Below are positions 1 through 64,000 of a stretch of 64,000 nt of DNA, piece after piece. Numbering within the stretch: position 1 is the stretch's first letter; the number at the start of each line of letters is the position of its first letter. The stretch is taken from the IMG/VR virus record IMGVR_UViG_3300042010_000106, positions 62,001 through 126,000 of that record; one strand, given 5' to 3'. A program made the position numbers and the translations under genes. The notes beneath the pieces are model-generated. The model was not told the origin of the DNA, did not search any database, and saw nothing but the letters and a program-made list of their open reading frames with translations.

Positions 1-74
1 GGCGCCGACCAAGTTACCGAGTGGGAACTTGAAGGCAAAGATTTGAACGACATTCAGTATTGAGGGAAATCGAA

Positions 75-422
75 ATGAGCAATGACGCTTATTTTCAAAA
101 GAAGTGGGAAGAGTGCCAAAGCAATTTGTGCACCGGCTGCGAATTCTGCAACAACTGCAAGCACGGCACCGACCACAATACGTGCGAAGAGTGCAACCCG
201 CCTGTGGTGCATTTGTGCAAGCACGGCAACGGCGACGATTGCGAAACCTGCGAAGAAATCCAGCAGGCAAAAGACGACGCCGACGCGTACGAAGAATCGG
301 AATGCGAACACGGTGTTTCCGGTAGCTGTTGGGATTGCGCGGCAGAAGACGACCGACTGGCGCAGCACGCTCGCGACCGTGACGATTGGAATCACTTTCA
401 CCCTGTAGGAGATTCGGAATAA
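75..422 (+). CDS. Cys/His-rich putative metal-binding protein with three CxHG-x4/5-CxxC units
   Basis: CKHGTDHNTCEEC, CKHGNGDDCETC, CEHGVSGSCWDC; ATG 75 after GAGGG. Confidence 0.7.
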   Translation: MSNDAYFQKKWEECQSNLCTGCEFCNNCKHGTDHNTCEECNPPVVHLCKHGNGDDCETCEEIQQAKDDADAYEESECEHGVSGSCWDCAAEDDRLAQHARDRDDWNHFHPVGDSE

Positions 423-616
423 TGATTTTTCTGGTCAACGATAAAACGCTGTGCAAAGCAGTGATTCACGGAACGGATGCCAGCGAAGAAATTGCAGCGG
501 GCTACCGTGTGGTAACGACCGAGGAATGGGACGCGTTCAAAACCGGATCGCAACTGAAACGCGAAAAGGTGCAGAAGCCTATTTACAAGCAACGCGCCAA
601 GAAAGAAAAGTCCTGA
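422..616 (+). CDS. hypothetical protein
   Basis: TAATG coupling to upstream gene. Confidence 0.6.
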   Translation: MIFLVNDKTLCKAVIHGTDASEEIAAGYRVVTTEEWDAFKTGSQLKREKVQKPIYKQRAKKEKS

Positions 617-627
617 GCCGAACTTCG

Positions 628-651
628 TTGTGCATTCTTGCGAGTGCACAG
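628..651 (+). promoter_or_regulatory. intergenic stem-loop upstream of ACP-fusion RBS
   Basis: TTGTGCATTC-TTGC-GAGTGCACAG inverted repeat, no U-tract. Confidence 0.45.
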
Positions 652-679
652 CCGAGACAAAACACAGGAGCAACAAAAC

Positions 680-1411
680 GTGTCTGCAAAAACTAGCCTG
701 CAAAAAGAAGCAGAGAAAACGCACAAACGCATTCTGACAATTCTGTCTGAACAGTTGGGCGTTAAGGAAACCGAGTTGTCGCTAGAAAGCACCATGGCAG
801 ACCACGGCGGTGATTCCCTCGACGCTGTTGAAATCATCATGGCGCTTGAGGAAGAATTCGAAGTCGAAATCACCGACTGCGAAATGGACAAGATCAAAAC
901 GCCGCGCCAAGTAGTCGCGTTGATTCTGCCAAAGATTCACCTGCCAAGTCTTTCGTTCGATGACGCGTATATAGCTGCCTCCGAGCTGGAAGACATAAAG
1001 CCAACGAAGAAAAAACCGGCAGATAAAAAACCAGCACTGAAGAAAGTGGTACTCGCTGACGGTGCAACGTTGGTTCCCGGCGAGTCACGCAAACGGCACC
1101 TCGACGATTTGTTCGAATACACCATGAGCGATTCCGCCATGATGGAATTCGTGAAAGCCTTCAACACGGTTTTCAGCAATTCGGAATCTGCTTACCTGTA
1201 CGCTAGCAGAACGCCGAACGACAGCGATGCGTGGCGGATTCAAATGACAACCCGTCTGTCTGGTGAAGCCGTGGACGCAATTGCGCGCTTTGTAGAAGAC
1301 GCCGGTTTCTCTTTCGTCAAATCCACCGAACACACGGTGCGATTGCACGGCAGTAACCACGTCGGCATTGTCACAGCGATTCACCTGTCACTGACAACGT
1401 ACGGCCTCTAA
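680..1411 (+). CDS. acpP: acyl carrier protein (AcpP-like) domain fused to unknown C-terminal domain
   Basis: ILSEQLGV...GGDSLDAVEIIMALEEEFEVEITD matches type II ACP with phosphopantetheine Ser (codon 815-817); GTG 680 after AGGAG. Confidence 0.85.
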   Translation: MSAKTSLQKEAEKTHKRILTILSEQLGVKETELSLESTMADHGGDSLDAVEIIMALEEEFEVEITDCEMDKIKTPRQVVALILPKIHLPSLSFDDAYIAASELEDIKPTKKKPADKKPALKKVVLADGATLVPGESRKRHLDDLFEYTMSDSAMMEFVKAFNTVFSNSESAYLYASRTPNDSDAWRIQMTTRLSGEAVDAIARFVEDAGFSFVKSTEHTVRLHGSNHVGIVTAIHLSLTTYGL

Positions 1412-1422
1412 GGAAAGAAATC

Positions 1423-1758
1423 ATGGTTCGCGAAAAACTTTACATCGGCTCCAAAGTTATCGTCTGGAAAAACAAAAACACGTGGGACGACGACGCTGTA
1501 CAGTTCATGGTTCCTCAAACTGCAATTCTGTTTGAGCGCGACCGGGACACATTGTCTGACGACGGGTACGGCGAACACTACGGCGTACTGTTTTTGAACG
1601 ACGACGGCAGCGCCTCACATTTCGAATGGTGGGTTGAGGGTGACGAATGCGTGTTGGTCGATAACGAGCTGATCGCGAACCAAGATTTCATTTACGCAAA
1701 TCGCGGTTTGCTGGAAACGTGCGACGGCGAAGACGAACCGGACGAAGACGAATTGTAA
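1423..1758 (+). CDS. acidic hypothetical protein
   Basis: AAGGA RBS, phage-like codon usage. Confidence 0.7.
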   Translation: MVREKLYIGSKVIVWKNKNTWDDDAVQFMVPQTAILFERDRDTLSDDGYGEHYGVLFLNDDGSASHFEWWVEGDECVLVDNELIANQDFIYANRGLLETCDGEDEPDEDEL

Positions 1759-1787
1759 TCCACGAATTTTGCTAAGGACACATTGAC

Positions 1788-2735
1788 ATGACTATCAAAC
1801 TGAAAGATTTGCGCGCTCGCTTTCCGCAGTACCACGTAAACAAATCGGCCATCGGCGACGATTTCTGTTTCAGCATGAAAGGCATTCGCGCAGACGAAGC
1901 CGACTACGCGTACCTGTCGATTCGCAACAACGAATACAAAAGCGCAGCACGGCTTTTCCTGTTCCCAACGAAAAACAAACCGTGTGTTCCGTTCGCCGAA
2001 CAGGCCAGCTACAAATCGTACCACGCACTGAAAAAAGAATTGGTGCGCAACGGTGCGAAGTCGAAAGACATCACGAAAGACGACCTGCGCAAAAAGATGG
2101 ATGACGTTCTGGAAGAGGACGCCATGGAAATGCTCGACGTTCTGGAAGCGCATATGGCTGACGTGCTTTACAAACAGGATTGGTTGCACGTTTTCCTGTT
2201 GCCGAAACACAAAGCGCGGTTCGGTTATGACGACGGCACCATTGCAACCCGACGCGCCGCAGAGTTCGGTAACGATGTCGAAGCCAAAGCCCCTGTAAGC
2301 GTGTGTGAGACGGAATCGGCAGAAACCTGTGTCGGCGTTGATCCTGCCCGCGCTCGCTTCGTGGCTGACTTCACACGCGGTCTGGCGAAGGTTGATACGG
2401 TCGGGCCTACTGCCTACGATACAGCGCGTTGCATTCTGGAAGCGGTACGCGTTTACGAATCGTCTTACGATCACGAAGGCGCCGACGCCGAAACAAAACG
2501 TGTGTCCGACGCAAACGTCGCACTGCGCGCCGAAGCTGCACTGACTGGTCGTGAATTGAAACTGAGTGAAATGCAGTGGGGCTTTTACGAAAAGTATCAG
2601 CGCCTCACAATTCGCGAAGCGGTTGAAGCTGTCGTTCCTGAAAACTTTGTGCAGCCGGTTTACCTGCTGATCAAATACACGTGGAACGAATCGCTCGATT
2701 GGGCAAAAGAAATCATTTCTCACGAAGGGGAATAA
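1788..2735 (+). CDS. hypothetical protein (315 aa)
   Basis: long ORF, TAAGGA RBS. Confidence 0.75.
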   Translation: MTIKLKDLRARFPQYHVNKSAIGDDFCFSMKGIRADEADYAYLSIRNNEYKSAARLFLFPTKNKPCVPFAEQASYKSYHALKKELVRNGAKSKDITKDDLRKKMDDVLEEDAMEMLDVLEAHMADVLYKQDWLHVFLLPKHKARFGYDDGTIATRRAAEFGNDVEAKAPVSVCETESAETCVGVDPARARFVADFTRGLAKVDTVGPTAYDTARCILEAVRVYESSYDHEGADAETKRVSDANVALRAEAALTGRELKLSEMQWGFYEKYQRLTIREAVEAVVPENFVQPVYLLIKYTWNESLDWAKEIISHEGE

Positions 2736-2736
2736 A

Positions 2737-3081
2737 ATGCAACGTCCACCGGAACAAATCGCTTTCGAAACGATGGCAAAGAATGGCGGGTTTCTTCTGA
2801 ATCAACACCCGCTGCATTATTTGTTCAGCGACGAAAAAACCGCAGCGCTGCGCACCGGCTGGAACAAAGGCCGTGCGTACGAACAGCGTAGTGAAGAGCG
2901 CAATTTCCTGTTCACCATTCGTTGGAACGAATACGACGAACGCGGCCAAGTATCGCGCCCGCACGAAACCGAATACCAAGTGACTGCATTGACCGAAGGC
3001 AAAGCGTGGTTCATGGTCGGACAAGTGTTCAACAATATCGGCATCGACTACGAAATTTCGCTGGCGCTGAATCTCGGTTAG
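2737..3081 (+). CDS. hypothetical protein
   Basis: abuts upstream gene, GGGG RBS. Confidence 0.7.
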   Translation: MQRPPEQIAFETMAKNGGFLLNQHPLHYLFSDEKTAALRTGWNKGRAYEQRSEERNFLFTIRWNEYDERGQVSRPHETEYQVTALTEGKAWFMVGQVFNNIGIDYEISLALNLG

Positions 3082-3092
3082 ATAAGCTGCTG

Positions 3093-3118
3093 ATGCACAT
3101 TCGAAACTGAGTGTGCAT
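3093..3118 (+). promoter_or_regulatory. intergenic stem-loop
   Basis: ATGCACATTC-GAAACT-GAGTGTGCAT inverted repeat, no U-tract. Confidence 0.45.
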
Positions 3119-3146
3119 TGGAGTAAAATCAAATCGGAGAATTATC

Positions 3147-3428
3147 ATGGCTTCTGCAACAGTAAAAAGTAGTGCTGCACTGGAAGACGAAACCGAAATT
3201 CGTTTTTCGCTCGACGACGAAGGCCGACCGGTTACGCACCTGTCTACGCAAATGAGCATCGACGCGCAATTGCAGGAATTGTTTCGCACGCACATGTACG
3301 GTTATCGTCGCCAGTTCGACGGAATGAAACTTGTGCATAAATTCACGATTCAGCGCGAAGATCCTTGTTCGCCTGTGCTGCTGGAAGGTGCATATTTGGT
3401 AATCGAGACTACATTCTCGCCGTCCTAG
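3147..3428 (+). CDS. hypothetical protein
   Basis: GGAG RBS before ATG 3147. Confidence 0.65.
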   Translation: MASATVKSSAALEDETEIRFSLDDEGRPVTHLSTQMSIDAQLQELFRTHMYGYRRQFDGMKLVHKFTIQREDPCSPVLLEGAYLVIETTFSPS

Positions 3429-3508
3429 AACGTCCACGCTGCACGCAAACGCTTGTATGAGCAAGTTTTCAACGGCCCAATAGGTTGTATTTGAAAAGGA
3501 GTTTTGTT

Positions 3509-3883
3509 GTGTCTTACGGAATTTATTTGAATCAAATCCCCGGCATCATGTACACGACTGGAAGCGACAGTTTGCAATTCCAGTACGTGAAAGACGGGCG
3601 CACCTACAACATTCAAACCGGTCACACCACAATCGACAAACTGAGTGCGCTGGAAAGCTGGCGCAGCGCGGTGTGGATGTACAAGGGTGAAACACCGGAA
3701 GGCGTTTTGGTATTTGAGTACAACGCACCGAATCCAGAAAATCTGGTAGACGTTGAACCGATGCTGCATACGCTCTACCCTGAAAGCTTTATGTGGATCA
3801 CTCCGAAAGGTCTGCCACGTCCACAACCCACGCTGTGGGCGCCGCTGACCGCACCAGCGAAGCGCTACGCGGCTGAACTGTAA
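3509..3883 (+). CDS. hypothetical protein
   Basis: AAGGAG RBS before GTG 3509. Confidence 0.65.
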   Translation: MSYGIYLNQIPGIMYTTGSDSLQFQYVKDGRTYNIQTGHTTIDKLSALESWRSAVWMYKGETPEGVLVFEYNAPNPENLVDVEPMLHTLYPESFMWITPKGLPRPQPTLWAPLTAPAKRYAAEL

Positions 3884-3905
3884 ACTACAACGAAAGGGAT
3901 AACGT

Positions 3906-4109
3906 ATGCAGAGCATTGAACAGTTCGAAAACATCATTGGCATGGATTTGTGCGCGGCCATTGCCGAAGTGACGCACACGGCGATTTGCACCAAGCGTTT
4001 GCCGCACAACGTGCCCGACTACAGCAAGCACGACAAAACCGTTTTGCTCGACGCGCTGATTGCCCGTCTGGAAAACGTGAAGACCCGCATCAATTTGGAG
4101 ATTGCATAA
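3906..4109 (+). CDS. hypothetical protein
   Basis: fills gap, RBS AAGGG. Confidence 0.6.
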   Translation: MQSIEQFENIIGMDLCAAIAEVTHTAICTKRLPHNVPDYSKHDKTVLLDALIARLENVKTRINLEIA

Positions 4110-4694
4110 ATGTACGTTGATTTGTCCACGTCGCAATATATTCCGTTCGGCAAAATGCTCGGCCATCTGTATTACCAAAACCAAGCGCTGCTTGCGCTGG
4201 CACCGGGCCGCAACGGTTATCCACACAACGGCGGTGAACACACGCTGAGCCTGTGCGGCACCAAAGAAGACATCAATGCGTTTCTGGATTTGGTTACTGA
4301 AAAATATCCGTACGTGTTGTGCGAAGCTACCAAGATTCAAATGGCTGTGCGTGAATGGAAAGAAGGCGACCCCATTCTGAAAGCGAAGAAACTTTTCTCG
4401 CAACACATTTACGACTACCACAAAACGTATCAGTACAAAGTGCTTGAAGACATCGTGCACTTTTACCCACGGCCCGGTTTCACACATCAAGAATTCGCGC
4501 TTGAAGCGATTTGCCATCTGGAATTGATCACGGGTTGGGCCATCGACGATTTGCAAATCGACACCGCTGGCATCGTGCACTTCGACGATTTCATGACCGT
4601 TGAAATTTTCCGCCGTGACACAACGGAAAGTTATCGCGCTCGCATTCAAAAGGAACACGCGGGCATCGCTGCGCTTTATGGTGACAGTGAATGA
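4110..4694 (+). CDS. hypothetical protein
   Basis: abuts upstream stop, GGAG RBS. Confidence 0.7.
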   Translation: MYVDLSTSQYIPFGKMLGHLYYQNQALLALAPGRNGYPHNGGEHTLSLCGTKEDINAFLDLVTEKYPYVLCEATKIQMAVREWKEGDPILKAKKLFSQHIYDYHKTYQYKVLEDIVHFYPRPGFTHQEFALEAICHLELITGWAIDDLQIDTAGIVHFDDFMTVEIFRRDTTESYRARIQKEHAGIAALYGDSE

Positions 4695-5062
4695 GTTTTG
4701 AACTGACCCGCATAACCCACTGGAAAGATCGCGGCTACGGTTATTGCGGCGTAATCACTTGTGTTGGCCTTACCGTTCCTGAATCGCTCGACATGGAATT
4801 GCCTGTACTGCCTGAAGGTTGGGAGTGGGGCCAGTTCATGCGAATGCGTAACGCGAAAGAAGGCCCGCCACGCAAAGTGATTTTCTGGCGCAGTGACACA
4901 ATCATTCATTTCGATTGTCATTGCAGCAAAGAGGTTTGGGAAACCCGTGAAGAAAATTGCCCGATCAAAATCATTAAAGCAGCCGCTGAAGAACATGCAA
5001 AGAATGGCAAGCTCAAAGGTAATGACTGGCTTGAGCAGTGGATCAATTTACTCGACCGTTAA
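4691..5062 (+). CDS. hypothetical protein
   Basis: ATGA overlap. Confidence 0.7.
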   Translation: MSFELTRITHWKDRGYGYCGVITCVGLTVPESLDMELPVLPEGWEWGQFMRMRNAKEGPPRKVIFWRSDTIIHFDCHCSKEVWETREENCPIKIIKAAAEEHAKNGKLKGNDWLEQWINLLDR

Positions 5063-5071
5063 GGGGAATGT

Positions 5072-5926
5072 ATGAAAACTGAAGAAAAGAAAATCAAATT
5101 CGGCCCCGGCCATTTTCCAATCGGCACCATCGCCCGCGTTCAAGTGATGGAAGAACCTTACGACTTTCGCGTGGATCGAATTTTCGAACAAAGCGCGCAG
5201 GGTTGGATTCTGGAATCGGATCTAAACCCGAGTGAAGTCACAGGCAAACGCTGCATCAACGTCGGTTGGGTTATCGGTATCGTTTCGCGTGGCACCGGTC
5301 ATTGCAATGTCGTGCCGTATCACGAACCTGTGAAGTTCACGCAGAAGCGTTTCGAAAAACAGGAACCGTATGCAGAACGTTGTGCAGCGTACGGCGTAGG
5401 TAAAAACGAATATCTGTTCGATGACGTCATTAGCGACATTCGTTCAATCGTTTACCACTACCCGCAGTACGCGCACCTCGGCCAGCAGCACCTGTACGAC
5501 TTCAATGCAATTGCTGGCGAAGTCTTGCGGCATGCGCGCCAGCAAACGTGGTACGCCGTAATCATCAACAAAAAGAAATTCCATCGCGTGCTGAAAGCTG
5601 CGCTGGCTCGCTTCAAAGAATCCCGCGCCAAATGCGAAAAGCTGTATCGTGAAGAACAGCAGCGTTGGGGCGATGAACTGATGCGCGACATGTACGATCA
5701 CGACGACGATATGTTGGACGACGAAGAACGAAAAGTTCTGGCCGAACAACACGAACAAGAAGAAAACATTTTTCAGAATGACGGTCTGGACGACGCGCAT
5801 TTTGAGTGTATGTTGGGTGGCGAAGAGCCGTTGCATGACACACCTGAAGATTTGGCGGAATCGTACAACCCGCACGGTGAATCGAACACCATCGTTATGG
5901 ACAACACTTACATGGTACGCAAATGA
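5072..5926 (+). CDS. hypothetical protein with acidic C-terminus (284 aa)
   Basis: AAGGGG RBS, long ORF. Confidence 0.75.
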   Translation: MKTEEKKIKFGPGHFPIGTIARVQVMEEPYDFRVDRIFEQSAQGWILESDLNPSEVTGKRCINVGWVIGIVSRGTGHCNVVPYHEPVKFTQKRFEKQEPYAERCAAYGVGKNEYLFDDVISDIRSIVYHYPQYAHLGQQHLYDFNAIAGEVLRHARQQTWYAVIINKKKFHRVLKAALARFKESRAKCEKLYREEQQRWGDELMRDMYDHDDDMLDDEERKVLAEQHEQEENIFQNDGLDDAHFECMLGGEEPLHDTPEDLAESYNPHGESNTIVMDNTYMVRK

Positions 5927-6411
5927 CAATTCAACGTTCCGAAACATTTAACGCATTCATTGAAACCCTAGTTGGCATTTACCAAAGCAACGAAACGTCT
6001 CGATGTATCTGTAGTGTGCGTATGTTCGAAACGCTTTTCTATCAGCACACGAAAGAAAAGATGGAACGTCACACCCGGCAAATCATCCGCAACGAAATGA
6101 AACGTCGCGGGTACAAAGTCGTTATCGGCCTCGACGTGAGCATTACAAAATTGCCCGTCGTCGAAGTGCCGGTTAAACAATGGCCGATGTTGATTGAAAC
6201 TCTGGTCAACCGGCTGCAAATAAAAGCCAAAGCATCGCCGACACACCGCATGCGTTTCACCCTCAAGCAGTTTCAGGACTTCGCCACCATCTGGCCGACT
6301 GCAAAAGAGTTTGAAGCAAAAGTGGTTGCGGAACTGCGCAAGGTTCGATTGATCGTTTACTTCCATTCGAACCATGTAATCGTTGTGAAGGAAACCCCAT
6401 GTACCCCGTGA
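5923..6411 (+). CDS. hypothetical protein, apparent internal two-domain duplication
   Basis: FIETLV...EMKRRGYKVV vs LIETLV...ELRKVRLIV. Confidence 0.65.
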   Translation: MTIQRSETFNAFIETLVGIYQSNETSRCICSVRMFETLFYQHTKEKMERHTRQIIRNEMKRRGYKVVIGLDVSITKLPVVEVPVKQWPMLIETLVNRLQIKAKASPTHRMRFTLKQFQDFATIWPTAKEFEAKVVAELRKVRLIVYFHSNHVIVVKETPCTP

Positions 6412-6884
6412 TGATTTTAACCATCGTGTTCGGCGCTCTGGCGCACGTACACGGCGCGTTCTGGTTCGCACTGGTGCCGTGCCTTGTCTTGCTGGCGTTC
6501 TACGCTCACACGTACGTATACGGCGACTGGACGCACGAAGGTTGGTACGACCGGTTGTATGTGCGGGCAAAGATTACCGATAGTGATTATTTCGTCATTG
6601 ATCGCAAAGGCAGCAAGCGCGTTCAGTGGGTTGAAATCGGTACGGTACATCAAAAAGAAAAATCGCTGTTCACATTCACGCTTGGCTGCTTCACGTTTCA
6701 AGTGGGTATGCAGCCTGCGTGGATGACTCACGATTTCATGAACGAGAAAAAAGAAAAAGTTTTCCGTACAGAAACCAAACGGGAAATGAACCCGGAGGAA
6801 CTGGCGGCGTTTCACGAAGGCTTCAGTCATTTCGATAAAGCCTTTAAAAGCTTCGGCAAGATTTGGGGAAGGGACGGAAAATGA
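6399..6884 (+). CDS. membrane protein
   Basis: two N-terminal hydrophobic segments. Confidence 0.7.
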   Translation: MYPVMILTIVFGALAHVHGAFWFALVPCLVLLAFYAHTYVYGDWTHEGWYDRLYVRAKITDSDYFVIDRKGSKRVQWVEIGTVHQKEKSLFTFTLGCFTFQVGMQPAWMTHDFMNEKKEKVFRTETKREMNPEELAAFHEGFSHFDKAFKSFGKIWGRDGK

Positions 6885-7279
6885 AACTTTCGTACGAAGA
6901 AATAATTGAGCTGGACAAAAACCTGCTGCACATTGACGACGAAACTTTCAGCGAATCTTTACGTGCTGAAGTGCGCCGCCATCTGAACGAGCTGTTCACC
7001 GATCACGGCAATTTCAAGCAGCGCAATTTCGACTCGCACCGCAACTATCGCCATGGTTACAACGAAGCTGTTCTGCCATGGCAAATGGAGTGCAGACGTT
7101 TGCACGAATTCCTGTTCGACGACGTTGGCAATCTGCGTGAAATCATTGCGCACCAACTGCCTAGCGTAATTGACGAACGCGGTTTCAGTTGGAAGAGCAA
7201 AGCGGTGCATCTGCATTACGCCGACATGCACGGCCAGCAAACCAGCGGTTCCTATCCGGCAACGTGGATGGATAAATAA
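6881..7279 (+). CDS. hypothetical protein
   Basis: ATGA overlap. Confidence 0.65.
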   Translation: MKLSYEEIIELDKNLLHIDDETFSESLRAEVRRHLNELFTDHGNFKQRNFDSHRNYRHGYNEAVLPWQMECRRLHEFLFDDVGNLREIIAHQLPSVIDERGFSWKSKAVHLHYADMHGQQTSGSYPATWMDK

Positions 7280-7280
7280 A

Positions 7281-7556
7281 ATGGCAATGTTAAATATTGA
7301 AGTGAGTGGCCCCGAACAATATCTGCTGAATGTGTACGGCAACGAGATTTCGGAAATTCGTGAAGCTATCGAAGCACGAATCAAAAGCAGTCGTTTTTCT
7401 ACCGAAGACGACGGCGACCGTTATCTGGAATTGGGCGTGTACATCCCAAGCTATCTGGAAAAAATGTTTGAGCGTCTGTACGTGACTGAGGCCGGTTGGT
7501 CGCACCTGCATACGGGTTACGAAACGGCGCGATTGTATCCGCCTGCGTTGCGCTAA
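7281..7556 (+). CDS. hypothetical protein
   Basis: abuts upstream stop. Confidence 0.6.
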   Translation: MAMLNIEVSGPEQYLLNVYGNEISEIREAIEARIKSSRFSTEDDGDRYLELGVYIPSYLEKMFERLYVTEAGWSHLHTGYETARLYPPALR

Positions 7557-7777
7557 TGCGTAAGGTCATAAAGCCCGCAGACGATCCTAGCGGCCTGTTA
7601 GAAGTTGATTCGACTACGGGCCAGCATTATTGGATGGGGAGCCGTATAAGCGCGTGTGAGGCTTGCGGCGTTGTCGTAACGAACGTTGATGATTGCGGCC
7701 ACTTCGGCGACCCGACTTGTCCTGTGTTCGGGCGCGGTGTTGATCCAGACGAAGAGCCGCGCAAATTGAAAGGATAG
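7556..7777 (+). CDS. small Cys-containing protein (CEAC...CGH...C)
   Basis: TAATG coupling; putative Zn ligands. Confidence 0.55.
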   Translation: MRKVIKPADDPSGLLEVDSTTGQHYWMGSRISACEACGVVVTNVDDCGHFGDPTCPVFGRGVDPDEEPRKLKG

Positions 7778-7785
7778 GAGGCTGT

Positions 7786-8439
7786 ATGTTGTCTAATATC
7801 GAAATCAGTGATTTTAAACTTCAGCAAAAGATCGAAGCTTTGCTGGAAGAACTCAACATGGAAGCCCGTCACCACTCCTACAACGGTTACTGTAAATACC
7901 GGGAAGTGGCCGAGGTTCAAAAGGAACTGCATACAGTCATTATGCAGAGCCTGCTTGATCGTGATTTGGAAATCGAGCGTCTGCAAAAAGAACTCGTTCC
8001 ATACCACCGGCGCGATAGTGTGGAAGCACACAACGCAAAACAAAAAGCAAAAGTCGAATTCGTTTTGGATTTGCTTTTCCCGCATGACAGTTACGACAAA
8101 GGCGGTGTGCCGCGTGAGCTTCGCCATCCTGAAAAATACTGGTGGTGGAATGGCTGGTCGCTTCTTGAAGAAAGTGACCCGAACGAAGTAACCGGCAATA
8201 TCAGTGTGGAAGTTGAAAGCTACATTGGTGGCGGTGAAAACGAAAAATTCTCTTTCGATATTCTCGGCGAATGGATCGAACCGGACGACCACGAAGAAAT
8301 CAAAGCGCGTGTGCATGCGTGGTGTCGTACAAGCTACGCAGAAAGGCAGCAAGCCGATCAGGCTAAGCAGCGCAAAGATGCACAGCGCCAAATCGAAGAA
8401 GCCCAACGCACCATCGACCGCCTGAGTGGGAAAGCGTAA
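7786..8439 (+). CDS. hypothetical coiled-coil protein
   Basis: AGGAGG RBS. Confidence 0.75.
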   Translation: MLSNIEISDFKLQQKIEALLEELNMEARHHSYNGYCKYREVAEVQKELHTVIMQSLLDRDLEIERLQKELVPYHRRDSVEAHNAKQKAKVEFVLDLLFPHDSYDKGGVPRELRHPEKYWWWNGWSLLEESDPNEVTGNISVEVESYIGGGENEKFSFDILGEWIEPDDHEEIKARVHAWCRTSYAERQQADQAKQRKDAQRQIEEAQRTIDRLSGKA

Positions 8440-8691
8440 ATGCCCCGCGTAGCAAACTACCTGATTCATGCGTCCGGCTCGCTGACTAAGCTGGCTCAAG
8501 AATTGGAAACACGTAAACGTTTCTTGAGTGACGACGAAGTAAAAAGTCTGGCGTTGCTCGCGTATGAGGTTTCGCAATTGCGTGATAACTGCATACGGCG
8601 TTTACGTGCCGAGGGTAAGACCCACGAAGAAATCGCAAAGCTGTTCAAAATTAGCGCAAGCCGCGTATGTCAAATCAACGCAAGTAAATAA
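8440..8691 (+). CDS. small HTH DNA-binding protein (sigma region-4-like)
   Basis: RDNCIRRLRAEGKTHEEIAKLFKISASRVCQI. Confidence 0.7.
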   Translation: MPRVANYLIHASGSLTKLAQELETRKRFLSDDEVKSLALLAYEVSQLRDNCIRRLRAEGKTHEEIAKLFKISASRVCQINASK

Positions 8692-8705
8692 CTAGGAAGC
8701 AACAA

Positions 8706-10709
8706 ATGAAAAACTTTTCTGTTTTCGGTAAAGCAGTTCACAGCGCCTACGCCACCATTCTGCAAAACGACGCAGGCCGTAAGGATTCCGTTTTCGTGGT
8801 GGACATTACCGGCGACGAATTGTGGGCGCACTATCTCGCATCTTTCCCGGAAGGCACCAACCCGATTTTCCGCACGCGCACTGAATACGATTGTTCGTGC
8901 TGCCGCAACTTCATCAAAAACATCGGCGCGGTTGTCAGTATCAAAGACGGCAAGTTGCAATCGGTTTGGGATATCGAAATCGACGACGAACTTTTCCAGA
9001 CCATCGCCGATTCCATGTCGAAGCTCGTAAAGTCGCTGAACATTGCTGCACCTTTCATGGTGAGCGAACCGGCGTACGGCGCTGAAGTGACCCACCACAA
9101 AGACGAAACGTGGCACCACTTCCACGCAAAAGTGCCAACCATTTTCATGTGGAAGCACAACGAAAGCAATTACATTGGCGAGCGCAAAAACGACTTCGAA
9201 GGTTTGAAGCGTTCGATCAAAGAAATCGACAACGATGCAATTGAACAAGTGGCCGATTTGATCGACCAAGATTCGCTGCACAAAGGCCCGGAATACAAAG
9301 GCAAAGTTGACCTGCTGCGTAAGCTGAAAGCGGCGTACGAGAAACTGAAAACCAAACGCGCACGTGAACTGTTTCTGTGGGCGAACGCCAAGCCGGGTAC
9401 GCGTATTCACAGCACCGTTATCGGTACGCTGTTGGTTGATCTTTCGACCGGTGAAGACCTCGAAATCGCCGTGAAGAAATTCGAAGACAAAGTGAGCGGC
9501 ACCAACTTCAAACGTTCGAAAGCGCTGGTCACTCAAAAGATGATCGACGAAGCGCAAAAGCTCGTTGAAAAGTTGGGCATCGAAGATTCGCTCGCACGTC
9601 GTTTTGCAGTGCGCGAAGATATCAGCGTTAACGACGTTCTGTTCGTTGATGGTTCGGTGAAAAAGAAACTGCTGGGCGGTGCGTTCGACTCGATCAAACC
9701 AACCAAGAAAAACGTTCCTGTTCTGACGGACTTGATCGAAGATATCAGCATCAAAGATTTCCTGAGCAAAGTTCTGCCGAAAGCGGATACGGTCGAAGTG
9801 TTTGTGCAGAATGAACATCAACCAACTTTCGTTTCGCTGATTGCCCCGGTGAATGCCGATTCGAAACCGCTGTTCAAATGGGATAACGGTTTTTCGTGGG
9901 CGTACACTGGTGACGCTACTGAATCCATCCGTGAGCGTGTGAAGAAAGCAGGCGGCAAAGTTGACGGCGATATTCGTATTTCGCTGTCGTGGCACAACGC
10001 AACCGACCTCGATCTGAGCCTGCACAAAAACGGCGCGCACATTTACTACCACAACCGTAATGAGTTCGGCGCTACGCTCGACCTCGACATGAACGGTATC
10101 GACAAGAAAGATTCCGTTGCACCGGTAGAAAACATTGTGTGGCCGCGTCTGGCAAATGCACAACCGGGTACGTACTCGATTGTTGTGCACAACTATGCCA
10201 CACGTGCGACCGCCAACGTCGGCTTTGAAGTTGAAGTCGAAGTGATGGGCAAGCTGTACAGCTACGAAAATGCGAAAGGTTTGCGCGACAACGAGAAAGT
10301 GAAAATCGGCGAAGTAATTATCGCGAAAGGTGGCGAAGTTACTGTCGTTGGTTTGACCGAAGGTGGAGCGTCCAATGAGAAATGGGGCGTGCACACCGAG
10401 ACTTGGACGCCGGTTGATTTGATCACCCGTTCGCCAAACTTCTGGAACGATCAGAAGATCGGTCACGAACACATTTTCTTCATGCTGAAAAATTGCGTAC
10501 GTGATGATAGCGCACGCGGTTTCTACAACGAATACCTGCGTGATGATTTGAATACGCATCGCAAAGTGTTCGAAGTAGTTGGTGCGCAAATGCGTGTGGC
10601 TCCGAACGACCAGCAACTGAGCGGCCTTGGTTTCTCGATCACCAAGCGTGACGAAATCAAAGTGCGCGTGAAGGGTGCGACTAACCGCGTTCTGAACGTG
10701 AAGTTTTAA
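8706..10709 (+). CDS. large conserved phage protein with N-terminal CSCC motif and C-terminal YfaP/DUF2135-like domain
   Basis: YDCSCCRNF; DIRISLSWHNATDLDL...IYY...LDLDMN...VENIVW...GTYSIVVHNY. Confidence 0.75.
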   Translation: MKNFSVFGKAVHSAYATILQNDAGRKDSVFVVDITGDELWAHYLASFPEGTNPIFRTRTEYDCSCCRNFIKNIGAVVSIKDGKLQSVWDIEIDDELFQTIADSMSKLVKSLNIAAPFMVSEPAYGAEVTHHKDETWHHFHAKVPTIFMWKHNESNYIGERKNDFEGLKRSIKEIDNDAIEQVADLIDQDSLHKGPEYKGKVDLLRKLKAAYEKLKTKRARELFLWANAKPGTRIHSTVIGTLLVDLSTGEDLEIAVKKFEDKVSGTNFKRSKALVTQKMIDEAQKLVEKLGIEDSLARRFAVREDISVNDVLFVDGSVKKKLLGGAFDSIKPTKKNVPVLTDLIEDISIKDFLSKVLPKADTVEVFVQNEHQPTFVSLIAPVNADSKPLFKWDNGFSWAYTGDATESIRERVKKAGGKVDGDIRISLSWHNATDLDLSLHKNGAHIYYHNRNEFGATLDLDMNGIDKKDSVAPVENIVWPRLANAQPGTYSIVVHNYATRATANVGFEVEVEVMGKLYSYENAKGLRDNEKVKIGEVIIAKGGEVTVVGLTEGGASNEKWGVHTETWTPVDLITRSPNFWNDQKIGHEHIFFMLKNCVRDDSARGFYNEYLRDDLNTHRKVFEVVGAQMRVAPNDQQLSGLGFSITKRDEIKVRVKGATNRVLNVKF

Positions 10710-10760
10710 CTGTAAAGATCAACCGCAACACAAACACTCTCTTAAATAAATAGGTGCTTT

Positions 10761-11165
10761 ATGACTACCGTAACTACCAACATTTTCGAACAAGCTTCGC
10801 GTACCAAACTGCGTATCAATACCACTATCGGCAACCTGAGCGTTGAAGACCTGTGGGAACTGCCACTGACCAGCGCGAACAAAGTAAACCTCGATGCAAT
10901 CGCGGTTGACCTGAATCGCCAAATCAAGGCCACCGCAGAAGAAAGCTTCGTGAAGTCGGCGAAGAAAGACGAAGTGCTGCAACTGCGTTTCGACATCGTG
11001 AAGCACATCATCGAAACCCGCGTTGAAGAAAACAAAGCGAAGACCGAACTGAAACAACGCGAATCGCAACTGAGCAAAATCGACGATATCATCGCCAAGA
11101 AGAAAGACGCGGCGCTGGAAAATCTGTCGCTGGAAGAGCTGGAAAAACTGCGCGCTGGTGTTTAA
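10761..11165 (+). CDS. conserved phage coiled-coil protein, usual partner of the upstream gene
   Basis: IFEQASRTKLR...GNLSVEDLWELPL motif that I recall from large phages. Confidence 0.75.
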   Translation: MTTVTTNIFEQASRTKLRINTTIGNLSVEDLWELPLTSANKVNLDAIAVDLNRQIKATAEESFVKSAKKDEVLQLRFDIVKHIIETRVEENKAKTELKQRESQLSKIDDIIAKKKDAALENLSLEELEKLRAGV

Positions 11166-11179
11166 CGCGTAAAACAGTT

Positions 11180-11214
11180 TGCACGTTCTGTTCAAAGACG
11201 TGCACCTTTATTTT
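11180..11214 (+). terminator. probable intrinsic terminator
   Basis: TGCACGT...ACGTGCA stem followed by CCTTTATTTT. Confidence 0.5.
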
Positions 11215-11245
11215 CTGTACCCTCCCTTTTATTTTGAGGCGCATC

Positions 11246-11485
11246 ATGGAATTACCAAATGCTTACGGCCCTAATGTGTTCATGCACGATGGTGAAGAAC
11301 ATACGATGGAACGCACGCCGGGTTCGTTCAAAATCTGGACGAACAAAGACGGCGACGATACGTTTCACATGGTTGATTTTTCCGATGGCTGCTATCGCGC
11401 AGACATGCCTGTAAGTCTGGAAACGCTGAAAGCCATGCGAGCTGAAATTGACCGCTACGTTACCGAGGCAGAAAAGAATGGCTGA
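11246..11485 (+). CDS. hypothetical protein
   Basis: GAGG RBS. Confidence 0.65.
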   Translation: MELPNAYGPNVFMHDGEEHTMERTPGSFKIWTNKDGDDTFHMVDFSDGCYRADMPVSLETLKAMRAEIDRYVTEAEKNG

Positions 11486-11960
11486 GTTCATTCACAAGAT
11501 TGACGAAATGAAACTGAAGTTCATGCGCCAGAAATTGGGTGACGTGACTTTGGAAGATTGTGTAGCGTTGGCACAACAAGCTGAAGGTTATTTAGAATTC
11601 ATGCCTGTCACTGACCCGGCTTGGCAGCACTTCACCGCCGAGCGCTATCAGTGGTGGCGTTATGCGTGGTTGATTTCCAGCGAGACGGGATTAGTAGACC
11701 TCACGTCTCCGCACGTAAAGTTTCGCACTTTCCTTGTGGGGTTTCCGAAGAAGCAACCAAATCTCGATGATTGCATTTACCGCGATTGGTTGAGGGCGAA
11801 AGAGGAAACAGAAATCACGGTGGAGTTCGCGGTTTATATGCCGGTGTATCTGCGTGACAATGAAATTGTTAGCTACGCCATCGACATGTACCACAAGTGC
11901 TGCAACATTAACGGTCGCCTGCAAAATATCGAAATGCTGGAAACCGAAACTGAAAACTAA
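11478..11960 (+). CDS. hypothetical protein
   Basis: overlaps upstream stop. Confidence 0.65.
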   Translation: MAEFIHKIDEMKLKFMRQKLGDVTLEDCVALAQQAEGYLEFMPVTDPAWQHFTAERYQWWRYAWLISSETGLVDLTSPHVKFRTFLVGFPKKQPNLDDCIYRDWLRAKEETEITVEFAVYMPVYLRDNEIVSYAIDMYHKCCNINGRLQNIEMLETETEN

Positions 11961-11970
11961 GGACAATGAT

Positions 11971-12249
11971 ATGTATCGCGACGAAGTAGGTGAACACGAA
12001 GAATTTTTCATCAACGTGTTTTGCAGCCGTGGGCAAATTCGCACTGACAATGGAACACAGGGCATCGACGATTTCAAATCGTTGTTCGACGCAGAAGGCG
12101 CGTTGAAACCTGAATACATGGAATGTATCGGGCGTTACATGATTCGCATGACCCCGGCCTGTTACACGGACGCATGCCGTTTGTTTTACGGTAGCGAAAT
12201 GCAACGCATCACCGGCACACCTGCCACCAAAATGTGGAGCAGCAAATGA
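11971..12249 (+). CDS. hypothetical protein
   Basis: TAAGGA RBS. Confidence 0.6.
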   Translation: MYRDEVGEHEEFFINVFCSRGQIRTDNGTQGIDDFKSLFDAEGALKPEYMECIGRYMIRMTPACYTDACRLFYGSEMQRITGTPATKMWSSK

Positions 12250-13019
12250 GCGCGCATTGTGTTGAACGTCACGGCAACGTTTTCTATTACGAAGGCACTC
12301 CCGGCGACCACGTTAGCAATAACATCAAGCAAGTGATTGCAGACCTGCAAGAAAAGCACGCTGCAATGCTTTTGAAATTCGTGATGGTCAAAGGTTCTGC
12401 TGAGCCTGTCGATTTGACCGGCATTCTGAAGTTCAACGGTAAAGAAATTCCCATGACGCGTATGTCGAATTGGGAACACGTGGAACAAGAATGGCACCGC
12501 CTGTGTGATGAAGAATCGGAACGCTGGCGCGCAAGCCCCGAGGGCATCGCCTACGCCGCCGAACGCGAAGCAGCGCGGGTAGCACGTCAAGAAGAAATGA
12601 ACGTGCTGTGGCCGAAGCTACAGGCGGTGCTACAGGAATATATCGACCTGAAGCCCGACGAAGGTGTGCAGCCGACCGGCACCGTCGCCGTTGCCCTGTT
12701 CGATTTGCTGGCCCCGTACATTCTGCTTTCCGATTGGAGCAACATCGAAACGTACCGGAAAGAATGCGTGGAATTGCTGAAGCAGTGCAATTACAAATCC
12801 GGTGAATATATCGGCCCTGCTGAATTGATCGACAGCGGTTACAAACAACGCGCTTTCATTGCCGGTCGATTGATCAGCGATTTCGAACAAGCGGGTTGCT
12901 TCCAACCGATTCTGGAACACATGATCATCAAAGCGCAGTTGAATACGCACAATCCAATTCCGTACAAACCTGCTGTTCGACCACCGCGTGGCAAAAGCCC
13001 TTTCGACACGGAACAATAA
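12246..13019 (+). CDS. hypothetical protein
   Basis: ATGA overlap, long ORF. Confidence 0.7.
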   Translation: MSAHCVERHGNVFYYEGTPGDHVSNNIKQVIADLQEKHAAMLLKFVMVKGSAEPVDLTGILKFNGKEIPMTRMSNWEHVEQEWHRLCDEESERWRASPEGIAYAAEREAARVARQEEMNVLWPKLQAVLQEYIDLKPDEGVQPTGTVAVALFDLLAPYILLSDWSNIETYRKECVELLKQCNYKSGEYIGPAELIDSGYKQRAFIAGRLISDFEQAGCFQPILEHMIIKAQLNTHNPIPYKPAVRPPRGKSPFDTEQ

Positions 13020-13020
13020 A

Positions 13021-13308
13021 ATGATTCACTCTAGCCTGAAACGCGCAAGCATTGCCGACGCCTTGCAAGCGATCAAGACCGCAATTAACGGTCGCATTAT
13101 TTCGCACATGTCCGAGGCTGATTTGCGACCGAGCGAAATGGCGCAAACAATGATGACGGATTTGATTACGATCCAACGTCTGACTGCTTATCAGCTCGAC
13201 GGCTACACCGTTGACGATATGGTTGCTTACGTAATGCGTCTCGGCTACGTTGCGCAAACCGCCTGTGACCAAGACGGAAAATTGACCTTCACTTTCTCCA
13301 AGGCGTAA
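13021..13308 (+). CDS. XRE/HigA2-like (HTH_37-type) helix-turn-helix protein
   Basis: KTAINGRIISHMSEADLRPSEMAQTM...IQRL...LDGYTVDDMVAYVMRLG pattern. Confidence 0.55.
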   Translation: MIHSSLKRASIADALQAIKTAINGRIISHMSEADLRPSEMAQTMMTDLITIQRLTAYQLDGYTVDDMVAYVMRLGYVAQTACDQDGKLTFTFSKA

Positions 13309-13310
13309 TC

Positions 13311-13652
13311 ATGAAATTCAATATGGATGCAGCACGCGCCAAATTCGGCCAGTGGCTGATTGTTTCGATTATCTCCGGCAATACCAAAGCAGACCCGGAA
13401 GCAGAACAACGCTTTGACCAGTTGATCAACGCGCCGGGTTACGACAGCTCCAAGCTCGACCTGAAGTTGATGGTCAACGGTCTGCCATTCGATTTGATGG
13501 ACGACACCCTTGAGGCAGTCGAAAAACATATCGACGACGAAATTGAAGAGCGTTCGCGGGCTTCGGCGTTAGCCATCAAGAAAATGGAAGCGCTGAAAAT
13601 TCTGCTGGACATGGGCGAAGAGGATATCGAGGAATTCCTCAATGGCGCTTGA
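13311..13652 (+). CDS. hypothetical protein
   Basis: packed ORF. Confidence 0.65.
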   Translation: MKFNMDAARAKFGQWLIVSIISGNTKADPEAEQRFDQLINAPGYDSSKLDLKLMVNGLPFDLMDDTLEAVEKHIDDEIEERSRASALAIKKMEALKILLDMGEEDIEEFLNGA

Positions 13653-13872
13653 TGAACTGTCGCGAAAACGGAACGCTAACATTGTTAGAACCGTTCGCGA
13701 AGAATTGAAAATCACACAGCAACAAGCAACGGCAATTTTCGGTGGTGGGCCTAACGCATTCTACCGGTATGAGAAAGGGCAAGAAGCCGTACCGCAACCC
13801 CTGTTAATTCTCATGCAGCTTTTGCAAAAACATCCTGAGCTTTTCTATCAAATAAAACTCCAACGTGTGTAG
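13642..13872 (+). CDS. mqsA: orphan MqsA-like antitoxin, C-terminal HTH domain only
   Basis: IVRTVREELKITQQQATAIFGGGPNAFYRYEKG...LLQKHPELF vs MqsA IVKVRKKLSLTQKEASEIFGGGVNAFSRYEKG...VLDKHPELL; no Zn-ribbon domain, no toxin nearby. Confidence 0.85.
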   Translation: MALDELSRKRNANIVRTVREELKITQQQATAIFGGGPNAFYRYEKGQEAVPQPLLILMQLLQKHPELFYQIKLQRV

Positions 13873-13875
13873 GTG

Positions 13876-14187
13876 ATGACCATGGCAATCAGTATGGTGG
13901 CGACCGACGCGGAAGGGAACGAAATTGATTACGGCCTGCTGTTCGAACGGACTGGCGGTGAAATCAAATACGATCCTTGGTACACCGATGTAAACAACGA
14001 AGAGGTTCAGAATATTCTGCGCCAGTTCTTCGACGGTAGCGGCAGTGTGACTCCGATTGTTTCTGCAACTCTGAAAGCTTTCATTGAGCGTCACGATTTC
14101 AAATTCGATGACGACATTGTGAAGCTGTACTACGGCATCATTGCCCGTGGTGCCGGTGGTGAACCTGTCGAAGCAATGTGGCGATGA
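13876..14187 (+). CDS. hypothetical protein
   Basis: packed ORF. Confidence 0.65.
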   Translation: MTMAISMVATDAEGNEIDYGLLFERTGGEIKYDPWYTDVNNEEVQNILRQFFDGSGSVTPIVSATLKAFIERHDFKFDDDIVKLYYGIIARGAGGEPVEAMWR

Positions 14188-14881
14188 TGCGTGACGTGGT
14201 TGTCTTGGATTCTGTTAGCGGGGAGCTGAAAGAAACCAAAGTTTGTGTCAACCCTTCTACGCAACTCTCAAACATTTGCAATCCGATTATCATCCGTGCC
14301 GACGTGCACGGCTTAGCAATGCCTCAACTGCTTTTGAAAAAACCGAAAACGAATTTTCATGCAGGCACGCGGAACGGCATGCCGCTGAAACGTCGGAAAT
14401 AAAAGGTCATTCAATCCTGTCAGCGAATTATTTGGACTGACAACGTACATGGGGTACACAACCAAAACACTAACCTGTTTAACGAGCCTACGGGCTTAAA
14501 GAGAAAAGTATGATTCTTCTACTCGACAAAGAAATGGAAGACTACCTAAAAGCTGCATACGATGCGGGAGTCACGGCTGGTCTGTATGATGATGCGTATG
14601 ACATCGGCACACGGGACAAGTCAATTGCACCGCTCATGGAAACCATCAAGTCTAGATCGGTAATTATTGATGTTCACGTATCTACTCAACACAAAAAGAA
14701 AAGCTAAATGGTTGATCTTCACGTCAGCCATTTACGTACTGGTTTCGTTCTATTTTGTTTTCTTCGTAGAGAGCGGCTGGTACGACAACAAAGAAATAAT
14801 CCAGATAGTCTGGCTCGCCATCACGTCAACGCCTCTGTGGATTCGTCCGCTTGGCAATTGGGTTTTTGAGAGAGGTGTAAA

Positions 14882-15286
14882 ATGTTCAAATTCGACTACG
14901 AAAAATTAGCGGAGTTTCTACCCGGCTCGTTCATGCCGACTGACGAAACCCTGACCCGCATCGAACAGTACATGAACGAAGCGCACGTGCACACGTTGCC
15001 TGTATACCCGGATGCACCTGAAAAGGTCTACTTCAATCCGCAAAAGTTCCGCAAAATGACGTTCGCGGATTTGGTTGAGTGTGCTGGCAAATACGTGCTG
15101 CAACGTCAAGTGTGGATTCCAATCGACGGCAGCAAGTTTTCCAATTCGTGGTACGCCGCAGAATCCACGTATGCGTTGTCTGAAGAAGTACGCGCTGACC
15201 ACGCAAAGCTAGGCGTAAAACTGGTTCGTTACGAATGCGAAAACGATCCTGCTTTTGAATTCAACAACTGCATGAGGTTGCCATGA
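14882..15286 (+). CDS. hypothetical protein
   Basis: GAGG RBS. Confidence 0.7.
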   Translation: MFKFDYEKLAEFLPGSFMPTDETLTRIEQYMNEAHVHTLPVYPDAPEKVYFNPQKFRKMTFADLVECAGKYVLQRQVWIPIDGSKFSNSWYAAESTYALSEEVRADHAKLGVKLVRYECENDPAFEFNNCMRLP

Positions 15287-15519
15287 CAACTACTGTTGAA
15301 CAAATAGAAGACATGATCGGAAAGCAGATTCAAGAAGTCATTTGGTTCAAAGCGCCGGGTGACACTGTTGTTGACGTGAGCCTGTCGGTTATCACGAAAG
15401 CAATTGAAGCTGCCGAAACGTATCACGATCTAAACGAAATTCTCGACACGCTCGACATTCCATATTGCTATGTGAATGTGCTGGGCGCTGTTGGACATCT
15501 GAACCGCTGGAGTACCTAA
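15283..15519 (+). CDS. hypothetical protein
   Basis: ATGA overlap. Confidence 0.6.
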   Translation: MTTTVEQIEDMIGKQIQEVIWFKAPGDTVVDVSLSVITKAIEAAETYHDLNEILDTLDIPYCYVNVLGAVGHLNRWST

Positions 15520-15520
15520 A

Positions 15521-15787
15521 ATGGCCCGCGCATTTTTCGACAAAGACCCGAACGCTAATCTGGAAAACGGTGTGCTGTATCACGCTGCCGGTTTGGTAGA
15601 TAGCAACCACATGATCAACGATGAACCGTCGATCAGCGGCAAAGACTACGCCGTTACGTTCATTGATCCTTGGGGCCAGTTGCAACACGCTTGGCGCGCC
15701 AAAGGTGACATCGTTACGTACGAACTGTGCGAAGGTGATGCACAGATTCTACAAGCCGCTTTTGACGCACTGGAAACAAAACCATGA
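15521..15787 (+). CDS. hypothetical protein
   Basis: GGAG RBS. Confidence 0.65.
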   Translation: MARAFFDKDPNANLENGVLYHAAGLVDSNHMINDEPSISGKDYAVTFIDPWGQLQHAWRAKGDIVTYELCEGDAQILQAAFDALETKP

Positions 15788-16170
15788 TTGACTTTGAAAG
15801 ACTGCATTCGTTTCTGCCGGTCTATGCGTACGAATACGAAACCATTGGTGAGACGGTAGACGAAATCACCTATTGGTATCCGCACCAACATCCGGTGGGA
15901 ACGAAACCGCCTGAAGGTTGGACGCGCATTGACCGTGCCGACGAATTCACCCCTGCGCAGTATGCAGCGTTGAAAGCGTTCGAAGAATCGCAATGGTTTC
16001 CGGCAACCGTGGAACCAGAAGAGGAAGCCACTTATATCGTGGAGCTGAATGGCGTTGCAACGAGTGCGTATTTCCGCAAACAAATTCTGTTTGATAGTTG
16101 GGATCAAGGTTGGATCAAGCTCGGAAAATCCGTAGCACCAACACGCTGGCGCCATTTCCCGAAACTGTAA
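15784..16170 (+). CDS. hypothetical protein with DUF551-like C-terminus
   Basis: WFPATVEPEE...W...PTRWRHFPKL. Confidence 0.55.
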   Translation: MIDFERLHSFLPVYAYEYETIGETVDEITYWYPHQHPVGTKPPEGWTRIDRADEFTPAQYAALKAFEESQWFPATVEPEEEATYIVELNGVATSAYFRKQILFDSWDQGWIKLGKSVAPTRWRHFPKL

Positions 16171-16182
16171 AGGTTACTCACG

Positions 16183-16383
16183 ATGTCGTACACCAGAATA
16201 CTTTGCATGTTCGTAGTGCCGTTTTTCATTATCCAGATGATGGCAACCGCTTCAACCGTTCCAAGACCGTGGGTGCTGGAATATTTCGGCACTCACACAA
16301 ATTTCGCATTGGTTAGTACCGTGATGTTGCTCGTTTTAGCATTTTCCACGAACTGGCTTTGCCGACGATACAAAAAGCGATAA
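16183..16383 (+). CDS. small 2-TM membrane protein
   Basis: two hydrophobic helices, basic tail. Confidence 0.6.
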   Translation: MSYTRILCMFVVPFFIIQMMATASTVPRPWVLEYFGTHTNFALVSTVMLLVLAFSTNWLCRRYKKR

Positions 16384-16411
16384 CCAAAAATTTAGGACAA
16401 GGAAATATCCC

Positions 16412-17044
16412 ATGCGCACTATCGAAGCAGCACGCCGCGTTACCAAGACCGAAGAAAATTGCGATGACATTCCGCATCTGGATCGCGCTATCGCCCGGCT
16501 GTTTGAAATCGACAGTATCGAATACAATCCGAAGTGGGGTAACTGGTCTGGTGAATATCCAGAACGTGCCCGCCTGAAAGGCTATTGGATTAACAAGTGG
16601 ATGTGCACCGATACGCACGTGGGTGAAATGGCGTATTTCCTTGATGATGAACTGGTGTTTACTTGCGAACAAACCGCACGTAAAGACAATGCGTACCTGT
16701 ACTTCGTTGATCAGGCCGCGTACGACAAAGTAAAAGTTTTCATCGACCAATACCGTCTGCCTGACGAACTGGATGCGCCTGAATTTATCGGCGACCAAGA
16801 AACGAAAGACGAAATCAAACACAAATATGCTGATAGCTGCCTGCATCGTGTTGGCATGTATCAAGATCGCGAAGTTAAAGTCGGTCACATTCCGTACGAC
16901 ATTCGCCGCGATCTGAATCTGCCCGGTTGCGAATCTGATTTTTTCTACAGCCTGTTCCCGTACGTTTATATTTATGACAACGACGTTCGCTCGATTGTAA
17001 ATATCAGCGAACTCACTTTCTGTCTGCACATCGACGGTAAATAA
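16412..17044 (+). CDS. conserved phage hypothetical protein (WxCTDTxVG motif)
   Basis: YWINKWMCTDTHVGEMAYFLDDE. Confidence 0.7.
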   Translation: MRTIEAARRVTKTEENCDDIPHLDRAIARLFEIDSIEYNPKWGNWSGEYPERARLKGYWINKWMCTDTHVGEMAYFLDDELVFTCEQTARKDNAYLYFVDQAAYDKVKVFIDQYRLPDELDAPEFIGDQETKDEIKHKYADSCLHRVGMYQDREVKVGHIPYDIRRDLNLPGCESDFFYSLFPYVYIYDNDVRSIVNISELTFCLHIDGK

Positions 17045-17046
17045 TC

Positions 17047-17442
17047 ATGAAAGGTAAAATCAGTATTTCACGCCGCAACGATGGTGTGATTACGTTAAGC
17101 GTTATTGACAACGCATGCGGGCGCACCATTGTGGCGGTTGAAATGAGTCCGCAAACCCTCGGCGAATGTTTGACCGGGGCCGCACGTCTTGACGTAGATT
17201 TCGAACTGTCGAATCTCGAATTCATGGGCAAGACAAAAGAACTCAAAACCGTATGGTTGAAAGATCGCGGTAAGAAAGGCCCGCGCCTGTCCAAAGCCGA
17301 CGTGGCTGAAGGATGGGAAGCGTGGAGCGGTTACGGTAATCACCATTACAGCGAAGAGCGCAACGGCGTTGCAGGCTACAAGGTTTCGCTTGCACGTTAC
17401 GTTGAAACTCCCGATGTTTTCGAAATGGAAGAAGAGCAATGA
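17047..17442 (+). CDS. hypothetical protein
   Basis: packed ORF. Confidence 0.7.
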   Translation: MKGKISISRRNDGVITLSVIDNACGRTIVAVEMSPQTLGECLTGAARLDVDFELSNLEFMGKTKELKTVWLKDRGKKGPRLSKADVAEGWEAWSGYGNHHYSEERNGVAGYKVSLARYVETPDVFEMEEEQ

Positions 17443-17924
17443 AACAGCAAGAAGAAAAGAAATCGAAACTTTGCTACGAAGACCAACAGGCCGTTGCATA
17501 TGCTTTGTACGACGCAGGGTTTCCGCCTGAGTGGAGTAGCAACATTGCAGAAATGCTGACCGCTGGTTACACCTGCAACGAATATGGTTCGTTTGTTTAT
17601 CCTCTTTCTCTGTACGATGACGGCACCGTTGTCGAGTGGGAAAAGGTGAAGGCTGCAAACAAACAAATCGCACTTGAAAACGACGCACCGAATTTCTATG
17701 AAGCCGATTTGGAAAACATGGCGTTCGGCGATTACGTGCGCTTCAACAGCACGGTTTTCGAAGCAGTTGCCGTACCGAAAAACAGCCGTGAAAACAACAT
17801 CGGTTTCGTTTCGATGGATCAGCAATACTGCATCGCTACGCCGACCTACTCTTCGTGCAGTCTGGAAATGTGGAAGACTGTGCAAGAATTCAAAAACGCT
17901 ATCGTCAAAGATTTGCGGGGCTAA
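17439..17924 (+). CDS. hypothetical protein
   Basis: ATGA overlap. Confidence 0.7.
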   Translation: MKQQEEKKSKLCYEDQQAVAYALYDAGFPPEWSSNIAEMLTAGYTCNEYGSFVYPLSLYDDGTVVEWEKVKAANKQIALENDAPNFYEADLENMAFGDYVRFNSTVFEAVAVPKNSRENNIGFVSMDQQYCIATPTYSSCSLEMWKTVQEFKNAIVKDLRG

Positions 17925-17930
17925 ATTTCC

Positions 17931-18971
17931 ATGATGGATATTCTGCTGTATTGCTGCGTGGCTTTGTTGGGAGGTTACGCCGCTTACAAATACACTAACC
18001 ATGTGCAGCTCGCATGGATCGTTAGTGCTGCTGGTTCAATCGTTGCCGTTATCTTTTTCTACGTGGCCCTGTGGCTGTCTGCGTCTTCGTACGAAATCAT
18101 TAGCGGCACCGTGACAGACAAAGAAGTTGTTTACGATCCGACAACCGAATCATATTCGTGTGGTACGGATTCCAAAGGCAACAGCAAAACCTGTACGCGA
18201 ACCGTGCCGCGCTGGCGCTTTGACGTAGAAGCCGACGTAGGCAGTTGGTACGATTATTCCTACAGCCGCTGGAACGTGCCAAGCATTTATGAGAATGCAA
18301 AAATTGGCGAACCGTTCGCGAAAGAAAAAATGTTCATGAACTATCAGTACGTGAACGATGAAACGGTTTTGGTGAACAAGCTCGACGCGTACGAAGGCTG
18401 GTTGCCTGAATACCCAAGCGTTTACGAAGGCTACAAAGTTCATCGCGCTTTTTCGAATGTGGTCAACGTATCCGAACTGAATGCTGCGCTGGCGAAAGCC
18501 GAACAAGTGTGGGGCAAGAAATTCGGCGTGAACGTAATCGTCAACGTCGTGCCTGAAAAAGAAGCAGGTTTCGCCAATGCCCTGCGCAACAAATGGGTAG
18601 GCGGCAAAAAGAACGATGTTGTTTTGACTCTCTACGTCAACGCAGAACACCGCGTTACGAAAGCAAACGTTTTCAGCCGGTCTACCTCGACCAAGCGCAC
18701 GGATACGTTCGCCGATTTCAATACAACGCTTCGTGAAAACGCACAACGAATTGACACGCTCGCTACGCAGAAAATCATTGGCGTTATCGACGCAGCTTTG
18801 CCACTGTTCGAACGTGAAGACTTAGCAGAGCATGACTTCGGCGCCACGTCGTATAGCGCTGCGTGGTACATAAACGCATTGGGCATATTCGTTGTTTTGC
18901 TCACCTGTTTCGGAACTGTAAAGTGGTTGGGCGGGCAACGTAGTTTCCGCCGTAGCTCATGGGCACGCTGA
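17931..18971 (+). CDS. conserved phage membrane protein (2 N-terminal TM, large periplasmic domain, C-terminal TM)
   Basis: YSC...KTCTRT motif, W-x-GGKKNDVV motif, TM helices. Confidence 0.75.
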   Translation: MMDILLYCCVALLGGYAAYKYTNHVQLAWIVSAAGSIVAVIFFYVALWLSASSYEIISGTVTDKEVVYDPTTESYSCGTDSKGNSKTCTRTVPRWRFDVEADVGSWYDYSYSRWNVPSIYENAKIGEPFAKEKMFMNYQYVNDETVLVNKLDAYEGWLPEYPSVYEGYKVHRAFSNVVNVSELNAALAKAEQVWGKKFGVNVIVNVVPEKEAGFANALRNKWVGGKKNDVVLTLYVNAEHRVTKANVFSRSTSTKRTDTFADFNTTLRENAQRIDTLATQKIIGVIDAALPLFEREDLAEHDFGATSYSAAWYINALGIFVVLLTCFGTVKWLGGQRSFRRSSWAR

Positions 18972-19066
18972 TGAAAAAGCAAAAAGGTTTTACCCTGATT
19001 GAACTGCTGATTGTGGTCGCCTTCTTGTTGGTTGTTGGCACCTCGATCTACAAAGCAACTCACTAA
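18971..19066 (+). CDS. 31-aa type IV prepilin-like peptide (class III signal plus hydrophobic helix only)
   Basis: my translation MKKQKG/FTLIELLIVVAFLLVVGTSIYKATH*; TGATG coupling; below the ORF-track length cutoff. Confidence 0.8.
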   Translation: MKKQKGFTLIELLIVVAFLLVVGTSIYKATH

Positions 19067-19091
19067 TTACCCACGCAAGGAAAATGAAGTA

Positions 19092-19646
19092 ATGTTCAGC
19101 AAATACAAAGGTTGGATCGCTGCTGGTGTTATCGCCGTTTTGGCACTGATGGCAATCAGCATCAACAACACCGTGGTAACGCAAGAAAGCGGAATCATCG
19201 GAGCCAACAAAGCACGTCAAGCCACGCTTTCGAATATCAGTCAGAAAGTGAAGGAAGTTATCGGCGTCAAAAACATGAACGTCGAGGACATCCAGAAAAC
19301 CGTCAACGAGCAAATCAAATTGCGCGCTGGTGCGGACGGCATGAAAAACATGGTGCTGATGTTGAAAGAACACAACATTGCCCCGTCGCAAGAAGCCGTG
19401 ATCAAGATCATGAACATCATCGACACAGGGCGTGAAACTTTCCTGAAGCAAGAAAACATGATGACTGATCGTAAGACTGCTGCCTGTATGTTCCGCAGCC
19501 GTTTCCCGAACAATTTCATCATCAACATTATGGGCAGTGCCAAACTGAACATTGGTTGCTTCGACGGCCAAGACGATTACGCGCCTTTGATGAACGACAA
19601 GGCAACAGAATCGTTCAAGTCCGGCGTTGATGGCGGTCTGTACTAA
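19092..19646 (+). CDS. LemA-like membrane-anchored helical protein
   Basis: N-terminal TM then NNTVVTQESGI...; C-terminal RFPNNFII; AAGGA RBS before ATG 19092. Confidence 0.65.
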   Translation: MFSKYKGWIAAGVIAVLALMAISINNTVVTQESGIIGANKARQATLSNISQKVKEVIGVKNMNVEDIQKTVNEQIKLRAGADGMKNMVLMLKEHNIAPSQEAVIKIMNIIDTGRETFLKQENMMTDRKTAACMFRSRFPNNFIINIMGSAKLNIGCFDGQDDYAPLMNDKATESFKSGVDGGLY

Positions 19647-19654
19647 TCGGTAAA

Positions 19655-19682
19655 AAGTGGGGAGACTTTGGTTTCCCCACTT
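19655..19682 (+). terminator. stem-loop / probable terminator closing the membrane-protein unit
   Basis: AAGTGGGGAGAC-TTTG-GTTTCCCCACTT. Confidence 0.55.
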
Positions 19683-19701
19683 CCCGTTTGAGGGCAAGAA
19701 A

Positions 19702-19929
19702 ATGAACGTGAAAGAAGAGCTGCAAAAACGTGGCATCGTAATGACGGAATTGGAAACGTACCGTTGGGGTGATGGGCCATCCGGTTGTTCGAAAGAAGAG
19801 GGCTATAGCATCGCTCTTTCGGAATGCACGAAACAAGTAATTCTTCCATTGCTGGAACAAATCAAGGCGCTGGAAACTGGCCTGAATCGTTTGGCCGATG
19901 CTGCCCGTGTTGCGGGTGACAGACTATGA
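19702..19929 (+). CDS. hypothetical protein
   Basis: GAGG RBS. Confidence 0.6.
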   Translation: MNVKEELQKRGIVMTELETYRWGDGPSGCSKEEGYSIALSECTKQVILPLLEQIKALETGLNRLADAARVAGDRL

Positions 19930-20369
19930 CGATTTACGCCGCTGCATTTTCCATGAAAGAATTGTCCTACGATGATTTCTTTTTCGTGATGGCCCACTAT
20001 CCTGACAGCGGTGTGAAAAGTTTCAGCGGTTCGATTGATTTCATCCGCATGCGTAGTGCTGACGGTACGTTCGCCTACGTGTTCCGTGCGCTGGACGATA
20101 CAAACGATTTGAAAAACATGCCGATTGTTTTGATGCTCGCGAACGATATGGAAGAACGCGAAGCCGATGCAAACGTGCACCTGATGAACAAGTACGAAGA
20201 AGCGATTTCGATTTTCATCACCACGCTCGCCGTACTGGCTGAGCCTAACGATTTGGAAACCTACACGACCCGAAACGGTAATGGGGTTTCGTTGCTGAAA
20301 GATATCAACGTTAAAAACGTCGCAAACCTTTTCATCAACAGTGCAAGATCGGAAATACGTTCGGTCTAA
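19926..20369 (+). CDS. hypothetical protein
   Basis: ATGA overlap. Confidence 0.7.
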   Translation: MTIYAAAFSMKELSYDDFFFVMAHYPDSGVKSFSGSIDFIRMRSADGTFAYVFRALDDTNDLKNMPIVLMLANDMEEREADANVHLMNKYEEAISIFITTLAVLAEPNDLETYTTRNGNGVSLLKDINVKNVANLFINSARSEIRSV

Positions 20370-20381
20370 TTGGAGAAATTT

Positions 20382-21011
20382 ATGAGCATTGGTTCCGTTT
20401 ATTATTTCGATTACAAGCTTACTTCAGCTATGGCCGAAATGGTGGAAGCATGGGAAAACTCACTCGAAGCAAATCACGATGAATTCGTTGTAGTTGACAA
20501 CGAAGAAGGTGACTACGGAATCATTCGCTACATGGATACGAACGGCGTTGAAATGCTGACCAAGGTTGTGCAGGGCGGCGACATCGAAAATACGTATTTC
20601 ACTGACGCTGGTGTGATCGCCATGCGCAAATTGATGCAGGACAATTTCACCAATATGTTGGAAGAGGCTTTGATCGCAGGCCAGCCAACCGCAGGCGATT
20701 TGAAAGCGCACATCAAACCCGAAGTCGTTATCATTGATTTGAACAAACGTGAACTGCCTGACGTATTTGGTCGCTTCGATTTGGTTCTGTTCGACAACAA
20801 CTACTACATGCCGTTTCCTGACCCTGATAACGCGGGCCACTATCTGCTGTGGTGTAACGAAGAAAACGAATACATGCGTGCCGGTACAGATTTGTACGCC
20901 ACCATTGAAACGTGGAATGCGTGCTTGCGTGCGGGCATCGTGACTGCCGGTGTGCATAACAAAGGTCTGTACGATTTGATCCAGTGTTTCAAACGGCGTG
21001 GTGAAGAATGA
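20382..21011 (+). CDS. hypothetical protein
   Basis: GGAG RBS. Confidence 0.7.
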   Translation: MSIGSVYYFDYKLTSAMAEMVEAWENSLEANHDEFVVVDNEEGDYGIIRYMDTNGVEMLTKVVQGGDIENTYFTDAGVIAMRKLMQDNFTNMLEEALIAGQPTAGDLKAHIKPEVVIIDLNKRELPDVFGRFDLVLFDNNYYMPFPDPDNAGHYLLWCNEENEYMRAGTDLYATIETWNACLRAGIVTAGVHNKGLYDLIQCFKRRGEE

Positions 21012-21211
21012 GCATTACGTTCACGCAAGAATTTTTAGTGTGGGTCAGCTTCTTTGTGGTGCTGCTGATTCACGCCGGGATTGCAGGAGTGTGCCGTCTG
21101 TGCAAAAACCGTAACGACGCGGTATACGCAGGCGCTGTCATGCACGCAATCGTCACCCTGCTTTACGCGGCCTTCTATCCAATTTGGTTTCCACAAGGAA
21201 TTGCGTCATGA
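21008..21211 (+). CDS. small 2-TM membrane protein
   Basis: hydrophobic helices, ATGA overlap. Confidence 0.6.
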   Translation: MSITFTQEFLVWVSFFVVLLIHAGIAGVCRLCKNRNDAVYAGAVMHAIVTLLYAAFYPIWFPQGIAS

Positions 21212-22068
21212 AATATTTAGTCTTTCGTATCCTGACTGTCGGTGATCTGTACGTTCATTCGCACATGAGCTTTCACGACCATCTGTGTCATATCGACGTT
21301 GCCGAAGGCAACAAACAAGTGATGGCGACCGCGTTCGGTTCTACGCCAAACAATGTCGAAGTTATCGGCGCAGGTTTTATCGAATTCGACGCGATTGGTC
21401 AGCCAGTTTGCTACGGTTATTCCGACAGTCTGAACATTAACAGCCGGGGCAAACTGGATAGCGAAATCATCCGTGCGAGCATGCTGCAACTGAGTGAATA
21501 CAATCCAAACAAACTGGATGAATTGTTTGGGCAGTTCGATCAATGCCGCCGCGCCAACGAAGAAATTTTGACTGCGTTGAAAGACAAAGAATTCGTGCTG
21601 ACCCAACGCGCTGGCGTACTGGTGCCAAGCAACAGTATCGAAATGGATATGCGCGCCGATTGCATCAAGCCTTTCAATATCGTGAAATTCCGTAACATCG
21701 TTGCAGTGAACGGTCAGACGTACTTTGTTTTCGACGTGAACGGTGACGACTACCTGTTCAAATACGGTGTGCTGTCTACGCTGATCAAGCACGATCAAAT
21801 GACCGCCGTTCTGGTACGTAATGATGATCCGTACGACATTGCAAAATTCAACGGCATCACGTTCACATGCAACGTTCCAGATTACGATATCCCGAAAGGC
21901 GCGTTCTGTTTTGTACGTGAAATCGTGTTCGAAGAATTCCACGACCCTGACTTCGTAAGCGCCGCCGTGGGCACAGTGAAATTAACTGTAAATGACGAAG
22001 AGCGCACAATCGAAATGAAGCTGATCGACTTGTGCCATATGGTTCACACAGGACAGGAAGAAGAATGA
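21208..22068 (+). CDS. hypothetical protein with conserved phage N-domain (GAGF...CYGxSxSL)
   Basis: MKYLV...H...VIGAGF...CYGYSDSLNINSR; weak paralogy to 59492-59728. Confidence 0.7.
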   Translation: MKYLVFRILTVGDLYVHSHMSFHDHLCHIDVAEGNKQVMATAFGSTPNNVEVIGAGFIEFDAIGQPVCYGYSDSLNINSRGKLDSEIIRASMLQLSEYNPNKLDELFGQFDQCRRANEEILTALKDKEFVLTQRAGVLVPSNSIEMDMRADCIKPFNIVKFRNIVAVNGQTYFVFDVNGDDYLFKYGVLSTLIKHDQMTAVLVRNDDPYDIAKFNGITFTCNVPDYDIPKGAFCFVREIVFEEFHDPDFVSAAVGTVKLTVNDEERTIEMKLIDLCHMVHTGQEEE

Positions 22069-22415
22069 ACGTAATTGCAATTTTCACCAACCCGCGTGCG
22101 CTCGCTTACATCGCTACCGACTTCGCCAACAAGGCCAGCGGCAAAGCGATTGTGACGCAAGAAAAAATCACACAGCTTTCGCAAATTCTGGCGAACCACA
22201 CTTACCGCATTCAAGGTGTGTTCGTGCTGAAGCTGCAATGTGAAAGCGTGCCTGCATCTGTGAAGACCAGCGCCGTCGCAATCTACCGTGACGAACTGCC
22301 TGAACTGGTTGCAATCGAAGAACCAAACGCAATCTATCGCGCAATCGCGGTCGAAGCACAAATGCCAATCTACGATTATCTGGTCATGTACCGGAAAGAG
22401 GCTTTGAAGAAATGA
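22065..22415 (+). CDS. hypothetical protein
   Basis: ATGA overlap. Confidence 0.65.
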   Translation: MNVIAIFTNPRALAYIATDFANKASGKAIVTQEKITQLSQILANHTYRIQGVFVLKLQCESVPASVKTSAVAIYRDELPELVAIEEPNAIYRAIAVEAQMPIYDYLVMYRKEALKK

Positions 22416-22759
22416 AATATTTGGTAGGCGCAACCGGCAACATGATTTCCACAATGGCAAAAGCCAGTGTGAACGCCGAGAACCGTGGCAGCGATGCAGC
22501 CGCATACAATCGTGCTGACGAATTCCTGTCGTGCAGCATGCAGCAGGCGGAACTGCGTTGGATGAAATTCGACGTACCAAGTTTGCCGCGTTTCATTCGT
22601 GAATTTGCTGACGTGGTTTACGAACAACACGAAGATGGCACCATGCACAAAACGAAAGATCGCGAAGCTGTTTTGGTGACTGCTGCCGACGCGCAAATCG
22701 TTTCGATTTCTGACGTGCCTTGGTACACCCGCAAATTCACTTACCACGAAGGAAACTGA
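22412..22759 (+). CDS. hypothetical protein
   Basis: ATGA overlap. Confidence 0.65.
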   Translation: MKYLVGATGNMISTMAKASVNAENRGSDAAAYNRADEFLSCSMQQAELRWMKFDVPSLPRFIREFADVVYEQHEDGTMHKTKDREAVLVTAADAQIVSISDVPWYTRKFTYHEGN

Positions 22760-22761
22760 TC

Positions 22762-23529
22762 ATGGAACAACGTCGCGAAATCTTTGAAGCAATCAGCCAA
22801 CAACTGAATGTGCGTACTCTGTTTGTGTCGGACACTGGCCCAACTGCATTCGGCACCCTCGGCGAAGAAAAACCTGCGTACGCCGTTGTCGGTTTCGACC
22901 TGAAGCCAGACGTGTACAAATTCCCGCGCAATTCGCACGTGGATACTGTGCTGATCGACGGCAAACACATTCACACTCGTTTCTATTCGCCAGAAAAATT
23001 CCTGCGTATGGCAATGAACAGCGCGGTCGGTGCACTGGAAATCGTTTCGAGTCCAAAGCAGTTTTCTGTTAGCGAATATGGCAAGTATTTGCAGGAAGCG
23101 GTTGCGCACTATTTCAACCCTTCGCTGATGTGGGAATCCGTAACCGGTACGATCCTGAGCATGACCCATCGTCGCGGTGGTGAAATGGCAGACATTACCG
23201 CTACCCGTGCGGTTCACATTGCACGCCTGTACATGATTCGCGCAATGCTGGAAGACGGTATGTTGCCAACGACATTTTCCATGGCACATTACATGGGCAA
23301 TCGCCTCGACGCGCCATCATTCGAAAAAGTTCGTAGTGTTTACGAATGGGCAATCATCGACTCCGAGTTTGATACCAATCCACAAGCAACCACGCTCTGT
23401 GCAGAACTGACGTTCGAAGCGCTGCGCACTGCAAACCCGGTAGCGAATGTACATCCGCTGCAAAAGAACAAACCGGGTTTCTCCGACTTCGCAAACGAAA
23501 CCCTCGCAAAATTCATGGCGGCTCTCTAA
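22762..23529 (+). CDS. RlaP/YcgL-like nucleotidyltransferase-fold protein, degenerate active site
   Basis: FYSPEKFLRMAMNSAVGALEIVSSP and RAVHIARL resemble the family; GS-x-AxG...SDxD appears as GPTAFG...KPAYA. Confidence 0.5.
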   Translation: MEQRREIFEAISQQLNVRTLFVSDTGPTAFGTLGEEKPAYAVVGFDLKPDVYKFPRNSHVDTVLIDGKHIHTRFYSPEKFLRMAMNSAVGALEIVSSPKQFSVSEYGKYLQEAVAHYFNPSLMWESVTGTILSMTHRRGGEMADITATRAVHIARLYMIRAMLEDGMLPTTFSMAHYMGNRLDAPSFEKVRSVYEWAIIDSEFDTNPQATTLCAELTFEALRTANPVANVHPLQKNKPGFSDFANETLAKFMAAL

Positions 23530-24096
23530 ATGTTTTCGTACAAATACAGAAACTACGCGCTGCGTATGCTCCTCGACATTCCGCTCGACGCCGAAATTCC
23601 ACCAGCGGCGATTGAAGTGTGGGAACGTTTCAATGACCGTCGGCTGGCGCAAAACGCTTTGCACAATCGCCGTATGGCAAAAACCCGTGCACACGTTGTG
23701 AAGCTGGAAGCAAAGCTCGCCGAACGTCGCGATGAATTCGTACAGACCTTCGTTATCGGCCTGATTATCTCGCATGACAAACGTTTCATCATGGCGCAGG
23801 AACGTGAAGGGCAATTGTTCTTCCCCGGCACCAAAGCAGAAGAACACGAAACTGCCGGTGAAGCATTTGCGTTGATCCTGAATGCTGTCGGTGTTATCAC
23901 CGCTGCACCACGTGAACTGGCTGTTCAACGTGAAGAACAACACGGTGTGAATCTGCGCACGGTTTTCATGGGCGGTTTTCAGCAGAAGGGCGGCAAACTT
24001 GCTGATTACCCAAATGCTGTAGGCTGGTTCAACATTGGCGACACTCGTTTCTCCGAAGTGGAACGCCGTCTCATTCAATCTCTTCAGGAATCCTGA
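23530..24096 (+). CDS. coiled-coil plus degenerate Nudix-fold protein
   Basis: VIGLIISHDKRFIMAQEREGQLFFPGTKAEEHETAGEAFAL lacks the RExxEE part of the Nudix box. Confidence 0.5.
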   Translation: MFSYKYRNYALRMLLDIPLDAEIPPAAIEVWERFNDRRLAQNALHNRRMAKTRAHVVKLEAKLAERRDEFVQTFVIGLIISHDKRFIMAQEREGQLFFPGTKAEEHETAGEAFALILNAVGVITAAPRELAVQREEQHGVNLRTVFMGGFQQKGGKLADYPNAVGWFNIGDTRFSEVERRLIQSLQES

Positions 24097-24097
24097 C

Positions 24098-24358
24098 ATG
24101 CGTAAATTTTCCGCAAGCAATCTCCCCGATCCAAAAGATCAAACCCCGAATACCCCTGCAATCATTTTGAGCGCAGACGAAGCTGTTTCGATTTACAACG
24201 ACACGGCAGGCGTTGATGTCCTGTCTTACAAATCGCGTGTAGACGAAATCGTCGCAAAGCATATTGCTGAATTCATGCTGACGTTGGGTTGGTCTAGCGT
24301 GAAACAATACGGCACCACCTTTTTGCTGGTGGCTGATGTCACACTGACGCAATTGTAA
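24098..24358 (+). CDS. hypothetical protein
   Basis: AGGA RBS. Confidence 0.6.
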   Translation: MRKFSASNLPDPKDQTPNTPAIILSADEAVSIYNDTAGVDVLSYKSRVDEIVAKHIAEFMLTLGWSSVKQYGTTFLLVADVTLTQL

Positions 24359-24372
24359 AAAACGAGGTTCGT

Positions 24373-24648
24373 ATGCGACAGAACAAACTTGAACGCAATC
24401 TGGTTTTCAACGTAATGCGGAAAGCTGAATTGCTGGCAACGCAACGGGGTTTCATTGCATCCGTTACAGACGCGGGCAACTCAATGACCTTACACGTTTG
24501 GAATCGTGGTTCGCTTGTTCTGTCGTGCGAACTTCAAAAGGATGGTTCCTGCTTTAGCCGTATGCACGACGGCGACACAATCACCCGTACCCTGACGGGC
24601 GGGCCAGATAGCGCCGTAGACCTTCTAGGCTGGGCCTACACGGCTTGA
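24373..24648 (+). CDS. hypothetical protein
   Basis: GAGG RBS. Confidence 0.6.
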   Translation: MRQNKLERNLVFNVMRKAELLATQRGFIASVTDAGNSMTLHVWNRGSLVLSCELQKDGSCFSRMHDGDTITRTLTGGPDSAVDLLGWAYTA

Positions 24649-24673
24649 CACGGTATGCCCGGTTCTGTAGCCT
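24645..24673 (+). promoter_or_regulatory. candidate sigma70 promoter
   Basis: TTGACA-17 nt-TAGCCT in an intergenic gap; overlaps a GCCCGG...CCGGGC inverted repeat. Confidence 0.45.
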
Positions 24674-24734
24674 TGGAGTCCGGGCTTTACTGTGCCCGCT
24701 ATTTAGACCATCACGCATCTAAGGAAGTTTGACC

Positions 24735-25334
24735 ATGGGTACAAAAGCTAACCGTATCGTTTACGCAGCGCTCGTTTCTGCATTGGACGAAATCGGTATC
24801 GTAAAGGTGGCTGAGCTGTTCGCTGAAGCTGTTGACGATAACGGTTCGTTGGAAGACGGTTTGGACGACGTTAGTGCCAAACGCGAAAAGCAATTCCGTG
24901 ATGGCATTGCGAAAGTTATCAAGGCCCGTAAAGGTGCCGAACGCGACGAACGCGACGAACGCGAAGACAGCGACGAATGCGATTGCGTCATTAATGAATG
25001 CTGCCGTCGTTGCAGTTCGTACGTTGACCACTTTCCGGCTGAAGAAAAACGTATCAGCGAGTCGGTGAAAGATTTTCTGATCCGCATGCAACACTGGACT
25101 GGTTTGCATTTCAGCGTAAACATGGCGCTGGCTGAAATCATGCACGTCGATTACAGCGTTAAAAAGCTGAAGAAGAAAATGCGCAAGTGCCAATGCGTCG
25201 AAGAACTGGCAACCCTGCTTTCCAAAAAGGCCGGTGCGCGTGTAATTGTTCGCGAATCGGTACGCGGCAAAATTCTTCCCGGTGCAATCCGTCTGACTGC
25301 ATCGTCCTCCGCCTACGTTATTTGCCTCGCGTAA
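24735..25334 (+). CDS. hypothetical protein with Cys clusters and (ERD)n repeat
   Basis: TAAGGA RBS; ECDCVINECCRRC, CQC. Confidence 0.7.
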   Translation: MGTKANRIVYAALVSALDEIGIVKVAELFAEAVDDNGSLEDGLDDVSAKREKQFRDGIAKVIKARKGAERDERDEREDSDECDCVINECCRRCSSYVDHFPAEEKRISESVKDFLIRMQHWTGLHFSVNMALAEIMHVDYSVKKLKKKMRKCQCVEELATLLSKKAGARVIVRESVRGKILPGAIRLTASSSAYVICLA

Positions 25335-25346
25335 TAAGGGTTTCAA

Positions 25347-25622
25347 ATGTCCGAAGAAAAAATGTCCACACTCGGCGAAGTTGAAGAAGCCGTTTTCAAG
25401 CAGGAAGGTATTCGTATTGTTTTCCGTGCACCGCCTTCAATGGAGTGCAAAGAGTACAAACACGAATACGGCCTGAACACGCAAGCGAAGGTTGAACACC
25501 TGATGTATCGCGTGGGCCTGAGTACCAAAATGCCGTTCGTAATTGTGGATGGCACCGCCAACACCGTGCACGCAAAAGATCGCACCCTACAAAATCTTGT
25601 TCGTACCTATCAGCGGTTCTAA
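25347..25622 (+). CDS. hypothetical protein
   Basis: EGIRIVFRA...VIVDG...H...TLQNLVRTY, a pattern I recall from small bacterial proteins. Confidence 0.65.
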   Translation: MSEEKMSTLGEVEEAVFKQEGIRIVFRAPPSMECKEYKHEYGLNTQAKVEHLMYRVGLSTKMPFVIVDGTANTVHAKDRTLQNLVRTYQRF

Positions 25623-25647
25623 ATCCGCTGTTTGTACAGGACAATGA

Positions 25648-25684
25648 AAAGCGGCCTCAAATAGAACGGGCCGCTTTCACTTTT
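25648..25684 (+). terminator. intrinsic terminator
   Basis: AAAGCGGCC...GGCCGCTTT stem then CACTTTT. Confidence 0.6.
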
Positions 25685-25703
25685 AATCAGGAGCAACACC
25701 CGC

Positions 25704-26165
25704 ATGAACACCCATATCGTCCTCAAAGTAGGCCATCAAGCTGCATTGGCAATTATCCCGATGGATAAAGTAATCATTGCCGATTTGACGTTGGCGCTCA
25801 TTGGCCCTATCCGTCGTTTGCATTTGATGGTGAAGGGCGGCGCACAACATTTCGACATGACCATTCTCGGTCACAAGCTGGACGCAGACAAAGCAGAAAC
25901 CCAAGACGCGTTTCTCGTTACCACAATTATTTCTCGCGTGCTGGATTACGCAGAATTCATCGGCCACGATCATATCGGCGTTTACGCGGTATCGAATCTG
26001 ATGGGCTACGTGGAATCGCATGAAAACCGTTTGGCCCTGACCTACAGCAAAGCGGATTCGTACGGTGTCGGCATGATCGCGGCATTCTCCAATGAAATGG
26101 CACGTATCCAGCGCGTGAAGGATGCGATTGTCGAAGGCATCAATCAGCCAGACATTTTCTGGTGA
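25704..26165 (+). CDS. hypothetical protein
   Basis: AGGAG RBS. Confidence 0.7.
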   Translation: MNTHIVLKVGHQAALAIIPMDKVIIADLTLALIGPIRRLHLMVKGGAQHFDMTILGHKLDADKAETQDAFLVTTIISRVLDYAEFIGHDHIGVYAVSNLMGYVESHENRLALTYSKADSYGVGMIAAFSNEMARIQRVKDAIVEGINQPDIFW

Positions 26166-26168
26166 CGT

Positions 26169-26459
26169 ATGGGAACCAAATTCGCACCAGACCAAAAAAT
26201 CATCCTGTGCACGATTGCCGGGGTGATTGCTTTCGCATTGATTGCCCTTGCCCTGCTGGGCGGTTTCGAAAAGCGCCTGACTGAAGAGCGCGTGAAAGAA
26301 CTTGCGCGGCCCTATGTTGAAATGGCAGTGGCCCGCAAAGTGGAAGAACTGAAACCGAAAGTTAACGCAATCGCTGACGCAATGATCTACAACGATTTTG
26401 TCAGCGCCGAAAGTTTAACGTGGGAATTATCTTCCTACCTTGATTCAGAGGAACAATGA
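26169..26459 (+). CDS. single-TM membrane protein
   Basis: N-terminal hydrophobic helix. Confidence 0.65.
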   Translation: MGTKFAPDQKIILCTIAGVIAFALIALALLGGFEKRLTEERVKELARPYVEMAVARKVEELKPKVNAIADAMIYNDFVSAESLTWELSSYLDSEEQ

Positions 26460-26926
26460 AAATGCTCGATACCAATCTTTTACCCTACCCGTGGCACATA
26501 ATCATTCTGTCTTTGGTCGGTCTGGTTGTTGTGTGCGCAGTTGCCTACTACGTTTTGCAAATCGTGTGGGCGTTCGTGAAGGCCACCATTCAGGCTTTCA
26601 TCTACCAACTGTTTTCCTACAAGAAAGCCAAGATCAACGGACGCCCGTTGAAATGGAATCTCTTTTGGGAGTCCTACCGGGAAATGTGGTTCTTCTTGCT
26701 CGGTTCCGATTACAGTAAAGATCCTATCCGCCGTGGCAATTCGTATTTCTACGGCTGGACGTTCACCGTTCGTAAGGATTCACAATTCGTTCCGACTGAC
26801 GAAGTGCCTGACCCGAACGATTACGATCCGAATGATCCCGACGACGAAGACGACGATTTAGCGTTCACCGACGCTGAATATTCCGAAGTCCAAACCCCTG
26901 TTCAAATCGAACACGACAAAAAGTAA
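26456..26926 (+). CDS. membrane protein with acidic tail
   Basis: long hydrophobic segment; DPND repeats. Confidence 0.65.
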   Translation: MKMLDTNLLPYPWHIIILSLVGLVVVCAVAYYVLQIVWAFVKATIQAFIYQLFSYKKAKINGRPLKWNLFWESYREMWFFLLGSDYSKDPIRRGNSYFYGWTFTVRKDSQFVPTDEVPDPNDYDPNDPDDEDDDLAFTDAEYSEVQTPVQIEHDKK

Positions 26927-26935
26927 GGCGTCACC

Positions 26936-27607
26936 ATGAAAACCAAATATTCGCCGTATCTCCTTTCTCGTATCGCCGTGCGCTGGGCAGGAAATCTTAG
27001 CGGCATTAGTGAAGTCTGCTATTACGATTACATGGGCGCGGCTGAATACGAATTCGGTAGCGTGCCTACCAGCCTTGCGCGCATGCGCCGTACCTGTGCC
27101 GAAGACATCATGGTCATTTGGGAACTGGACGTGGCGCCCCGTGGTGGCTGGAAGCAGGGAGACGACAAACTTTATGCACTGGTGGCGCCGTCCTACGTTA
27201 AATCGCTGGAGAAAGGCGCACAGAGCCTCACAGACGGTATCAGGCGCGTCATGAATGCAGGCGGTTGCAAAATGGCGCCGATGTTCGACGCTGACTTTGC
27301 AGGCTGGCACGATATCGAAAACGATATTTTCTTCACGCCGAACGAAACGTTTGCCCAACTGCTTTATTCCGTATTGAGCCGTGACGTGGAATACACGAAA
27401 ACGATTGATAAGGAATTGAAGATTCGCGACCGCGTTGGATTGGCGACAGTGCTGAATGGCAAAAGTCTTTCCAGCGTGAAAAAGATGGGCCTGAAAGAAG
27501 GCGTGGTAACTTCGATTCTGGAAGACACGCTGAGCATCAAGGATTACAAAACCTACCGGATGCCTTTCGCATTCATTATCAGCCGTACTGCCGAGGTGGT
27601 GAAATGA
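26936..27607 (+). CDS. conserved phage hypothetical protein (DYMGxAEyEFG motif)
   Basis: YDYMGAAEYEFGSVPTSL. Confidence 0.7.
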   Translation: MKTKYSPYLLSRIAVRWAGNLSGISEVCYYDYMGAAEYEFGSVPTSLARMRRTCAEDIMVIWELDVAPRGGWKQGDDKLYALVAPSYVKSLEKGAQSLTDGIRRVMNAGGCKMAPMFDADFAGWHDIENDIFFTPNETFAQLLYSVLSRDVEYTKTIDKELKIRDRVGLATVLNGKSLSSVKKMGLKEGVVTSILEDTLSIKDYKTYRMPFAFIISRTAEVVK

Positions 27608-28206
27608 AAAAGCTTGATCGTCGTGAAGAGTTCGAAAAAGATTTCTTGTACGTGCACGAAAATACGTTGTCCTACAGCAAAAACGATTTGCTGCATTTCC
27701 GTTCTGACGACTACGACCTCAATTCGTACAGCGATGTCCGGTTGGCCGCTACGTACGACGGTTGGTGTCTGGCGAAAGATGCAGACAACAAACGCCACGA
27801 AGAATACGCCGCTTCGTTGATCGTGAAAGCTGATAAAAATCCTGTTGTGCAGACGTACAAAGAAATTCGTACACAAACCGGTGAATACATTCCTGCGCCA
27901 ACCGGTTTCTCATGGGGTGTGAATTTCGTTACGTCGAGGCAGTGGCCTGAAAGCGTTAAAATGATTCCCGGCGTGACCTACACGCTGAATGATGGCTGCG
28001 CAGTTGAATACGTGGACGTGATTCTGTTTCAAGTGCTGCACACTGCTGAACCTGAAGACAAGGCGCGTGCGAAAAATACGTACAAACAATTGTCCGATGG
28101 TTTCCACGTCAAAACGCATTTCGATTACGAAGACGGCGAGCTGCGTCATGAGCTGACCCGTCTCACTATCTACCACAAAGATTTCGTGGAGCTGCAAAAT
28201 GTATAA
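27604..28206 (+). CDS. hypothetical protein
   Basis: ATGA overlap, GAGG RBS. Confidence 0.7.
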   Translation: MKKLDRREEFEKDFLYVHENTLSYSKNDLLHFRSDDYDLNSYSDVRLAATYDGWCLAKDADNKRHEEYAASLIVKADKNPVVQTYKEIRTQTGEYIPAPTGFSWGVNFVTSRQWPESVKMIPGVTYTLNDGCAVEYVDVILFQVLHTAEPEDKARAKNTYKQLSDGFHVKTHFDYEDGELRHELTRLTIYHKDFVELQNV

Positions 28207-28552
28207 GACAGTTCGTGAAATGTTTATGGCGGTGTACAAAGCAAAGTACGCCAACACCGAAACCAAAGTCGCAAACATCTTTGCGTATGCCGACGACAAA
28301 TTCACTAACCCGAGTGTGCAGGTTGAGTGGGTTGCTTTCCAGAAAGTTTTGCACGCCGATTACATTTCCATCAAAGACGTGTGGGAAGCAGCAGGCGGCA
28401 ATCCCGGCATTAAAGCGTGCCGCGAAGAAGTGTTGTCCGTGTTGAAACAGCTCGACGAAATTTGCGACGATCATGAAGCGTTGCAGACTTCGCTGACCAG
28501 TTCCGAAAAACACATTGCTGTACACGGGGTGAATTATGCAGTCGGTTCCTGA
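28199..28552 (+). CDS. hypothetical protein
   Basis: GGAG RBS. Confidence 0.65.
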   Translation: MYKTVREMFMAVYKAKYANTETKVANIFAYADDKFTNPSVQVEWVAFQKVLHADYISIKDVWEAAGGNPGIKACREEVLSVLKQLDEICDDHEALQTSLTSSEKHIAVHGVNYAVGS

Positions 28553-28985
28553 ATCCGAAGAAAAAATTCAAATTCTGTACACGGGTGATTTCGTCGATGG
28601 CACTGGCGTAAAGCTGGATGAAATCAGCAAACAGCTTTGCGAGAAATTGGGCCTGTCTGTTGAATTCCTGACTGGCGATGTTCATTACGCTGCGTACGCC
28701 GATAAACTGTACGAAGAAAACCAAAAGTTCAAAGACTGGATTGGTGGTTTGCAAAAACAAATCGGCGACCGTATGTGCACTACCATCAAACGCGCCGATA
28801 ATGGTTTGCTTGGTGTAGAACGTCACAATTCAATTAAAGCCATGCGAAAAGGAAAGTACACGTGCATACGCAAAAACCCGCGCATGAGAGGATTATTATC
28901 GTCGGCGGGGATTACATGGGGGAACTTGGCCGACGGTGGGCACGGGAACAAATCGCAAGAATGGTTGCTCAACAAATACGTATGA
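28536..28985 (+). CDS. hypothetical protein
   Basis: shares GLL..ERH..IKAMRKGK with the next ORF. Confidence 0.6.
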   Translation: MQSVPESEEKIQILYTGDFVDGTGVKLDEISKQLCEKLGLSVEFLTGDVHYAAYADKLYEENQKFKDWIGGLQKQIGDRMCTTIKRADNGLLGVERHNSIKAMRKGKYTCIRKNPRMRGLLSSAGITWGNLADGGHGNKSQEWLLNKYV

Positions 28986-29113
28986 AACGTTTGCACGCGG
29001 GTCTGCTTTATCCTAAAGAGCGACACGCATTGATCAAAGCCATGAGGAAAGGAAAACCATGTCGGTTCGAACCAATTCCGAGATTGTGCCGCGAAGAACT
29101 GGTAATCTGGTAA
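28982..29113 (+). CDS. 43-aa peptide, partial duplicate of upstream C-terminal region
   Basis: MKRLHAGLLYPKERHALIKAMRKGK; ATGA overlap. Confidence 0.5.
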   Translation: MKRLHAGLLYPKERHALIKAMRKGKPCRFEPIPRLCREELVIW

Positions 29114-29272
29114 AACGTTTTCAACGTGTGCCGGGTGTGCCTATGTTGTTCGATTGGAACCTGTTGTGTTTCTATCGTGGCGTAGTTATCAACTCGCCTA
29201 AATCTGAATATCTGTACATGACATTTCGCAGTCTGCGCACGGCCCGCGTGTACATCAAAAAGGAACGCCGAA

Positions 29273-29953
29273 ATGACCGTCAGCAAAATTGAAGAACGGG
29301 AACGCGACCTGTTTAGCACACCGCTTTGGTTCAGTCGTCCGAACATCCGTTTCGCATTCAACGCCAAGGCATATCAGAACGGCACGTTTGGAACGCGTGT
29401 GGGGCCGTCTGACAGTCTTTTGGAAGCGGGCCTACACGAACTGGCGCACTGCATTGATTTCGAGCTGACAGGCAAGCCTACGCGCCTTCAGTACGAAGCG
29501 TTAGAATTCAAACGGCCTTATGCACACGCGTTGTTTGCGTACGGACGCTGGCACGATGATTTCCCGCTGACCACGCGGGGCAGTTGGGCAGAGATTCGCA
29601 CGAATGCAATTCAAGCGCTTTTGATGATGAAAGCGTTCGGCACCTGCTACCGCTATTCGTATGATGCGATGATTGATGACATCGTAGAATGCAGCGTTGA
29701 AGAAATGTTGCTGAAGAGTGCAAAGTCATTGTGGGTTCTCGACGACGCAATCAATTTCAAAACTGAAGTGCTGGGCAGCAATCCAATCGGTGCGCCCGTC
29801 GAAGAATTGTATTTGAACGCGATGATGAAATACTACAATCAGATTGATACGCCTTTCGGCACACAGAGAATTGTGCGGGCGTTGGATCGTGTAAACCTTC
29901 GTTTGGGGAAGTTGCATGCAGCGCATGAATCTGTCAACGGTGCAAAAAGCTGA
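29273..29953 (+). CDS. HExxH zincin-like protein
   Basis: GLHELAH plus downstream E (WAEIRTNA). Confidence 0.55.
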   Translation: MTVSKIEERERDLFSTPLWFSRPNIRFAFNAKAYQNGTFGTRVGPSDSLLEAGLHELAHCIDFELTGKPTRLQYEALEFKRPYAHALFAYGRWHDDFPLTTRGSWAEIRTNAIQALLMMKAFGTCYRYSYDAMIDDIVECSVEEMLLKSAKSLWVLDDAINFKTEVLGSNPIGAPVEELYLNAMMKYYNQIDTPFGTQRIVRALDRVNLRLGKLHAAHESVNGAKS

Positions 29954-30497
29954 AATCGCTTTAGACAATTATTTGTACAAATCTGGATGGGCCATGTACG
30001 TCATGTACAGGCATGCAATTCGGTTTCCACAAATGTACAGAATTGAATTGCACGAAGAAAATGGACGCTACGTAGCGGCGATGGCCGTTAAGGTGCGCAG
30101 CAGTCCCACGCGCAAATCGAACAAGTACACCGTTGCCGTTTTTGTAGACCTTACTTATCGTCGCAAAGGCATAGGCACAAAACTGCTGGCCCTTTTGGGC
30201 GACGACATCCGTAAATGCAAAGCAGGCAGCGGCGTTTCAGGTTCGCTAGATTTCTGGCGAGCCAACAACGTTACGTGTTTCACCGATCAGGATCATGCAG
30301 ATTGGGAAACCACTCTGACCGACATTGAAATAGACCAAAGGGAATTGGAAAAATGTTCCACAAACCAAAAGCCAAACTTGCTATCGAACGTTTCCTGCAT
30401 CGCTACGAAGTCCGCCACACGGTTGAAAGAAACCCTAGTGAAGTCGTGCACACGTACACGTTCCTCGCCAAAGGAAAACAGTTACCAATCCATGTAA
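29925..30497 (+). CDS. GNAT-family acetyltransferase
   Basis: motif A VFVDLTYRRKGIGTKLL; motif B-like SLDFW; C-terminal tail overlaps the next gene. Confidence 0.65.
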   Translation: MNLSTVQKAEIALDNYLYKSGWAMYVMYRHAIRFPQMYRIELHEENGRYVAAMAVKVRSSPTRKSNKYTVAVFVDLTYRRKGIGTKLLALLGDDIRKCKAGSGVSGSLDFWRANNVTCFTDQDHADWETTLTDIEIDQRELEKCSTNQKPNLLSNVSCIATKSATRLKETLVKSCTRTRSSPKENSYQSM

Positions 30498-30661
30498 CTG
30501 TAAAGGAAAGACAGGAACGCGGTTTCTTCTTTCCTCGCAATACCCGCTACGAATGCAAAAGCAACAACACGCTGCACACGCGCCATTTCAGCACACTAGA
30601 AAAACTGGTGTGTCATTTGGTTGTCCTTCAAGAAAAGAAAGATAGGATGGGCATAAAATGA
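30353..30661 (+). CDS. hypothetical protein
   Basis: ATGA-coupled to next gene. Confidence 0.55.
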   Translation: MFHKPKAKLAIERFLHRYEVRHTVERNPSEVVHTYTFLAKGKQLPIHVTVKERQERGFFFPRNTRYECKSNNTLHTRHFSTLEKLVCHLVVLQEKKDRMGIK

Positions 30662-30984
30662 TTGGTTTCTATTCTTCGTACATGGCTGGTTTCCTACGCC
30701 TGAATATCAAGAATCGGCGCGTGGTGCACACAGTTCTAAAACGTCCGTTCGCGCCAGACTATCGCGGGCACATGTACGAATTGTTCGACGGCGATGTGAT
30801 GACCAGCATTGTCACGGAACACGTACGTGGGCCTCGCTGGGGTTTGAAGACGCGGACGTATGTTGTCGATGTCATTTCGCACAACCACATTGCCAGTCGC
30901 AAAGAATTCAACGACAGCCAAATTGAAGACGCTGTTATGGTTCTCAAAATCCACAACGAACCTCAAGTCGTTTATCACGCATAA
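30658..30984 (+). CDS. hypothetical protein
   Basis: ATGA overlap. Confidence 0.6.
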   Translation: MIGFYSSYMAGFLRLNIKNRRVVHTVLKRPFAPDYRGHMYELFDGDVMTSIVTEHVRGPRWGLKTRTYVVDVISHNHIASRKEFNDSQIEDAVMVLKIHNEPQVVYHA

Positions 30985-30993
30985 GGTGTTGCC

Positions 30994-31575
30994 ATGATTA
31001 CCGTCACTTACATTGTTGAAGCGTCAACGTTCGGCTGTAATCTTGCGCTGAATGATTCGCAGGCCATTCGGATTTTTAACCAACTGGAAGGCAAGACCGA
31101 AGGCAACATAACTATTGCCAACGAATTCGCCTTCGACGTTTTGCGCACGTTGATTGGTGAAGACAAAATCAGTTTTGAACACGTCGAATTGGTTTTGCAC
31201 CTCAAGGACAAAATCACGCGCCATCGTTTCAACACGTTCGGCAATCTGCTGACCGAAGACGGCACCGGGCCTTTCCACTTCGAAACGCCTAGCGACATGA
31301 TCATGCACCGCCGCTGGCACGCAATCGCCGCCAAACAGCGTGTACGGCGTTTAGAGCGCGATAAGCGATTGCAGGCAGAGAAGGAGGCGCGTTTAGGGCT
31401 AACGATCCCTGAGCCTATACTACAGGCCGTTCTGGCTGAAGACGCGGAGTGTCGTAAACGCTTGGGCCTAACTGAATGCACAGAACAGCTCATGACGCCC
31501 GGTGCCGATGTTGACGCCGCGTTAGCGCATGCGTCTACGGTTTTGGGATTGCCCACCACCGAATCAAAACTGTAA
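30994..31575 (+). CDS. hypothetical protein with DUF3696-like (ATPase C-terminal) segment
   Basis: NEFAFDVLRTLIGEDKISFEHVELV...RFNTFGNL. Confidence 0.45.
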   Translation: MITVTYIVEASTFGCNLALNDSQAIRIFNQLEGKTEGNITIANEFAFDVLRTLIGEDKISFEHVELVLHLKDKITRHRFNTFGNLLTEDGTGPFHFETPSDMIMHRRWHAIAAKQRVRRLERDKRLQAEKEARLGLTIPEPILQAVLAEDAECRKRLGLTECTEQLMTPGADVDAALAHASTVLGLPTTESKL

Positions 31576-31583
31576 AGGGGTAC

Positions 31584-31886
31584 ATGAAAATGTTCCATCC
31601 TATCCTTGAAGAAATGTTGAAAAACGATTTGGAATTCACCGTACGTAAAAAGGACGATGAATACTACTACGACATCAACGCAGGTACACGCGGCGGGCCG
31701 TTGGTTGCAGTTGTGCGCAACGATAGTTCGCTGACCGTCACGATGCGTTACGACACGAAAACGGTTGTGTCGAATTTCGATCAGCTTTGCTACATGGTCA
31801 ACGAATCGCGCTTCGGTGGCCCCAACCTGAATTTTGATTGGCGCCGCGTTCTGGTTGAGCGTGACATTATGAGTGAACACGAATGA
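31584..31886 (+). CDS. hypothetical protein
   Basis: AGGGG RBS. Confidence 0.65.
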   Translation: MKMFHPILEEMLKNDLEFTVRKKDDEYYYDINAGTRGGPLVAVVRNDSSLTVTMRYDTKTVVSNFDQLCYMVNESRFGGPNLNFDWRRVLVERDIMSEHE

Positions 31887-32476
31887 GCCAGTACGAAAAG
31901 AAACCACGCTGGATCGAAGTTGACCTGAGCATGTACGTTGCGCACTGGACAACGAAAAGCGTAATCGAAAACGAAGACATGGCAATTCTGTACATGCTGC
32001 TGAAAGGCGTGCTGGATCGCTGCACTGTGCGCGTAGCAGAATGCGAAAAACAGTTGCTGGAATTGGGCGAGCAATTCGACAAGCCTATGCGTGTAATTGA
32101 TTCGCGCAATCCTGAAGCACGCATGCAATATGTTCTCGCCAAGCGTCACCAAATCCTGTTGCGGCATGCGTTTGAAAATCTGCGCCGCACTGCACAAGAC
32201 AACGGGTTAGTGCATTACCGTTTCAGCGTTTATCTTTCGGTTCCGCTCAAAGATGCAGAGTGGTCTATTCGTCACACGATGCTTTCTGACATTTTCGAAT
32301 TGGTTGGGTACTACGCCGACAACCTGCTGGACAAAAAGCAGATTGAAGAGGAAGAAAACGGCCCGCTGAATCACGAACGTGAAATGTATTACATGCACCT
32401 ACATGGTGTTCGTAGTTCCATGGAACGTTTGGTGCGCGGGCACGATCAGTGGAACAACTTCAAAGTTCACATTTAA
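31883..32476 (+). CDS. hypothetical protein
   Basis: ATGA overlap. Confidence 0.7.
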   Translation: MSQYEKKPRWIEVDLSMYVAHWTTKSVIENEDMAILYMLLKGVLDRCTVRVAECEKQLLELGEQFDKPMRVIDSRNPEARMQYVLAKRHQILLRHAFENLRRTAQDNGLVHYRFSVYLSVPLKDAEWSIRHTMLSDIFELVGYYADNLLDKKQIEEEENGPLNHEREMYYMHLHGVRSSMERLVRGHDQWNNFKVHI

Positions 32477-32487
32477 GGAATTCGGTC

Positions 32488-32874
32488 ATGACTGAAGACA
32501 GAGCGTTGTTTCGGGATTTCACCTACACGCAATTTCGCGACGATTCCGCTTTCCGCGATATGAACGGTTTGATCGCCATTCACAATCCGCCTAAAAATCT
32601 GGTTCATTCGTGGCGCTATCGTGTGCGCACTGAAGACAAGCCGGATGAAATTGCGTACGACATCTGGATTTACGTTTATGATATGTCAGTTTATCCGACG
32701 TTCATTGCAGATAGCGGCGTGCCTCGTTTTATTTACGAAGCCGAAGTGCACATTCAACGCGATTCTGACGAAGGCCCTTCTGTTAATTTAAAGTATGCGG
32801 TTAAATCCCCGATGGAAGCACGGGAAACCGCGTTCGCAGTTTGGCAAGCACTGGACTGCCCTACCCACACATAA
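32488..32874 (+). CDS. hypothetical protein
   Basis: TAAGGA RBS. Confidence 0.65.
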   Translation: MTEDRALFRDFTYTQFRDDSAFRDMNGLIAIHNPPKNLVHSWRYRVRTEDKPDEIAYDIWIYVYDMSVYPTFIADSGVPRFIYEAEVHIQRDSDEGPSVNLKYAVKSPMEARETAFAVWQALDCPTHT

Positions 32875-32888
32875 AGGGCTAGAAACAA

Positions 32889-34079
32889 ATGAAAGTCAAT
32901 TTTGACATTGCACAAGGAACATACAAAAAGAAAACAGAAGCGAAGTGGATTGTTGACCCAAGCGTTGCGTGGGTTTCCTACACAATCAACGGGCGGGCGC
33001 CGACGCTCGCTCAATACATTGCTTATGATCAGTTGCAGCCGCCGAATCCGTTTCTGGCAGTGACACAAGATGGTCGCGGCAATGCTGTTTTCGATGGTGG
33101 TTTTCCAAAGTTTTACAACGTGTATGCGCCGCCAGCCGGTTCAGGTTTTGCTCAACTGAATGGCAGTTTCAAGTTCCTGTTTAACGCGCTCAATTTCTGC
33201 GCGAAGCCGGGTAAAGCTCGAAACGTTTTGTTCCTCGGCGATGCGCCGGACGATGCAGCAAACTACACGCTGAAAGGTTCACGCGGTACAGACTTCGCAA
33301 TCAGTATGCAGCGCGTTTGTGCGGCTGCTGGTTTCAACGCTTCGTTCCTTTCGGTTACGGACTACGGCGGCGTTCTGAATCCAAGCATGGCAACGCTTGA
33401 TCAGTTCTGCTGTGTGGTTCTGATGTCTTCGAATTATCCGGGTGTTCCACTGATTACGAAAGAAGCTGTGCAAGCATTTGTGCAGTATCGTGAAGCTGGC
33501 AACGGTGTAATAATTATCACTGACCACGGCGTTCCTGATATCGACGATATTGACGAAGCCGTTGACGGTTCTTATTCCGCTTTCTACCGAACGGCTAACA
33601 TGGTCGCGGCAGAATTCGGTGTGTTCTTCACAGGACTTTACGACCGGCAACCTGTGAACGTTGGTTTCATTCGTGCGAACTACGGCGACCATCCGTTGTA
33701 CGCAGGTATCACCAACGAAGAATCAATTCAGGCGGGCGCATCCGAATCGAAGGTTGTAGTTTTCGACTTCCGAAAATATGCACCGGGGGATTTGCCGCCA
33801 CTCGCATTCGTTGACGGATGTTATTTCGTGCAAGTCATGGCGTATTCGCACGACGGCACGGTCGAGTTCAGCCGGTTCATGTTTTGCATTGATCAAAACG
33901 CCGTTGTACACGTTCGTCGTTTGTACGTTCGTGAAAACAGCAACGCGCCGTGGGTGGTCAACTTCGACAAAGGCGGCTGGCGCGTTTACGACGCTCCAAG
34001 CAGTCAGTTCATCCAAATGAAAAGTTCCAATACTTTGTTGTGGGATAAGGACAACAAGGAATGGGTAAACGTAAAATAA
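32889..34079 (+). CDS. putative virion-associated protein with GATase-like alpha/beta core
   Basis: GNAVFDGGFPKFYN, FVQYREAGNGVIIITDH, Trp-rich C-terminal tail resembling jumbo-phage virion proteins (from recall). Confidence 0.45.
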   Translation: MKVNFDIAQGTYKKKTEAKWIVDPSVAWVSYTINGRAPTLAQYIAYDQLQPPNPFLAVTQDGRGNAVFDGGFPKFYNVYAPPAGSGFAQLNGSFKFLFNALNFCAKPGKARNVLFLGDAPDDAANYTLKGSRGTDFAISMQRVCAAAGFNASFLSVTDYGGVLNPSMATLDQFCCVVLMSSNYPGVPLITKEAVQAFVQYREAGNGVIIITDHGVPDIDDIDEAVDGSYSAFYRTANMVAAEFGVFFTGLYDRQPVNVGFIRANYGDHPLYAGITNEESIQAGASESKVVVFDFRKYAPGDLPPLAFVDGCYFVQVMAYSHDGTVEFSRFMFCIDQNAVVHVRRLYVRENSNAPWVVNFDKGGWRVYDAPSSQFIQMKSSNTLLWDKDNKEWVNVK

Positions 34080-34092
34080 ACGGAAAGAAATA

Positions 34093-34332
34093 ATGAGCCG
34101 GGGCATAACAAAAGGGCAAGTGTTGATCGACGATATCAGCACAACACTCAAAGAAAAAATTGGCGCCGAAATTGTGCGCCGTGGTTTGACCCAAGTAGAC
34201 GTGACGAAGAAATTCGGCATTTCGAAAATCGACCTGTACAATTTGATTTCGGGTAAGGGCAGCGTCCCACTGGCGCGGGTGATCATGCTCGCCGCCGACC
34301 TCGACATCAAAATGGATTTCAAAATCGGCTAA
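34093..34332 (+). CDS. XRE-family HTH regulator
   Basis: IVRRGLTQVDVTKKFGISKIDLYNLISGKGSVPLARVIMLAADLD. Confidence 0.75.
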   Translation: MSRGITKGQVLIDDISTTLKEKIGAEIVRRGLTQVDVTKKFGISKIDLYNLISGKGSVPLARVIMLAADLDIKMDFKIG

Positions 34333-34342
34333 CTGGAGACAA

Positions 34343-35053
34343 ATGATTAATCTCGATTTGTTGAATCTCACAACACCAGAACCAAAGTATCCGGGTAGTA
34401 CGGTAAGCATCATTTACCCGCCCGGTTCTTTCCCACAAAACGAATTCTTTTCGGTGTTGCCGAACGGTGATTTGAAATTGTGGGCACCGACTAAAGGCGT
34501 GTCGTCAAAGTCTACCAGCCGTACGCGTACTGAGCTGCGCGAGTGCATCGAAAACGGTATCGTCTACAACTGGCGCTATCCTGTCTTTGCACACCACTGG
34601 CTGCGAGTGGCAATGACCGTGCTGCAAGTTCCGAAAAAAGGTGAAACGGTTATCGGGCAAATCCACGTACACGGAAATACCCGACCGCCTGTAAAACTTT
34701 CGTTCGATAAAGCTGCTGACGGCATCGGCCAATTGACTGTGGGTTTCCGCACAACATTCGATCAGGTAAATCCTGTCGATTACGTGCTGATGCGTGACAT
34801 TCCAGTCGGTACGCGGTTCACGTTCAACATTCACGTGACTGCATCTGGAGCTGTTTTGTTTTCGTCGAGTTTCACCGACGCGAACGGACAGAAACAAACT
34901 GGAAATATCACGCTGCCTTTTGACGAAAGTTGGAAGGCGCAAGGTTTGTACTTCAAGGCTGGTGTTTACAACCAAGAAGATCCAACCGAATTTACCCTCG
35001 ACACTGAAGGTAGCGCAGCACTGATTCACAAGCTGGAAATAACACACGATTAA
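34343..35053 (+). CDS. polysaccharide lyase family 7 alginate lyase
   Basis: all three PL7 motifs: RTELRE, IGQIH, YFKAGVYNQ; no signal peptide. Confidence 0.9.
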   Translation: MINLDLLNLTTPEPKYPGSTVSIIYPPGSFPQNEFFSVLPNGDLKLWAPTKGVSSKSTSRTRTELRECIENGIVYNWRYPVFAHHWLRVAMTVLQVPKKGETVIGQIHVHGNTRPPVKLSFDKAADGIGQLTVGFRTTFDQVNPVDYVLMRDIPVGTRFTFNIHVTASGAVLFSSSFTDANGQKQTGNITLPFDESWKAQGLYFKAGVYNQEDPTEFTLDTEGSAALIHKLEITHD

Positions 35054-35063
35054 CAGAAATAAA

Positions 35064-35094
35064 GGTGGCGGACTTCGGTTCGCCATTTCTCTTT
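35064..35094 (+). terminator. intrinsic terminator after alginate lyase
   Basis: GGTGGCGGA-CTTCGG-TTCGCCATT with UUCG loop, then TCTCTTT. Confidence 0.7.
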
Positions 35095-35107
35095 GTGGGC
35101 GCAGAAA

Positions 35108-35272
35108 ATGCACAAGAAAGAACCAAAACAAAGTAAACAGATTGTGACCTGCGTTCGTGGACACACCGGGCGTTTTGTTGAAACGTGGAACAGCAAATAC
35201 AAACTCTGGTACATGGCCTGCGCAGAATGCAAATGCGCCGTGTATTGGTCTGGAGGAAGCAATGTTTCGTAG
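35108..35272 (+). CDS. 54-aa putative Zn-ribbon peptide
   Basis: my translation ...CVRGH...CAECKC...; overlaps next start; not in ORF track. Confidence 0.45.
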   Translation: MHKKEPKQSKQIVTCVRGHTGRFVETWNSKYKLWYMACAECKCAVYWSGGSNVS

Positions 35273-35684
35273 TGTGAAATTCATCAACACTTTGACGCAA
35301 GAACAGTGGGCCGAACTTGGGGAACTTCGTAGGGCCTGTGGCCGATTCAACCAACGTCGCATACACGGCTATAGCCTCACTAACGAAGATCGCGAAAAGT
35401 TTGCAGAAGACAAACCCAAGCTCGCTGCGATGAACGAAGCATTCGGCATCACGGGTGTGTCGATCTACGTCACTATGAAAAATGTAAACGATGAATATCT
35501 TTACGACATCGTAGAGGCGCCGCCGTTCCTGCACAAAGACTGCATGCTGCCCGCGTTGATTGAATTCATCATTAGCACAATCGACGACCGACACAACGCG
35601 CCTTCGGCTTTCAACGCAGAACGCCCGTGGGAATTCTGGAATATTCAAATGCCTGCAAATAAAGGCATTCTTCGGAGACTGTAA
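35262..35684 (+). CDS. hypothetical protein
   Basis: GGAGG RBS before ATG 35262. Confidence 0.65.
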   Translation: MFRSVKFINTLTQEQWAELGELRRACGRFNQRRIHGYSLTNEDREKFAEDKPKLAAMNEAFGITGVSIYVTMKNVNDEYLYDIVEAPPFLHKDCMLPALIEFIISTIDDRHNAPSAFNAERPWEFWNIQMPANKGILRRL

Positions 35685-35685
35685 A

Positions 35686-36018
35686 GTGGTTGAGCATCCA
35701 ATTCTGAAAGGTAACGTCTTTGGCATAAGTGCAGAAGACGCGCTGGAATATTTGTTGGCGGGCAAGCCGTTACCGCACGGATATTCGTGGATTCTTCGCA
35801 CGGCAAATAAAACGCTTGGCGAATACGTTTTGCATCCGCTGAAATGCGGCCAGCGTGACGCACACGTGGCGTACACTGACGGCAAGACACGTCTGCAAGG
35901 CATGGCGTATTTGCACTGCACCGCGCATCAAGCTTTGTTGCTCGACGACGATGCAATGGAAGCACTAAAAATGTGGGGGCCGCAGCGCCTCGACCAATGG
36001 GACATTCGGAGAATTTAA
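35686..36018 (+). CDS. hypothetical protein
   Basis: GTG after GGAG. Confidence 0.55.
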   Translation: MVEHPILKGNVFGISAEDALEYLLAGKPLPHGYSWILRTANKTLGEYVLHPLKCGQRDAHVAYTDGKTRLQGMAYLHCTAHQALLLDDDAMEALKMWGPQRLDQWDIRRI

Positions 36019-36020
36019 CA

Positions 36021-36374
36021 ATGATTCCTTTGGGTCAAGGCCAGAATCCGCTGAGCATTATGAAATCCGTAAAACTCGGCCCACCAATGAATCAGACGAC
36101 GTATGATCTGATTCGCAATTTCAATAACGGTTGGGTTAAAGAAGACCAGCCGGAATACGCGGAACAGGAAAAAATTGTTGCGCAGCACGAAGCCGCTCTC
36201 GGTCATGTTTTTGTGCAGGTTAAAATACATGATAGCGATTTCATTTACTACGCTGCTGACGTTTATCCGGCTTGTCGTTGTATGAGTGTGCGAAGAGAAT
36301 TACTGCACACACTTGATCGTCTTGTATCACAGCAGGACGTCACCTACGCCATTTATGCAATCCATTTGATTTAA
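36021..36374 (+). CDS. hypothetical protein
   Basis: GGAG RBS. Confidence 0.6.
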   Translation: MIPLGQGQNPLSIMKSVKLGPPMNQTTYDLIRNFNNGWVKEDQPEYAEQEKIVAQHEAALGHVFVQVKIHDSDFIYYAADVYPACRCMSVRRELLHTLDRLVSQQDVTYAIYAIHLI

Positions 36375-36383
36375 GGAATTACC

Positions 36384-36887
36384 ATGTCGATTACTTCTGA
36401 AACTTTGCTGACTATCGAAGAACGTACCCTTGTCGGTATGTCGCTGCTGCACGACATCGTGAACGCACGCGAATACGTAACCGATATTGCGCACGGTGTT
36501 TTCGACAAAGAATTGCGACTCGGTTTGTTCTACGCAATTCACGACCGCTATGCCACCAATGCCGAAGAATGCAGCACGCCATTGATCGACAATCAGATGG
36601 ATGTTTTCAAACTCAAGGCCGCTGGCATTTCGCACGACCAACAACGCACGGAATCCCTGTTCGCTGCACTGGACGCATACGACCGTCGTATGGTGGGCCG
36701 TAACGGCAAAGGTGGTGCACCGGATCAACAGGCCCGCGTGATGGAAATGCGCCGCAAAGAATTCGTTGCACAAACGCAGCCGCACGCCGAAGGCACAGTG
36801 AAAGAAATTGCTGCGAAATACAACCTGTCGCTTTCCGAAGTTCGTCGCCGTAAAGCTGCTGGTATTCCGTTCAATCAGGAAGCGTAA
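36384..36887 (+). CDS. protein with C-terminal HTH
   Basis: GTVKEIAAKYNLSLSEVRRRKAAG. Confidence 0.65.
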   Translation: MSITSETLLTIEERTLVGMSLLHDIVNAREYVTDIAHGVFDKELRLGLFYAIHDRYATNAEECSTPLIDNQMDVFKLKAAGISHDQQRTESLFAALDAYDRRMVGRNGKGGAPDQQARVMEMRRKEFVAQTQPHAEGTVKEIAAKYNLSLSEVRRRKAAGIPFNQEA

Positions 36888-36888
36888 A

Positions 36889-37170
36889 ATGGAACAGTAC
36901 GCCATTGCATTTGCTGTGACATTTACGTCTGTGTTTCTCAAAGGGATTCAGCACAAAAATGTTCAGCACGATATGATTTGGTCTATCGGCGCCACAAGCT
37001 TTTGCATGGCGGCACTGGACTTTGCAATCATCAAATTCATTGCAGGCACCACAACGTGGACAATGGTTTTCGCGTGTGGTGCAGGCGGGGCTTTCGGTAT
37101 GATGTCTGCCGTGGTCGCCCATAAACGTTGGATCATGAGGAAAAAGAAAAGTGTTGTCATTTCTGGTTAA
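36889..37170 (+). CDS. 3-TM membrane protein, paralog of 42123-42509
   Basis: VFLKGIQHKNV...GGAFGMMSAVVAHKR. Confidence 0.7.
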   Translation: MEQYAIAFAVTFTSVFLKGIQHKNVQHDMIWSIGATSFCMAALDFAIIKFIAGTTTWTMVFACGAGGAFGMMSAVVAHKRWIMRKKKSVVISG

Positions 37171-37483
37171 AGCTTATGTGGTTCTAGGTTTTTCGTGGGC
37201 GCTGCTGAAGATTTATTTCGAATGCTGCAACATGCGTGACGCCATACACGGAAAGCGGGTGGTTCTGTACGGTATGACGCAAGCGCACGCAGAAGCCCGT
37301 GTGCAAATGTTCAAACGTTTTGTGGTGACTGTACAGCGCAACTATCTGCCTGCACCTGTCGTGTGCATGGTCATTGCGGTGACGGTTGTTTGTTTCTCGT
37401 TGTGGCAAGGCGTTATCTGGCCGCGTTCGGTGTGGCGCCTGTATCATTACAAAGGCCGTGCAATTGTGGAGGCTACAAAATGA
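37151..37483 (+). CDS. membrane protein
   Basis: two hydrophobic segments, IWP motif. Confidence 0.6.
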   Translation: MLSFLVKAYVVLGFSWALLKIYFECCNMRDAIHGKRVVLYGMTQAHAEARVQMFKRFVVTVQRNYLPAPVVCMVIAVTVVCFSLWQGVIWPRSVWRLYHYKGRAIVEATK

Positions 37484-38001
37484 ACGTCGATTATCAAGAT
37501 AGCGATAGCATTTCCCGTGCGCTGGAAGACGCAAACGCACTGGTAAATAATCTTTCCGTAATTGCACAGGCAGGTATCGGTTTAACGCCGAAGCAATATC
37601 GCCTGCTTTCCGAAATGGTTCCGTCGCTGAATCGTCTGCGTTCTGTTCACGTGAAAGACTGCGTGATCAACAATCGCAAAACGTCTGTAGAACTGGAAAC
37701 GATGTGGAACGTACCGAAAGATTGGGTAAGCACGTTCAAGGCGATTCACGTTCCGCATAAACGCTATCGCTACATCGGTATAGATTTAAATATTTACGCT
37801 GGCACCAATTACATAGCGTTCGACAGCGAAGGCACCATTTGGGCGTTTGGTATCAAGCCAGAAATCATCGACGGCATTTGGCAAAGTCGCGGTGACAGTT
37901 ACGAACTTACACGAATCCAAGCCGTGCCGCGTGAGGATTGGGCAAGCTCATTGCGTGCGGTCGCTGACTTGGAAGAGGTTGTGCACCATGACTACCCATA
38001 A
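37480..38001 (+). CDS. hypothetical protein; C-domain duplicated in next gene
   Basis: GTNYIAFDSEG...FGIKPEI...W..SLRAVADLEEV. Confidence 0.7.
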   Translation: MNVDYQDSDSISRALEDANALVNNLSVIAQAGIGLTPKQYRLLSEMVPSLNRLRSVHVKDCVINNRKTSVELETMWNVPKDWVSTFKAIHVPHKRYRYIGIDLNIYAGTNYIAFDSEGTIWAFGIKPEIIDGIWQSRGDSYELTRIQAVPREDWASSLRAVADLEEVVHHDYP

Positions 38002-38236
38002 GCGTGTGGTTTACATGAACGCAATTATCACGATTCCGCCCGGTACAAAATATCTGGCGCATGACAAAAACCGAATCGTAAAAGCGTTCGGCACTGAACC
38101 TAAAATCGGTGCGCACGGTTGGGTTGTTCGTGAAGGCTTCAGTCAGGAGGTTGCGAAAATCCTGATTGACGATCCGCAATACTGGCTGCACTCGAAACGT
38201 GCTGTAGCAGATTTGCAGGAAGTGAAAGATGCCTGA
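37988..38236 (+). CDS. hypothetical protein, tandem paralog of upstream C-domain
   Basis: GTKYLAHDKNR...FGTEPKI...W..SKRAVADLQEV. Confidence 0.7.
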   Translation: MTTHKRVVYMNAIITIPPGTKYLAHDKNRIVKAFGTEPKIGAHGWVVREGFSQEVAKILIDDPQYWLHSKRAVADLQEVKDA

Positions 38237-38489
38237 ATATGACGCACGTTTGTTGAAGCGCAGAAACCGCACACAGCGCCGCGTAGACGAAGATCGCAAC
38301 CACGTGCGTGCAATGGTCAAAGCGTTGAATGAAAAGACGCGGTTAGAAATCGCGTTGATCAAGTACCTTGAGAAAAAGGGTGTGAGTGTCGAGGAAACTA
38401 GGGCCGCGCTGGAAAGTGTAAAGACAGCTCAAGCCGATGAACACTTTCACCTTTTGTGGAACCTGTTGGAGAAACCGTATGTCACCTGA
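38229..38489 (+). CDS. basic hypothetical protein
   Basis: packed ORF. Confidence 0.6.
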   Translation: MPEYDARLLKRRNRTQRRVDEDRNHVRAMVKALNEKTRLEIALIKYLEKKGVSVEETRAALESVKTAQADEHFHLLWNLLEKPYVT

Positions 38490-38718
38490 TGAACTGAAAG
38501 ATTTCGACAAGAAGCGCGCAATCACATGGCCGGACGATTGCATTAGCCTGTGTAAGCAAGCCTCGGAGTTGTACGCAACGCGTGGCCGTCCAATCCGTTT
38601 TGATGTTCTGAACGATGTAGAAAAACAGGACATTGAAAATACCATGAAACGTTTGTACCCAGCCGTACCGTTTCACTTCACGCTGTCGGATGAAATGCCA
38701 GAAGAGGCGTATTGAGTC

Positions 38719-39243
38719 ATGGACATCCTGAACAGTTTGGTAAGTTTTGAACGCCTACGCGATTTCGTAGAAAAATACGAAGGGCAAAAAGGCGTGGCGC
38801 GTATCGTACAGAAACTCGGTATGTGTGACGACATGTGTTTGGTCTTTCTGAAAAACGAACACCGCTACCATCATTTGGAAATCAGCAGTAGCCAAATCTT
38901 GGAACTGTCACACACGGTGCCCGGTCTTCAGTATCGTGCGCCGGGTTTCGAAAACGAACCGCTGCATTATCACAGTGACCGCGTGAAAGCATACGTTATG
39001 ACACACGGTTATTACGTGTGGGGATCAGGCAACGATTTTGCTGAATGGGTTTGTTTTGTTCGTGCCGATGAACTGGACGATACCGCTACTCATTACAGCG
39101 TGCCTCAAGATACCATTGACATGTTTTTGCGAAAGCCGCGCTGCATGACGCACGGATATAAAGGTGCGAGAACGGGAAGAACAAGTGCAAAAATGCCGTT
39201 TGTTCCTCCCGGTAGTGAAGCGAACAAGGATTCTGACCAATGA
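38719..39243 (+). CDS. hypothetical protein
   Basis: GAGG RBS. Confidence 0.65.
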   Translation: MDILNSLVSFERLRDFVEKYEGQKGVARIVQKLGMCDDMCLVFLKNEHRYHHLEISSSQILELSHTVPGLQYRAPGFENEPLHYHSDRVKAYVMTHGYYVWGSGNDFAEWVCFVRADELDDTATHYSVPQDTIDMFLRKPRCMTHGYKGARTGRTSAKMPFVPPGSEANKDSDQ

Positions 39244-39509
39244 TTCGTGTTGACCCACCAAAAGTAGAAGCAGCCGATACGTCTGAGTGGACTGACGCAG
39301 ATTGGAATCGTGCAATGCTTGAAACGGCAATGCAGATTGAAGCGGAAAAACAATCTGGTTTCATCAAAGATCCAGACTACGTACCAAACACCAATGGATG
39401 TACACACCCTGCGCATAACATTCGTGGGATCGTAGTCATTCCGCGTGGTAAGTTGTACCGCCACGTTTGCCCCGGCTGCAAAGAAACCTCTTACTGGAAG
39501 CCCTACTAA
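39240..39509 (+). CDS. small Zn-binding protein (CxHPxH...HxCPGC)
   Basis: CTHPAHN...YRHVCPGC. Confidence 0.6.
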   Translation: MIRVDPPKVEAADTSEWTDADWNRAMLETAMQIEAEKQSGFIKDPDYVPNTNGCTHPAHNIRGIVVIPRGKLYRHVCPGCKETSYWKPY

Positions 39510-39874
39510 TGGAACAGGAATTGCAACGCCCGCAAATTCTGCGCGTGAATAAAGAAGATTATATTCACGGAACTTTGGCCGGTACGTTCGACCTCAACAA
39601 GCTTGCGAAATACACGCACGTTGTGTGCCGGTCTACTGACTACTACGGCCAGACGTACAGGCAGTTGGATCATCACGAAACGTTTGAAACCATTTACATG
39701 GAATACGAAAATCCCAACGGCACGCTGGAACTGTCGATTTCGTTTGAACTGACTGACGAATTCATTTTGTTTTTCTCGCACGAAGCGTACGTGGAAATTC
39801 AAAAGGCTGATGGTTGGTTCGACATTTCGCAGCACTGCCGTTTCAAGGAGAATCCATGCTATCGCCCGCAATGA
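39509..39874 (+). CDS. hypothetical protein
   Basis: TAATG coupling. Confidence 0.6.
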   Translation: MEQELQRPQILRVNKEDYIHGTLAGTFDLNKLAKYTHVVCRSTDYYGQTYRQLDHHETFETIYMEYENPNGTLELSISFELTDEFILFFSHEAYVEIQKADGWFDISQHCRFKENPCYRPQ

Positions 39875-40107
39875 AAATTCCAGCAATCGCGTGGAAATGT
39901 GTTTCTGAAAACTCCACGTTGTTTGCGAGCATTATTTTGCTGAGCCACAACCTGCTTTGGTGTTTCCATAAGCCTACCGTTTTCACGACGGTGACATACT
40001 GCGCCGCAGCTACTTTGTTGGCACACCTTGCAACGCGCAAGTGTCTTATGTGGGCATGGCTCTTACTGATGCTGGTTGTTGGCTCAATTCATTCTGCATA
40101 TATCTGA
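39856..40107 (+). CDS. small 3-TM membrane protein
   Basis: AAGGAG RBS; hydrophobic; resembles 40120, 43803, 44018. Confidence 0.6.
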   Translation: MLSPAMKIPAIAWKCVSENSTLFASIILLSHNLLWCFHKPTVFTTVTYCAAATLLAHLATRKCLMWAWLLLMLVVGSIHSAYI

Positions 40108-40119
40108 TAGGGAAATCCC

Positions 40120-40383
40120 ATGGCTTTCGTAAAACGTAATTGGTTTTTGTTCTGCGTCATTTCCGGCCTCGCTATCACCACCGCGAAGATTATTGTTGGC
40201 CCGAGCGTGTTCCTGCAAGTTTGCTACCTCGCCACGTTGGTTCTGGCACCTGCTTTTATCGCCAATCGTTGGTTGGTGACTGTGTGCATCGCGTGTGCAC
40301 TTTTGTCAGCGGCTGTTCACATGCACATGGATTTAGAAAATCGTGTCGTTGTCGTGACTGTCAAAACAATTTCTGGAGAATGA
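40120..40383 (+). CDS. small 3-TM membrane protein
   Basis: hydrophobic; ANRWLVTVCIAC. Confidence 0.65.
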   Translation: MAFVKRNWFLFCVISGLAITTAKIIVGPSVFLQVCYLATLVLAPAFIANRWLVTVCIACALLSAAVHMHMDLENRVVVVTVKTISGE

Positions 40384-40384
40384 A

Positions 40385-41368
40385 ATGAAAATCGTGACTT
40401 CTGCTGATTCGTTGAACGCTGTTGAATCCATGGTGCGGATGCTGGAAGAACGCGAATGGGCAGAGCATGCAGGCGTGTGTCCTTTGACGCAGCGTCTGGA
40501 AACTTGCATCACCACAATGCACAACGAAATTGCTACAAAGAATGTCGAGTGCGAAAACTACGAACGTGACAACGCACAGGCCGTTGATTTCCTCGGCGGT
40601 CAACGTGATGGCCTTGGCGATTTGTGCAGCCAGTACCGCGACGAAATCTGGCGTTTGCGCGACGGTATCAATTCCCTGTTGAATGGCATTACGCTTGGCT
40701 CAACGGAAACCACGTTGGTTGCACTGCGTGATTTAGCAACGTCGAATATTCAGTGCTGCCCGCCGTTGCCCGGTCAAGTGGTTGTTGGTATGAACGTCCG
40801 TTCGTTTGTGGAGCGCTACGCAAATGCGTTCGACGCGCTGATTGACGATCCGGCAGAACGTGAAGACTTGAAAGAGCGTTCGCGTATCATGCGAGTTATC
40901 CGTAACGCAGTCACCGAACGTTACGGCAAGAAAGAATATACGTGGCTCACTAACACCCTCGGTTTTTCGCAAACTATTTGGCAAGCGTTGTACGAAGGAC
41001 ACATCGACGAATTGGAGCTGGACACCCTGACAAGAATTGCAGAACTGTTGGGCATTCCGACCGATGAAAGTTTGAAGCCGATTCATCCTCACGAATTGAT
41101 TGAAGACGAAAACGATCTGGCCCGCATCGCGCACGAATGGGCACGGGCAATTGTTGTGCATGCACGTGCCATGAATCAAACTGGTGTGGCTGAGCGTTAC
41201 ATGGTTCCGCAATTTCGTGAGCGTTTCAAAATCACCACGGAAGAATGGTTGATTCTGGAAGTGATGCACAGACAATCGTGGGCAACTGACGCGTTGTCGA
41301 TTTCGCGCCTGATTCAAATTGCAAACGATGGTGGTGTGAACCTTCCTGTAATTGATCTGGACAAATAA
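40385..41368 (+). CDS. multi-domain protein with one or two C-terminal XRE/HigA2-like HTH domains
   Basis: RSRIMRVIRNAV...LGFSQTIWQALYEGHIDELELDTLTRIAELLG; a second, weaker unit ending LSISRLIQIANDGG. Confidence 0.6.
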   Translation: MKIVTSADSLNAVESMVRMLEEREWAEHAGVCPLTQRLETCITTMHNEIATKNVECENYERDNAQAVDFLGGQRDGLGDLCSQYRDEIWRLRDGINSLLNGITLGSTETTLVALRDLATSNIQCCPPLPGQVVVGMNVRSFVERYANAFDALIDDPAEREDLKERSRIMRVIRNAVTERYGKKEYTWLTNTLGFSQTIWQALYEGHIDELELDTLTRIAELLGIPTDESLKPIHPHELIEDENDLARIAHEWARAIVVHARAMNQTGVAERYMVPQFRERFKITTEEWLILEVMHRQSWATDALSISRLIQIANDGGVNLPVIDLDK

Positions 41369-41370
41369 CC

Positions 41371-41700
41371 ATGAAGCCTAGCAAATACGTAATCGCGTGC
41401 GGTGGTGTGCTGGCTGTATTTGCGGCCCTAGCTTTGTGGGGCCTTTCCGCCAGTATCGGGCGACTCAACGCAGCATCGAACGCAACGAACCTTGCACAGA
41501 ATGAAGCGGTGCCTGAAGTCGTGGTTATTTCAACGTTCTTTTCTGGCGAGATTCGCGGCCAGTCGTTCTACGTGAAAAGCACCGACAAGCTTTGTCACCT
41601 GACCACAACAAACGTTTTGATTTCCGGCGCGCTCGACTGCAAACAACCTTCGATGACTGACTATCGCAAGATCGCTGCTGTCGTCGGTATCAAACTGTAA
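41371..41700 (+). CDS. membrane-anchored/secreted protein
   Basis: N-terminal TM, two Cys. Confidence 0.65.
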   Translation: MKPSKYVIACGGVLAVFAALALWGLSASIGRLNAASNATNLAQNEAVPEVVVISTFFSGEIRGQSFYVKSTDKLCHLTTTNVLISGALDCKQPSMTDYRKIAAVVGIKL

Positions 41701-41709
41701 AGGTGATAC

Positions 41710-42114
41710 ATGTTCCGTGATAAAGAACTCGACGCACACCACAAACGTCGGTTGAATGCGTTTGTCGGTGACTTCGAAAACACAATCAAAAATGAAGCCG
41801 TGCATCCTGCCACACGTTTGAAAGAACTCGACCGTATCTATCGTGAATTGGAAAAGGTTCGCGATGAACGTGTTTCGGTTCTCGACAAACTACAAGGTAA
41901 CGGCGACCGTGGCCCGCGTGGAGAATATTACTTCCCCACTGTGCAGCATGCAGTGAACGGCATTCGTAATATGCGAAACAAGATCATCGACATCAACCAA
42001 GAAATTGCGTTGGAAGAAATCAGAGTCAAACGTCGTACGTACAACCAGTTTGTGGAAGACGAAATAAACGACATCTGCTCTAGCTACAAAATTGAGGGCT
42101 TGAAAACTCTCTAG
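41710..42114 (+). CDS. hypothetical coiled-coil protein
   Basis: AGGTGA RBS. Confidence 0.65.
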   Translation: MFRDKELDAHHKRRLNAFVGDFENTIKNEAVHPATRLKELDRIYRELEKVRDERVSVLDKLQGNGDRGPRGEYYFPTVQHAVNGIRNMRNKIIDINQEIALEEIRVKRRTYNQFVEDEINDICSSYKIEGLKTL

Positions 42115-42122
42115 GAGACTCA

Positions 42123-42509
42123 ATGGAAATATTCGCGCCATACACACATTTGCTGTACGTGGTCGGCACTGTGCTGGCGCTATTCACCACAACATTTTTG
42201 CGTGGGTTTCAAAGTCGTAACGTTGCAGGCGGGCACAAACGTCTAGCCTTCGTTTTCGGTACGGCGATGAACCTGTGCGACCTTTCGATCATCGTTATGG
42301 TTGCCGCAAATCCAAGCGTTTATGTTTTGCTGTTCGGTAGCGTTTCCAGTGGCCTCGGTTGGGTTGCTGGTATGATTGCTCACGAACGCTTGATGCGTGC
42401 ACGCACAGAACGCGAGCGCATCGAAAAGAAACAGAAGCGCAAAAAACAAATTCGCAGTTTGGCTAAAGACGAAATCGACGCTCGCCTAAAGGAACATGGA
42501 CTTTTATGA
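42123..42509 (+). CDS. 3-TM membrane protein with basic tail, paralog of 36889-37170
   Basis: TFLRGFQSRNV...SSGLGWVAGMIAHER. Confidence 0.7.
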   Translation: MEIFAPYTHLLYVVGTVLALFTTTFLRGFQSRNVAGGHKRLAFVFGTAMNLCDLSIIVMVAANPSVYVLLFGSVSSGLGWVAGMIAHERLMRARTERERIEKKQKRKKQIRSLAKDEIDARLKEHGLL

Positions 42510-43216
42510 CTGACGTAAAAATTCAATACCCCACGCTGTTTCGTGTGGTCACGTCTGCTGACGATTTACTCGACGACAATGAAAGCTCCAAACTTCAGTA
42601 TGTAATGAATGCTGAATTCCGGGGCCAGATGGTTACGAAACAGCGCGTACTGAAAGCTTTCATTTCCAGCATGCACGAAGCGGTGATCAGCAACAATCGT
42701 CACCACGGCAGTTTTGGTTTCGGCAGTAGCTTTAGTTGGCTACGTGGTTTGAGCCGTGCCGCCCGTGACGAACTGTACGAACGTAACGTAAATGTTGTGA
42801 GCCTGCATCCCGGTTTAGGCCCGATGTGTAGCAGCCACGTTGTGCGCGAAGACATCCATTTGATCAACCTTGTTTCCATGGTTACGGTTGTGGAACATTT
42901 GGTAGGCATTTTAGACAGCCAACATTTCCGTGACGGTATGCTTAATGGGCATCCGTACGATTGGGTACTAGCTGTCGTTGATGATGCTTTGCTTCGTGCG
43001 CTGTATTTCTTGCAAAGCCACCATTTGGTTTCACCTACGGGCGTGATCAACAAGTTTGAATTTGTACGCAACGAAGACAACCATATGGCTTTGACCATTG
43101 GCGGTCTGTACGTACTGATTCAAGTGGACAAATATTTGCAAGTGCACATTACGTACGATCAACGCACACGCGGAATGGTGTGGGATAACTACGGCGCCGA
43201 TTTCGTTTACGCTTGA
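42506..43216 (+). CDS. hypothetical protein
   Basis: ATGA overlap. Confidence 0.7.
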   Translation: MTDVKIQYPTLFRVVTSADDLLDDNESSKLQYVMNAEFRGQMVTKQRVLKAFISSMHEAVISNNRHHGSFGFGSSFSWLRGLSRAARDELYERNVNVVSLHPGLGPMCSSHVVREDIHLINLVSMVTVVEHLVGILDSQHFRDGMLNGHPYDWVLAVVDDALLRALYFLQSHHLVSPTGVINKFEFVRNEDNHMALTIGGLYVLIQVDKYLQVHITYDQRTRGMVWDNYGADFVYA

Positions 43217-43253
43217 TCGCAGTTCACAATTCAAATTCAGTAAGGGCTAAAAT

Positions 43254-43703
43254 ATGACTCTCCAAGTTCGCGAATGCAGTGGTTGTGTAATCCTCAACGA
43301 AGCAGCCACCGAAGTTTATTTGGTCACGTCTTCGAAAGATCGCACCAAGTGGGTTTTTCCAAAGGGCGGAATCGAAGCCGGTTTGACCGCTGAAGAAAAT
43401 GCGCAAAAGGAAACCCGCGAAGAAGCAGGCGTAGCCGTTACGATTGTGCAGAAGCTGGATACGCAAGATTCCGAACGCGACCACCACGACGACAATGCAG
43501 AACCCGGCCCATACATTTCCCGCGATACGTATTTCCTCGCTCACTTCCTTTCGTTCGTGGATTGGGAAGAGTACACAAAGCGCAATCGCGGTTGGATCAA
43601 GGTAAGCGAAGCGCAAGCCTTGCTTAATGGGCGTGGCGGTAACGTTTTGGAACTCGCCATTGCTGCGCAGAAGGCTATCACCGCAGGGGCTAACCCCTTG
43701 TAA
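43254..43703 (+). CDS. Nudix hydrolase (DIPP/Aps1-like subfamily pattern)
   Basis: LVTSSK...WVFPKGGIEAGLTAEENAQKETREEAGV; DWEE...RxRxW. Confidence 0.85.
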   Translation: MTLQVRECSGCVILNEAATEVYLVTSSKDRTKWVFPKGGIEAGLTAEENAQKETREEAGVAVTIVQKLDTQDSERDHHDDNAEPGPYISRDTYFLAHFLSFVDWEEYTKRNRGWIKVSEAQALLNGRGGNVLELAIAAQKAITAGANPL

Positions 43704-43712
43704 GCCAAGGAC

Positions 43713-43749
43713 TTGACGCGCTGGGGTGATGCTGGCACTATGTATCACC
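43713..43749 (+). promoter_or_regulatory. candidate sigma70 promoter with overlapping palindromic operator
   Basis: TTGACG-17 nt-CACTAT; GGTGAT(43725)...ATCACC(43744) inverted repeat. Confidence 0.45.
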
Positions 43750-43802
43750 TCGGCACTCGGCTGCCTGTAATTCAGTCCCTCACGGATCTAAGGAAGTTTC
43801 CC

Positions 43803-44021
43803 ATGACGGCTACAACCCGTAACTACATGATCGCGCTGCTAACCTTGCTAGGCACTGCTGTACTGGTGCTGCAATCGTTTGGCGGTGAACACGTTTACCG
43901 TCTGACTATCGGCGGCTGCATCCTTATGGGTTGCGCTTACCGTATCGTCGATAATCGCGGGATGAAAATTGCCTGCGCCATTTGCATTGTCGTTCTAATC
44001 GTTCGGGGTGTACTCCAATGA
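43803..44021 (+). CDS. small 3-TM membrane protein
   Basis: TAAGGA RBS; VDNRGMKIACAIC. Confidence 0.65.
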   Translation: MTATTRNYMIALLTLLGTAVLVLQSFGGEHVYRLTIGGCILMGCAYRIVDNRGMKIACAICIVVLIVRGVLQ

Positions 44022-44275
44022 ACATAGGGACAATGAAAATTGATACGACGTTTCTAACCCGGCCCCATGCGTTTGTGGTGTACGGTCTGATTGTGCTGGC
44101 GTGTATCGTCGTGTTTGAACCTTCCTTACGTAATGCGTGTGTAGCGATTGCGTTGGTATTCGTCATTACCATGCTGACCCGCGTGGGGCAGAATTGCGAC
44201 AGGGCCACACGCACAATTGAGTTTTTGAATTGTGGGTTGTGCATCCTGCTGCTTATAGGGGTAATCCTGAAATGA
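44018..44275 (+). CDS. small 3-TM membrane protein
   Basis: ATGA overlap; hydrophobic. Confidence 0.6.
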   Translation: MNIGTMKIDTTFLTRPHAFVVYGLIVLACIVVFEPSLRNACVAIALVFVITMLTRVGQNCDRATRTIEFLNCGLCILLLIGVILK

Positions 44276-44519
44276 CTTTACGTGCGCTGTGGATGGCGTT
44301 TCTTTTCATGCTCATTGGTTATCGTGTTCGGCTGGCCTTTGATCGTCGGTTGAATTACGGGCCAATGAAAATTTATATCCACCTTGGCTTTATGGGCATC
44401 GAGCCTGTTAGCGTCATTGTGAAGAAAAACAGCTACACCGTTGTTAGCGAGAAAGAAACCGATTTCGTTAGCCGTCGTGCTACGTTTGTTAAAGCCCTTG
44501 TTGAACTGGAGAAATACTG

Positions 44520-44888
44520 ATGGAAATTATCTACAATGAAGAAATGGAATCTGCGATCAGTTTCGTACAATCGCAATTGCCGCGTCTCGGAAATTTCCGT
44601 GCGCTTGACGATTTCCTTGATGACCGTGAGGAAGGCGAAGAATACGAACCTACCGAAGTCACCCTGACCATTCAGGACATGGACAGCGCCGTTATCATCC
44701 TAGGCAAACAAATCGGCAAGCGTTCCAAATTGCTGAAAGATCCAACGCTGTACGAAAGCGTGTTGCCTCGCCTGCATTCGTACAACCTGCTTTTCAGTGT
44801 GATGATTGAAGCACTGGCGAAAGGCGAATCGCTGACGTTCATTGAAGAGCCAAGCGACATCGACCCGTCCGGCCCTTTGACCGTTTAA
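44520..44888 (+). CDS. acidic hypothetical protein
   Basis: TGATG coupling, GGAG RBS. Confidence 0.65.
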   Translation: MEIIYNEEMESAISFVQSQLPRLGNFRALDDFLDDREEGEEYEPTEVTLTIQDMDSAVIILGKQIGKRSKLLKDPTLYESVLPRLHSYNLLFSVMIEALAKGESLTFIEEPSDIDPSGPLTV

Positions 44889-44931
44889 TTCCCCGCTGTA
44901 AAAACCCAACTCCTAAAAAGGAAAGCATCAA

Positions 44932-45411
44932 ATGACTAACGCCGCCGTTCCACAAATCGCCGTCAAGCCTCTGAACAAATACGCGACCTCGCTGATGTCC
45001 GATCATCAAAGCGAAACTCTGTTGGGTTGCATGATGGCTGACCCGGAAAAGCTGGAAGCGCTGGATAAAGACATGCAGGAAAAACGCAATTTCCTGTGGA
45101 TGGTTTTCACCACGCGTGCAAAGTCTGTCGGTTTGAATCTGGAATTGAATCTGGTCGCGTTCGTGGTTTTCGGTCTGCTGAAAAACCCGGCACAGAGTAC
45201 GCAAGTCGTGCACGCCATTTATCACGATGCAAAACGCCGTGATACGCTTGGCACCGTCTACACGCTGAACGATTTCGTTATGATGTTCCCCAACGGTTTC
45301 CCAACCGAAGCGGCGTATGAATCGGCGTGGAACGAACAGAAGCGTGACAACACAGACGGTGGCCCTGACAACAAATTGGACACCGACCTTTTCGCCGCAG
45401 TTTGGCAATAA
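44932..45411 (+). CDS. conserved phage hypothetical protein
   Basis: FPNGFPTE...WNEQK...NKLD. Confidence 0.7.
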   Translation: MTNAAVPQIAVKPLNKYATSLMSDHQSETLLGCMMADPEKLEALDKDMQEKRNFLWMVFTTRAKSVGLNLELNLVAFVVFGLLKNPAQSTQVVHAIYHDAKRRDTLGTVYTLNDFVMMFPNGFPTEAAYESAWNEQKRDNTDGGPDNKLDTDLFAAVWQ

Positions 45412-45430
45412 TTGAAGTAAGGGAATACGC

Positions 45431-45733
45431 ATGGCACTCAAGTATCGCGATGGCGGCAAAGGCACACCGTTAGAAAGGACGCTCGGCAATAATTCTGCAA
45501 TGCGTTACGACTACCGTTTTGTTTTCAGTACCCGGAATGACAGCACGTTCACGAAATTAGAAGTGTTCGTGAAAGCACTGACCTTGGAAGAAGCTTTGTA
45601 TCTGGTGAAAACCAATCACAAAGATTTTTGGGTCATGCTGGAACAGGAATGTTTGGGGAAGAACCGCGATTGGCTTACTGGTGGCCGTGCGTATAAACCA
45701 AAATCACAAATTAAATCGGTAAGGGTGTGCTGA
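45431..45733 (+). CDS. hypothetical protein
   Basis: AAGGG RBS. Confidence 0.6.
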   Translation: MALKYRDGGKGTPLERTLGNNSAMRYDYRFVFSTRNDSTFTKLEVFVKALTLEEALYLVKTNHKDFWVMLEQECLGKNRDWLTGGRAYKPKSQIKSVRVC

Positions 45734-46184
45734 CCTAAACAATCGAGGTGCAAATGAGTTTGTTTGGTAAAGCAGAACTCCGCGTGCGCATTAAGGAAGA
45801 GGTTAGCTTTGCTGGCCCATTCATTTTCTGCGTGCAGGTTAAAGGTGGTGACTACGGTTGCCTTTTCTGGCGAACGTTGCCGGGTATGAATTCGATGGAA
45901 CACAACGACGCCTACAAGGTCGCCATAGACTTCGCCCTAAAACATAAATGCCGTTTTGTGCCGCGTTAAATGCGCTGCGCAATATGAGGGTTATAAAATG
46001 TACAGGTTCGGTCGTTTCAATACATTGATCAAATACAAGGGTGCCAGCCTGTTACGTTTTGGCGACCACATTACCAACAAAGCAAATTTCGTGTGGTGGT
46101 GGCCGGTGAATTGGGTTGTTCTGCCCATCGCTCAAATCGTGATTGACTACCGCCACACAATCCAAGAATTGGAGGATCAAAGAA

Positions 46185-46592
46185 ATGGACTTTAATGCGT
46201 TGATGGCGCTACACGGTGACAAGCTTTCGCTATTGCCGTTCCCCGAATTGAATCGCAGCCTGCGCGACACGTTCACAACGATTCCCGAGGCGGAACACTT
46301 GTGGATCATTTCGCACGTGACGCAGACGGTCATTACGGTGTGGTCTGAGGCGTTTATTAACGCTTCCCGCATCAATGCCATTGCCGTTGTGAAAGAATCG
46401 CTTGGCGGTGCCGTAGAGAGCGCCCTAGACGAAAAGGAACGTGCTGACATAGCACAGGGCTACGTATCGTTCCGAACGCACGAATGGTTGCGTGCCTGTT
46501 TCACCGAATACCGCAACATCACGAACGGGCGTTGGGCACTGACTGCCGACGAAAAAGCTTTTTACAAAACTCTACCAATCCATTTAGGTTAA
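46185..46592 (+). CDS. hypothetical protein
   Basis: GGAGG RBS. Confidence 0.6.
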   Translation: MDFNALMALHGDKLSLLPFPELNRSLRDTFTTIPEAEHLWIISHVTQTVITVWSEAFINASRINAIAVVKESLGGAVESALDEKERADIAQGYVSFRTHEWLRACFTEYRNITNGRWALTADEKAFYKTLPIHLG

Positions 46593-46601
46593 GGAATCAT
46601 C

Positions 46602-48080
46602 ATGGCTATCAAACGCAAACGCAGTTTCGTCAGCTACGTCAAAGGCGATCTGCCAAATCACAACGCGCAGCAGTACGCAAAGAAAATCAATCTGACCAAA
46701 GCTGAAAAAGATTTGCTGGTCGAGTATCTGAATGGTTACGTGGCAATCACTGCACTGACCGCGCCGTTGCTGGCAAAAATGCGCGTGTACACGAACCACA
46801 AATATCAGTTCGACCGTACGTACGCGTTGGAACTGGTTGCACTCAATTTGTCGGAGCGTAATCAGGAAACGCTGGCAAAGATGTACAAAGAAAGCACGTT
46901 GAAAGGTTGGCTGACTGAATTCAGTTTGATCAGCAACGATATGCAGCACGTGTACGCGGATGAATTCGGCGTTTCGATTTTCGAAAACAGCCAACTGCCA
47001 ACCGTGACCGGGATTGTACAACGCAACAAAGGCAAAGGCCGCAAAGCTGCCGAAGTTGTGAAAGAAGTTCAAGGTGCAAAAGAATTGAAGATGCTGCGTG
47101 AACACGTCGCACCGGTAATGGCACCACCGGGTTTGTCACACGAAGAAATGGAAGAAGGCGACGAAGAAACCGGCACCTCTTTACTCCCGTACCAAAAGAA
47201 AGAGCCGCCACTGGACGAAGCCGACGTTGCATCGTATTTCAGCAAACACGCGATGAAACGCACGGGCAAGAAATTGACCGAGTGCTTCGACGAAATGCTG
47301 GCGTACCACAACGACAACGTTCCGTATCTGTTCAAGGAATTCGCCAAATCGCCGCTGGCCGGAATCATGGCTGACTTCTGGTCGCAGTCGTTCGAATTCG
47401 ATTGCATCGAACACAAAGGCAACGACAATGTTTTGCGTGTGTCGTGCCGTCACTTCGACGTTATCATTTCCCGCAATGAAATGACGTTCGTTGATAAGTG
47501 GGATTTGGGCGAAGTCGCTTACACGATTCCAGTGTCGGAAGATCAACCATCCCGTATGGAACAGGCCGAATACTTTTTCCAGACGTGGGATATTCGCCGT
47601 GCAAAATCCGTGCTGCAAGCAATCGGTTTCCGCTACGAAGATGAACTGATGTTGGCGGGCAAACCACTGTATTTGAAATCCGTTGCAAGTGGCCCTCAAG
47701 CGATTTTGTGCATGGACATCAAAGCGCGTCCGTGTTCGTGGGATGGTGCCGAATACACGATCTACAGCACGTTGTGTCATATGCTGGACGGCGTACGCGG
47801 CTGCTTGATGAACACTGATTCATCTGGCGAAATGATTCTGGACATTAACGGCGTGTCTTACGAAACCGTGCGTGTTTCCAATGGTGGCGTAATTCGTTAC
47901 GTAATGCGTGGTGATGACGCTGTAAGTTTTATGGAAGAGTACACAGACCATATGGGATGGCATGACAGCGCCGACGAATTGCGCGAACGTGGTTTTGCAC
48001 TCGACCTGAACAAAGAGCGCGCCGTTCTAACCTTCAACAACGATCAAGAAAGGCCGTGCGAGATTATCGTCTACTGCTGA
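46602..48080 (+). CDS. hypothetical protein (492 aa)
   Basis: TAAGGA RBS, long ORF. Confidence 0.8.
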   Translation: MAIKRKRSFVSYVKGDLPNHNAQQYAKKINLTKAEKDLLVEYLNGYVAITALTAPLLAKMRVYTNHKYQFDRTYALELVALNLSERNQETLAKMYKESTLKGWLTEFSLISNDMQHVYADEFGVSIFENSQLPTVTGIVQRNKGKGRKAAEVVKEVQGAKELKMLREHVAPVMAPPGLSHEEMEEGDEETGTSLLPYQKKEPPLDEADVASYFSKHAMKRTGKKLTECFDEMLAYHNDNVPYLFKEFAKSPLAGIMADFWSQSFEFDCIEHKGNDNVLRVSCRHFDVIISRNEMTFVDKWDLGEVAYTIPVSEDQPSRMEQAEYFFQTWDIRRAKSVLQAIGFRYEDELMLAGKPLYLKSVASGPQAILCMDIKARPCSWDGAEYTIYSTLCHMLDGVRGCLMNTDSSGEMILDINGVSYETVRVSNGGVIRYVMRGDDAVSFMEEYTDHMGWHDSADELRERGFALDLNKERAVLTFNNDQERPCEIIVYC

Positions 48081-48104
48081 CGCCAAACCAAACACGGAAT
48101 TTTA

Positions 48105-48140
48105 AACTGTAAAGAATGAGGGACAGTTTCATTGTCCCTC
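48105..48140 (+). promoter_or_regulatory. AACTGTAAAG motif followed by leader stem-loop
   Basis: intergenic motif, then GAGGGACAG-TTTCA-TTGTCCCTC, then TAAGGAG RBS. Confidence 0.5.
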
Positions 48141-48154
48141 GTTTAAGGAGCTTT

Positions 48155-48796
48155 ATGATATTCAAACATTCGATGCGCAAGGCAGCGGGTCAGTATTTTT
48201 CGATCCGCGATTACGCAAGCACCCGCAAGATTTCAGAAGAACAAGCAAAGGCCGAATTGTTGGCATTCGCAACAGGGAAATATTTTCCTGATTACAACGT
48301 CATGCTGATGGCGTTCGTGGGGCAGAAAGATTTGCACAACGAATGGAAACGGGCGTTGGTTGCCTACTACGCCACCACCCGCAAGAAAGAACTGCGCGCA
48401 GCCGGTTTCACGCTGAGTAAGATTGCCCGGTGGTCGCAAGAAATGGTTATGCCGAATAAGGAGAGCAACGCTATCCTGAAGGCCGCAGGATTCGATTTCA
48501 GCGTCGTTCCTGAAGAAGCGCGCTATGTGTACGTCGAAACGCCTAAACAGCTTGTGAGCTTCGACAGCCGCCGTAACAAGCTGGTGCTGTGTGGGCGTTC
48601 GTACGTGCTGACACAGCTTTGGCATGGTGTGCACATTCTGACGTTTGACAGCACGTGCCCCGGTATCGGGTTTCACTTGCAAGACGACATCAAAGAAAGC
48701 GGCCTGCAATTTGTAAATGAAGGCCAGTTCCTACGCGCTGTAATTCCAGCAACAGAGGTGATTATTTATATGTACAACCATGAGCATAAAACGTAA
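48155..48796 (+). CDS. hypothetical protein
   Basis: TAAGGAG RBS before ATG 48155. Confidence 0.7.
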   Translation: MIFKHSMRKAAGQYFSIRDYASTRKISEEQAKAELLAFATGKYFPDYNVMLMAFVGQKDLHNEWKRALVAYYATTRKKELRAAGFTLSKIARWSQEMVMPNKESNAILKAAGFDFSVVPEEARYVYVETPKQLVSFDSRRNKLVLCGRSYVLTQLWHGVHILTFDSTCPGIGFHLQDDIKESGLQFVNEGQFLRAVIPATEVIIYMYNHEHKT

Positions 48797-49160
48797 CGAC
48801 TCCGATAACGGCTGGTGCGCAACCTACGACGTTGAGGCGGTTTATCTTGATGAAGATTTCGGCGACTCTGTGAAAGCTTTTCGAGCAATCAAAGAAGACG
48901 CCGACAAACGCCCGCGAAGAAAAACGGAAACCGCACCACGCAGCAACAAACAAAGTCCTACACCGGTAGGCATCACGCATTACACCGTGAAAGACAAGCG
49001 AGAGATTAAGCACCGTTTCGCTGTCTGCAATCCAAACACTGGCCGTCCTCAAATGGTTCACATAGGAAACGACAATACCTATGAAGCCAATTGGGAACGT
49101 AAATTAGCCGAAGCCATAGAACTACGAAATCGTTTCCTACAGGAATATAACGAATCATGA
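48780..49160 (+). CDS. possible AP2-like DNA-binding protein
   Basis: RSNKQSPTPVGITH...VHIG...LAEAIELRN. Confidence 0.45.
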   Translation: MSIKRNDSDNGWCATYDVEAVYLDEDFGDSVKAFRAIKEDADKRPRRKTETAPRSNKQSPTPVGITHYTVKDKREIKHRFAVCNPNTGRPQMVHIGNDNTYEANWERKLAEAIELRNRFLQEYNES

Positions 49161-49592
49161 TGTCCGCCGTAATTGTTTTTGTTGTGTGCTTAATTATCAC
49201 TGTTATTCGCTGGTTCCAAATTCATCGCGACATTAACAAGCGCGGCGCTTCGGCACACGTGGTGTGTGGCTGGTATTTTTGGGGCGCTATCATAAGTGCC
49301 CTGTACTTTTTTCAAGGGCCGGTCGCATGAGTGACTTTCGCGAAATGGCCGACGTTGTATTCATGTGGCAGCATTCCAAATCTAACGAGGATCGCATGAT
49401 AACCATGAACATTCCAAAAGGCCGTGAGAAGACGCACAGCTTCAATGCAAAAGCGTTTTACGATTCTGCTTCCATGTCGTTTAGCGTAGAGCCGACCGAC
49501 ACGCACAAACCGCAACTGAACCCGGTGTTCGAACTGCCGTACGTCGGCAACCCTCCTGCCATCGTCAAAGAAAGCAAATAAGGAATTCGGAA

Positions 49593-49940
49593 ATGCAACG
49601 CGAAATCAAAAAACACATGACCTACGATGAACAGATGCAAATTCTGAACATGGTAGAAGTGCTGGTGACGCAGTACCCGGAAATGCAGACGCGTGTGATT
49701 GAGCGTTGCACCCGAGGCATGCAGAACCGTTACGAAAGCGTGAACGAAATGCGCACCGATGCGGAAACCGCTGTGGTGATGCTGCTGGATTTGGTGCCGA
49801 AGTCGAAGCAGACGCAGGAAAAACATCAATACGCTTTGACGCTGGCAAAACGCGCTGTCGTTCGTTCCGGTATGTTCGCCGGTTCTGTGATGGCGAATAA
49901 TCTGGAAGCTGAATTGAAGGCAGAACCTCATGGAGCATAA
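49593..49940 (+). CDS. hypothetical protein
   Basis: TAAGGA RBS. Confidence 0.65.
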   Translation: MQREIKKHMTYDEQMQILNMVEVLVTQYPEMQTRVIERCTRGMQNRYESVNEMRTDAETAVVMLLDLVPKSKQTQEKHQYALTLAKRAVVRSGMFAGSVMANNLEAELKAEPHGA

Positions 49941-50370
49941 TTGCCCATACTGCAACGAAGAAATTCCACCGGCTGCTATGGCTGAACCGTGGTTTGCTTC
50001 GCCTTGCTGTCAAAAGGTTGTGATGTGTCGTGATTTCTCTGAGCTGGAATACGCGCTGCGTCCGGCTACTGACAATGAAATGGTTAAGCTCGAAATCAGC
50101 GGATTCACTAACACCGATCCTGACGCGCTACACACGCACAAACGCAAAACCGAACCGCGTTGGGCACACGTTTATAGCAATGGCGCTCATTGGTTCGTGC
50201 GTATTATCCCGCCTACTGATTTGCAGGAACACGGGCGCGGTCACGGTGTATCGCTCGGCAACAAATACACCACGAAGGCCGAAGCGAACAAATTCGCTGA
50301 CAGCATGGAATCGTATTTCGGTGATGCCGAAAAACAATTGGTTGAGGAAAGCAAAGATGCAAGCCTTTGA
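49930..50370 (+). CDS. protein with N-terminal Zn ribbon
   Basis: CPYC...SPCC. Confidence 0.6.
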   Translation: MEHNCPYCNEEIPPAAMAEPWFASPCCQKVVMCRDFSELEYALRPATDNEMVKLEISGFTNTDPDALHTHKRKTEPRWAHVYSNGAHWFVRIIPPTDLQEHGRGHGVSLGNKYTTKAEANKFADSMESYFGDAEKQLVEESKDASL

Positions 50371-51418
50371 AGAGTTTTACGACATTCGTTTGAACGTTCC
50401 TGAAAACGAACTGCCGTCTTTCGCTTACACCCGTGTTGATGCGTACGCACGAATTTACCCGCGTGAATACGGCACCATCGTTCCGCGTGAAGTTGATTCG
50501 GTCGAAACCTACGATCCTGATACGCTGGCATATATGCTGGCTGATTATCTGGCAGAGGTTCGCAACGAATACAAAATCGTTGACGTTGTGGTGATCATGA
50601 AACCCGATGCGCAATTCCGGGAACAATCGTTGCTCGCTTTCTTCGAAAAACGAATTTCCATGCTCTGCGTTCGTGGCGGTCTGGCAATCAACGTGGATGG
50701 TGAACCGCAAACGGTTTGTGATCCGTTCCCGTCGAGTAGTCTTTCCGATTGGGATTGCGAAATTCTCGGCGAACTGGAAAACGGCCTGAACATGGAAGAC
50801 CCGGAACGTGCGTTGTACGATTTCAAAACGCGTTTCCCTTCGGCCATGGTTGGTTACGTTGCGCCGGACGTAAACGACGAACCGCCACCGCCTGTAAAAA
50901 GTTTCCGTGAACAGGCAAACGAACAAGTGCGTGAAGTGATTAACTACTTCAGCAAAAGACCGTATAGCGAAATCCACGGGCCTAAAGCGACCGTGTACGA
51001 TTTCCACAACGGTTCCAAAATCACGGTTAACGCAACTCGCCTCACTGTGCGAAACAGCAAAGGCGAAAGCAACTGGCGAACCAAACTCGACAGCACGAAA
51101 GACCTTGTGATTGATTTGCTGCGCGACGTACGCCCGGTGCAAGGCCCGTTTGTTGGCGAGCGTATGTTCCGTTCGATTGCACAGCAACTTGATTCGTCCG
51201 TGCATGACATCGAAATTGAAGGTGACGTGCTTGTTGCATTCAAACTCGACAGCAAAATCAGCGTGCACTTCGTAGAACGCAGCGTCGTTGCCAACTTTGA
51301 TTTGGGCGGCAAACTTGTCACCGCAACGCTTCAGGCTGTGCGTGATTTTGATGCGTTCGTTGTGTATCTCGAAAAAATGCTTAACGCAACCAAAGCCACT
51401 GTCTGGAAGCCGGAGTAA
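50357..51418 (+). CDS. hypothetical protein (353 aa)
   Basis: GAGG RBS before ATG 50357. Confidence 0.75.
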   Translation: MQAFEEFYDIRLNVPENELPSFAYTRVDAYARIYPREYGTIVPREVDSVETYDPDTLAYMLADYLAEVRNEYKIVDVVVIMKPDAQFREQSLLAFFEKRISMLCVRGGLAINVDGEPQTVCDPFPSSSLSDWDCEILGELENGLNMEDPERALYDFKTRFPSAMVGYVAPDVNDEPPPPVKSFREQANEQVREVINYFSKRPYSEIHGPKATVYDFHNGSKITVNATRLTVRNSKGESNWRTKLDSTKDLVIDLLRDVRPVQGPFVGERMFRSIAQQLDSSVHDIEIEGDVLVAFKLDSKISVHFVERSVVANFDLGGKLVTATLQAVRDFDAFVVYLEKMLNATKATVWKPE

Positions 51419-51423
51419 AAACC

Positions 51424-52821
51424 ATGAACCTCAATATTCAGAAAGCAAAAATCTTTGTCGAAGAACGTCTGGCAATCGTTCAATACGCAGGCATGTGGTC
51501 GGAAGTGAAAACCCGCTACGGCACTTCGTTGGTCTACAACAATGAACGCTGGCCCGACACTAAAGTCGTGCGCCGTGATTTCAAAGTTTCGTTCAACACC
51601 AAATCCATTACGATTGCCGAAGAGTTTGCAGGCAAATGGAAAGTGCTTCACGAAATCAACGAAAAACAGTGTGCCGACTGGCTGCACGTGAAAGACATCC
51701 TGACCAACTTCACCCCGGCGCTGTCGCCTGACGAAACCAACCGCGCCGACCGTCGTTTCTCCGAAGCTGTACGCGGCCTGACAGGCTCACAGGGCAGCGA
51801 TGTCGCTGTGACCGTTAGCGCGGGTGCGGCAAAGGCCCCTAGCGGCATTGTGCAACGTGTAGCGGCTCCAAAGCGTGGGAAGAAGTTCAACCCGAAAGAC
51901 GCACCGGTTGAGCTGAAAGAAACCGTGATCGAAAGCGCAGGCACTGCCGTTGTCGAAGGGCAAGAAATCCCGGTGGTTAAATTCACCGAAAACGAATTGC
52001 TGGAAAGTGGCGATATGAGTTTCACGCCACCGAGTTACGAACAAAGTGTTGCCCGTTCGAAACGTGAAAACCCACACAAAGTCACCATGGAAAAAATGTT
52101 GATCGAAAGCGGCCTCGCTTTTGAAAAGACTCCGACCAAACATGGCGTGGCGTATTCGTTCGAAGGCATCACCATTACTTTCAGCGGCACCATGTTGAAA
52201 GTGTCGGCGCTGGTTGAATGGCTTCAAGGCAAGGATGACAAACCGGTTCCATTCTACGCCACGTGGGTTTCCGGCAAATACGAACACGATCAATGCGGCG
52301 TGATTGCTGACGTGTTGGCAATCTGCAAAGAGGTGGCGCGACTGCGTACGATGGCGTGTTTCAACATTCCTGAAATTGCGTTCTCTCATTCGGAATGCAA
52401 TTTCATCACCGACAGAAAAGAGTTGCCGCATTACCGGTCGAGTACCCACTACATTTCGATCAATTATCGCGTGGAAGGTTTCAACCACGACAAAGACGAC
52501 ATGCAGCAAGTCCGTTCCATTCGGTACAGTCGTAACGATCTGATTACGCAGGAAGGTCAAAAACTGCCGAAGAATGTGAACATGTCGGAAAAGCAGTTGA
52601 CCGCCAGCGTAACGTGCCACAAATTGAACGACATCTGGAACAGTCGTTACTGGAACCCGAAAACCCCGACGAAGAGAATGTCGATTGAGTGTGAAGAGGT
52701 TTCGTACACAACCAATCGCGATTTGCTGAATTCGTTCGGCCTGAAAATCGGTGCGGAAACTCGCGAAAAAGAATACCACACCGTCAACGTCCCACTTGAT
52801 CGAGTTCCGGTGAAGTCATGA
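51424..52821 (+). CDS. hypothetical protein (465 aa)
   Basis: GGAG RBS, long ORF. Confidence 0.8.
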   Translation: MNLNIQKAKIFVEERLAIVQYAGMWSEVKTRYGTSLVYNNERWPDTKVVRRDFKVSFNTKSITIAEEFAGKWKVLHEINEKQCADWLHVKDILTNFTPALSPDETNRADRRFSEAVRGLTGSQGSDVAVTVSAGAAKAPSGIVQRVAAPKRGKKFNPKDAPVELKETVIESAGTAVVEGQEIPVVKFTENELLESGDMSFTPPSYEQSVARSKRENPHKVTMEKMLIESGLAFEKTPTKHGVAYSFEGITITFSGTMLKVSALVEWLQGKDDKPVPFYATWVSGKYEHDQCGVIADVLAICKEVARLRTMACFNIPEIAFSHSECNFITDRKELPHYRSSTHYISINYRVEGFNHDKDDMQQVRSIRYSRNDLITQEGQKLPKNVNMSEKQLTASVTCHKLNDIWNSRYWNPKTPTKRMSIECEEVSYTTNRDLLNSFGLKIGAETREKEYHTVNVPLDRVPVKS

Positions 52822-53351
52822 AAGATTTCCTGAAAAGCATCGAAACGTATTTGAGTTTTGCAGAAGGCGAAGGTGAGCCAGCAAACCGTGCTGCATTGCA
52901 CGCACGCGCCAAAGAGCTTTTGGAACAGTTGGAAAGTGGGCGCGCTGAATTCAACGAACTGCGCACCTACTGGTTTTTCTGGAACGGTTCCGGTGACATG
53001 ACAATCAGCACCGGTTCCAGTCCTGAAGACGCTTTTACCAAAGCTGGATACGGCGGCGGGGCTATGCGTGCACTCGACTACTATACAGTTGTGTATTACG
53101 GTCGCGCATTGTTGGACTGCAATTTGGCGTGGCCTGATAAAGCGGGTGATCAACGCAAAGTGTTGGAACACGTCATTGCTGAAATCCCTAAAGCGTTTGC
53201 GGGATTGTCCAAAGAGGAAATGCTGGAACCACTCGACGATTTGTCGTACATGGTGATCAAGGCAGAAGAACGTTTCGGCGCCGAGCATTTCGTTCACGCT
53301 GAGTTGCATACGGCTTACGTGGCCGCGTGGGACAACTACAAAAAACTGTAA
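52818..53351 (+). CDS. hypothetical protein
   Basis: ATGA overlap; DAFTKAGYGGGAMRALDYY motif. Confidence 0.7.
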   Translation: MKDFLKSIETYLSFAEGEGEPANRAALHARAKELLEQLESGRAEFNELRTYWFFWNGSGDMTISTGSSPEDAFTKAGYGGGAMRALDYYTVVYYGRALLDCNLAWPDKAGDQRKVLEHVIAEIPKAFAGLSKEEMLEPLDDLSYMVIKAEERFGAEHFVHAELHTAYVAAWDNYKKL

Positions 53352-53363
53352 AGTGAGTGTGTT

Positions 53364-53660
53364 ATGTCTGGAAATGAAAAGCCGTGCATGGGTGTGTACA
53401 TTCACGGCGTCGAGTACGTAAAAGCGCCTGAGCAACCTGCTGTATCGGTTGATTGGGATGTCTATTCAGCACGCCGCATGGCGAGTCAAATCAGCCTGCA
53501 TTACGCCGTCGTCGATTTCTCAAGTTGGGACGGTAGCAGTTCCGCGACAATCGTAGATCCACGTTTCCACCAATTGCGTAAACGTTACCTTGAAGCGTTT
53601 GCTGAATTGACGGAATACGTAGACGGCCAACTAACAAAACACGATTTGGAGTTTTCATGA
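53364..53660 (+). CDS. hypothetical protein
   Basis: packed ORF. Confidence 0.6.
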   Translation: MSGNEKPCMGVYIHGVEYVKAPEQPAVSVDWDVYSARRMASQISLHYAVVDFSSWDGSSSATIVDPRFHQLRKRYLEAFAELTEYVDGQLTKHDLEFS

Positions 53661-54139
53661 TTCGCTATCCAGAATTGATCGTTAACGGGCATACGCACAG
53701 CGGTAAAACTGCTTCGATTCTTGCGGCAGCGATGGCGCACAAAGAGAAGACCGGACACGAAACAATTTTCGTGAACGACGAAGACAATCTGCTGCAAATT
53801 GCACAGCGTGTTTTGATTGCGAAAGGCATCGACGTTAGCGACGAAAACCTCGACAAAGAAAAAGCAGAAGCTGCGTTGCGTGCTGGCCCGCATCTGACTA
53901 CACCACGTGCTTTGCCACGGCTGCTGGAAAAGCTGAACCCTACCGGTGAAGCTGGAACGAACATCGCAATCTTTCTGGATGCGCCGCTGATGTGTGCCGT
54001 TGAAATGAACACCTTCGGCGCCGGGAATAACGGTAAGCGTTTCCGTATGGGTGTGAACATCAATGACCCACTCGGCGAGACTGTAAAGAACTACAGCATT
54101 CACGCTGTATCCATTCAAAACTACATCATGCCCCAATAA
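53657..54139 (+). CDS. truncated RecA/DnaB-like P-loop protein
   Basis: LIVNGHTHSGKT Walker A; IFVNDE..LLQIAQRVL; IFLD Walker B-like; only 160 aa. Confidence 0.5.
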   Translation: MIRYPELIVNGHTHSGKTASILAAAMAHKEKTGHETIFVNDEDNLLQIAQRVLIAKGIDVSDENLDKEKAEAALRAGPHLTTPRALPRLLEKLNPTGEAGTNIAIFLDAPLMCAVEMNTFGAGNNGKRFRMGVNINDPLGETVKNYSIHAVSIQNYIMPQ

Positions 54140-54154
54140 GGAAACCTGACGCAC

Positions 54155-54937
54155 ATGTCTCAATACAAATACCCGGAATTCATCTTGGCTCTGAGCCGTG
54201 AAACTTTTCTGCAAATCGGAATTCGCGAAGGCTTCAATCCGCAATTCAATTTCGAAGAGTTTCTGACACTGGTTCAAAGCGGTGTGGTTATTCGCCAGCG
54301 TAACCACCTCGACGAATACCGTCCGTGGGGCGAAAGCCACAAAGGCGACCGCGACTATTCGCAGTGGTTGAATTATTTCGTTGTGGAAAACTACGACGAC
54401 ACGATCAACCCTTACATGCGTTCTCGCGAAGGCAATGGCGAAAGCGATTTGCAAGGCCGTGGCAGCATCGGCGTTGGTGGGCACACCGACTTCGTTGATA
54501 TCGTCGCACACAAAAGCGTAATTGATTTGCGCCAAACCGTTCTGCATAACGTGGTGCGCGAATTCTTCGAAGAATGCGCCGTTTACGTGAATGGCATTCG
54601 TGTCGGCCTGAGCGGCGACGTGGCGACTGATTTGCAGATTTTTGCAAATATTGCCACGCTGCATTTCGAAGGTATCATTTTCGACAACAGCGATCCGGTT
54701 GGCCGTCTGCATTTTGCAATGGCCCTGCGCATCAAGTTGAAAGAAGGCGTGACCGTTTCCAGCGGCGAAGAAGTTATCGACTTCGTTCCGCCTGTACGCA
54801 TTCAAGACATCGGCGCAACTTACCCGAACGTGACTTTCGAAAGCTGGTCGCTGCTGTTTGCTTTCCATCTGTGTAATGCTGATGCTCCAAACCCGAAATA
54901 CGATCTGCTGCGTTACCTGCCCGGTCACGTGGTGTAA
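54155..54937 (+). CDS. predicted Nudix-family phosphoesterase (COG4112/YmaB-like)
   Basis: Q..NY, GESDL, SIGVGGH, REFFEE, DNSDPVGRLHFA. Confidence 0.8.
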   Translation: MSQYKYPEFILALSRETFLQIGIREGFNPQFNFEEFLTLVQSGVVIRQRNHLDEYRPWGESHKGDRDYSQWLNYFVVENYDDTINPYMRSREGNGESDLQGRGSIGVGGHTDFVDIVAHKSVIDLRQTVLHNVVREFFEECAVYVNGIRVGLSGDVATDLQIFANIATLHFEGIIFDNSDPVGRLHFAMALRIKLKEGVTVSSGEEVIDFVPPVRIQDIGATYPNVTFESWSLLFAFHLCNADAPNPKYDLLRYLPGHVV

Positions 54938-54944
54938 AAACGCG

Positions 54945-54974
54945 GGCGCTTATCAATTTTGGTAGGCGCCTTTT
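54945..54974 (+). terminator. intrinsic terminator
   Basis: GGCGCTTATCA...TGGTAGGCGCC then TTTT. Confidence 0.65.
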
Positions 54975-55000
54975 CTCACATGGGTACATGGAAATAAAAC

Positions 55001-55717
55001 ATGTCTGAATACCACGGTGAAAGTATCATGAGCGGACACAAACACGGTGTACGTTACACGGCTTCTTTTTGGGATCGTTTGTTCGGTCGCGCTCACTGGA
55101 TCGAAGAAGTAAACATCCGCAATGCGTACCTCGAAAGCAAAGAAGAAGATTTGGATCTTCTGCGCCAAGCGGTAAATGATTTGCAACCGGAGAAAGTTCT
55201 GGAGCAAGAAGGAAAGCACCTCGACGAAATCGGTTTGTTGAAAGTTCGTATTCGCGATCTGGAAAGCGAATTGGCTGCTTACAGCATTCAAGAAAATGCG
55301 CGTGAGGATCGACGTAATGCACGCGCAGCGCATTTCACACCGGAACCGGTTCTGATTAAACCGGAACGCGCTCAACAATTGGGCCGTGACGTACAGGGTC
55401 GTGGTCGTGGTTACGTGGCACCGAACAGCGGCGCGCATGCCACTAGCGGGCAAGTCGGCAGTACCCCACAAGACGGCGGTAGCGGCCTTTTGATGCAGGC
55501 GGCAGTTCTGCACACGGTATTGGCGTCTGATAGCGCCCCTACGCGCTCTGAGGCGGCTTGCCATACCTACCGTGAGACGTACAGCACGCCGGAACAACGC
55601 TCTGAGCCTGCATATTGCGCCCCTGAGCCTACCCGGTCGGAGCCGTCCTATAGTTCCCCGGATAGCGGCAGTTACGGCGGTGATTCGGGCGGCGGTGGCG
55701 GCGGTGGTTGTGACTAA
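55001..55717 (+). CDS. coiled-coil protein with Ser/Gly low-complexity tail
   Basis: RSE/EP repeats; ends SYGGDSGGGGGGGCD. Confidence 0.7.
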   Translation: MSEYHGESIMSGHKHGVRYTASFWDRLFGRAHWIEEVNIRNAYLESKEEDLDLLRQAVNDLQPEKVLEQEGKHLDEIGLLKVRIRDLESELAAYSIQENAREDRRNARAAHFTPEPVLIKPERAQQLGRDVQGRGRGYVAPNSGAHATSGQVGSTPQDGGSGLLMQAAVLHTVLASDSAPTRSEAACHTYRETYSTPEQRSEPAYCAPEPTRSEPSYSSPDSGSYGGDSGGGGGGGCD

Positions 55718-56223
55718 TGAGTAAACAGGTAATTCTGTTTAATTCATACGAGAATGAAATTTTCTCGGCGATGTGGCCTGCGCCTTTTATGTATAAAGGC
55801 ACGGTGTACAAAAGCATCGAAGCGTATTATCAATTCCGAAAGCTGGATAAAACGGAAACAGAATTGCGCGGGAAAATTCTCGCAGCGTTCGATCCGTACA
55901 AAGCCAAGCATTTTGGTAGCAAGAAAGCTGGTGGCAAACCTTCAAGCAAACATGACGTTGAACGTTTCGACATCATGCGTATCGGCATTCGCGAATCGTA
56001 CATGCAAAACCCGTGGCGTTTGATTGCGCTGATGAATACGGGAAAAGCAAAACTTTCGCACCTTGCTGAGTGGGATGATTTTTGGGGCGTGAACGCAGCA
56101 GGTAAAGGCGGTGATCAGTACGGCATTCTGACAACGGAATTTCGTGACAGCATGATTGGCGTAGATATTTGGAAAGCTTGTAAAGCACACAAGCTGACTG
56201 AAAAGAAAAAGAAGAAAAAGTGA
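55717..56223 (+). CDS. NADAR (YbiA-like) hydrolase
   Basis: FS...PF..KGTVYKSIEAYYQFRK, DPYKAKHFG, LMNTG, DDFWG...GG. Confidence 0.85.
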   Translation: MSKQVILFNSYENEIFSAMWPAPFMYKGTVYKSIEAYYQFRKLDKTETELRGKILAAFDPYKAKHFGSKKAGGKPSSKHDVERFDIMRIGIRESYMQNPWRLIALMNTGKAKLSHLAEWDDFWGVNAAGKGGDQYGILTTEFRDSMIGVDIWKACKAHKLTEKKKKKK

Positions 56224-56229
56224 AATAGT

Positions 56230-56259
56230 GCGGTTGGGTGTTCCAGCCGCATTTACTTT
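56230..56259 (+). terminator. probable terminator after NADAR
   Basis: GCGGTTGG-GTGTT-CCAGCCGC then ATTTACTTT. Confidence 0.5.
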
Positions 56260-56269
56260 GGAGAATTGT

Positions 56270-56653
56270 ATGGCCCCGGAAAAAGAATTCGCGTTGCAAG
56301 TCCTCGATCTTGGCGCACTGGTTATGACGGCCATGCAGCCGACCGACGCAGGCGCACTGGCTCGCCAAGTGTACGCGTTCGAAGTGAAAGAAAAACTGGT
56401 AGTGTTCAACGCGGGTGACGACGGCACGTTTCAATCTGACAGCATCGTGGAACTGGCCGAGGAAATCGTTCGCCTCACTGAATCCAAAGTCAATGTCAAA
56501 CGGAAAGCGCGTGGCGTGGCTTATATCAACATCATGTTACCTGAGTCGCAGTTCGACAAATACTTCAGGAAAAATCCAAACGGTTCTGTGTCACTGTACG
56601 CCGATACATTCCGTCGTGTGGTCGCGCAACTGCGTAAGGAATTCAAGGTATGA
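56270..56653 (+). CDS. hypothetical protein
   Basis: GGAG RBS. Confidence 0.65.
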   Translation: MAPEKEFALQVLDLGALVMTAMQPTDAGALARQVYAFEVKEKLVVFNAGDDGTFQSDSIVELAEEIVRLTESKVNVKRKARGVAYINIMLPESQFDKYFRKNPNGSVSLYADTFRRVVAQLRKEFKV

Positions 56654-56867
56654 AAGGCGTAATCAAGGTTACGGTTCTCGACGTGCAAAAATCCATGGTC
56701 ATGTTGGCGAAGAGCGGTAAGACCGCAGCACAAATCATGGCCGCATTGAACATGGAATATGCGAAGGTTGAAATTCGCAAACGCCAAAAGCTTTTCGCTG
56801 ATGCGTCTCGCGCACTGGCAAAGAACGTGGCCCCGGCTGAAGCCAAACTGAAAGCGAAGGCAGCAAA

Positions 56868-57686
56868 ATGACTTACAAAAGCCGCACCAGAGGTAACGCT
56901 GTTTTGCTGGATAGCGAAGTGCTGGAAGCGAGCAGGAAAGCAACCGGCATTGATCCAATGATCGCCATCCGCGAAAAGTATCCAGACGCAGAACTTGTTT
57001 TCTCCACGCGTGAACAAATCGACCGCGTGCGTGCACCGTTCAACCCATACGAACACCTTGCAGATTTTCGCCGGGGTTTTCATGACGAAATGACGTTTGA
57101 TTATTCGGCTGCTGAAGAGCGTATGCACGCCCTGTTGCCAATTGTTGTAGGCCACGACAACCTGCCGTACATTTTTGAAGGCGAAGTCGCACGCATGCGG
57201 GCAATGAAAGACATGCCACGCTTTGTTCCGCGTCTTTATCCGCATCAAGAAGAAGCGCTGCGTCATGTTCAAACGTTGCCATATGTTGTTATGGAACTCG
57301 ATAGCTGCAAACCGCTCGACCTCGGCATTGGCATTCACGGTGATGTGGCTTTCGACATCGAAGCGCACACTCTGAAAAACTTTCGACCGTTGATTACGAA
57401 TCCGCGTGGCATAAAAATCATGAAGGATAACTATTCTGAAATGATGCGCTCGCATATGGTCATTGACGAAGCGCATGTGTGGGATAGAAACCCTGTACGT
57501 TCTGCGCTGGCTTGGGGCCTCGACATTCGTTACAAGTTTGCACGGGAAGACGGCAAAACCCACGCGCAGATTTGCAAGCAAGAATTGAAGTCGATCAAGA
57601 AGCGCCGTAAGGCAGCAATGAAACAGTTGGATGCGTGCGGTGCCCGGTACGAAGAAGCTCTGAAGGAAAACGAAAATGTACGGTGA
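56868..57686 (+). CDS. hypothetical protein with relic SF2-helicase motifs
   Basis: LYPHQEEAL and MVIDEAH without an intervening Walker A. Confidence 0.5.
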   Translation: MTYKSRTRGNAVLLDSEVLEASRKATGIDPMIAIREKYPDAELVFSTREQIDRVRAPFNPYEHLADFRRGFHDEMTFDYSAAEERMHALLPIVVGHDNLPYIFEGEVARMRAMKDMPRFVPRLYPHQEEALRHVQTLPYVVMELDSCKPLDLGIGIHGDVAFDIEAHTLKNFRPLITNPRGIKIMKDNYSEMMRSHMVIDEAHVWDRNPVRSALAWGLDIRYKFAREDGKTHAQICKQELKSIKKRRKAAMKQLDACGARYEEALKENENVR

Positions 57687-58263
57687 AGACGAACCAAAGG
57701 TTCCACAAAACTATAAATATTTCGGCTACTATGGCGCACCGTTTTACTGGTTCGTTGCTGCGTGCCTTGCTCTAGCGATTTTCTGCATCGCGCAGGAACG
57801 CGTCAGTTTTTACGAAACGGTTAATACCAAGGCTGTTCGTGATGCAACCATCGTTGACGCATGGCCTTATAACACGGGCAAATACGGAACCGGTCGTGAG
57901 CAGTGGGAAGGCACGTTTCGCGATAATGAAACGGGAAAGTTTTACACGTATGAAATGAGCGGCGGTTTGTACCAAAAATTCCTGCGTGAAAAGAGCGGCC
58001 ATGGCATTCAGGTACAGGTCAACATGCTAGCTTCGCGTGCCGGTGTTCCTGAAGCAGAAGGCATGGAAAACTACAAAGTCTTTTTCGATTTGGTGCGAAT
58101 CTTTTTCGCAATCATTACCTGCGTTATCGCCATGATTTGTTTAGTCAGTCTGCACACGTCGTATTCGTACGTCACTGCACGTGATGCAGAAGAAGCACAG
58201 CGGCAGAAATTGAAAGACGAAGAAGATGCCCGTCACAGACGGCGTATGGCAGCGCGGGAGTAA
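57676..58263 (+). CDS. 2-TM membrane protein with periplasmic beta domain
   Basis: two hydrophobic helices. Confidence 0.7.
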   Translation: MYGEDEPKVPQNYKYFGYYGAPFYWFVAACLALAIFCIAQERVSFYETVNTKAVRDATIVDAWPYNTGKYGTGREQWEGTFRDNETGKFYTYEMSGGLYQKFLREKSGHGIQVQVNMLASRAGVPEAEGMENYKVFFDLVRIFFAIITCVIAMICLVSLHTSYSYVTARDAEEAQRQKLKDEEDARHRRRMAARE

Positions 58264-58534
58264 CAGCCATGGCGAACTGTAAATGGTACGTATGCCGTCT
58301 TGCTGGCGGCGAATACATTCACTCACTTGACGAAACACATACAAAGGTAATGTCGTGCAAAAGCAGAATCCGGGCGCAGCAGTTCACACTTCCCGAAGCC
58401 GAGAAAATCAAAGCAAAGATAGCGTGCGAAATCATACCCGCACATTGGGAACGAATCCCATAGTTCCAAACGCTGCGCAGTCAAAAGAACTCGACCGCCT
58501 TTTTGGCATGTGGGACAAGCTATAAGGATTACAT

Positions 58535-58942
58535 ATGAATATTATTATGGATTACGACGACAATCTCGCACGTCGTATTGCAAGCTACGCAGTAAAGAAC
58601 AAGAAAACGTTTGAAGAAGTCGTGTTTGAAACACTGGATAAAGCGCTGCCCGTAGAGCGTACGGTTTGTGTGGCGCTTAAACCGATGACCGACACTGACC
58701 GCGATGAAATGTTTCGCGTCAATTGGGCGTTGAACATTAATCGTTTGTACGAAGCTGTGCAGCGTTTGGAAGTCGGGCAAAAATGTTCCTTCGACTATCT
58801 GCTTACGCCAGAACAACAACGTATGACGAACCGCAAAAAAGCGGCGTGGCGGCGTGCCCTGTATCGCTGGTCAATGGGTAACGAGAATTACACCGTAACA
58901 CTGCTGGTTGATGGCGGTACTACGGTTAAACGCAACAGCTAA
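58535..58942 (+). CDS. ribbon-helix-helix protein with C-terminal domain
   Basis: MNIIMDYDDNLARRIASYAVKNKKTFEEVVFETL. Confidence 0.55.
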   Translation: MNIIMDYDDNLARRIASYAVKNKKTFEEVVFETLDKALPVERTVCVALKPMTDTDRDEMFRVNWALNINRLYEAVQRLEVGQKCSFDYLLTPEQQRMTNRKKAAWRRALYRWSMGNENYTVTLLVDGGTTVKRNS

Positions 58943-58956
58943 AAGGAACTGTAAAC

Positions 58957-59253
58957 ATGAAAGAATGGCACGAAGTATTTTCCGCAGCGTTTTCCGCAGC
59001 GATCAAATTCACGATTGCATTGCAGCCGAAGAACGCGCCGACCGTTGAAATCGTTGACGACCCACACGCCGTGCAAGTGGAGTGGGAAACCGACAAATTC
59101 ACCGCGTCTTTCTGGTTCTACGAAAATCGCACGTACGAATATCGCATTGTTTTTCATCCTGAAGGTTTTCAAATTCAGTTGCCAGACCTTGAAGGCGAAG
59201 ACGTTAGCGTTGACGCACCTATCAACGAAGAATTTATCCGTCTGTTGAGGTAG
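58957..59253 (+). CDS. hypothetical protein
   Basis: AAGGA RBS. Confidence 0.6.
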   Translation: MKEWHEVFSAAFSAAIKFTIALQPKNAPTVEIVDDPHAVQVEWETDKFTASFWFYENRTYEYRIVFHPEGFQIQLPDLEGEDVSVDAPINEEFIRLLR

Positions 59254-59491
59254 TCATGAACGAAACAGGTTTTCCAAAAGGTTCCGCGCTCGACAACGCT
59301 TTGTGGCCGCTGAAATATGCGACCACTAAAAAGACGTTGGTAGATTTCACGCCGCAGGTAATCGAAAACGCTTCAAAACTGCTGGCTGATTTCGACGCGG
59401 CGTTCCCTGCAATAAAAGCGCTGGCGGATCTTGACCGTGAACAGCGCCACAAAGTTTCCCCTCAACTGCAACAAATTCCCCGGAGCAAATA

Positions 59492-59728
59492 ATGAAATAT
59501 CTCGTAGTTTCTATCGACGGTAAAGAAGCGTCTATGATCATCGGCAAAGGCATCGACGTTGACAAGATCGTTGATGCACTCGGCGCCAAAGTGGTCAGCG
59601 GTGGCGATGCAGTTGTTCACCAAATGTTCATCACGTGCCAAGGGACAATAACTGTAAAGGGTAACGAGGTTGGTAGCCGTGGCATGAAAGACGAAGTGCT
59701 GCTGCGCCACGCGGATTTCATCGAGTAA
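59492..59728 (+). CDS. hypothetical protein, weak paralog of 21208 N-domain
   Basis: MKYLVV...VVSGG...CQG...SRG.KD..LL. Confidence 0.55.
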   Translation: MKYLVVSIDGKEASMIIGKGIDVDKIVDALGAKVVSGGDAVVHQMFITCQGTITVKGNEVGSRGMKDEVLLRHADFIE

Positions 59729-59741
59729 AAGGTTTCATAAA

Positions 59742-60107
59742 ATGCTTACACGCAGACAGCAACAGCAGCGCAAACAAGCGAGAGAAAAAGAGGCGGCAGA
59801 AATCGCACGCTTGTCCAAGCAGCTAGGCCGCAATCCTGATGGGAAAGCCGTACGAAAAAAGGCAAAGGACAATGATTTATCTGTCGCTTACCGTTCGGAC
59901 GTGTCACCGTACAAAAGTCTCGCTGGCACAGTGTTAGACAAACCCGATACATTCGCGTTCGAAGTTGATGATTTCGAAATGCGCGAGAAGTTGGCTCAAG
60001 TGGAAATCGAACGTAAGAAAAAACGTATTGCGCCGCTCTACAACAAAGGCGGCTTGCAGTACATTACTGACGATATGGACTTAACGACATTAGGACGCAA
60101 GGTATGA
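59742..60107 (+). CDS. basic conserved phage protein (APxYNKGxxQYI motif)
   Basis: RKKKRIAPLYNKGGLQYITD. Confidence 0.7.
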   Translation: MLTRRQQQQRKQAREKEAAEIARLSKQLGRNPDGKAVRKKAKDNDLSVAYRSDVSPYKSLAGTVLDKPDTFAFEVDDFEMREKLAQVEIERKKKRIAPLYNKGGLQYITDDMDLTTLGRKV

Positions 60108-60709
60108 CGGATTCATTTACACACAGCACAATGCACCAAGTCGGTATGCAGATGATGCCTGTTTCAGAAGTTCGCAAGCTTTTAGAAAGTCGGTGCGAAA
60201 GGCTGACGGTCGATGACATTGCGAAAAAGCGTGTTGCCAATCGCATCATGCAGGCCCGCAAACGTTGCAAATTAACGTGGGATGTTTTGCAGAAGCATTT
60301 CGACGGTGTGCAATATCAGCGCGATTACGATTTGCGCACGTACGCCCGCAGCATTCAGCATTCGATTCTGAACGACAAAGGCCGCTGGTTGCCGAAATAT
60401 ATTTTCCGCGACCGCCCTGCACATTTGTTCTGGATTGAAGGCACCAGCCAAGCAGTTTTGTACAACTTCATTCCGCGCACCGATGCGAATGTGTACCTTG
60501 TAGCGGATACCAGTTTGATCGTTAACTACGACATTCTGTGCAACAAATTGCTGTTCGTGAAAGACATGCCTAATCGTTGTCGTTTCATCTGCGAGAACAC
60601 GGTCGTTTATCCGTGTGACATCGTACAAACCAACGATGCCGCGATTGCAGAACACAACGCCGAAAAAATTGCACACTTCGCCAAGTACAAGGAATTTACC
60701 AATGACTGA
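60104..60709 (+). CDS. hypothetical protein
   Basis: ATGA overlap. Confidence 0.7.
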   Translation: MTDSFTHSTMHQVGMQMMPVSEVRKLLESRCERLTVDDIAKKRVANRIMQARKRCKLTWDVLQKHFDGVQYQRDYDLRTYARSIQHSILNDKGRWLPKYIFRDRPAHLFWIEGTSQAVLYNFIPRTDANVYLVADTSLIVNYDILCNKLLFVKDMPNRCRFICENTVVYPCDIVQTNDAAIAEHNAEKIAHFAKYKEFTND

Positions 60710-61556
60710 TCAAGCCACCCGTGACGCCGACCGTGAATTGGATTTGGCGCTGGACGCAGAACTTCGCGCAGACACACAGGCAAGGAACCGCAAAGCTTTT
60801 ATCGAACAAATTGATCGTTCTATTCCTCCTGTATCTGAAGAGGCAAGGAACAATTTAATTGCCGATTACGACGATATAAATCGCACGTGGCAAGGTGATC
60901 GCATTCAACGCGACCCGGCTGATTTGAAAGACATGGGGCGCGATGGTGTCGTGGGCCGTCTCGGCGACTATTCGCGCATTGATGACCCGGAACACCGCGC
61001 CAAGCTCGACGCTGCTTTTGAGAAGCTGCAAACGTCCCTTGAGAATGGCCGCTCAAACGCCGCTGCTGAAGAGCGGGCAAAGAAACGCATGGAAGCCCGC
61101 CAAGCGTTCACACAACGCCTCAAAACGCGTGTACGGGCCTTCCTGTTCGCCGTGTGGTCGCTGGCGTTCCTGTGCATCGTCGGTGCCGGGGTGTGGGGCT
61201 ACTACAACTTCAAAACGATTGTGCCAGCGTGGGACAAATACACGTCGGCGCAAAAGAACTGCATTTTCAAAGTGGGTGAACGAACCGTCACCGGAACGCG
61301 CACCGTTTCGTATCGCTATTATCAGATTCTGAACTGGCGTGCACACGATGAAAGCACGGTTGAAACTGAAACACGTTTGGACATCAACGGTAACGGTATG
61401 ACGGTTATTCAGTACGTCGATGGCAAGGCTGAAAAGCTGGCAATTTCGGACGGTGAAAAATATCGTCCGTTGCTCAAGCCTGCTGAAAAGTATTCGTTCT
61501 TTATGGACAACGGCAAAAACTTTGCAGAGCTGTCGTTCAACGACATTTGCCGGTGA
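60702..61556 (+). CDS. single-TM membrane protein
   Basis: AAGGA RBS; central TM AFLFAVWSLAFLCIVGAGVWGY. Confidence 0.7.
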   Translation: MTDQATRDADRELDLALDAELRADTQARNRKAFIEQIDRSIPPVSEEARNNLIADYDDINRTWQGDRIQRDPADLKDMGRDGVVGRLGDYSRIDDPEHRAKLDAAFEKLQTSLENGRSNAAAEERAKKRMEARQAFTQRLKTRVRAFLFAVWSLAFLCIVGAGVWGYYNFKTIVPAWDKYTSAQKNCIFKVGERTVTGTRTVSYRYYQILNWRAHDESTVETETRLDINGNGMTVIQYVDGKAEKLAISDGEKYRPLLKPAEKYSFFMDNGKNFAELSFNDICR

Positions 61557-61806
61557 AATCCACACCGGGAACAAACTGGTGCCCTCAACAGCATGACCTT
61601 TCGACGGGCGGAATTACCACTGTCGATTGGTATGCTAGGCAACGCAAATTAAAACTGTCGCTTATTCTCGATTTGTTGAACGGTGTTAAATTTAATGGCT
61701 TGGGTATTGTTATAAACCATTACAAAGGTGGCAGGGTTCCATACGAAGCCAGCACCGTTCTAACAGTCGAAGAAATGCGAAAGTTGAATTCGTTCAGGAA
61801 ACGTAA

Positions 61807-62190
61807 ATGAAATGGAAGCACGGCTCTACCAGAAGTGTTTTGCTGATTGGTAAGTACGCGATCAAGTTTCCCATGATTAAGCACTGGCGGAATTTCCTGC
61901 AAGGTATTTTGTGCAATGACACAGAATATTCGTTCAGCCATTTGGATACGCCGCTGCTGGCTCCTGTGCTGTGGCGTTCGTGGGGATGTATCGTTATCGT
62001 CATGCCGCGTGCTGACGTGAAAAGCTACGACGCCGAAGATCGTTTCGCATATGTTGAAGAATTCTGGAAGCTTGTTGAACAAGTCGAAGGACTCAACAAA
62101 GACACGATCAAAAAGATTGTGGAAAACAAAGTGTGTTCCATTGGCATGATTAACGGCAAGCCTGTCGCCATCGACTACGGGATTATCTAA
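61807..62190 (+). CDS. minimal protein-kinase-like phage protein
   Basis: GSTRSV...YAIKFP, N-x-x-E, terminal G..NGKPVAIDYG. Confidence 0.6.
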   Translation: MKWKHGSTRSVLLIGKYAIKFPMIKHWRNFLQGILCNDTEYSFSHLDTPLLAPVLWRSWGCIVIVMPRADVKSYDAEDRFAYVEEFWKLVEQVEGLNKDTIKKIVENKVCSIGMINGKPVAIDYGII

Positions 62191-62838
62191 ATGAATCGTC
62201 CAACTCCTTACCGCCCACGTGTGCCGGATGACCTGTTTGAAGAGCTGAAAAAATTCAGCGACGGCACATTCAAAGGTTTGCATGAACTGACGCTGCGCTA
62301 CATTCGCGAAGGCATTGAAAAAGATCGCGCTGTGCAGGCTGGCAAAGAACGTAAAGTTCCCGGCAACGGGTATTTCCCATTCAGTGATGTCACGATCAAC
62401 AATTGGGCAAAGTATTACGGCATCGACGTGATGGAAGTTGCAGCCGCTTACCACGCAATGGAACATATCGCGCTCGATAGCGTTGATCGTGTGAACGGTG
62501 AATTCAGTCTGGACGGCCACGACATCAAAGGTTTGAACAAATTCTTTTTCGGCGACAATTGGGAAAAAGACATGCTGTTGCGCCAACTGGCTGCAATCGA
62601 CGCTGCTGCAAATCACGTTGTAGGTGCAGCGACAGAAGAGCGACCGGAAGAAAGATCAGATATTACCGTGGCGATTCTTGCGGAACGTTTGTCTGTTCGT
62701 GCTGCTGAAATCATCAAGTTCATGTTCAAGCGCGGCACACCGGCCACCATGCACCAATTGCTGAGTGATGCAGAAGTCGAACTCGTTACCAACGCAATGC
62801 AGGTCGTTCCAAAACTCGCCAAACGGACAAAGAAATGA
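62191..62838 (+). CDS. RHH DNA-binding protein fused to translation initiation factor IF2 N-terminal domain
   Basis: N-term [15 protein letters not shown]...[10 protein letters not shown]; C-term [34 protein letters not shown] matches pseudomonad InfB [34 protein letters not shown] (recalled). Confidence 0.75.
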   Translation: [215 protein letters not shown]

Positions 62839-63263
62839 AACCAGTTAAACAAGCCTTGTACAACAGCCGCACCGCTGACAAATTCGTTGTTCGTTTGCCG
62901 GACGGCTGGCGTGAAAAGATTGAAGCTTTTGCGCGTGTAAATCACCGTAGCATGAACAGTCATTTGCTGACCTATATCGAAGCGTGCCTGAAGTTGGAAG
63001 AGGCGGAAAACTTCGGTTTGTTGGAAGCGTTGCTGTCTGATGAACCGGGCGGCGCAATCGTGGTTGCACAAGGCCCACGCGTTCCGTACGCAATCAATAT
63101 TCCGGTAATGTTTGAAGGCCACGTTTGGCTGGTGGTAAAACTCAACGTTGAAGACGGCGCTGTGTGGGCGGATTTGGAGCGTACCGATTCGGAATTCGAA
63201 TACGATAACGGACGCCGTTGTATCACTTGCCTGCATAAACATTTGGAGCCGTTCGGTGCGTGA
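62835..63263 (+). CDS. amrZ: AmrZ/AlgZ-like Arc-family regulator with non-homologous C-terminal domain
   Basis: [42 protein letters not shown] vs AmrZ [42 protein letters not shown] (recalled). Confidence 0.85.
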   Translation: [142 protein letters not shown]

Positions 63264-63264
63264 C

Positions 63265-63579
63265 ATGGCGCTGTATGTTATTTGTCCCGGCACCGTGACC
63301 AGTCGCACGGACGGGCAAGAACATTTCGTAGACGAACGTTCGTTGATTTCGTTGTACGGTGTTCACCCTGCACTGTGCGTTGTGTATCCGCGCACAGAAG
63401 CAAATGAACGTGGCTGGCGAAAGCCGCCGCATGCAATGTATTTAGAGCCGCAATACAGCGGTGATTATTCCCTACCAATTTACTACGGGCCAAAATTCCA
63501 ATGGAAACTCAAGTCGCATATACCGGTACTTGCCGCCAAACTGCTTTCGGCATCAACGTTCCTGAGTTTGTTCCAGTAG
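63265..63579 (+). CDS. conserved phage hypothetical protein
   Basis: YVICPG.V.SRTDGQEHFV...LYGV...LEPQYSGDY. Confidence 0.65.
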   Translation: MALYVICPGTVTSRTDGQEHFVDERSLISLYGVHPALCVVYPRTEANERGWRKPPHAMYLEPQYSGDYSLPIYYGPKFQWKLKSHIPVLAAKLLSASTFLSLFQ

Positions 63580-64000
63580 CAGCCGCTCGCGTTTCGATGG
63601 ACGTAATCAATCTGCCGCATAACTGCGTGCCGTTGAAATACGAAGCCGGTAAAGATTTCTGCAAGGTTCTGCCCGAAGAAAGCATCGACACTTTGTGCTT
63701 TGTTTTCAAACTGGCTGGCGATTATCAGGACATCAACCTTGACGCCATTCGCGATTACATTGCGACTGTGGAAATCGACCACAACAAGTTTCACGTTTCG
63801 GAACGGGCGCTGCTGAACGAAGAAACGAAAATGATTCGGACTTTGTACGTTCGTTTCTACCGCAACGAAGATTTCAAATGCAAAGAACACCCGGAAATGC
63901 TGTTGGGTACGCCGTCCGGTATGTACCACTGCCCGTACTGCTGTGAAATGCAGTTGGCCGGTACTACGCACCTCGATCCAATGTTTGAAGCTGTTGTGGA
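63501..64000 (+). CDS. hypothetical protein with GMYHCPxC motif, truncated at window end
   Basis: my translation METQVAY...GMYHCPYCCEMQLAGTTH, open to the end of the window. Confidence 0.6.
   Translation, partial: METQVAYTGTCRQTAFGINVPEFVPVAAARVSMDVINLPHNCVPLKYEAGKDFCKVLPEESIDTLCFVFKLAGDYQDINLDAIRDYIATVEIDHNKFHVSERALLNEETKMIRTLYVRFYRNEDFKCKEHPEMLLGTPSGMYHCPYCCEMQLAGTTHLDPMFEAVV

What the first reader, a model, noticed from the sequence alone, without database searches (positions are those of the whole stretch)
680..63263. Candidate system: a dispersed toolkit of host-protein fragments aimed at the Pseudomonas surface and biofilm
Seen: at least five genes carry only one module of a host protein: ACP (680), MqsA HTH (13642), prepilin helix (18971), IF2_N (62659) and AmrZ RHH (62835). 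An intact PL7 alginate lyase (34343) is also present. Known: AmrZ controls alginate and motility, pilins form phage receptors, and MqsA-type antitoxins also repress chromosomal stress and biofilm genes. Inference: the phage remodels the cell envelope on three levels (transcription, pilus assembly, polymer degradation) using dominant-negative fragments of host proteins. The genes are not clustered, so their joint function is a hypothesis.
Basis: inference. Interest (0 to 1): 0.75.

Follow-up and report, generated by a model that had tools for sequence, protein, structure and literature searches.

The report
Unlinked host-like genes in Pseudomonas jumbo phage
The six host-like genes are real, but they are separately acquired accessory genes of a Lu11/PaBG-type Pseudomonas jumbo phage, not one envelope-remodelling system; a 31-residue headless pilin and an AmrZ look-alike are the parts worth testing.

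Summary
All six domain calls hold at the stated coordinates. Each passes Pfam's curated cut-off: PP-binding, MqsA HTH, prepilin N_methyl, IF2_N, Arc/AmrZ RHH and a complete PL7 alginate lyase. The window is part of a 312-kb rhizosphere phage contig related to Pseudomonas phages Lu11, PaBG, HRDY3 and pf16.

- **Patchy distribution:** the genes have independent phyletic distributions.
  - The AmrZ-like gene is in PaBG, HRDY3 and Noxifer.
  - Its IF2_N neighbour was found only in an ~80% relative.
  - The mini-pilin is in an 84% relative and in near-identical strains. It is absent from 78%, 73% and 67% relatives.
  - The MqsA-type HTH is in no database phage.
  - PL7 sits in other phages, with unrelated flanks.
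- **No overlap:** the ACP, PL7, IF2_N and strict AmrZ-like hit lists share no database record.
- **Not all fragments:** the ACP is a complete domain with its DSL serine.

Individually, three genes plausibly act on the cell surface and have published precedents: phage Gp53 (AmrZ-like), truncated phage PilA, and phage alginate lyases. They are new members or variants of known kinds. Interest is modest.

The parts
680..1411 (+). 243-aa protein: complete acyl-carrier-protein domain (aa 17-82, DSL serine present) plus a ~160-aa C-terminal extension of unknown fold
   Evidence: Pfam PP-binding 3.9e-15. PDB ACPs 1.7e-13 over the whole domain. PHROG 5934 'acyl carrier protein'. NCBIfam scores fall just under the ACP cut-offs. 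RBS and GTG start. ACP-domain homologues in pf16, Lu11 and HRDY3. Atlas search of the extension gave nothing.
13642..13872 (+). 76-aa stand-alone MqsA-type XRE helix-turn-helix protein. It has no zinc-ribbon N-domain and no toxin neighbour.
   Evidence: Pfam MqsA_antitoxin, profile 69-130/131. MqsA C-domain 3fmy 2.8e-13 with GGGxNAFxRYEKG kept. TIGR03830 58.1 bits, below the 61.8 cut-off. The upstream ORF 13311-13652 is acidic with no Pfam hit. No match in 50,697 phage records. Relatives at 75-99% identity exist only on metagenome contigs. Absent from the 67% relative L043.
17931..18971 (+). Conserved 346-aa protein (PHROG 2087, annotated 'putative membrane protein' in PaBG). Its TGA stop overlaps the ATG of the mini-pilin ORF (TGATG).
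18971..19066 (+). 31-codon 'headless prepilin' ORF, MKKQKG|FTLIELLIVVAFLLVVGTSIYKATH: class III leader, Phe+1, Glu+5 and the hydrophobic alpha1-N helix only. It is an insertion of about 91 nt between two conserved genes.
   Evidence: Pfam N_methyl 1.4e-8. TIGR02532 passes. The insertion is present in the 84% relative L040 and absent from the 78%, 73% and 67% relatives and from PaBG, Lu11 and HRDY3. It is present without indels in contigs of independent runs X3 (18 differences in 1,035 nt) and X4 (28 in 744 nt). The two listed changes attributable to those contigs inside the ORF are synonymous.
19092..19646 (+). 184-aa LemA-like virion structural protein, the conserved downstream neighbour of the insertion
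   Evidence: PHROG 1383 'virion structural protein' 3.3e-40. PaBG gp45 is annotated 'structural protein, lemA-like'. 95-96% identical in L041 and L042.
34343..35053 (+). 236-aa complete PL7 alginate lyase. No signal peptide is evident by eye in the N-terminus.
   Evidence: Pfam Alginate_lyase2 1.3e-37. P. aeruginosa PA1167 (1vav) 5.1e-24 over full length, with the RTELRE, QIH and YFKAGVY motifs aligned. 18 phage records, all but one an unnamed 'Bacteriophage sp.', are Pseudomonas phages; none is Lu11, PaBG, HRDY3 or pf16. 69-86% identity in 7 other IMG/VR contigs with unrelated flanks.
62191..62838 (+). 215-aa protein. The N-terminal part (aa 1-139) has a ribbon-helix-helix-like start, which is an inference. 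It is fused to a host-type IF2_N subdomain (aa 156-204, nt 62656-62802). Its end overlaps the next gene by 4 nt.
   Evidence: Pfam IF2_N 4.7e-9. P. aeruginosa IF2 residues 266-312, 9e-7. 26/42 identical to a Pseudomonas-type IF2 fragment. P0160 (135 aa) equals aa 3-139 without IF2_N. The pair with the Arc gene is conserved in L044 at 71% identity. The unrelated upstream gene in L045 shows the pairing is recent. The AF2 model is of low confidence, pLDDT 56.
62835..63263 (+). 142-aa AmrZ-like regulator: N-terminal arm and RHH (aa 1-57), then a helix and a small SH3/Tudor-like beta domain (aa ~90-133) in place of AmrZ's tetramerisation tail
   Evidence: Pfam Arc 1.8e-14. AmrZ 3qoq 8.6e-14. The model's best PDB match is 3qoq (TM 0.80 on the target, 58% identity), and the C-domain has pLDDT ~90. 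S11 R12 K16 V18 R20 R26 are invariant and N41 nearly so in 20 phage homologues; these match the AmrZ DNA-contact residues S13 R14 K18 V20 R22 R28 N43. Homologues in PaBG ('alginate and motility regulator'), HRDY3 and Noxifer.

Best explanation
The window is a one-strand stretch of small accessory genes from a ~312-kb Lu11/PaBG-like ('Lupandier' group) Pseudomonas jumbo phage. The contig was assembled from a rhizosphere metagenome. The six genes are real, but they are independent accessory genes with separate histories, and the shared theme is largely produced by annotation bias.

Most likely roles:
1. The AmrZ-like protein (62835-63263) is a lineage-conserved phage transcription factor. It reads the same GGC half-sites as host AmrZ. 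It probably binds host promoters such as amrZ, fleQ and alg/psl, and possibly phage promoters too, as shown for phage PhiPA1019 Gp53. This is inferred from conserved contact residues.
2. Its upstream partner is a phage RHH-like protein that recently captured the IF2_N subdomain of a Pseudomonas-type IF2. Its function is unknown.
3. The 31-aa ORF is a recently inserted, translationally coupled headless prepilin. It is probably inserted into the inner membrane, cleaved by the prepilin peptidase, and interferes with type IV pilus or type II secretion assembly. That would be superinfection exclusion, and it is an inference.
4. The PL7 enzyme is an active alginate lyase moving between phages. It probably clears alginate around soil pseudomonads at entry or release.
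5. The MqsA-type protein is one of several small XRE-type HTH regulators in the window.
6. The ACP fusion belongs to a known phage ACP family and is probably a functional carrier protein, not a decoy.
For: Identity of the phage:
- 100% match to IMGVR_UViG_3300042010_000106, 312,325 bp.
- The 667-aa and 346-aa proteins are 39-57% identical to those of pf16, Lu11, HRDY3 and PaBG.
- The best-holding sequencing runs are rhizosphere and soil metagenomes.

Independence of the six genes:
- tblastn against 50,697 phage records at E <= 1e-3 gave PL7 18, AmrZ-like 76 (29 at E <= 2e-5), ACP 24, IF2_N 1 and MqsA-like 0 records.
- No record is shared between the PL7, ACP, IF2_N and 2e-5 AmrZ lists.
- The mini-pilin is present only in the 84% relative and in 96-98% identical strains. 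It is absent at 78%, 73% and 67% and in PaBG, Lu11 and HRDY3.
- The MqsA-like gene is absent from the syntenic stretch of the 67% relative, Lu11 and HRDY3.
- The IF2_N partner is present in the 80% relative but replaced by an unrelated gene in the 43% relative.
- PL7 at 69-86% identity lies in seven other IMG/VR contigs. In six of these the 3-kb flanks share no ORF with the whole window; the seventh contig ends inside the gene.

Ascertainment:
- 88 ORF products were scanned, and ten pass a Pfam cut-off.
- These are the six, plus NADAR, NUDIX, GNAT and Sigma70_r4.

Precedents:
- Each of ACP, MqsA-like, Arc-like and PL7 falls in an existing PHROG family.
- Gp53 (PMC13650114).
- PaBG algZ, noted in PMC7412058.
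- Truncated ~60-aa phage PilA in lytic Pseudomonas phages (PMC12952977, section 17; sequence example).

AmrZ contact residues are conserved.
Against: - Three of the six (AmrZ-like, mini-pilin, PL7) do converge on alginate, pili and motility biology. AmrZ regulates both alginate and twitching, so some functional cooperation in this one phage cannot be excluded.
- All six co-exist in this genome. The fetched pieces of the closest relatives (80-85%) are too short to tell whether they keep the full set.
- No expression data were obtained, so temporal classes are unknown.
- Absence calls in database phages rest on tblastn at E <= 1e-3 with short queries. That threshold missed the divergent ACPs of Lu11 and HRDY3, which a local search found.
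Confidence: 0.78

Rival explanations
1. One reading: the six genes form a coordinated toolkit of dominant-negative host-protein fragments. Together they remodel the Pseudomonas envelope and biofilm at the levels of transcription, pilus assembly and polymer degradation.
For: - All six domains are real.
- AmrZ-like, pilin and PL7 touch related biology.
- Four are true single modules with host-type nearest relatives.
- Gp53 shows that an AmrZ-like phage protein can lower motility and biofilm (PMC13650114).
Against: - No clustering: the genes are spread over 63 kb among roughly 120 ORFs.
- Independent, patchy distributions, and no database phage appearing in two of the fully listed hit lists.
- Different ages of acquisition within the lineage.
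- The ACP is a complete domain with its active serine.
- ACP, IF2_N and MqsA-HTH have no known envelope link.
- The set is six of the ten recognisable domains in the window, which points to selection by annotatability.
Confidence: 0.07
2. Inward-looking or inert reading. The AmrZ-like, RHH/IF2_N and MqsA-type proteins regulate only the phage's own promoters. RHH and XRE repressors are classic phage regulators. The 31-codon pilin ORF is a non-functional scrap of captured DNA.
For: - Arc and Mnt are phage repressors, and Mnt is the second PDB hit.
- Many temperate Pseudomonas phages carry AmrZ-like Arc domains.
- The window holds several other weak HTH hits.
- The mini-pilin is very young in the lineage and only 31 codons long, and only two substitutions are available to judge selection.
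- No donor pilin gene was found.
Against: - The base- and backbone-contacting residues of AmrZ are kept exactly, and are invariant across phage homologues that have diverged to about 27-40% overall identity. This fits shared target sites with the host regulator.
- Gp53 binds host promoters (PMC13650114).
- The mini-pilin keeps an intact leader, Gly-1/Phe+1/Glu+5 and a start coupled to the upstream stop. It persists in independent samples with the two listed changes both synonymous.
- Short pilin-like ORFs of 62-107 aa recur in unrelated lytic phages (PMC12952977).
Confidence: 0.2
3. Counter-defence reading. The MqsA-type HTH, together with the NADAR and NUDIX genes nearby, is an orphan antitoxin-like or anti-defence gene aimed at host toxin-antitoxin immunity rather than at the envelope.
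For: - MqsR/MqsA is described as a phage-defence system (PMC13409141).
- Phages carry orphan antitoxin-like NADAR enzymes against DarTG1 (PMC11825919).
- A NADAR gene is in the window.
- The DNA-reading motif of MqsA is kept.
Against: - The protein lacks the zinc-ribbon N-domain through which MqsA binds MqsR, so it cannot neutralise the toxin in the known way.
- No toxin-like neighbour.
- No experimental precedent for an HTH-only MqsA in a phage was found.
Confidence: 0.1

Closest known systems
Phage PhiPA1019 Gp53 and PaBG gp302/303 'AlgZ/AmrZ-like' proteins (PMC13650114; PMC7412058)
   Same: - Phage-encoded AmrZ-like ribbon-helix-helix protein.
- The N-terminal arm and beta-strand residues that contact DNA in AmrZ are kept.
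- PaBG, HRDY3 and Noxifer homologues were found directly.
   Different: - The C-terminal half here is a small beta-barrel domain shared only with close metagenomic relatives.
- It is preceded by an overlapping RHH-like/IF2_N gene.
- No binding or phenotype data exist for this protein.
Pseudomonas AmrZ (PDB 3qoq)
   Same: About 60% identity over residues 1-57. S13, R14, K18, V20, R22, R28 and N43 equivalents are all present. It is the best structural match to the model.
   Different: AmrZ's C-terminal tetramerisation region is replaced, so oligomeric state and activator function cannot be assumed.
Truncated phage PilA-like proteins (~60 aa) of lytic Pseudomonas phages, and prophage P-FimU (Sztanko et al., Cell Rep 2026, PMC12952977)
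   Same: - Phage-encoded pilin N-terminus with prepilin leader, Phe+1 and Glu+5, and no globular head.
- Proposed to enter or block the type IV pilus machine.
- An example, Ab04 ORF32 (62 aa), was read here.
   Different: - Only 31 codons (25 after cleavage), about half the length of the described family.
- Not homologous beyond the motif.
- Inserted between a membrane protein gene and a LemA-like virion gene of a jumbo phage.
- P-FimU proteins are full-length and functional in the pilus.
PL7 alginate lyases: P. aeruginosa PA1167 (1vav), and PL7 genes of Pseudomonas phages (Psa21, phiK7A1, vB_PpuM-*)
   Same: Full-length single-domain PL7 with the conserved R-x-E-L-R, Q-I-H and Y-F-K-A-G-x-Y motifs. 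Found almost only in Pseudomonas phages.
   Different: - 35-40% identical to the nearest named phage copies.
- Not fused to a tail fibre or spike.
- Activity and substrate preference are untested.
E. coli MqsA antitoxin (3fmy, 3gn5)
   Same: The C-terminal XRE-type HTH and dimerisation domain, with the GGGxNAFxRYEKG recognition segment.
   Different: No zinc-binding N-domain, no MqsR-like partner, and below the NCBIfam family cut-off.
Phage acyl carrier proteins (PHROG 5934; phiRSL1, fHe-Yen9-04, pf16, HRDY3 annotations)
   Same: AcpP-like four-helix domain with the DSL serine. Common in large phages.
   Different: It carries a ~160-aa C-terminal extension with no detectable relatives. The HRDY3 236-aa ACP has the domain at the opposite end.

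Membership tests
   Spread from 680 to 63263 among roughly 120 ORFs. Only the IF2_N and AmrZ-like genes are adjacent.
   No overlap between the PL7, ACP, IF2_N and strict AmrZ hit lists. The MqsA-like gene is in no phage record. Presence and absence differ stepwise in relatives.
   No 8-mer occurs in four or more of the 30 intergenic gaps. No RNA data were laid on these genes.
AmrZ (Arc-type RHH regulator) | RHH fold with the AmrZ N-terminal arm and base-contacting Lys/Val/Arg on the beta-strand | tested here: met
AmrZ (Arc-type RHH regulator) | C-terminal tetramerisation domain | tested here: not met
   No similarity beyond residue ~57. The model shows a beta-barrel-like domain instead.
AmrZ (Arc-type RHH regulator) | Binding to amrZ, algD or fleQ operators | not testable with these tools
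   Needs EMSA or DAP-seq.
Type IV pilin / pseudopilin | Class III leader, Gly-1, Phe+1, Glu+5, hydrophobic alpha1-N | tested here: met
   Sequence read directly. Pfam N_methyl and TIGR02532 both above cut-off.
Type IV pilin / pseudopilin | Globular C-terminal head domain | tested here: not met
   Stop after codon 31. The same stop is implied in independent samples, whose contigs span it with no indels and no listed change there.
Type IV pilin / pseudopilin | Cleavage and methylation by the prepilin peptidase | not testable with these tools
   Needs expression and mass spectrometry in pilD+ and pilD- laboratory strains.
MqsA antitoxin | C-terminal HTH DNA-binding and dimerisation domain | tested here: met
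MqsA antitoxin | N-terminal CxxC zinc-ribbon toxin-binding domain | tested here: not met
   Only profile positions 69-130 are matched. The protein is 76 aa. TIGR03830 is below cut-off.
MqsA antitoxin | Adjacent MqsR-type toxin gene | tested here: not met
   Neighbours have no toxin-like Pfam hit, and the upstream product is acidic.
Acyl carrier protein | PP-binding four-helix domain with a DSL serine | tested here: met
Acyl carrier protein | Score above the NCBIfam ACP subfamily or equivalog cut-offs | tested here: not met
   68.6 against 71 bits (subfamily). 63-66 against 70-106 bits (equivalogs).
Acyl carrier protein | Phosphopantetheinylation | not testable with these tools
   Needs mass spectrometry after co-expression with a PPTase.
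Translation initiation factor IF-2 | IF2_N subdomain | tested here: met
Translation initiation factor IF-2 | GTPase and C-terminal domains | tested here: not met
   TIGR00487 scores 21 against 424 bits. Only 47-50 residues match.
PL7 alginate lyase | Full-length beta-jelly-roll domain with catalytic Arg, Gln/His and Tyr motifs | tested here: met
PL7 alginate lyase | Lyase activity on alginate | not testable with these tools
   Needs an A235 assay on polyM, polyG and acetylated alginate.

The most novel reading that the evidence does not exclude
The 31-codon ORF is a working 'headless prepilin', the smallest phage-encoded pilin mimic so far. After cleavage by the host prepilin peptidase, a 25-residue alpha1-N stub would poison type IV pilus and/or type II secretion assembly in infected soil pseudomonads.

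Separately, the adjacent RHH/IF2_N and AmrZ-like genes would form a host-mimicking regulatory pair. On this reading, domain-level capture of host modules is a recurrent strategy in this jumbo phage, though not a single system.
Probability: 0.25. Interest if true: 0.6.

Novelty: new member of a known kind. Interest (0 to 1): 0.32.

Why it matters
- Grouping every recognisable domain in a mostly unannotated phage region into one 'system' can mislead. Here the phyletic test separates the genes cleanly.
- The useful residue is a short list of testable single genes from an uncultured rhizosphere jumbo phage:
  - an AmrZ look-alike with every DNA-contact residue conserved;
  - an extreme pilin truncation that extends a family so far only noted in passing;
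  - a mobile PL7 lyase;
  - a captured IF2 subdomain of unknown use.
- If the pilin stub works, it would define a minimal peptide inhibitor of pilus assembly.

Tried and rejected
- **Near-identity search:** megablast of 12 kb, and tblastn of the 492-aa protein, against phages gave no match.
- **Metagenome scan:** a scan with the 346-aa protein found no relative.
- **Donor search for the pilin stub:** an exact 32-mer scan of 185,579 species genomes hit only two unrelated MAGs. The similarity ended with the motif, so no donor was identified.
- **Toxin partner for the MqsA-like gene:** neighbours show no toxin-like domain.
- **Complex prediction of the 31-aa peptide with P. putida prepilin peptidase:** verdict 'no answer' (score 0.02). 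This is not evidence either way.
- **AF2 model of the RHH/IF2_N protein:** mean pLDDT 56 from an 8-row alignment. It was too poor for fold search, so the RHH assignment of its N-terminus stays an inference from the sequence pattern and the 62-aa homologue P0163.
- **Atlas search of the ACP C-terminal extension:** no usable hit.
- **Fold search of the AmrZ-like C-domain:** only weak SH3, Tudor and eIF5A-N-like matches (E >= 0.02), so no function was assigned.
- **Shared promoter search:** no 8-mer recurs in the 30 intergenic gaps.
- **IMG/VR scans with single short proteins:** the AmrZ-like and MqsA-like queries mostly recovered only the source contig, because the method needs exact 8-mers.
- **Supplementary tables of PMC12952977:** not held.
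- **First structure job:** It was re-run without them.

Full report
**What the window is.** All long ORFs lie on the + strand, and GC is 48-51% throughout. A crude tiling gives about 120-130 mostly small genes. The window is identical to part of IMGVR_UViG_3300042010_000106, a 312,325-bp viral contig; window coordinate plus 62,000 gives the contig coordinate. No phage record is near-identical at the DNA level. Two conserved proteins place the contig. The 667-aa protein (8706-10709) is 55-57% identical to those of Pseudomonas phages pf16, Lu11 and HRDY3. The 346-aa protein (17931-18971) is 39-45% identical to those of PaBG, Lu11 and HRDY3. The PaBG paper calls this the 'Lupandier' group of jumbo phages (PMC7412058). 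The runs that hold the sequence best are rhizosphere and soil metagenomes. The likely hosts are soil pseudomonads rather than P. aeruginosa specifically.

**The observation.** Pfam confirms all six domain calls above curated cut-offs, at the coordinates given. Details and corrections:
- **ACP (680-1411).** This is a complete AcpP-like domain (aa 17-82) with the DSL serine. It matches solved ACPs end to end. A ~160-aa extension with no detectable relatives follows it. It is not a fragment.
- **MqsA-type protein (13642-13872).** It matches only profile positions 69-130 of 131, and the MqsA C-domain structure at 2.8e-13. The GGGxNAFxRYEKG segment is kept. It has no zinc-ribbon domain and no toxin-like neighbour.
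- **'Prepilin helix' (18971-19066).** This is a free-standing 31-codon ORF, MKKQKGFTLIELLIVVAFLLVVGTSIYKATH. Its ATG overlaps the TGA of the upstream gene. The next gene starts at 19092 in another frame. That gene is a LemA-like virion structural protein.
- **IF2_N (aa 156-204 of the 215-aa product of 62191-62838).**
  - It is most similar to P. aeruginosa IF2 residues 266-312.
  - It is 26/42 identical to a Pseudomonas-type IF2 fragment from metagenomes.
  - Residues 3-139 exist on their own in a 135-aa relative, so this is a fusion of a phage protein with a captured host subdomain.
- **Arc-domain protein (62835-63263).**
  - Its best PDB hit is AmrZ (8.6e-14, about 60% identity over 57 residues), far ahead of Mnt.
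  - AmrZ contacts DNA through S13, R14, K18, V20, R22, R28 and N43 (PMC3325190).
  - The equivalents here (S11, R12, K16, V18, R20, R26, N41) are present, and invariant or nearly so in 20 phage homologues.
  - The AF2 model (pLDDT 75) matches 3qoq best for the N-terminal half. It shows a confident small beta domain at residues ~90-133 in place of AmrZ's tetramerisation tail.
- **PL7 lyase (34343-35053).** It aligns over its full length with PA1167 (5.1e-24), with the RxELRE, QIH and YFKAGxY motifs in register.

That is what the data show.

*Database phages.* Against 50,697 phage records:

| Gene | Records at E <= 1e-3 | Notes |
|---|---|---|
| PL7 | 18 | 17 Pseudomonas phages (P. putida vB_PpuM phages, Psa21, others) and one unnamed 'Bacteriophage sp.'; none of Lu11, PaBG, HRDY3, pf16 |
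| AmrZ-like | 76 (29 at 2e-5) | includes Noxifer, PaBG, HRDY3 and many unrelated Pseudomonas phages; at 2e-5, not Lu11, pf16 or any PL7 carrier |
| ACP | 24 | mostly large phages, including pf16 |
| IF2_N protein | 1 | one unrelated 42-kb Pseudomonas phage |
| MqsA-like | 0 | |

No record appears in two of the fully listed hit lists.

*Relatives within the lineage.* The ages of acquisition differ.
- The mini-pilin is an insertion of about 91 nt. It is present in an 84% relative, where the contig ends inside it. It is absent from relatives at 78%, 73% and 67%, and from PaBG, Lu11 and HRDY3.
- The MqsA-like gene is missing from the syntenic stretch of the 67% relative, Lu11 and HRDY3. It is kept at 75-99% identity in a few metagenomic relatives.
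- The IF2_N gene accompanies the AmrZ-like gene in an 80% relative, but an unrelated gene replaces it in a 43% relative.
- PL7 copies 69-86% identical sit in seven other IMG/VR contigs, two of them 300-312 kb long. In six of these the flanking 3 kb share no ORF with this window; the seventh contig ends inside the gene.
- A local search also found divergent ACP domains in Lu11 and HRDY3. ACP and the AmrZ-like gene are therefore old in the group, and the other four are recent.

*Ascertainment.* I scanned 88 ORF products against Pfam, and only ten pass a curated cut-off. The 'toolkit' is thus most of what can be recognised at all. The four left out have no envelope theme.

**What each part most likely does.**
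- **AmrZ-like protein.**
  - PaBG's authors already annotated their copy as algZ and speculated on host manipulation (PMC7412058).
  - A 2026 study shows that phage PhiPA1019 Gp53, a 126-aa AmrZ-like RHH protein made early, binds and represses ftsZ, fleQ, pslA and amrZ and lowers motility and biofilm (PMC13650114).
  - The exact conservation of AmrZ's contact residues makes shared target sites the best reading here. The mechanism would be direct repression or competition, not necessarily 'dominant-negative'. This is an inference.
- **Mini-pilin.**
  - Sztanko et al. (PMC12952977) note a family of ~60-residue truncated PilA proteins in six lytic Pseudomonas phages. They propose incorporation into, or inhibition of, the pilus.
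  - I read one such protein (Ab04 ORF32, 62 aa) and short pilin-like ORFs of 99 and 107 aa in Xanthomonas and Acinetobacter phages.
  - The present ORF is half that size.
  - It is not an assembly artefact. Contigs from independent studies span it without indels: X3 with 18 differences in 1,035 nt, and X4 with 28 in 744 nt.
  - The two listed changes attributable to those contigs inside the ORF (18994 C>T, 19048 C>T) are synonymous. The 18970 G>A change alters the upstream stop to TAA and leaves the ATG intact.
  - Two synonymous changes are only weak evidence of selection. Function is plausible, not shown.
- **PL7 lyase.** It is probably an active enzyme that moves between Pseudomonas phages.
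- **MqsA-type protein.** It is most simply one more small XRE regulator.
- **ACP fusion.** It belongs to a known phage family (PHROG 5934).

**Verdict.** The host-module idea is partly right: it holds for four of the five claimed fragments. The joint system is not supported. The finding resolves into ordinary, separately acquired accessory genes of a jumbo phage, each a new member or variant of a kind already described. Two sub-features are worth a bench test: the 31-aa headless prepilin, and the AmrZ-like/IF2_N gene pair.

Noticed in passing
window 55717-56223 (+): 168-aa NADAR-domain protein (Pfam 3.5e-13, with a weak NCBIfam hit to a NADAR anti-phage family). Phage NADAR enzymes are published as orphan antitoxin-like counter-defence against DarTG1 (PMC11825919).
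   Followed up: partly
window 36384-36887 (+): 167-aa protein whose only hit is Sigma-70 region 4 (24.3 bits against a 24.1 cut-off). It could be a phage sigma-like or anti-sigma factor. No PHROG or NCBIfam hit.
   Followed up: partly
window 43254-43703 (+) and 29916-30497 (+): A NUDIX hydrolase (2.2e-13) and a weak GNAT acetyltransferase hit. Relatives L044 and L045 also carry NUDIX and DUF4326 genes downstream of the AmrZ-like gene.
   Followed up: no
window 8706-10709 (+): The 667-aa protein (DUF8224 in a relative, PHROG 1735) has full-length homologues in 537 phage records. Their hosts include Salmonella, Klebsiella, Bacillus, Caulobacter and Vibrio. This is an unusually widespread large phage protein of unknown function; one record annotates it as a putative RNA polymerase.
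   Followed up: partly
window 18934-19051; L040 end: Contig depth roughly doubles over the pilin motif in all four runs. Short contigs with other flanks (reading on as ...AIIGILA...) map there. These are pilin genes of other organisms in the same samples, sharing 35-47 nt. The Logan contig of the 84% relative breaks inside the motif, possibly for the same reason.
   Followed up: partly
window 19084-19092: A three-codon ATG-AAG-TAA sits between the mini-pilin stop and the LemA-like gene's ATG. Five of seven bases at 19085-19091 differ in the X3 and X4 strain variants, while the ORFs on both sides are conserved.
   Followed up: no
window 630-650: Inverted repeat GTGCA(ttcttgcgag)TGCAC, about 30 nt upstream of the ACP gene's start. 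It could be a hairpin between genes.
   Followed up: no
window 12988-13308, 34093-34332, 40385-41368 (+): Three further weak helix-turn-helix hits (HTH_37, HTH_3, HTH_19), all below cut-off. The HTH_3 gene lies 10 nt upstream of the PL7 gene here, but not in the other contigs that carry PL7.
   Followed up: partly
L052-L058 (IMG/VR contigs): Close PL7 copies occur in a second ~312-kb viral contig of the same metagenome (3300042010_000129) and in a 300-kb contig. Their flanks are unlike anything in this window. Either these are related phages with the gene elsewhere in the genome, or the gene has moved between distinct jumbo phages.
   Followed up: partly
L064 5917-6886 (HRDY3): HRDY3 has two adjacent genes annotated as ACP. 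The 236-aa one has its ACP domain at the C-terminal end, opposite to the window's 243-aa protein.
   Followed up: partly

What the first reader, a model, noticed from the sequence alone, without database searches (positions are those of the whole stretch)
3876..59659. Strand-specific ACTGTAAA motif, at least 16 copies: candidate phage promoter element
Seen on the + strand at about 3877, 7889, 10709, 16164, 18915, 21985, 30497, 31569, 35678, 41694, 48106, 53345, 54080, 58276, 58948 and 59651, with consensus AACTGTAAAG. About one copy of a given 8-mer per strand is expected by chance in 64 kb, and I noticed none on the - strand. Many copies overlap a Leu-stop (CTG TAA), but others are intergenic (48106, 58948) or in other frames, mostly within ~100 nt upstream of a start codon. 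Inference: a recognition element for a phage sigma factor or RNA polymerase, analogous to the T4 late TATAAATA box, or an RNA-processing site.
Basis: seen in the sequence. Interest (0 to 1): 0.65.

Follow-up and report, generated by a model that had tools for sequence, protein, structure and literature searches.

The report
Jumbo-phage middle-gene promoter box ACTGTAAA
The repeated, strand-specific ACTGTAAA word is real and is most likely the core of a phage-specific promoter for the replication-phase ("middle") genes of a soil jumbo phage related to Pseudomonas phage Lu11, where the same box was already annotated as a putative promoter but, as far as I could find, never tested.

Summary
In detail: ACTGTAAA occurs 16 times on the + strand of the window and never on the - strand. 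Shuffles give a mean of 1.9 and a maximum of 7.

The window lies in a complete 312-kb jumbo-phage genome related to Pseudomonas phages HRDY3, Lu11 and PaBG.
- Genome-wide there are 62 copies, and 61 point the same way as the local genes.
- It is the most over-represented 8-mer in the genome.
- Half the copies lie in the 5% of sequence that is non-coding or stop codon.
- 59% lie within 100 nt upstream of a start codon, against 15% for random positions.
- A synonymous-codon shuffle does not explain it.
- The core is strict, has no -35 partner, and has a conserved purine 8 nt downstream. This matches -10 box to +1 geometry.
- It is kept upstream of orthologous genes in relatives down to 36% sigma identity.

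Lu11's GenBank record already marks this box as "putative middle/late promoter".

Two further promoter classes exist: sigma70-type with a conserved leader (early) and TAATTTA before structural genes (late). ACTGTAAA is therefore the middle class.

The genome has no detectable multisubunit RNA polymerase but encodes a sigma70-family protein. Which factor reads the box is unresolved. No RNA data exist, so transcription starts are inferred, not shown.

The parts
3877..3884 (+). ACTGTAAA box. Its TAA is the stop codon of ORF 3485-3883. The next start is 3906, 21 nt downstream. Predicted +1 is A at 3893.
7889..7896 (+). ACTGTAAA box inside ORF 7786-8439, 543 nt before its end. It is poorly placed, so it may be an internal promoter or one of the roughly 10 chance in-coding copies expected genome-wide.
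10709..10716 (+). ACTGTAAA box. The stop TAA of the 667-aa ORF 8706-10709 overlaps its first A. The next start is 10761, 44 nt downstream. Predicted +1 is G at 10725. The downstream gene has orthologues in HRDY3 and Lu11.
16164..16171 (+). ACTGTAAA box. Its TAA is the stop codon of ORF 15784-16170. The next start is 16183, 11 nt downstream. Predicted +1 is A at 16180, which would give a near-leaderless mRNA.
18915..18922 (+). ACTGTAAA box inside ORF 17931-18971, 49 nt before its end. The next called gene is 19092-19646 (PHROG 1383, annotated virion structural protein), which has orthologues in HRDY3, Lu11 and PaBG.
21985..21992 (+). ACTGTAAA box inside ORF 21184-22068, 76 nt before its end. 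The next start is 22065, 72 nt downstream. Predicted +1 is A at 22001.
30497..30504 (+). ACTGTAAA box. The stop TAA of ORF 29916-30497 overlaps its first A. The next called start is 30658, 153 nt downstream. Predicted +1 is A at 30513.
31569..31576 (+). ACTGTAAA box. Its TAA is the stop codon of ORF 30994-31575. The next start is 31584, 7 nt downstream. This is the only window copy without a purine at index 16 (T at 31585).
35678..35685 (+). ACTGTAAA box. Its TAA is the stop codon of ORF 35157-35684. It heads the run of small genes that includes the 167-aa sigma-region-4-like ORF 36384-36887.
41694..41701 (+). ACTGTAAA box. Its TAA is the stop codon of ORF 41371-41700. The next ATG at 41710 coincides with the predicted +1, so this is a candidate leaderless mRNA.
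48106..48113 (+). ACTGTAAA box in the intergenic gap after ORF 46602-48080. A stem-loop begins near the predicted +1 (G at 48122). The next start is 48155.
53345..53352 (+). ACTGTAAA box. Its TAA is the stop codon of ORF 52818-53351. The next ATG is 53364 (alternative call 53388). Predicted +1 is G at 53361.
54080..54087 (+). ACTGTAAA box inside ORF 53657-54139, 52 nt before its end. The next start is 54155, 67 nt downstream. The downstream gene has orthologues in HRDY3 and Lu11.
58276..58283 (+). ACTGTAAA box 13 nt after the stop of ORF 57676-58263, within a doubtful 64-aa ORF. The next robust gene starts at 58535.
58948..58955 (+). ACTGTAAA box in the intergenic gap between ORFs 58535-58942 and 58957-59253. 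The start codon lies 1 nt after the box, so a transcript starting at 58964 would miss it and serve the genes further downstream.
59651..59658 (+). ACTGTAAA box inside ORF 59492-59728, 70 nt before its end. The next start is 59742, 83 nt downstream. The downstream gene has orthologues in Lu11 and PaBG.
16994..17001 (+). Candidate weak site ATTGTAAA (variant at the tolerant position 1), 45 nt before start 17047, with A at index 16.
38415..38422 (+). Candidate weak site AGTGTAAA, 56 nt before start 38479, with A at index 16.
44895..44902 (+). Candidate weak site GCTGTAAA (variant at the tolerant position 0), 29 nt before start 44932.

Best explanation
ACTGTAAA is the invariant core of a phage-specific promoter of the -10-only type, with no -35 element.

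Predicted geometry: the full element reads a-A-A-C-T-G-T-A-A-A-[G/T]-[A/G]. If the conserved purine 8 nt past the core is +1, then TAAAKR occupies -12..-7 and TG lies directly upstream.

It marks the middle (replication-phase) transcription class of a Lu11-like jumbo phage. The phage has no detectable multisubunit RNA polymerase genes, so the host core enzyme must be redirected by a phage factor. The leading candidate is the phage's 337-aa sigma70-family protein (genome 223901-224914, outside the window). An earlier-expressed factor is the alternative.

Because genes are packed end to end, the box is often written into the last codons of the preceding gene (Leu-stop, CTG TAA) or inside it.

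Shown here: the motif statistics, its strand and position rules, its conservation, the three-class partition, and the sigma fold.

For: Statistics
- 16 vs 0 copies in the window.
- 62 copies genome-wide, 61 sense and 1 antisense; it is the top 8-mer with z = 19.7.
- Orientation flips with every gene-strand block, including the lone + copy at 177312 in the short + block.

Placement
- 31 copies lie in 17.5 kb of non-coding or stop-codon sequence, where about 0.5 are expected.
- 31 in-coding copies compare with 10.4 +/- 2.9 (max 19) in 200 synonymous-codon shuffles.
- 36 of 61 lie 100 nt or less upstream of the next start, against 15% for random positions (p = 6e-15).
- Copies sit in divergent intergenic gaps (177312 +, 261188-261195 -), where no upstream sense transcript is expected.
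- Upstream of the DNA polymerase gene, all four phages show the order terminator hairpin, box, gene. Terminator T-tails end 2-14 nt before 10 boxes.

Promoter anatomy
- Purine at index 16 in 55/62 copies (p = 1.7e-9). The same holds in HRDY3 (44/51) and Lu11 (34/37). No other flanking conservation and no -35.
- The core TGTAAA tolerates no substitution.

Conservation
- The exact box is kept upstream of orthologues in HRDY3 (10/20) and Lu11 (9/19), against 6% and 2% of other genes, at about 50% protein identity.
- It is kept at the sigma/SSB junction in four uncultivated relatives down to 36% sigma identity.

Prior annotation
- Lu11's GenBank record marks 20 'putative middle/late promoter' features. 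18 of them contain this box.

Class partition
- Sigma70-type promoters with a conserved leader form an early class.
- TAATTTA precedes endolysin, sheath, head, baseplate and fibre genes.
- ACTGTAAA precedes DNA polymerases, clamp loader, topoisomerase II, SSB/RecA and thymidylate synthase.

Machinery
- No RNA polymerase beta or beta' domains were found.
- The genome encodes a sigma70-family protein: Pfam region 2, PHROG 17569, a profile match to RpoD regions 1.2-2.4, and Foldseek top hits that are all sigma70.
Against: - There are no RNA data. The phage is found only in DNA metagenomes, so no 5' end has been seen.
- In several copies the next start codon lies 0-11 nt after the box (window 31569, 35678, 41694, 58948, 16164). 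A transcript starting 8 nt downstream would be leaderless or would miss that gene's start.
- About 18 copies lie deep inside genes. About 10 are expected by chance.
- The sigma gene itself belongs to the ACTGTAAA regulon. A copy lies 42 nt before it in relative L074, and in Lu11 it sits in an operon headed by two copies. By analogy with T4 gp55 and SPO1 gp33/34, this fits a late sigma as well as a self-activating middle sigma.
- The enrichment of terminators upstream of boxes is only marginal (p = 0.057).
- PaBG has only 9 copies.
Confidence: 0.78

Rival explanations
1. RNA-level signal. ACUGUAAA in the transcript is a cleavage or processing site for a host or phage endoribonuclease (compare T4 RegB cutting GGAG in early mRNAs), or a stop-restart translation signal at gene junctions.
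For: - The motif is sense-strand only and lies at gene junctions.
- In 12 of 62 copies its TAA is the upstream stop codon, and it is often followed by G-rich, Shine-Dalgarno-like bases.
- In several copies the next start lies 0-11 nt downstream, which is awkward for a promoter.
- No RNA data exist to exclude this.
Against: - Copies occur in all usable frames and in intergenic DNA.
- Copies sit in divergent gaps, where a sense transcript would have to begin inside the opposite-strand gene.
- Copies sit just downstream of terminators.
- The conserved purine 8 nt downstream and the -10-like A/T-rich composition are promoter features.
- The motif partitions cleanly from two other promoter-like classes by gene function.
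Confidence: 0.08
2. Regulator binding site. The box binds a phage transcription factor (an activator or co-activator in the manner of the T4 MotA box, or a repressor or antiterminator). It would then not be the -10 element itself.
For: - The phage encodes several small helix-turn-helix proteins. Examples are window ORFs 8440-8691 and 36384-36887 with sigma-region-4-like HTH and homologues of Lu11 'transcriptional regulators'.
- The 8-bp core is stricter than most -10 elements.
Against: - No -10-like element (TAnnnT) is conserved 11-13 bp or more downstream of the box. Only the single purine at index 16 is conserved, so there is no separate core promoter for an activator to serve.
- The box is asymmetric, which is unlike most repressor operators.
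- The distance to start codons is often too short to fit another promoter downstream.
Confidence: 0.1
3. Polar DNA motif unrelated to gene expression, such as a Chi-like recombination signal or a replication- or packaging-oriented word. It would be co-oriented with genes only because genes follow replication direction.
For: - The density of about 1 per 5 kb and the strong strand polarity resemble Chi or KOPS-type words.
- The phage encodes RecA-, SbcCD- and RecB/Cas4-like proteins.
Against: - Orientation switches at every gene-strand boundary, even for the 7-kb + block at 177-184 kb.
- Placement is strongly biased to the 100 nt before start codons and to non-coding DNA.
- The box is conserved upstream of particular orthologous genes.
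- It is absent from the 39-kb and 13-kb structural blocks.
- It is A/T-rich, unlike the G-rich Chi sequences I recall for E. coli and other bacteria (my own knowledge, not tested here).
Confidence: 0.02
4. Composition artefact: the enrichment follows from codon usage and the preference for the TAA stop codon (Leu-stop, or Thr-Val-Lys in frame).
For: - 12 copies use the TAA of the box as a stop codon.
- 25 of 30 in-gene copies are in frame ACT-GTA-AAn.
- Synonymous-codon shuffles still give about 10 in-coding copies.
Against: - There are 31 in-coding copies against 10.4 +/- 2.9 (max 19) in 200 shuffles.
- 31 copies lie in 17.5 kb of non-coding or stop sequence, where about 0.5 are expected.
- It is the top-ranked 8-mer against a 3rd-order Markov model.
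- Single-base variants are not enriched.
- Flanking positions outside the core are conserved.
Confidence: 0.01

Closest known systems
'Putative middle/late promoter' features in the GenBank record of Pseudomonas phage Lu11 (NC_017972; Adriaenssens et al. 2012, J Virol 86:6369)
   Same: - It is the same sequence. Each 16-nt feature starts at the C of ACTGTAAA and ends at the conserved purine, for example CTGTAAATATAGGACA before the DNA polymerase gene.
- 18 of the 20 features contain the exact 8-mer.
- They have the same co-orientation and the same orthologous positions: DNA polymerase, SSB, and the divergent gap next to the baseplate genes.
   Different: - In Lu11 this is a bioinformatic annotation. 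I found no experimental test, and the announcement itself is not in the held library.
- Position 8 is T in Lu11 (36/37) but G or T here.
- Lu11 has 37 copies, of which 19 are unannotated. This genome has 62.
- The label 'middle/late' can now be narrowed to middle, because a separate TAATTTA box, not annotated in Lu11, precedes the structural genes.
Bacteriophage T4 late promoter TATAAATA (read by gp55 with gp33 and the gp45 clamp). T4 facts are from general knowledge; gp33 orthologues in this phage group are reported in PMC7824862.
   Same: - It is a strict 8-bp A/T-rich -10-region box with no -35 element.
- It is used by host core RNA polymerase carrying a phage factor.
- The Lu11-type consensus TGTAAATA differs from TATAAATA at one base.
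- The spacing to the presumed start agrees within 1 nt.
   Different: - TATAAATA itself is not enriched here (3 sense, 7 antisense).
- The G at position 2 and the upstream AAAC are invariant or strongly conserved.
- The box serves replication genes and small ORFs, not structural genes.
- The only clear phage sigma is a 337-aa sigma70-like protein with a C-terminal domain, not a gp55-type minimal sigma.
Bacterial extended -10 promoters (TGnTATAAT) read by primary sigma70 (consensus and the role of T at -7 are from general knowledge)
   Same: A TG dinucleotide lies directly upstream of a TA-starting hexamer. No -35 element is needed. A purine start lies about 7 nt after the hexamer.
   Different: - The hexamer is TAAAKR, with A or G where sigma70 requires T at -7.
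- There is no spacer base between TG and the hexamer.
- AAAC upstream is also conserved.
- The host-type promoters in this genome look quite different (TTGACN-N16-17-TAnnnT).
Phage sigma cascades such as Bacillus phage SPO1 (gp28 for middle genes, gp33/34 for late genes; from general knowledge and PMC13401047)
   Same: There are three temporal promoter classes. The first is host-type. The later two are phage-specific and partition by gene function.
   Different: - SPO1 middle and late promoters have both -35 and -10 elements.
- Here only one full sigma gene is evident for two phage-specific classes, so at least one reader is unidentified.

Membership tests
Lu11-type putative middle promoter (clade-specific box) | Sequence (A)CTGTAAA followed by T/G, then A/G, with a purine 8 nt after the core | tested here: met
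   62 exact cores. Position 8 is G or T in 53/62 copies. Purine at index 16 in 55/62. Lu11 features span exactly C(1) to purine(16).
Lu11-type putative middle promoter (clade-specific box) | Co-oriented with, and shortly upstream of, genes | tested here: met
   61 of 62 copies are in sense orientation. 59% lie 100 nt or less upstream of a start, against 15% for random positions.
Lu11-type putative middle promoter (clade-specific box) | Present at orthologous positions in related phages | tested here: met
   HRDY3 10/20 and Lu11 9/19, against 6% and 2% of other genes. The DNA polymerase upstream region in four phages. The SSB upstream region in four uncultivated relatives.
Lu11-type putative middle promoter (clade-specific box) | Transcripts actually start there | not testable with these tools
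   No RNA run holds this phage. No transcriptome of Lu11, HRDY3 or PaBG was found in the literature.
T4-type late promoter | Box TATAAATA at -10 | tested here: not met
   The core has an invariant G where T4 has A. TATAAATA occurs 3 times in sense and 7 times in antisense.
T4-type late promoter | Drives late (virion and lysis) genes | tested here: not met
   The structural blocks at 138-177 kb and 184-197 kb have no copy. In Lu11 the box precedes replication genes, while TAATTTA precedes structural genes.
T4-type late promoter | No -35 element | tested here: met
   No information content above 0.3 bits upstream of position -3 in the pooled set of 159 sites.
T4 middle promoter (MotA box plus sigma70 -10) | A separate -10 TAnnnT 11-13 bp downstream of the box | tested here: not met
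   Only the purine at index 16 is conserved downstream.
Host sigma70 promoter (including extended -10) | T at -7 of the -10 hexamer, and a -35 TTGACA or a TGn spacer | tested here: not met
   Position 9 (-7) is A or G. There is no -35. True host-type promoters elsewhere in the genome look different.
Sigma70 family (for the 337-aa candidate reader, genome 223901-224914) | Region 2 (-10 recognition and melting domain) | tested here: met
   Pfam PF04542 at 24.6-26.7 bits, at or over the cut-off. The profile aligns to RpoD regions 1.2-2.4, E = 4e-6. All top Foldseek hits are sigma70.
Sigma70 family (for the 337-aa candidate reader, genome 223901-224914) | Region 4 (-35 recognition and flap binding) | tested here: inconclusive
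   A confident three-helix C-terminal domain (residues 283-333) follows a disordered linker. Foldseek alignments span full-length sigma70. There is no Pfam region 4 hit.
Sigma70 family (for the 337-aa candidate reader, genome 223901-224914) | Binds host core RNA polymerase and initiates at ACTGTAAA | not testable with these tools
   This needs in vitro transcription or pull-down. The position of the sigma gene inside the ACTGTAAA regulon leaves open that it is the late sigma.

The most novel reading that the evidence does not exclude
The box and the clade's sigma70-family protein form a previously uncharacterised sigma/promoter pair. A full-length sigma would read a strict 10-12-bp, -35-independent element (aAACTGTAAAKR). 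The pair would be conserved across a large, mostly uncultivated clade of soil and water jumbo phages, down to 36% sigma identity. It would be the middle tier of a three-tier cascade: sigma70-type promoters with a conserved leader, then ACTGTAAA, then TAATTTA.

A more unusual variant is that the 337-aa sigma reads the late TAATTTA box, and ACTGTAAA is read by a still unidentified early factor, for example one of the 'minimal' single-HTH sigma-like proteins encoded in the window.
Probability: 0.45. Interest if true: 0.5.

Novelty: new member of a known kind. Interest (0 to 1): 0.38.

Why it matters
- It gives a sequence handle on the temporal programme of a poorly studied jumbo-phage lineage (Lu11, HRDY3, PaBG and many uncultivated soil relatives). 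Most genes in these phages have no known function. A gene's promoter class says when it acts, so the roughly 130 small ORFs of this window can be sorted into early and middle sets.
- It defines a concrete, testable sigma/promoter problem: one sigma gene and two phage-specific boxes.
- It offers compact, very specific promoter parts that could serve as orthogonal expression signals in Pseudomonas.
- It does not reveal a new kind of mechanism. Phage-specific promoters read by host RNA polymerase with phage factors are classic, and this box had already been flagged in Lu11.

Tried and rejected
- Megablast of 8 kb of the window against deposited phages found nothing. Relatives were found by protein search instead.
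- Literal literature searches for ACTGTAAA and TGTAAATA returned only primer or eukaryotic noise.
- The Lu11 genome announcement (PMC3372202) is not held. The earlier prediction is therefore cited from the GenBank features only.
- The codon and stop-codon bias explanation was tested and rejected.
- A tandem-repeat explanation for the 8-copy cluster at 231.8-233.8 kb was rejected. Only acidic-codon repeats lie nearby.
- A simple sigma70 and terminator scan of window 1-20000 showed no enrichment of either.
- Terminator-before-box enrichment is only marginal.
- The 167-aa window protein (36384-36887) has a region-4 Pfam hit at the threshold. Its model is mediocre (pLDDT 75.6) and has no significant Foldseek match. 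No claim is made that it is a sigma factor.
- The search for a T7-type single-subunit RNA polymerase gave no hit, but its control also gave none, so it is uninformative.
- PaBG shows little orthologous conservation of the exact 8-mer (1/15), although all 9 of its copies are in sense orientation.
- No alternative genetic code was needed or used.

Full report
**1. Observation**

ACTGTAAA occurs 16 times on the + strand of the window, at exactly the coordinates given, and never on the - strand. Dinucleotide-preserving shuffles give a mean of 1.94 and a maximum of 7 for both strands together. The flanks extend the consensus to r-A-A-ACTGTAAA-[G/T]-[A/G]. All 132 genes I call in the window are on the + strand, so the strand bias could simply mean "same direction as transcription". 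The whole genome tests this.

**2. Genomic setting**

The window is bases 62001-126000 of a single 312,325-bp contig with 48.7% G+C. It is an IMG/VR virus record with direct terminal repeats, rated complete.

The DNA polymerase is 73% identical to that of Pseudomonas phage HRDY3 (313.7 kb), 72% to Lu11 (280.5 kb) and 53% to PaBG. The DNA is found only in rhizosphere and soil metagenomes.

A crude gene call gives 483 genes covering 95% of the sequence, arranged in five large strand blocks.

**3. The motif follows transcription through the whole genome**

There are 62 copies genome-wide.
- + strand copies lie only in the + gene blocks: 20.6-134.7 kb, 177.3 kb and 263-310 kb.
- - strand copies lie only in the - block at 197.7-261.2 kb.
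- In sense orientation the count is 61 to 1.
- ACTGTAAA is the most over-represented of all 8-mers against a third-order Markov model (z = 19.7).
- The antisense word is, if anything, depleted: 1 observed against 4.6 expected.

**4.

- 31 copies touch non-coding DNA or a stop codon. That sequence totals 17.5 kb, where about 0.5 copies are expected.
- The other 31 copies lie fully inside coding codons. 200 genomes with synonymous codons shuffled within each gene give 10.4 +/- 2.9 (maximum 19).
- 36 of 61 copies end 100 nt or less upstream of the next co-oriented start codon, against 15% of random sense positions (p = 6e-15).
- Only 12 copies use the TAA of the motif as the upstream stop codon. 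In-gene copies use both stop-free frames.

Codon or stop-codon bias is therefore rejected. About 10 of the deep in-gene copies may be chance occurrences.

**5. Anatomy**

- The core is very strict. Pooled over this genome, HRDY3 and Lu11, no substitution in TGTAAA behaves like a site. Only position 0, and weakly position 1, is tolerant.
- Nothing is conserved further upstream, so there is no -35 element.
- Downstream there is one conserved position, a purine exactly 8 nt after the core. It is present in 55/62 copies here (p = 1.7e-9), 44/51 in HRDY3 and 34/37 in Lu11.
- If that purine is +1, TAAAKR lies at -12..-7 and TG lies directly before it. This is the geometry of a -10-region promoter.
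- The Lu11 consensus TGTAAATA is one base from the T4 late box TATAAATA. TATAAATA itself is not enriched here (3 sense, 7 antisense).

**6. Placement that argues for DNA-level initiation rather than an RNA signal**

- Two copies lie in divergent intergenic gaps: 177312 (+), 52 nt before the start at 177372, and 261188-261195 (-), 40 nt before the start at 261147. No upstream sense transcript is expected in either gap.
- Upstream of the DNA polymerase gene, this phage, HRDY3, Lu11 and PaBG all show the same order. A terminator-like hairpin with a T-tail comes first, then AAACTGTAAAT, then the start codon 25-45 nt later.
- In 10 of 150 sites a terminator-like hairpin precedes the box, with the T-tail ending 2-14 nt before it. 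The enrichment over control is only marginal (p = 0.057).

**7. Conservation**

- Motif counts are 51 in HRDY3, 37 in Lu11 and 9 in PaBG. The reversed-word control gives 7, 5 and 3. The strand rule is the same in each.
- Genes with the box within 200 nt upstream keep the exact 8-mer upstream of their reciprocal-best orthologue in 10/20 cases (HRDY3) and 9/19 (Lu11). The figures for other genes are 11/191 and 4/182 (p = 1e-6 and 4e-8). The proteins are only about 50% identical.
- I fetched four uncultivated relatives through the sigma protein, with 68, 49, 45 and 36% sigma identity and 39-54% G+C. All carry (A)CTGTAAAT 35-60 nt before the SSB-like gene next to the sigma gene. One has the variant ATTGTAAA.

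**8. Prior knowledge**

The Lu11 GenBank record carries 20 regulatory features labelled "putative middle/late promoter". Each is 16 nt, running from the C of ACTGTAAA to the conserved purine. 18 of them contain the exact 8-mer.

The element had therefore been predicted in a relative in 2012. I found no experimental test:
- The PaBG papers and two jumbo-phage reviews report the sigma gene but no promoter study for this clade.
- Searches for transcriptomes found none.
- The Lu11 announcement itself is not held.

**9. Three promoter classes, which place this one in the middle**

*Late class.* A second strand-exclusive intergenic word, gTAATTTA(a/t)-N3-5-TAta, lies 20-100 nt upstream of genes in exactly the blocks that lack ACTGTAAA: 138-177 kb, 184-197 kb and 1-12 kb.
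- It is strand-exclusive in HRDY3 (9:0), Lu11 (13:0) and PaBG.
- In annotated Lu11 it precedes the endolysin, three tail-sheath genes, the head operons, the PAAR/baseplate genes, the fibre region and virion proteins.

*Early class.* A third class has host-type promoters, TTGAC(A/G/T)-N16-17-TAnnnT. Each is followed by a conserved leader of about 65 nt ending in CTCACGGATCtAAGGaAGTTTa-ATG. These lie at 41.9-60.7 kb and a few other places, including one in the window.

*Middle class.* ACTGTAAA precedes DNA polymerases, clamp loader, topoisomerase II, SSB/RecA, thymidylate synthase and many small ORFs.

The divergent gap at 177.3 kb carries TAATTTA on one strand and ACTGTAAA on the other. Lu11 has the same arrangement. 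The simplest reading is early (host sigma70), middle (ACTGTAAA), late (TAATTTA).

**10. Machinery**

No RNA polymerase beta or beta' domain is detectable, with positive controls. The test for a T7-type enzyme had no working control.

The genome encodes one clear sigma70-family protein of 337 aa at 223901-224914 (-).
- Pfam region 2 matches.
- PHROG 17569 "RNA polymerase sigma factor" matches over the full length.
- A 43-sequence profile aligns to RpoD regions 1.2-2.4.
- An AlphaFold model (pLDDT 79) has E. coli sigma70 in holoenzyme complexes as all its top Foldseek hits.
- The family has 118 clusters, many on contigs of 200-314 kb.

Which box this sigma reads cannot be decided here. Its gene lies inside the ACTGTAAA regulon: a box lies 42 nt before it in relative L074, and in Lu11 it sits in an operon headed by two boxes. 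This fits either a self-reinforcing middle sigma or, by analogy with T4 gp55 and SPO1 gp33/34, a late sigma made from a middle promoter.

Two small window proteins have a sigma-region-4-like HTH: 8440-8691 (83 aa) and 36384-36887 (167 aa). The larger one gave no significant structural match, so no role is claimed for it.

**11. Difficulties**

- In several copies the next start codon lies 0-11 nt after the box. A start at index 16 would then give a leaderless mRNA (window 41694, where the ATG coincides with the predicted +1) or would skip that gene (window 58948).
- A cluster of eight copies lies at 231.8-233.8 kb. It includes four in-gene copies at about 335-nt spacing, all with the full consensus. 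The cluster is conserved in Lu11 (gp161-164) and HRDY3 and is not explained by a repeat. It may be a stack of promoters feeding the downstream genes.
- No transcript 5' end has been observed.

**12. Verdict**

The promoter interpretation is well supported by independent lines of sequence evidence and by an earlier annotation in Lu11. The element belongs to the middle class rather than the late class. It is a new instance of a known kind, with modest added value:
- the fixed +1 purine;
- the three-class map;
- the deep conservation with the sigma family;
- the unannotated late box.

Noticed in passing
window 32784-32790 (+); genome 139926, 143399, 152629, 163038, 170561, 177348, 194383 (-) and others: A second strand-exclusive intergenic box, gTAATTTA(a/t)-N3-5-TAta, lies 20-100 nt before genes of the structural blocks. 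It is 20 sense to 2 antisense here, 9:0 in HRDY3 and 13:0 in Lu11, and it is the top word in PaBG. In Lu11 it precedes endolysin, sheath, head, baseplate and fibre genes, but it is not annotated there. It is probably the late promoter.
   Followed up: partly
window about 43713-43802 (+); genome 41.9, 44.6, 49.7, 50.7, 55.1, 60.7, 217.5, 238.7 and 238.9 kb: Host-type promoters (TTGACN-N16-17-TAnnnT) are followed by a conserved leader of about 65 nt, ...GCAATTATGCC-N13-CTCACGGATCtAAGGaAGTTTa-N2-4-ATG. This is probably the early class. The conserved leader could be a regulatory RNA or translation element.
   Followed up: partly
genome 231780-233812 (-), L010:14780-16812: Eight ACTGTAAA copies lie within 2 kb. 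Four are in-gene at about 335-nt spacing with the full consensus, one is at a gene junction, and two are in tandem in the next gap. The cluster is conserved in Lu11 (gp161-164) and HRDY3. It lies upstream of a 191-aa gene and a 180-aa extremely acidic (Asp/Glu repeat) protein.
   Followed up: partly
window 36384-36887 (+) and 8440-8691 (+): Two small proteins (167 and 83 aa) match only the helix-turn-helix of sigma70 region 4, at the Pfam threshold. They may be the 'minimal sigma' or flap-binding factors discussed for this phage group (PMC7824862). The fold search for the larger one was inconclusive.
   Followed up: partly
genome 207362-210658 (-), L009:10362-13658: A 1098-aa protein contains an intein splicing domain (Pfam PF14890, E = 1e-21). 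In Lu11 the terminase large subunit lies in the corresponding region.
   Followed up: no
genome 16217-19834 (+), L001:16217-19834: A 1205-aa protein has a T6SS VgrG3-like C-terminal domain (E = 6e-53) and a VanY-type peptidase domain. It is probably a tail spike or cell-wall-degrading virion protein.
   Followed up: no
L071:1960-2187 and 3393-3980 (uncultivated relative, next to its sigma gene): Genes with Tad2-like and Tad3 Pfam families (anti-Thoeris sponge families) flank the sigma gene of a 280-kb relative.
   Followed up: no
whole genome, sense strand: The words GACGAAGA, GAAGACGA and GACGACGA occur 76-101 times in sense orientation against 1-3 in antisense. This reflects very frequent acidic Asp/Glu codon runs in the proteins. 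CTCGACGA and ACCTCGAC are also strand-biased (39:3 and 23:1) and remain unexplained.
   Followed up: no

What the first reader, a model, noticed from the sequence alone, without database searches (positions are those of the whole stretch)
18971..19066. Hidden 31-aa type IV pilin mimic: a headless prepilin
Seen: an ORF below the track cutoff encodes MKKQKG|FTLIELLIVVAFLLVVGTSIYKATH. It is TGATG-coupled to the upstream gene and has an AACTGTAAAG motif about 50 nt upstream. Known: a basic leader, Gly-1/Phe+1, Glu+5 and a hydrophobic helix make up the class III signal cleaved and methylated by PilD, and type IV pili are major Pseudomonas phage receptors. Inference: with no globular head, the peptide could poison or cap pilus or T2SS pseudopilus assembly, occupy PilD, or mimic the pilin feedback signal sensed by PilS. 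Any of these would give superinfection exclusion or loss of twitching.
Basis: partly seen in the sequence, partly recalled or inferred. Interest (0 to 1): 0.85.

Follow-up and report, generated by a model that had tools for sequence, protein, structure and literature searches.

The report
Phage mini-prepilin lacking a head
A clade of giant phages carries a conserved 31-35 residue gene that encodes only the signal peptide and membrane helix of a type IV pilin, most likely a decoy that sabotages the host's pilus or secretion machinery, though its function has not been tested.

Summary
The ORF is real and sits where stated (18971-19066, +). It encodes a 31-aa peptide that passes the curated cut-offs of Pfam N_methyl and TIGR02532, and its start overlaps the upstream stop as TGATG.

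It is not a one-off or a decayed pilin. A profile search found 8 distinct 31-35 aa clusters. All those looked up lie in the same slot of Lu11-like jumbo phage contigs, between a ~350-aa membrane protein gene and a ~190-aa "virion structural protein" gene. The predicted mature length is always 25-26 residues. G-1, F+1 and E+5 never vary. The motif codons carry near-saturated synonymous change with almost no amino-acid change. No relative has a full-length pilin in the slot, and 5 of 14 relatives lack the gene.

Best reading: a prepilin-peptidase-processed, helix-only pilin decoy that poisons type IV pilus or T2SS pseudopilus assembly. This is inferred, not shown. Rivals are a mimic of the pilin-pool signal, a PilD sink, and a subunit of a phage membrane module.

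The idea has a recent precedent. A 2026 paper noted untested ~60-aa truncated PilA-like proteins in virulent Pseudomonas phages. This family is a smaller variant, and automated pipelines already call and label it. The Pseudomonas host is only inferred from distant relatives.

The parts
18971..19066 (+). Mini-prepilin gene: 31 codons plus a TAA stop
   Evidence: ORF and translation. N_methyl and TIGR02532 are above their cut-offs. Eight homologous clusters were found; the six looked up, plus the window, L005 and L006, all lie in the same slot.
18971..18988 (+). Leader peptide MKKQKG: net charge +3, ends in Gly-1, the predicted prepilin peptidase cleavage site
   Evidence: Direct reading. Leaders of all family members are basic and end in G.
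18989..19063 (+). Predicted mature 25-residue peptide: Phe+1, Glu+5, a hydrophobic helix, then a short polar tail (YKATH)
   Evidence: Mature length is 25-26 in all 13 sequences. The first 12 codons show 8 of 11 synonymous against 1 of 25 non-synonymous differences between window and L005.
18959..18970 (+). Alternative in-frame upstream start (MGTL extension), giving the 35-aa form
   Evidence: IMG calls the 35-aa form, P0008.
18914..18923 (+). AACTGTAAAG: a recurrent, strand-specific phage motif, probably a promoter or regulatory element, lying inside the 3' end of the upstream gene
   Evidence: Over-represented and often just upstream of starts. It is at the equivalent position in almost every Lu11-like locus, with or without the mini-pilin (L045 has it about 320 nt further upstream).
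17931..18971 (+). Upstream 346-aa membrane protein (phrog_2087): two N-terminal TM helices, a beta-rich domain plus a TPM-like domain, and a C-terminal TM helix. The mini-pilin is translationally coupled to it.
   Evidence: AF2 model pLDDT 83. Weak Foldseek hits to the TPM proteins Psb32 and BA41.
19067..19091 (+). 25-nt spacer holding the AAGGAAAA ribosome-binding site (19077-19084) of the next gene and a relic (TTACCCAC) resembling the older C-terminal codons seen in L005
   Evidence: DNA alignment and flanking sequences.
19092..19646 (+). Downstream 184-aa protein (phrog_1383, homolog of Lu11 gp349 'virion structural protein'): an N-terminal TM helix plus a helical bundle
   Evidence: AF2 model. 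No significant fold match.

Best explanation
This is a genuine phage accessory gene for a headless prepilin. The peptide is proposed to insert into the host inner membrane with its N-terminus in the cytoplasm. The host prepilin peptidase (PilD/XcpA type) would cut it after Gly-1 and N-methylate Phe+1. That leaves a 25-residue membrane peptide copying only the alpha1-N assembly helix of type IV pilins and T2SS pseudopilins. It keeps F1 and E5, the residues subunits use to dock onto one another, but has no alpha1-C or globular domain. It would therefore act as a dominant-negative subunit: it competes with host pilins at the assembly platform or filament base and terminates or destabilises polymerisation. 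The predicted result is loss of surface pili (and possibly T2SS output). That would protect the infected cell from pilus-dependent phages and reduce wasted adsorption of progeny. Shown here: the ORF, its motif, its conservation, its fixed length, purifying selection and synteny. Inferred: translation, PilD processing, the target and the phenotype.
For: - The motif passes curated cut-offs.
- There are 8 distinct clusters of 31-35 aa. The six looked up are on about 18 contigs from separate samples, always in the same slot.
- G-1, F+1, T+2, E+5, L7, I8 and V9 are invariant across 13 sequences, while the second half varies. That is more conservation than a plain membrane anchor needs.
- Synonymous sites in the motif are near saturation with 0-2 amino-acid changes in most pairs.
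- The start overlaps the upstream stop in 6 of 9 lineages, and a GGAGG precedes it in another.
- The tail was rebuilt by small duplications at least twice, yet mature length stayed 25-26.
- Precedents: a 17-aa pilin N-terminal peptide cuts pilus function and PhiCbK susceptibility by 77% in Caulobacter. The 30-aa inner-membrane protein PfsE blocks T4P through PilC. Prophage FimU copies enter the pilus, and ~60-aa truncated PilA-like proteins occur in virulent Pseudomonas phages.
Against: - There are no expression or biochemical data. Every member is metagenomic, so there is no isolate and no known host.
- The two cultured relatives lack the gene.
- Nothing in the neighbourhood relates to T4P or T2SS.
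- The gene shares a probable regulatory motif with a putative virion gene, which may mean middle or late expression. That fits early superinfection exclusion poorly.
- The peptide lacks Pro22 and everything beyond residue 25, so it may not be extractable from the membrane or accepted by the machinery.
Confidence: 0.45

Rival explanations
1. Signal mimic. The membrane peptide is read by the host's pilin-inventory sensor (PilS in Pseudomonas, PleC in Caulobacter, possibly FimS) as a full pilin pool. That would switch off pilin transcription or rewire surface and c-di-GMP behaviour, rather than touching assembly directly.
For: A 17-aa pilin N-terminal peptide is sufficient for PleC signalling and impairs pili. 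PilS and FimS sense pilins in the inner membrane. The peptide keeps the conserved alpha1-N and E5.
Against: From my own recollection of Kilmury and Burrows 2016 (not held in the library), the PilS response also needs Pro22, which is absent here. A transcriptional route is slow within a lytic cycle. The host and its sensor are unknown.
Confidence: 0.15
2. Subunit of a phage membrane module. The peptide works with its two constant neighbours, the TPM-like three-TM protein and the TM-anchored helical-bundle protein. The prepilin signal would serve only to insert and orient it.
For: Synteny is invariant and the gene is translationally coupled to the upstream gene. In one lineage, 21 of 22 nt of the leader match the 5' end of the downstream gene of another lineage, which indicates exchange between the two adjacent starts. 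All three products are predicted membrane proteins.
Against: The neighbour pair exists without the peptide in 5 of 14 Lu11-like loci and in the more distant jumbo-phage loci L012-L014. A plain anchor would not need invariant F1, T2 and E5 under strong purifying selection.
Confidence: 0.15
3. Prepilin peptidase sink. The peptide is an abundant substrate or product inhibitor that occupies PilD, so host prepilins and pseudopilins stay unprocessed.
For: The leader, G-1 and F+1 form a complete recognition site. A cellular 40-aa N_methyl ORF sits directly upstream of a prepilin peptidase gene in marine contigs, hinting at peptide-peptidase pairing.
Against: PilD is catalytic, and a good substrate should be turned over rather than block it. 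Conservation of E+5 and positions 6-9 is not needed for cleavage (established knowledge from Strom and Lory 1991, recalled, not re-read).
Confidence: 0.1
4. A non-functional chance ORF, or the decayed remnant of a captured pilin gene.
For: It is very short, all members are metagenomic, and there is no expression evidence.
Against: Eight sequence clusters lie across deep branches of the clade with fixed length. There is purifying selection on the motif. No pilin head remnant follows the stop, which is 25 nt from the next gene. No relative carries a full-length pilin here.
Confidence: 0.03

Closest known systems
Prepilin-type N-terminal cleavage/methylation domain (class III signal peptide; Pfam PF07963, TIGR02532) of type IV pilins and T2SS pseudopilins
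   Same: Basic leader, Gly-1, Phe+1, Glu+5 and a hydrophobic alpha1-N. It scores above both curated cut-offs. The best PDB sequence matches are N-termini of Geobacter PilA-N, MshA and PilA.
   Different: The protein ends at mature residue 25, with no alpha1-C, no Pro22 and no globular domain. No specific pilin or pseudopilin model reaches its cut-off. The gene is not in a pilus or secretion gene cluster.
Truncated ~60-residue PilA-like proteins of virulent Pseudomonas phages (noted in Sztanko et al. 2026, PMC12952977; probably the family of the 62-aa Nankokuvirus Ab03 ORF31)
   Same: Phage-encoded, with a prepilin N-terminus and no pilin head. They were proposed, untested, either to enter the pilus or to block its assembly. 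I found ORF31 independently.
   Different: Those are about 60 residues long. This family has half that length, only the membrane-embedded part. There is no similarity beyond the motif (tblastn E=0.2). The phage lineage differs: jumbo, Lu11-like.
Prophage FimU mimics (P-FimU) of F10-like P. aeruginosa phages
   Same: A phage-encoded pilin-family protein that gives protection against pilus-dependent phages.
   Different: P-FimU is a full-length minor pilin that replaces the host subunit and leaves pilus function intact. The present peptide cannot supply a head domain.
PfsE of filamentous phage Pf4
   Same: A roughly 30-residue inner-membrane protein, N-terminus in the cytoplasm, that suppresses T4P and blocks superinfection.
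   Different: It is unrelated in sequence. PfsE has a YAWGW aromatic cluster and binds PilC. It has no prepilin motif and is not expected to be cut by PilD.
CIP peptide, the first 17 residues of mature Caulobacter PilA
   Same: It shows that a pilin alpha1-N fragment alone is bioactive in the membrane and lowers pilus function and phage susceptibility.
   Different: CIP is an experimental fragment of a host type IVc (Flp-like) pilin and acts through PleC. The present peptide is a natural, separately encoded phage gene of type IVa/T2SS style.

Membership tests
Prepilin-type N-terminal cleavage/methylation domain (class III signal peptide) | Profile match above the curated threshold | tested here: met
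   PF07963: 34.4 bits against 21.2. TIGR02532: 26.0 bits against 16.3.
Prepilin-type N-terminal cleavage/methylation domain (class III signal peptide) | Short basic leader ending in Gly-1, followed by a hydrophobic +1 residue and Glu+5 | tested here: met
   The leader is MKKQKG and is followed by FTLIE. G-1, F+1 and E+5 are invariant in 13 family sequences.
Prepilin-type N-terminal cleavage/methylation domain (class III signal peptide) | About 20 hydrophobic residues after the cleavage site | tested here: met
   Mature residues 1-21 are hydrophobic apart from T2, E5, G17, T18 and S19.
Prepilin-type N-terminal cleavage/methylation domain (class III signal peptide) | Cleavage and N-methylation by a prepilin peptidase | not testable with these tools
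   This needs expression in a host with and without PilD. A crude hydropathy scan found no ORF with more than three TM-like segments in the 64-kb window.
Type IV pilin / T2SS pseudopilin structural subunit | Full alpha1 helix (about 53 residues) plus a globular beta-sheet head | tested here: not met
   The ORF stops after mature residue 25. Reading past the stop gives only 6 more codons, and the next gene is a different protein family.
Type IV pilin / T2SS pseudopilin structural subunit | Match to a specific pilin or pseudopilin model above its cut-off | tested here: not met
   The best hits are PpdD at 22 bits (cut-off 138) for the window peptide and GspH at 27 bits (cut-off 80) for L005.
Type IV pilin / T2SS pseudopilin structural subunit | Encoded with pilus or secretion machinery genes | tested here: not met
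   The flanks are phage families phrog_2087 and phrog_1383 with no T4P or T2SS fold.
Phage truncated PilA-like proteins (~60 aa, Sztanko et al. 2026) | Phage-encoded with a prepilin N-terminus and no head domain | tested here: met
Phage truncated PilA-like proteins (~60 aa, Sztanko et al. 2026) | Sequence relatedness beyond the shared N-terminal motif, and comparable length | tested here: not met
   There is only a 23-24 residue motif match at E of 0.2-0.4 to Nankokuvirus ORFs. The lengths are 62 aa against 31 aa.
PfsE-like T4P inhibitors | YAWGW aromatic cluster and PilC binding | tested here: not met
   No aromatic cluster is present in the sequence (compared). PilC binding is not testable here.

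The most novel reading that the evidence does not exclude
A natural, phage-encoded, minimal pilin helix of 25 mature residues is processed by the host prepilin peptidase. It then acts as a chain terminator or signal mimic for type IV filament systems. That would give a jumbo-phage clade control over host pili and possibly type II secretion with the smallest conceivable pilin. Similar helix-only or short-tailed prepilins appear to have arisen repeatedly in unrelated phages.
Probability: 0.45. Interest if true: 0.8.

Novelty: new variant of a known kind. Interest (0 to 1): 0.6.

Why it matters
If the peptide really blocks type IV filament assembly, it defines the minimal part of a pilin that the machinery recognises. 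It would also be a ready-made natural inhibitor template for pili and T2SS. It would add a mimicry-based route to the known phage strategies against pili, which so far are binding PilB, binding PilC, and replacing FimU. The family offers about ten natural variants plus clean G-1 and E+5 controls, so the question is directly testable in laboratory Pseudomonas strains. The finding also shows that sub-40-residue ORFs in jumbo phage genomes can be conserved, selected genes.

Tried and rejected
- **Decayed pilin:** rejected. No head remnant follows the stop, and none of 14 syntenic relatives has a full-length pilin. The slot is empty (about 30 nt) in HRDY3, L007, L008, L009 and L011, and holds an unrelated 61-aa ORF in Lu11.
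- **Read-through or frameshift fusion to the downstream protein:** rejected. The frame offset between the two genes is 0 in 2 lineages, 1 in 4 and 2 in 3. The downstream gene has its own ribosome-binding site and exists alone in relatives.
- **Functional clue from the neighbours:** sequence searches against the PDB and Pfam found nothing. Structure models gave only weak TPM-domain hits for the upstream protein and nothing for the downstream one. My recollection-based guess that the downstream protein is LemA-like was not supported (2etd ranked 24th, E=2.4).
- **RNA element or tRNA at the site:** none found.
- **Prepilin peptidase in the window:** a crude hydropathy scan found no ORF with more than three TM-like segments.
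- **Host assignment through bacterial genome contigs:** only distant homologs turned up, in candidate-phyla MAGs and one Variovorax contig, which is uninformative.
- **Searches that could not run:** The search for homologous proteins refuses queries under 40 aa. The Kilmury and Burrows 2016 paper and the Lu11 genome paper (looked up by a PMC id I recalled) were not retrievable.
- **Dedicated promoter for the ORF:** rejected. The AACTGTAAAG motif is at the same place in relatives that lack the ORF.

Full report
**1. The observation**

The upstream 346-aa ORF ends at 18971, so its TGA stop overlaps the ATG as TGATG. A second in-frame ATG at 18959 would add four residues (MGTL).

The peptide matches Pfam N_methyl (PF07963) at E=1.4e-8 and 34.4 bits, against a gathering score of 21.2. 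It matches TIGR02532 at 26 bits against 16.3. No specific pilin or pseudopilin model comes near its cut-off. A regex scan of all six frames found only this one canonical prepilin motif in the 64-kb window.

AACTGTAAAG lies at 18914-18923 and is a real recurrent element. There are 19 matches with at most one mismatch against 3.6 expected. All 16 copies of the core ACTGTAAA are on the + strand, and many lie a few to about 80 nt upstream of start codons.

**2. What the window is**

The window is part of IMG/VR contig IMGVR_UViG_3300042010_000106, 312 kb long. Its only cultured relatives are the jumbo Pseudomonas phages Lu11 and HRDY3, and they are distant: 38-41% protein identity in the flanking gene and about 71-73% DNA identity over the downstream gene.

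The local gene order is conserved:
- a ~350-aa membrane protein (phrog_2087);
- then a ~190-aa protein annotated as a virion structural protein (Lu11 gp349, phrog_1383).

The mini-prepilin sits between these two genes.

**3. It is a conserved gene family, not a singleton**

A profile of three copies, searched against 1.84 billion representative proteins, returned eight distinct full-length clusters of 31-35 aa.
- Each of the six clusters looked up is encoded in the same slot, on about 18 contigs from separate JGI, ENA and Logan samples. Cluster records list further contigs.
- Gene callers already predict the ORF. It carries a precomputed N_methyl hit, and IMG names it a prepilin-type N-terminal cleavage/methylation domain protein.
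- All leaders are basic (net +2 to +4) and end in Gly. F+1, T+2, E+5, L7, I8 and V9 never vary.
- The predicted mature length is 25 or 26 in all 13 sequences.
- Two tail types occur: Y-K/V-x-T-H, and L-K-S/Q-C followed by two or three residues.

**4. Selection**

Over the 12 codons starting at Gly-1, window against L005 differ at 8 of 11 synonymous sites but only 1 of 25 non-synonymous sites. Other deep pairs behave similarly. Over the whole gene, pN/pS is 0.27-0.8 in all but one pair (window against L045, 0.97), because the second half of the helix drifts among hydrophobic residues.

Other signs that the ORF is translated and its length is constrained:
- The start overlaps the upstream stop (TGATG, ATGA or TAATG) in six of nine lineages. 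L044 instead has a GGAGG five bases upstream.
- In the window, L044 and L046, the codons after the stop still resemble the older tail and stop seen in L005 and L006. The 3' end was therefore rebuilt by small duplications at least twice, while the peptide stayed the same length.

**5. Phylogenetic distribution**

I built a maximum-likelihood tree of the flanking 350-aa protein. The gene is present in 9 of 14 Lu11-like rows, spread across deep branches. It is absent from the HRDY3 group (L001, L009, L007, L008) and from Lu11.

The fewest changes needed is two, which is compatible with an old gene lost twice. In the phages that lack it, the slot is about 30 nt of spacer, or in Lu11 an unrelated 61-aa ORF. 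No prepilin motif occurs elsewhere in those loci. A tblastn search of the phage collection listed neither Lu11 nor HRDY3.

**6. Rejected structural readings**

- No pilin head follows the stop. Only 25 nt separate it from the next gene.
- The frame relation to the next gene is not conserved (offsets 0, 1 and 2 in 2, 4 and 3 lineages), so programmed read-through or frameshift fusion is unlikely.
- No Rfam family or tRNA overlaps the site.
- The long antisense ORFs over this region lie opposite genes that have clear homologs, so I treat them as shadows. I did not test this.

**7. The neighbours**

- **Upstream protein.** The AF2 model (pLDDT 83) shows two N-terminal TM helices, a beta-rich domain, an alpha/beta domain and a C-terminal TM helix. 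The only suggestive Foldseek matches are TPM-domain proteins: Psb32 (8c7i, E=8e-3) and BA41 (5anp).
- **Downstream protein.** It models as a TM helix plus a helical bundle (pLDDT 74) with no significant match.
- Neither resembles a pilus or secretion component. Both occur without the mini-prepilin in several relatives and in the more distant jumbo-phage loci L012-L014.
- **An oddity.** In L044, 21 of 22 nt of the mini-prepilin leader match the 5' end of the downstream gene of L005 and L006. The alignment score is 19.5 against a maximum of 12 in 2000 shuffles. Many downstream proteins begin M-K-S-K-Q-R-G followed by a hydrophobic stretch. This looks like a prepilin leader but lacks E+5, and no member hits N_methyl. 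I read this as local recombination between two adjacent starts.

**8. Regulation**

The ACTGTAAA core lies 60-80 nt before the end of the upstream gene in almost every Lu11-like locus, whether or not the mini-prepilin is present (L045 has it about 320 nt further upstream). It overlaps the conserved T-V-K/N codons. If it is a promoter, it serves the downstream gene, and the mini-prepilin is simply the first cistron of that unit. Its timing is unknown.

**9. Mechanism**

Established knowledge of class III signal peptides (recalled, not re-read) is that Gly-1 is required for cleavage. Glu+5 and the N-terminal amine matter for methylation and for subunit docking in the filament core.

The family conserves exactly the first eleven mature residues and lets the rest drift. 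This argues that it must look like a pilin alpha1-N to a host partner after processing, and is not merely anchored in the membrane.

My preferred model (confidence 0.45) is a PilD-processed, dominant-negative subunit that competes at the assembly platform or filament base. Because it cannot contribute head-domain contacts, it would terminate or weaken type IV pili and possibly T2SS pseudopili. By inference, a chain terminator needs only a low incorporation probability per step to shorten a filament of thousands of subunits.

The rivals are:
- a mimic of the pilin-pool signal sensed by PilS, PleC or FimS (0.15);
- a subunit of a phage membrane module with its neighbours (0.15);
- a PilD sink (0.10);
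- a non-functional ORF (0.03).

None is tested here.

**10. Comparison with what is known**

Phages are known to target type IV pili through Tip and Aqs1 (which bind PilB), PfsE (which binds PilC) and prophage FimU copies.

Sztanko et al. 2026 (PMC12952977) report, without testing, a family of about 60-residue truncated PilA-like proteins in six virulent Pseudomonas phages. They propose either incorporation into the pilus or inhibition of assembly. My tblastn search independently picked up Nankokuvirus ORFs such as the 62-aa Ab03 ORF31, probably that family. It also found 99-107 aa pilin-like proteins in Xanthomonas phage PhiXhv-15 and Acinetobacter phage Acibel004.

PHROGs holds several short families of unknown function with this N-terminus. 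Other viral contigs carry unrelated short versions, including a 40-aa one in a 353-kb contig.

The present family is the extreme case: only the membrane-embedded half of alpha1, in a different phage lineage. In Caulobacter, a 17-residue pilin N-terminal peptide is enough to impair pili and reduce PhiCbK susceptibility by 77%. So a helix-only peptide can be biologically active.

**11. Verdict**

Novelty is moderate. The general idea of a phage-encoded truncated pilin is already in print, and the ORF is already labelled by pipelines. But this minimal, deeply conserved family has not, as far as I could find, been described or tested.

Caveats:
- The host is unknown.
- All members are metagenomic.
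- Expression timing is unknown.
- The key papers on PilS and on pilin mutagenesis could not be re-read here.

Noticed in passing
window 18914-18923 and 15 other + strand sites (e.g. 10708, 16163, 30496, 31568, 41693, 48105, 53344, 59650): AACTGTAAAG (core ACTGTAAA) occurs 16 times, only on the + strand, often 0-80 nt before start codons. It is at the equivalent position in almost every Lu11-like locus (L045 has it further upstream). It is probably a phage promoter or another regulatory element. The very short distances to some starts are unexplained.
   Followed up: partly
window 17931-18971: The upstream 346-aa membrane protein (phrog_2087) models with a domain weakly similar to the TPM-domain proteins Psb32 and BA41. 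It has conserved Cys77 and Cys88 and a GGKKND motif. Its function is unknown. It is conserved from the Lu11-like phages to the more distant jumbo-phage loci L012-L014.
   Followed up: partly
window 19092-19646; L005 4200-; L010 4281-; L044 3139-: The downstream 'virion structural protein' has an N-terminal TM helix. In many lineages it starts with a prepilin-like leader (M-K-S-K-Q-R-G, then S, A or F) but has no Glu+5. In L044, 21 of 22 nt of the mini-prepilin leader match the 5' end of this gene in L005 and L006.
   Followed up: partly
window 19067-19076; L046 3103-3116; L044 3109-3125: Directly after the stop codon there are relics of an older C-terminal coding end (codons like ...ACC CAC / ACC AAC TAA). 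This indicates repeated small tail duplications that kept the peptide length.
   Followed up: partly
L021 3001-3123 (= L050 2501-2623): An unrelated 353-kb viral contig encodes a 40-aa prepilin-only ORF in a region of many small genes. A sequence that reads YNTYIATKE in one frame lies just before this ORF and recurs once more in the locus. It may be an intergenic repeat.
   Followed up: partly
L051 895-1017 and L052 354-476 (TARA marine contigs): A cellular 40-aa N_methyl-only ORF lies about 30 nt upstream of a prepilin peptidase (A24) gene. It may be a natural mini-substrate or regulator, or a broken pilin.
   Followed up: no
L047 701-1000; L048 698-1021; L049 701-889; L020, L025, L026: Cultured and metagenomic phages encode 60-107 aa proteins with a canonical prepilin N-terminus and non-pilin tails. 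Examples are Xanthomonas PhiXhv-15, Acinetobacter Acibel004 and Pseudomonas Nankokuvirus Ab03 ORF31.
   Followed up: partly
L002 3728-3913 (Lu11 gp350): Lu11 carries an unrelated 61-aa ORF in the slot where the mini-prepilin sits in other clade members.
   Followed up: partly
window 18990-19736 (-) and 18632-19063 (-): Long antisense ORFs of 248 and 143 aa overlap the annotated + strand genes. They are probably non-coding shadows.
   Followed up: no
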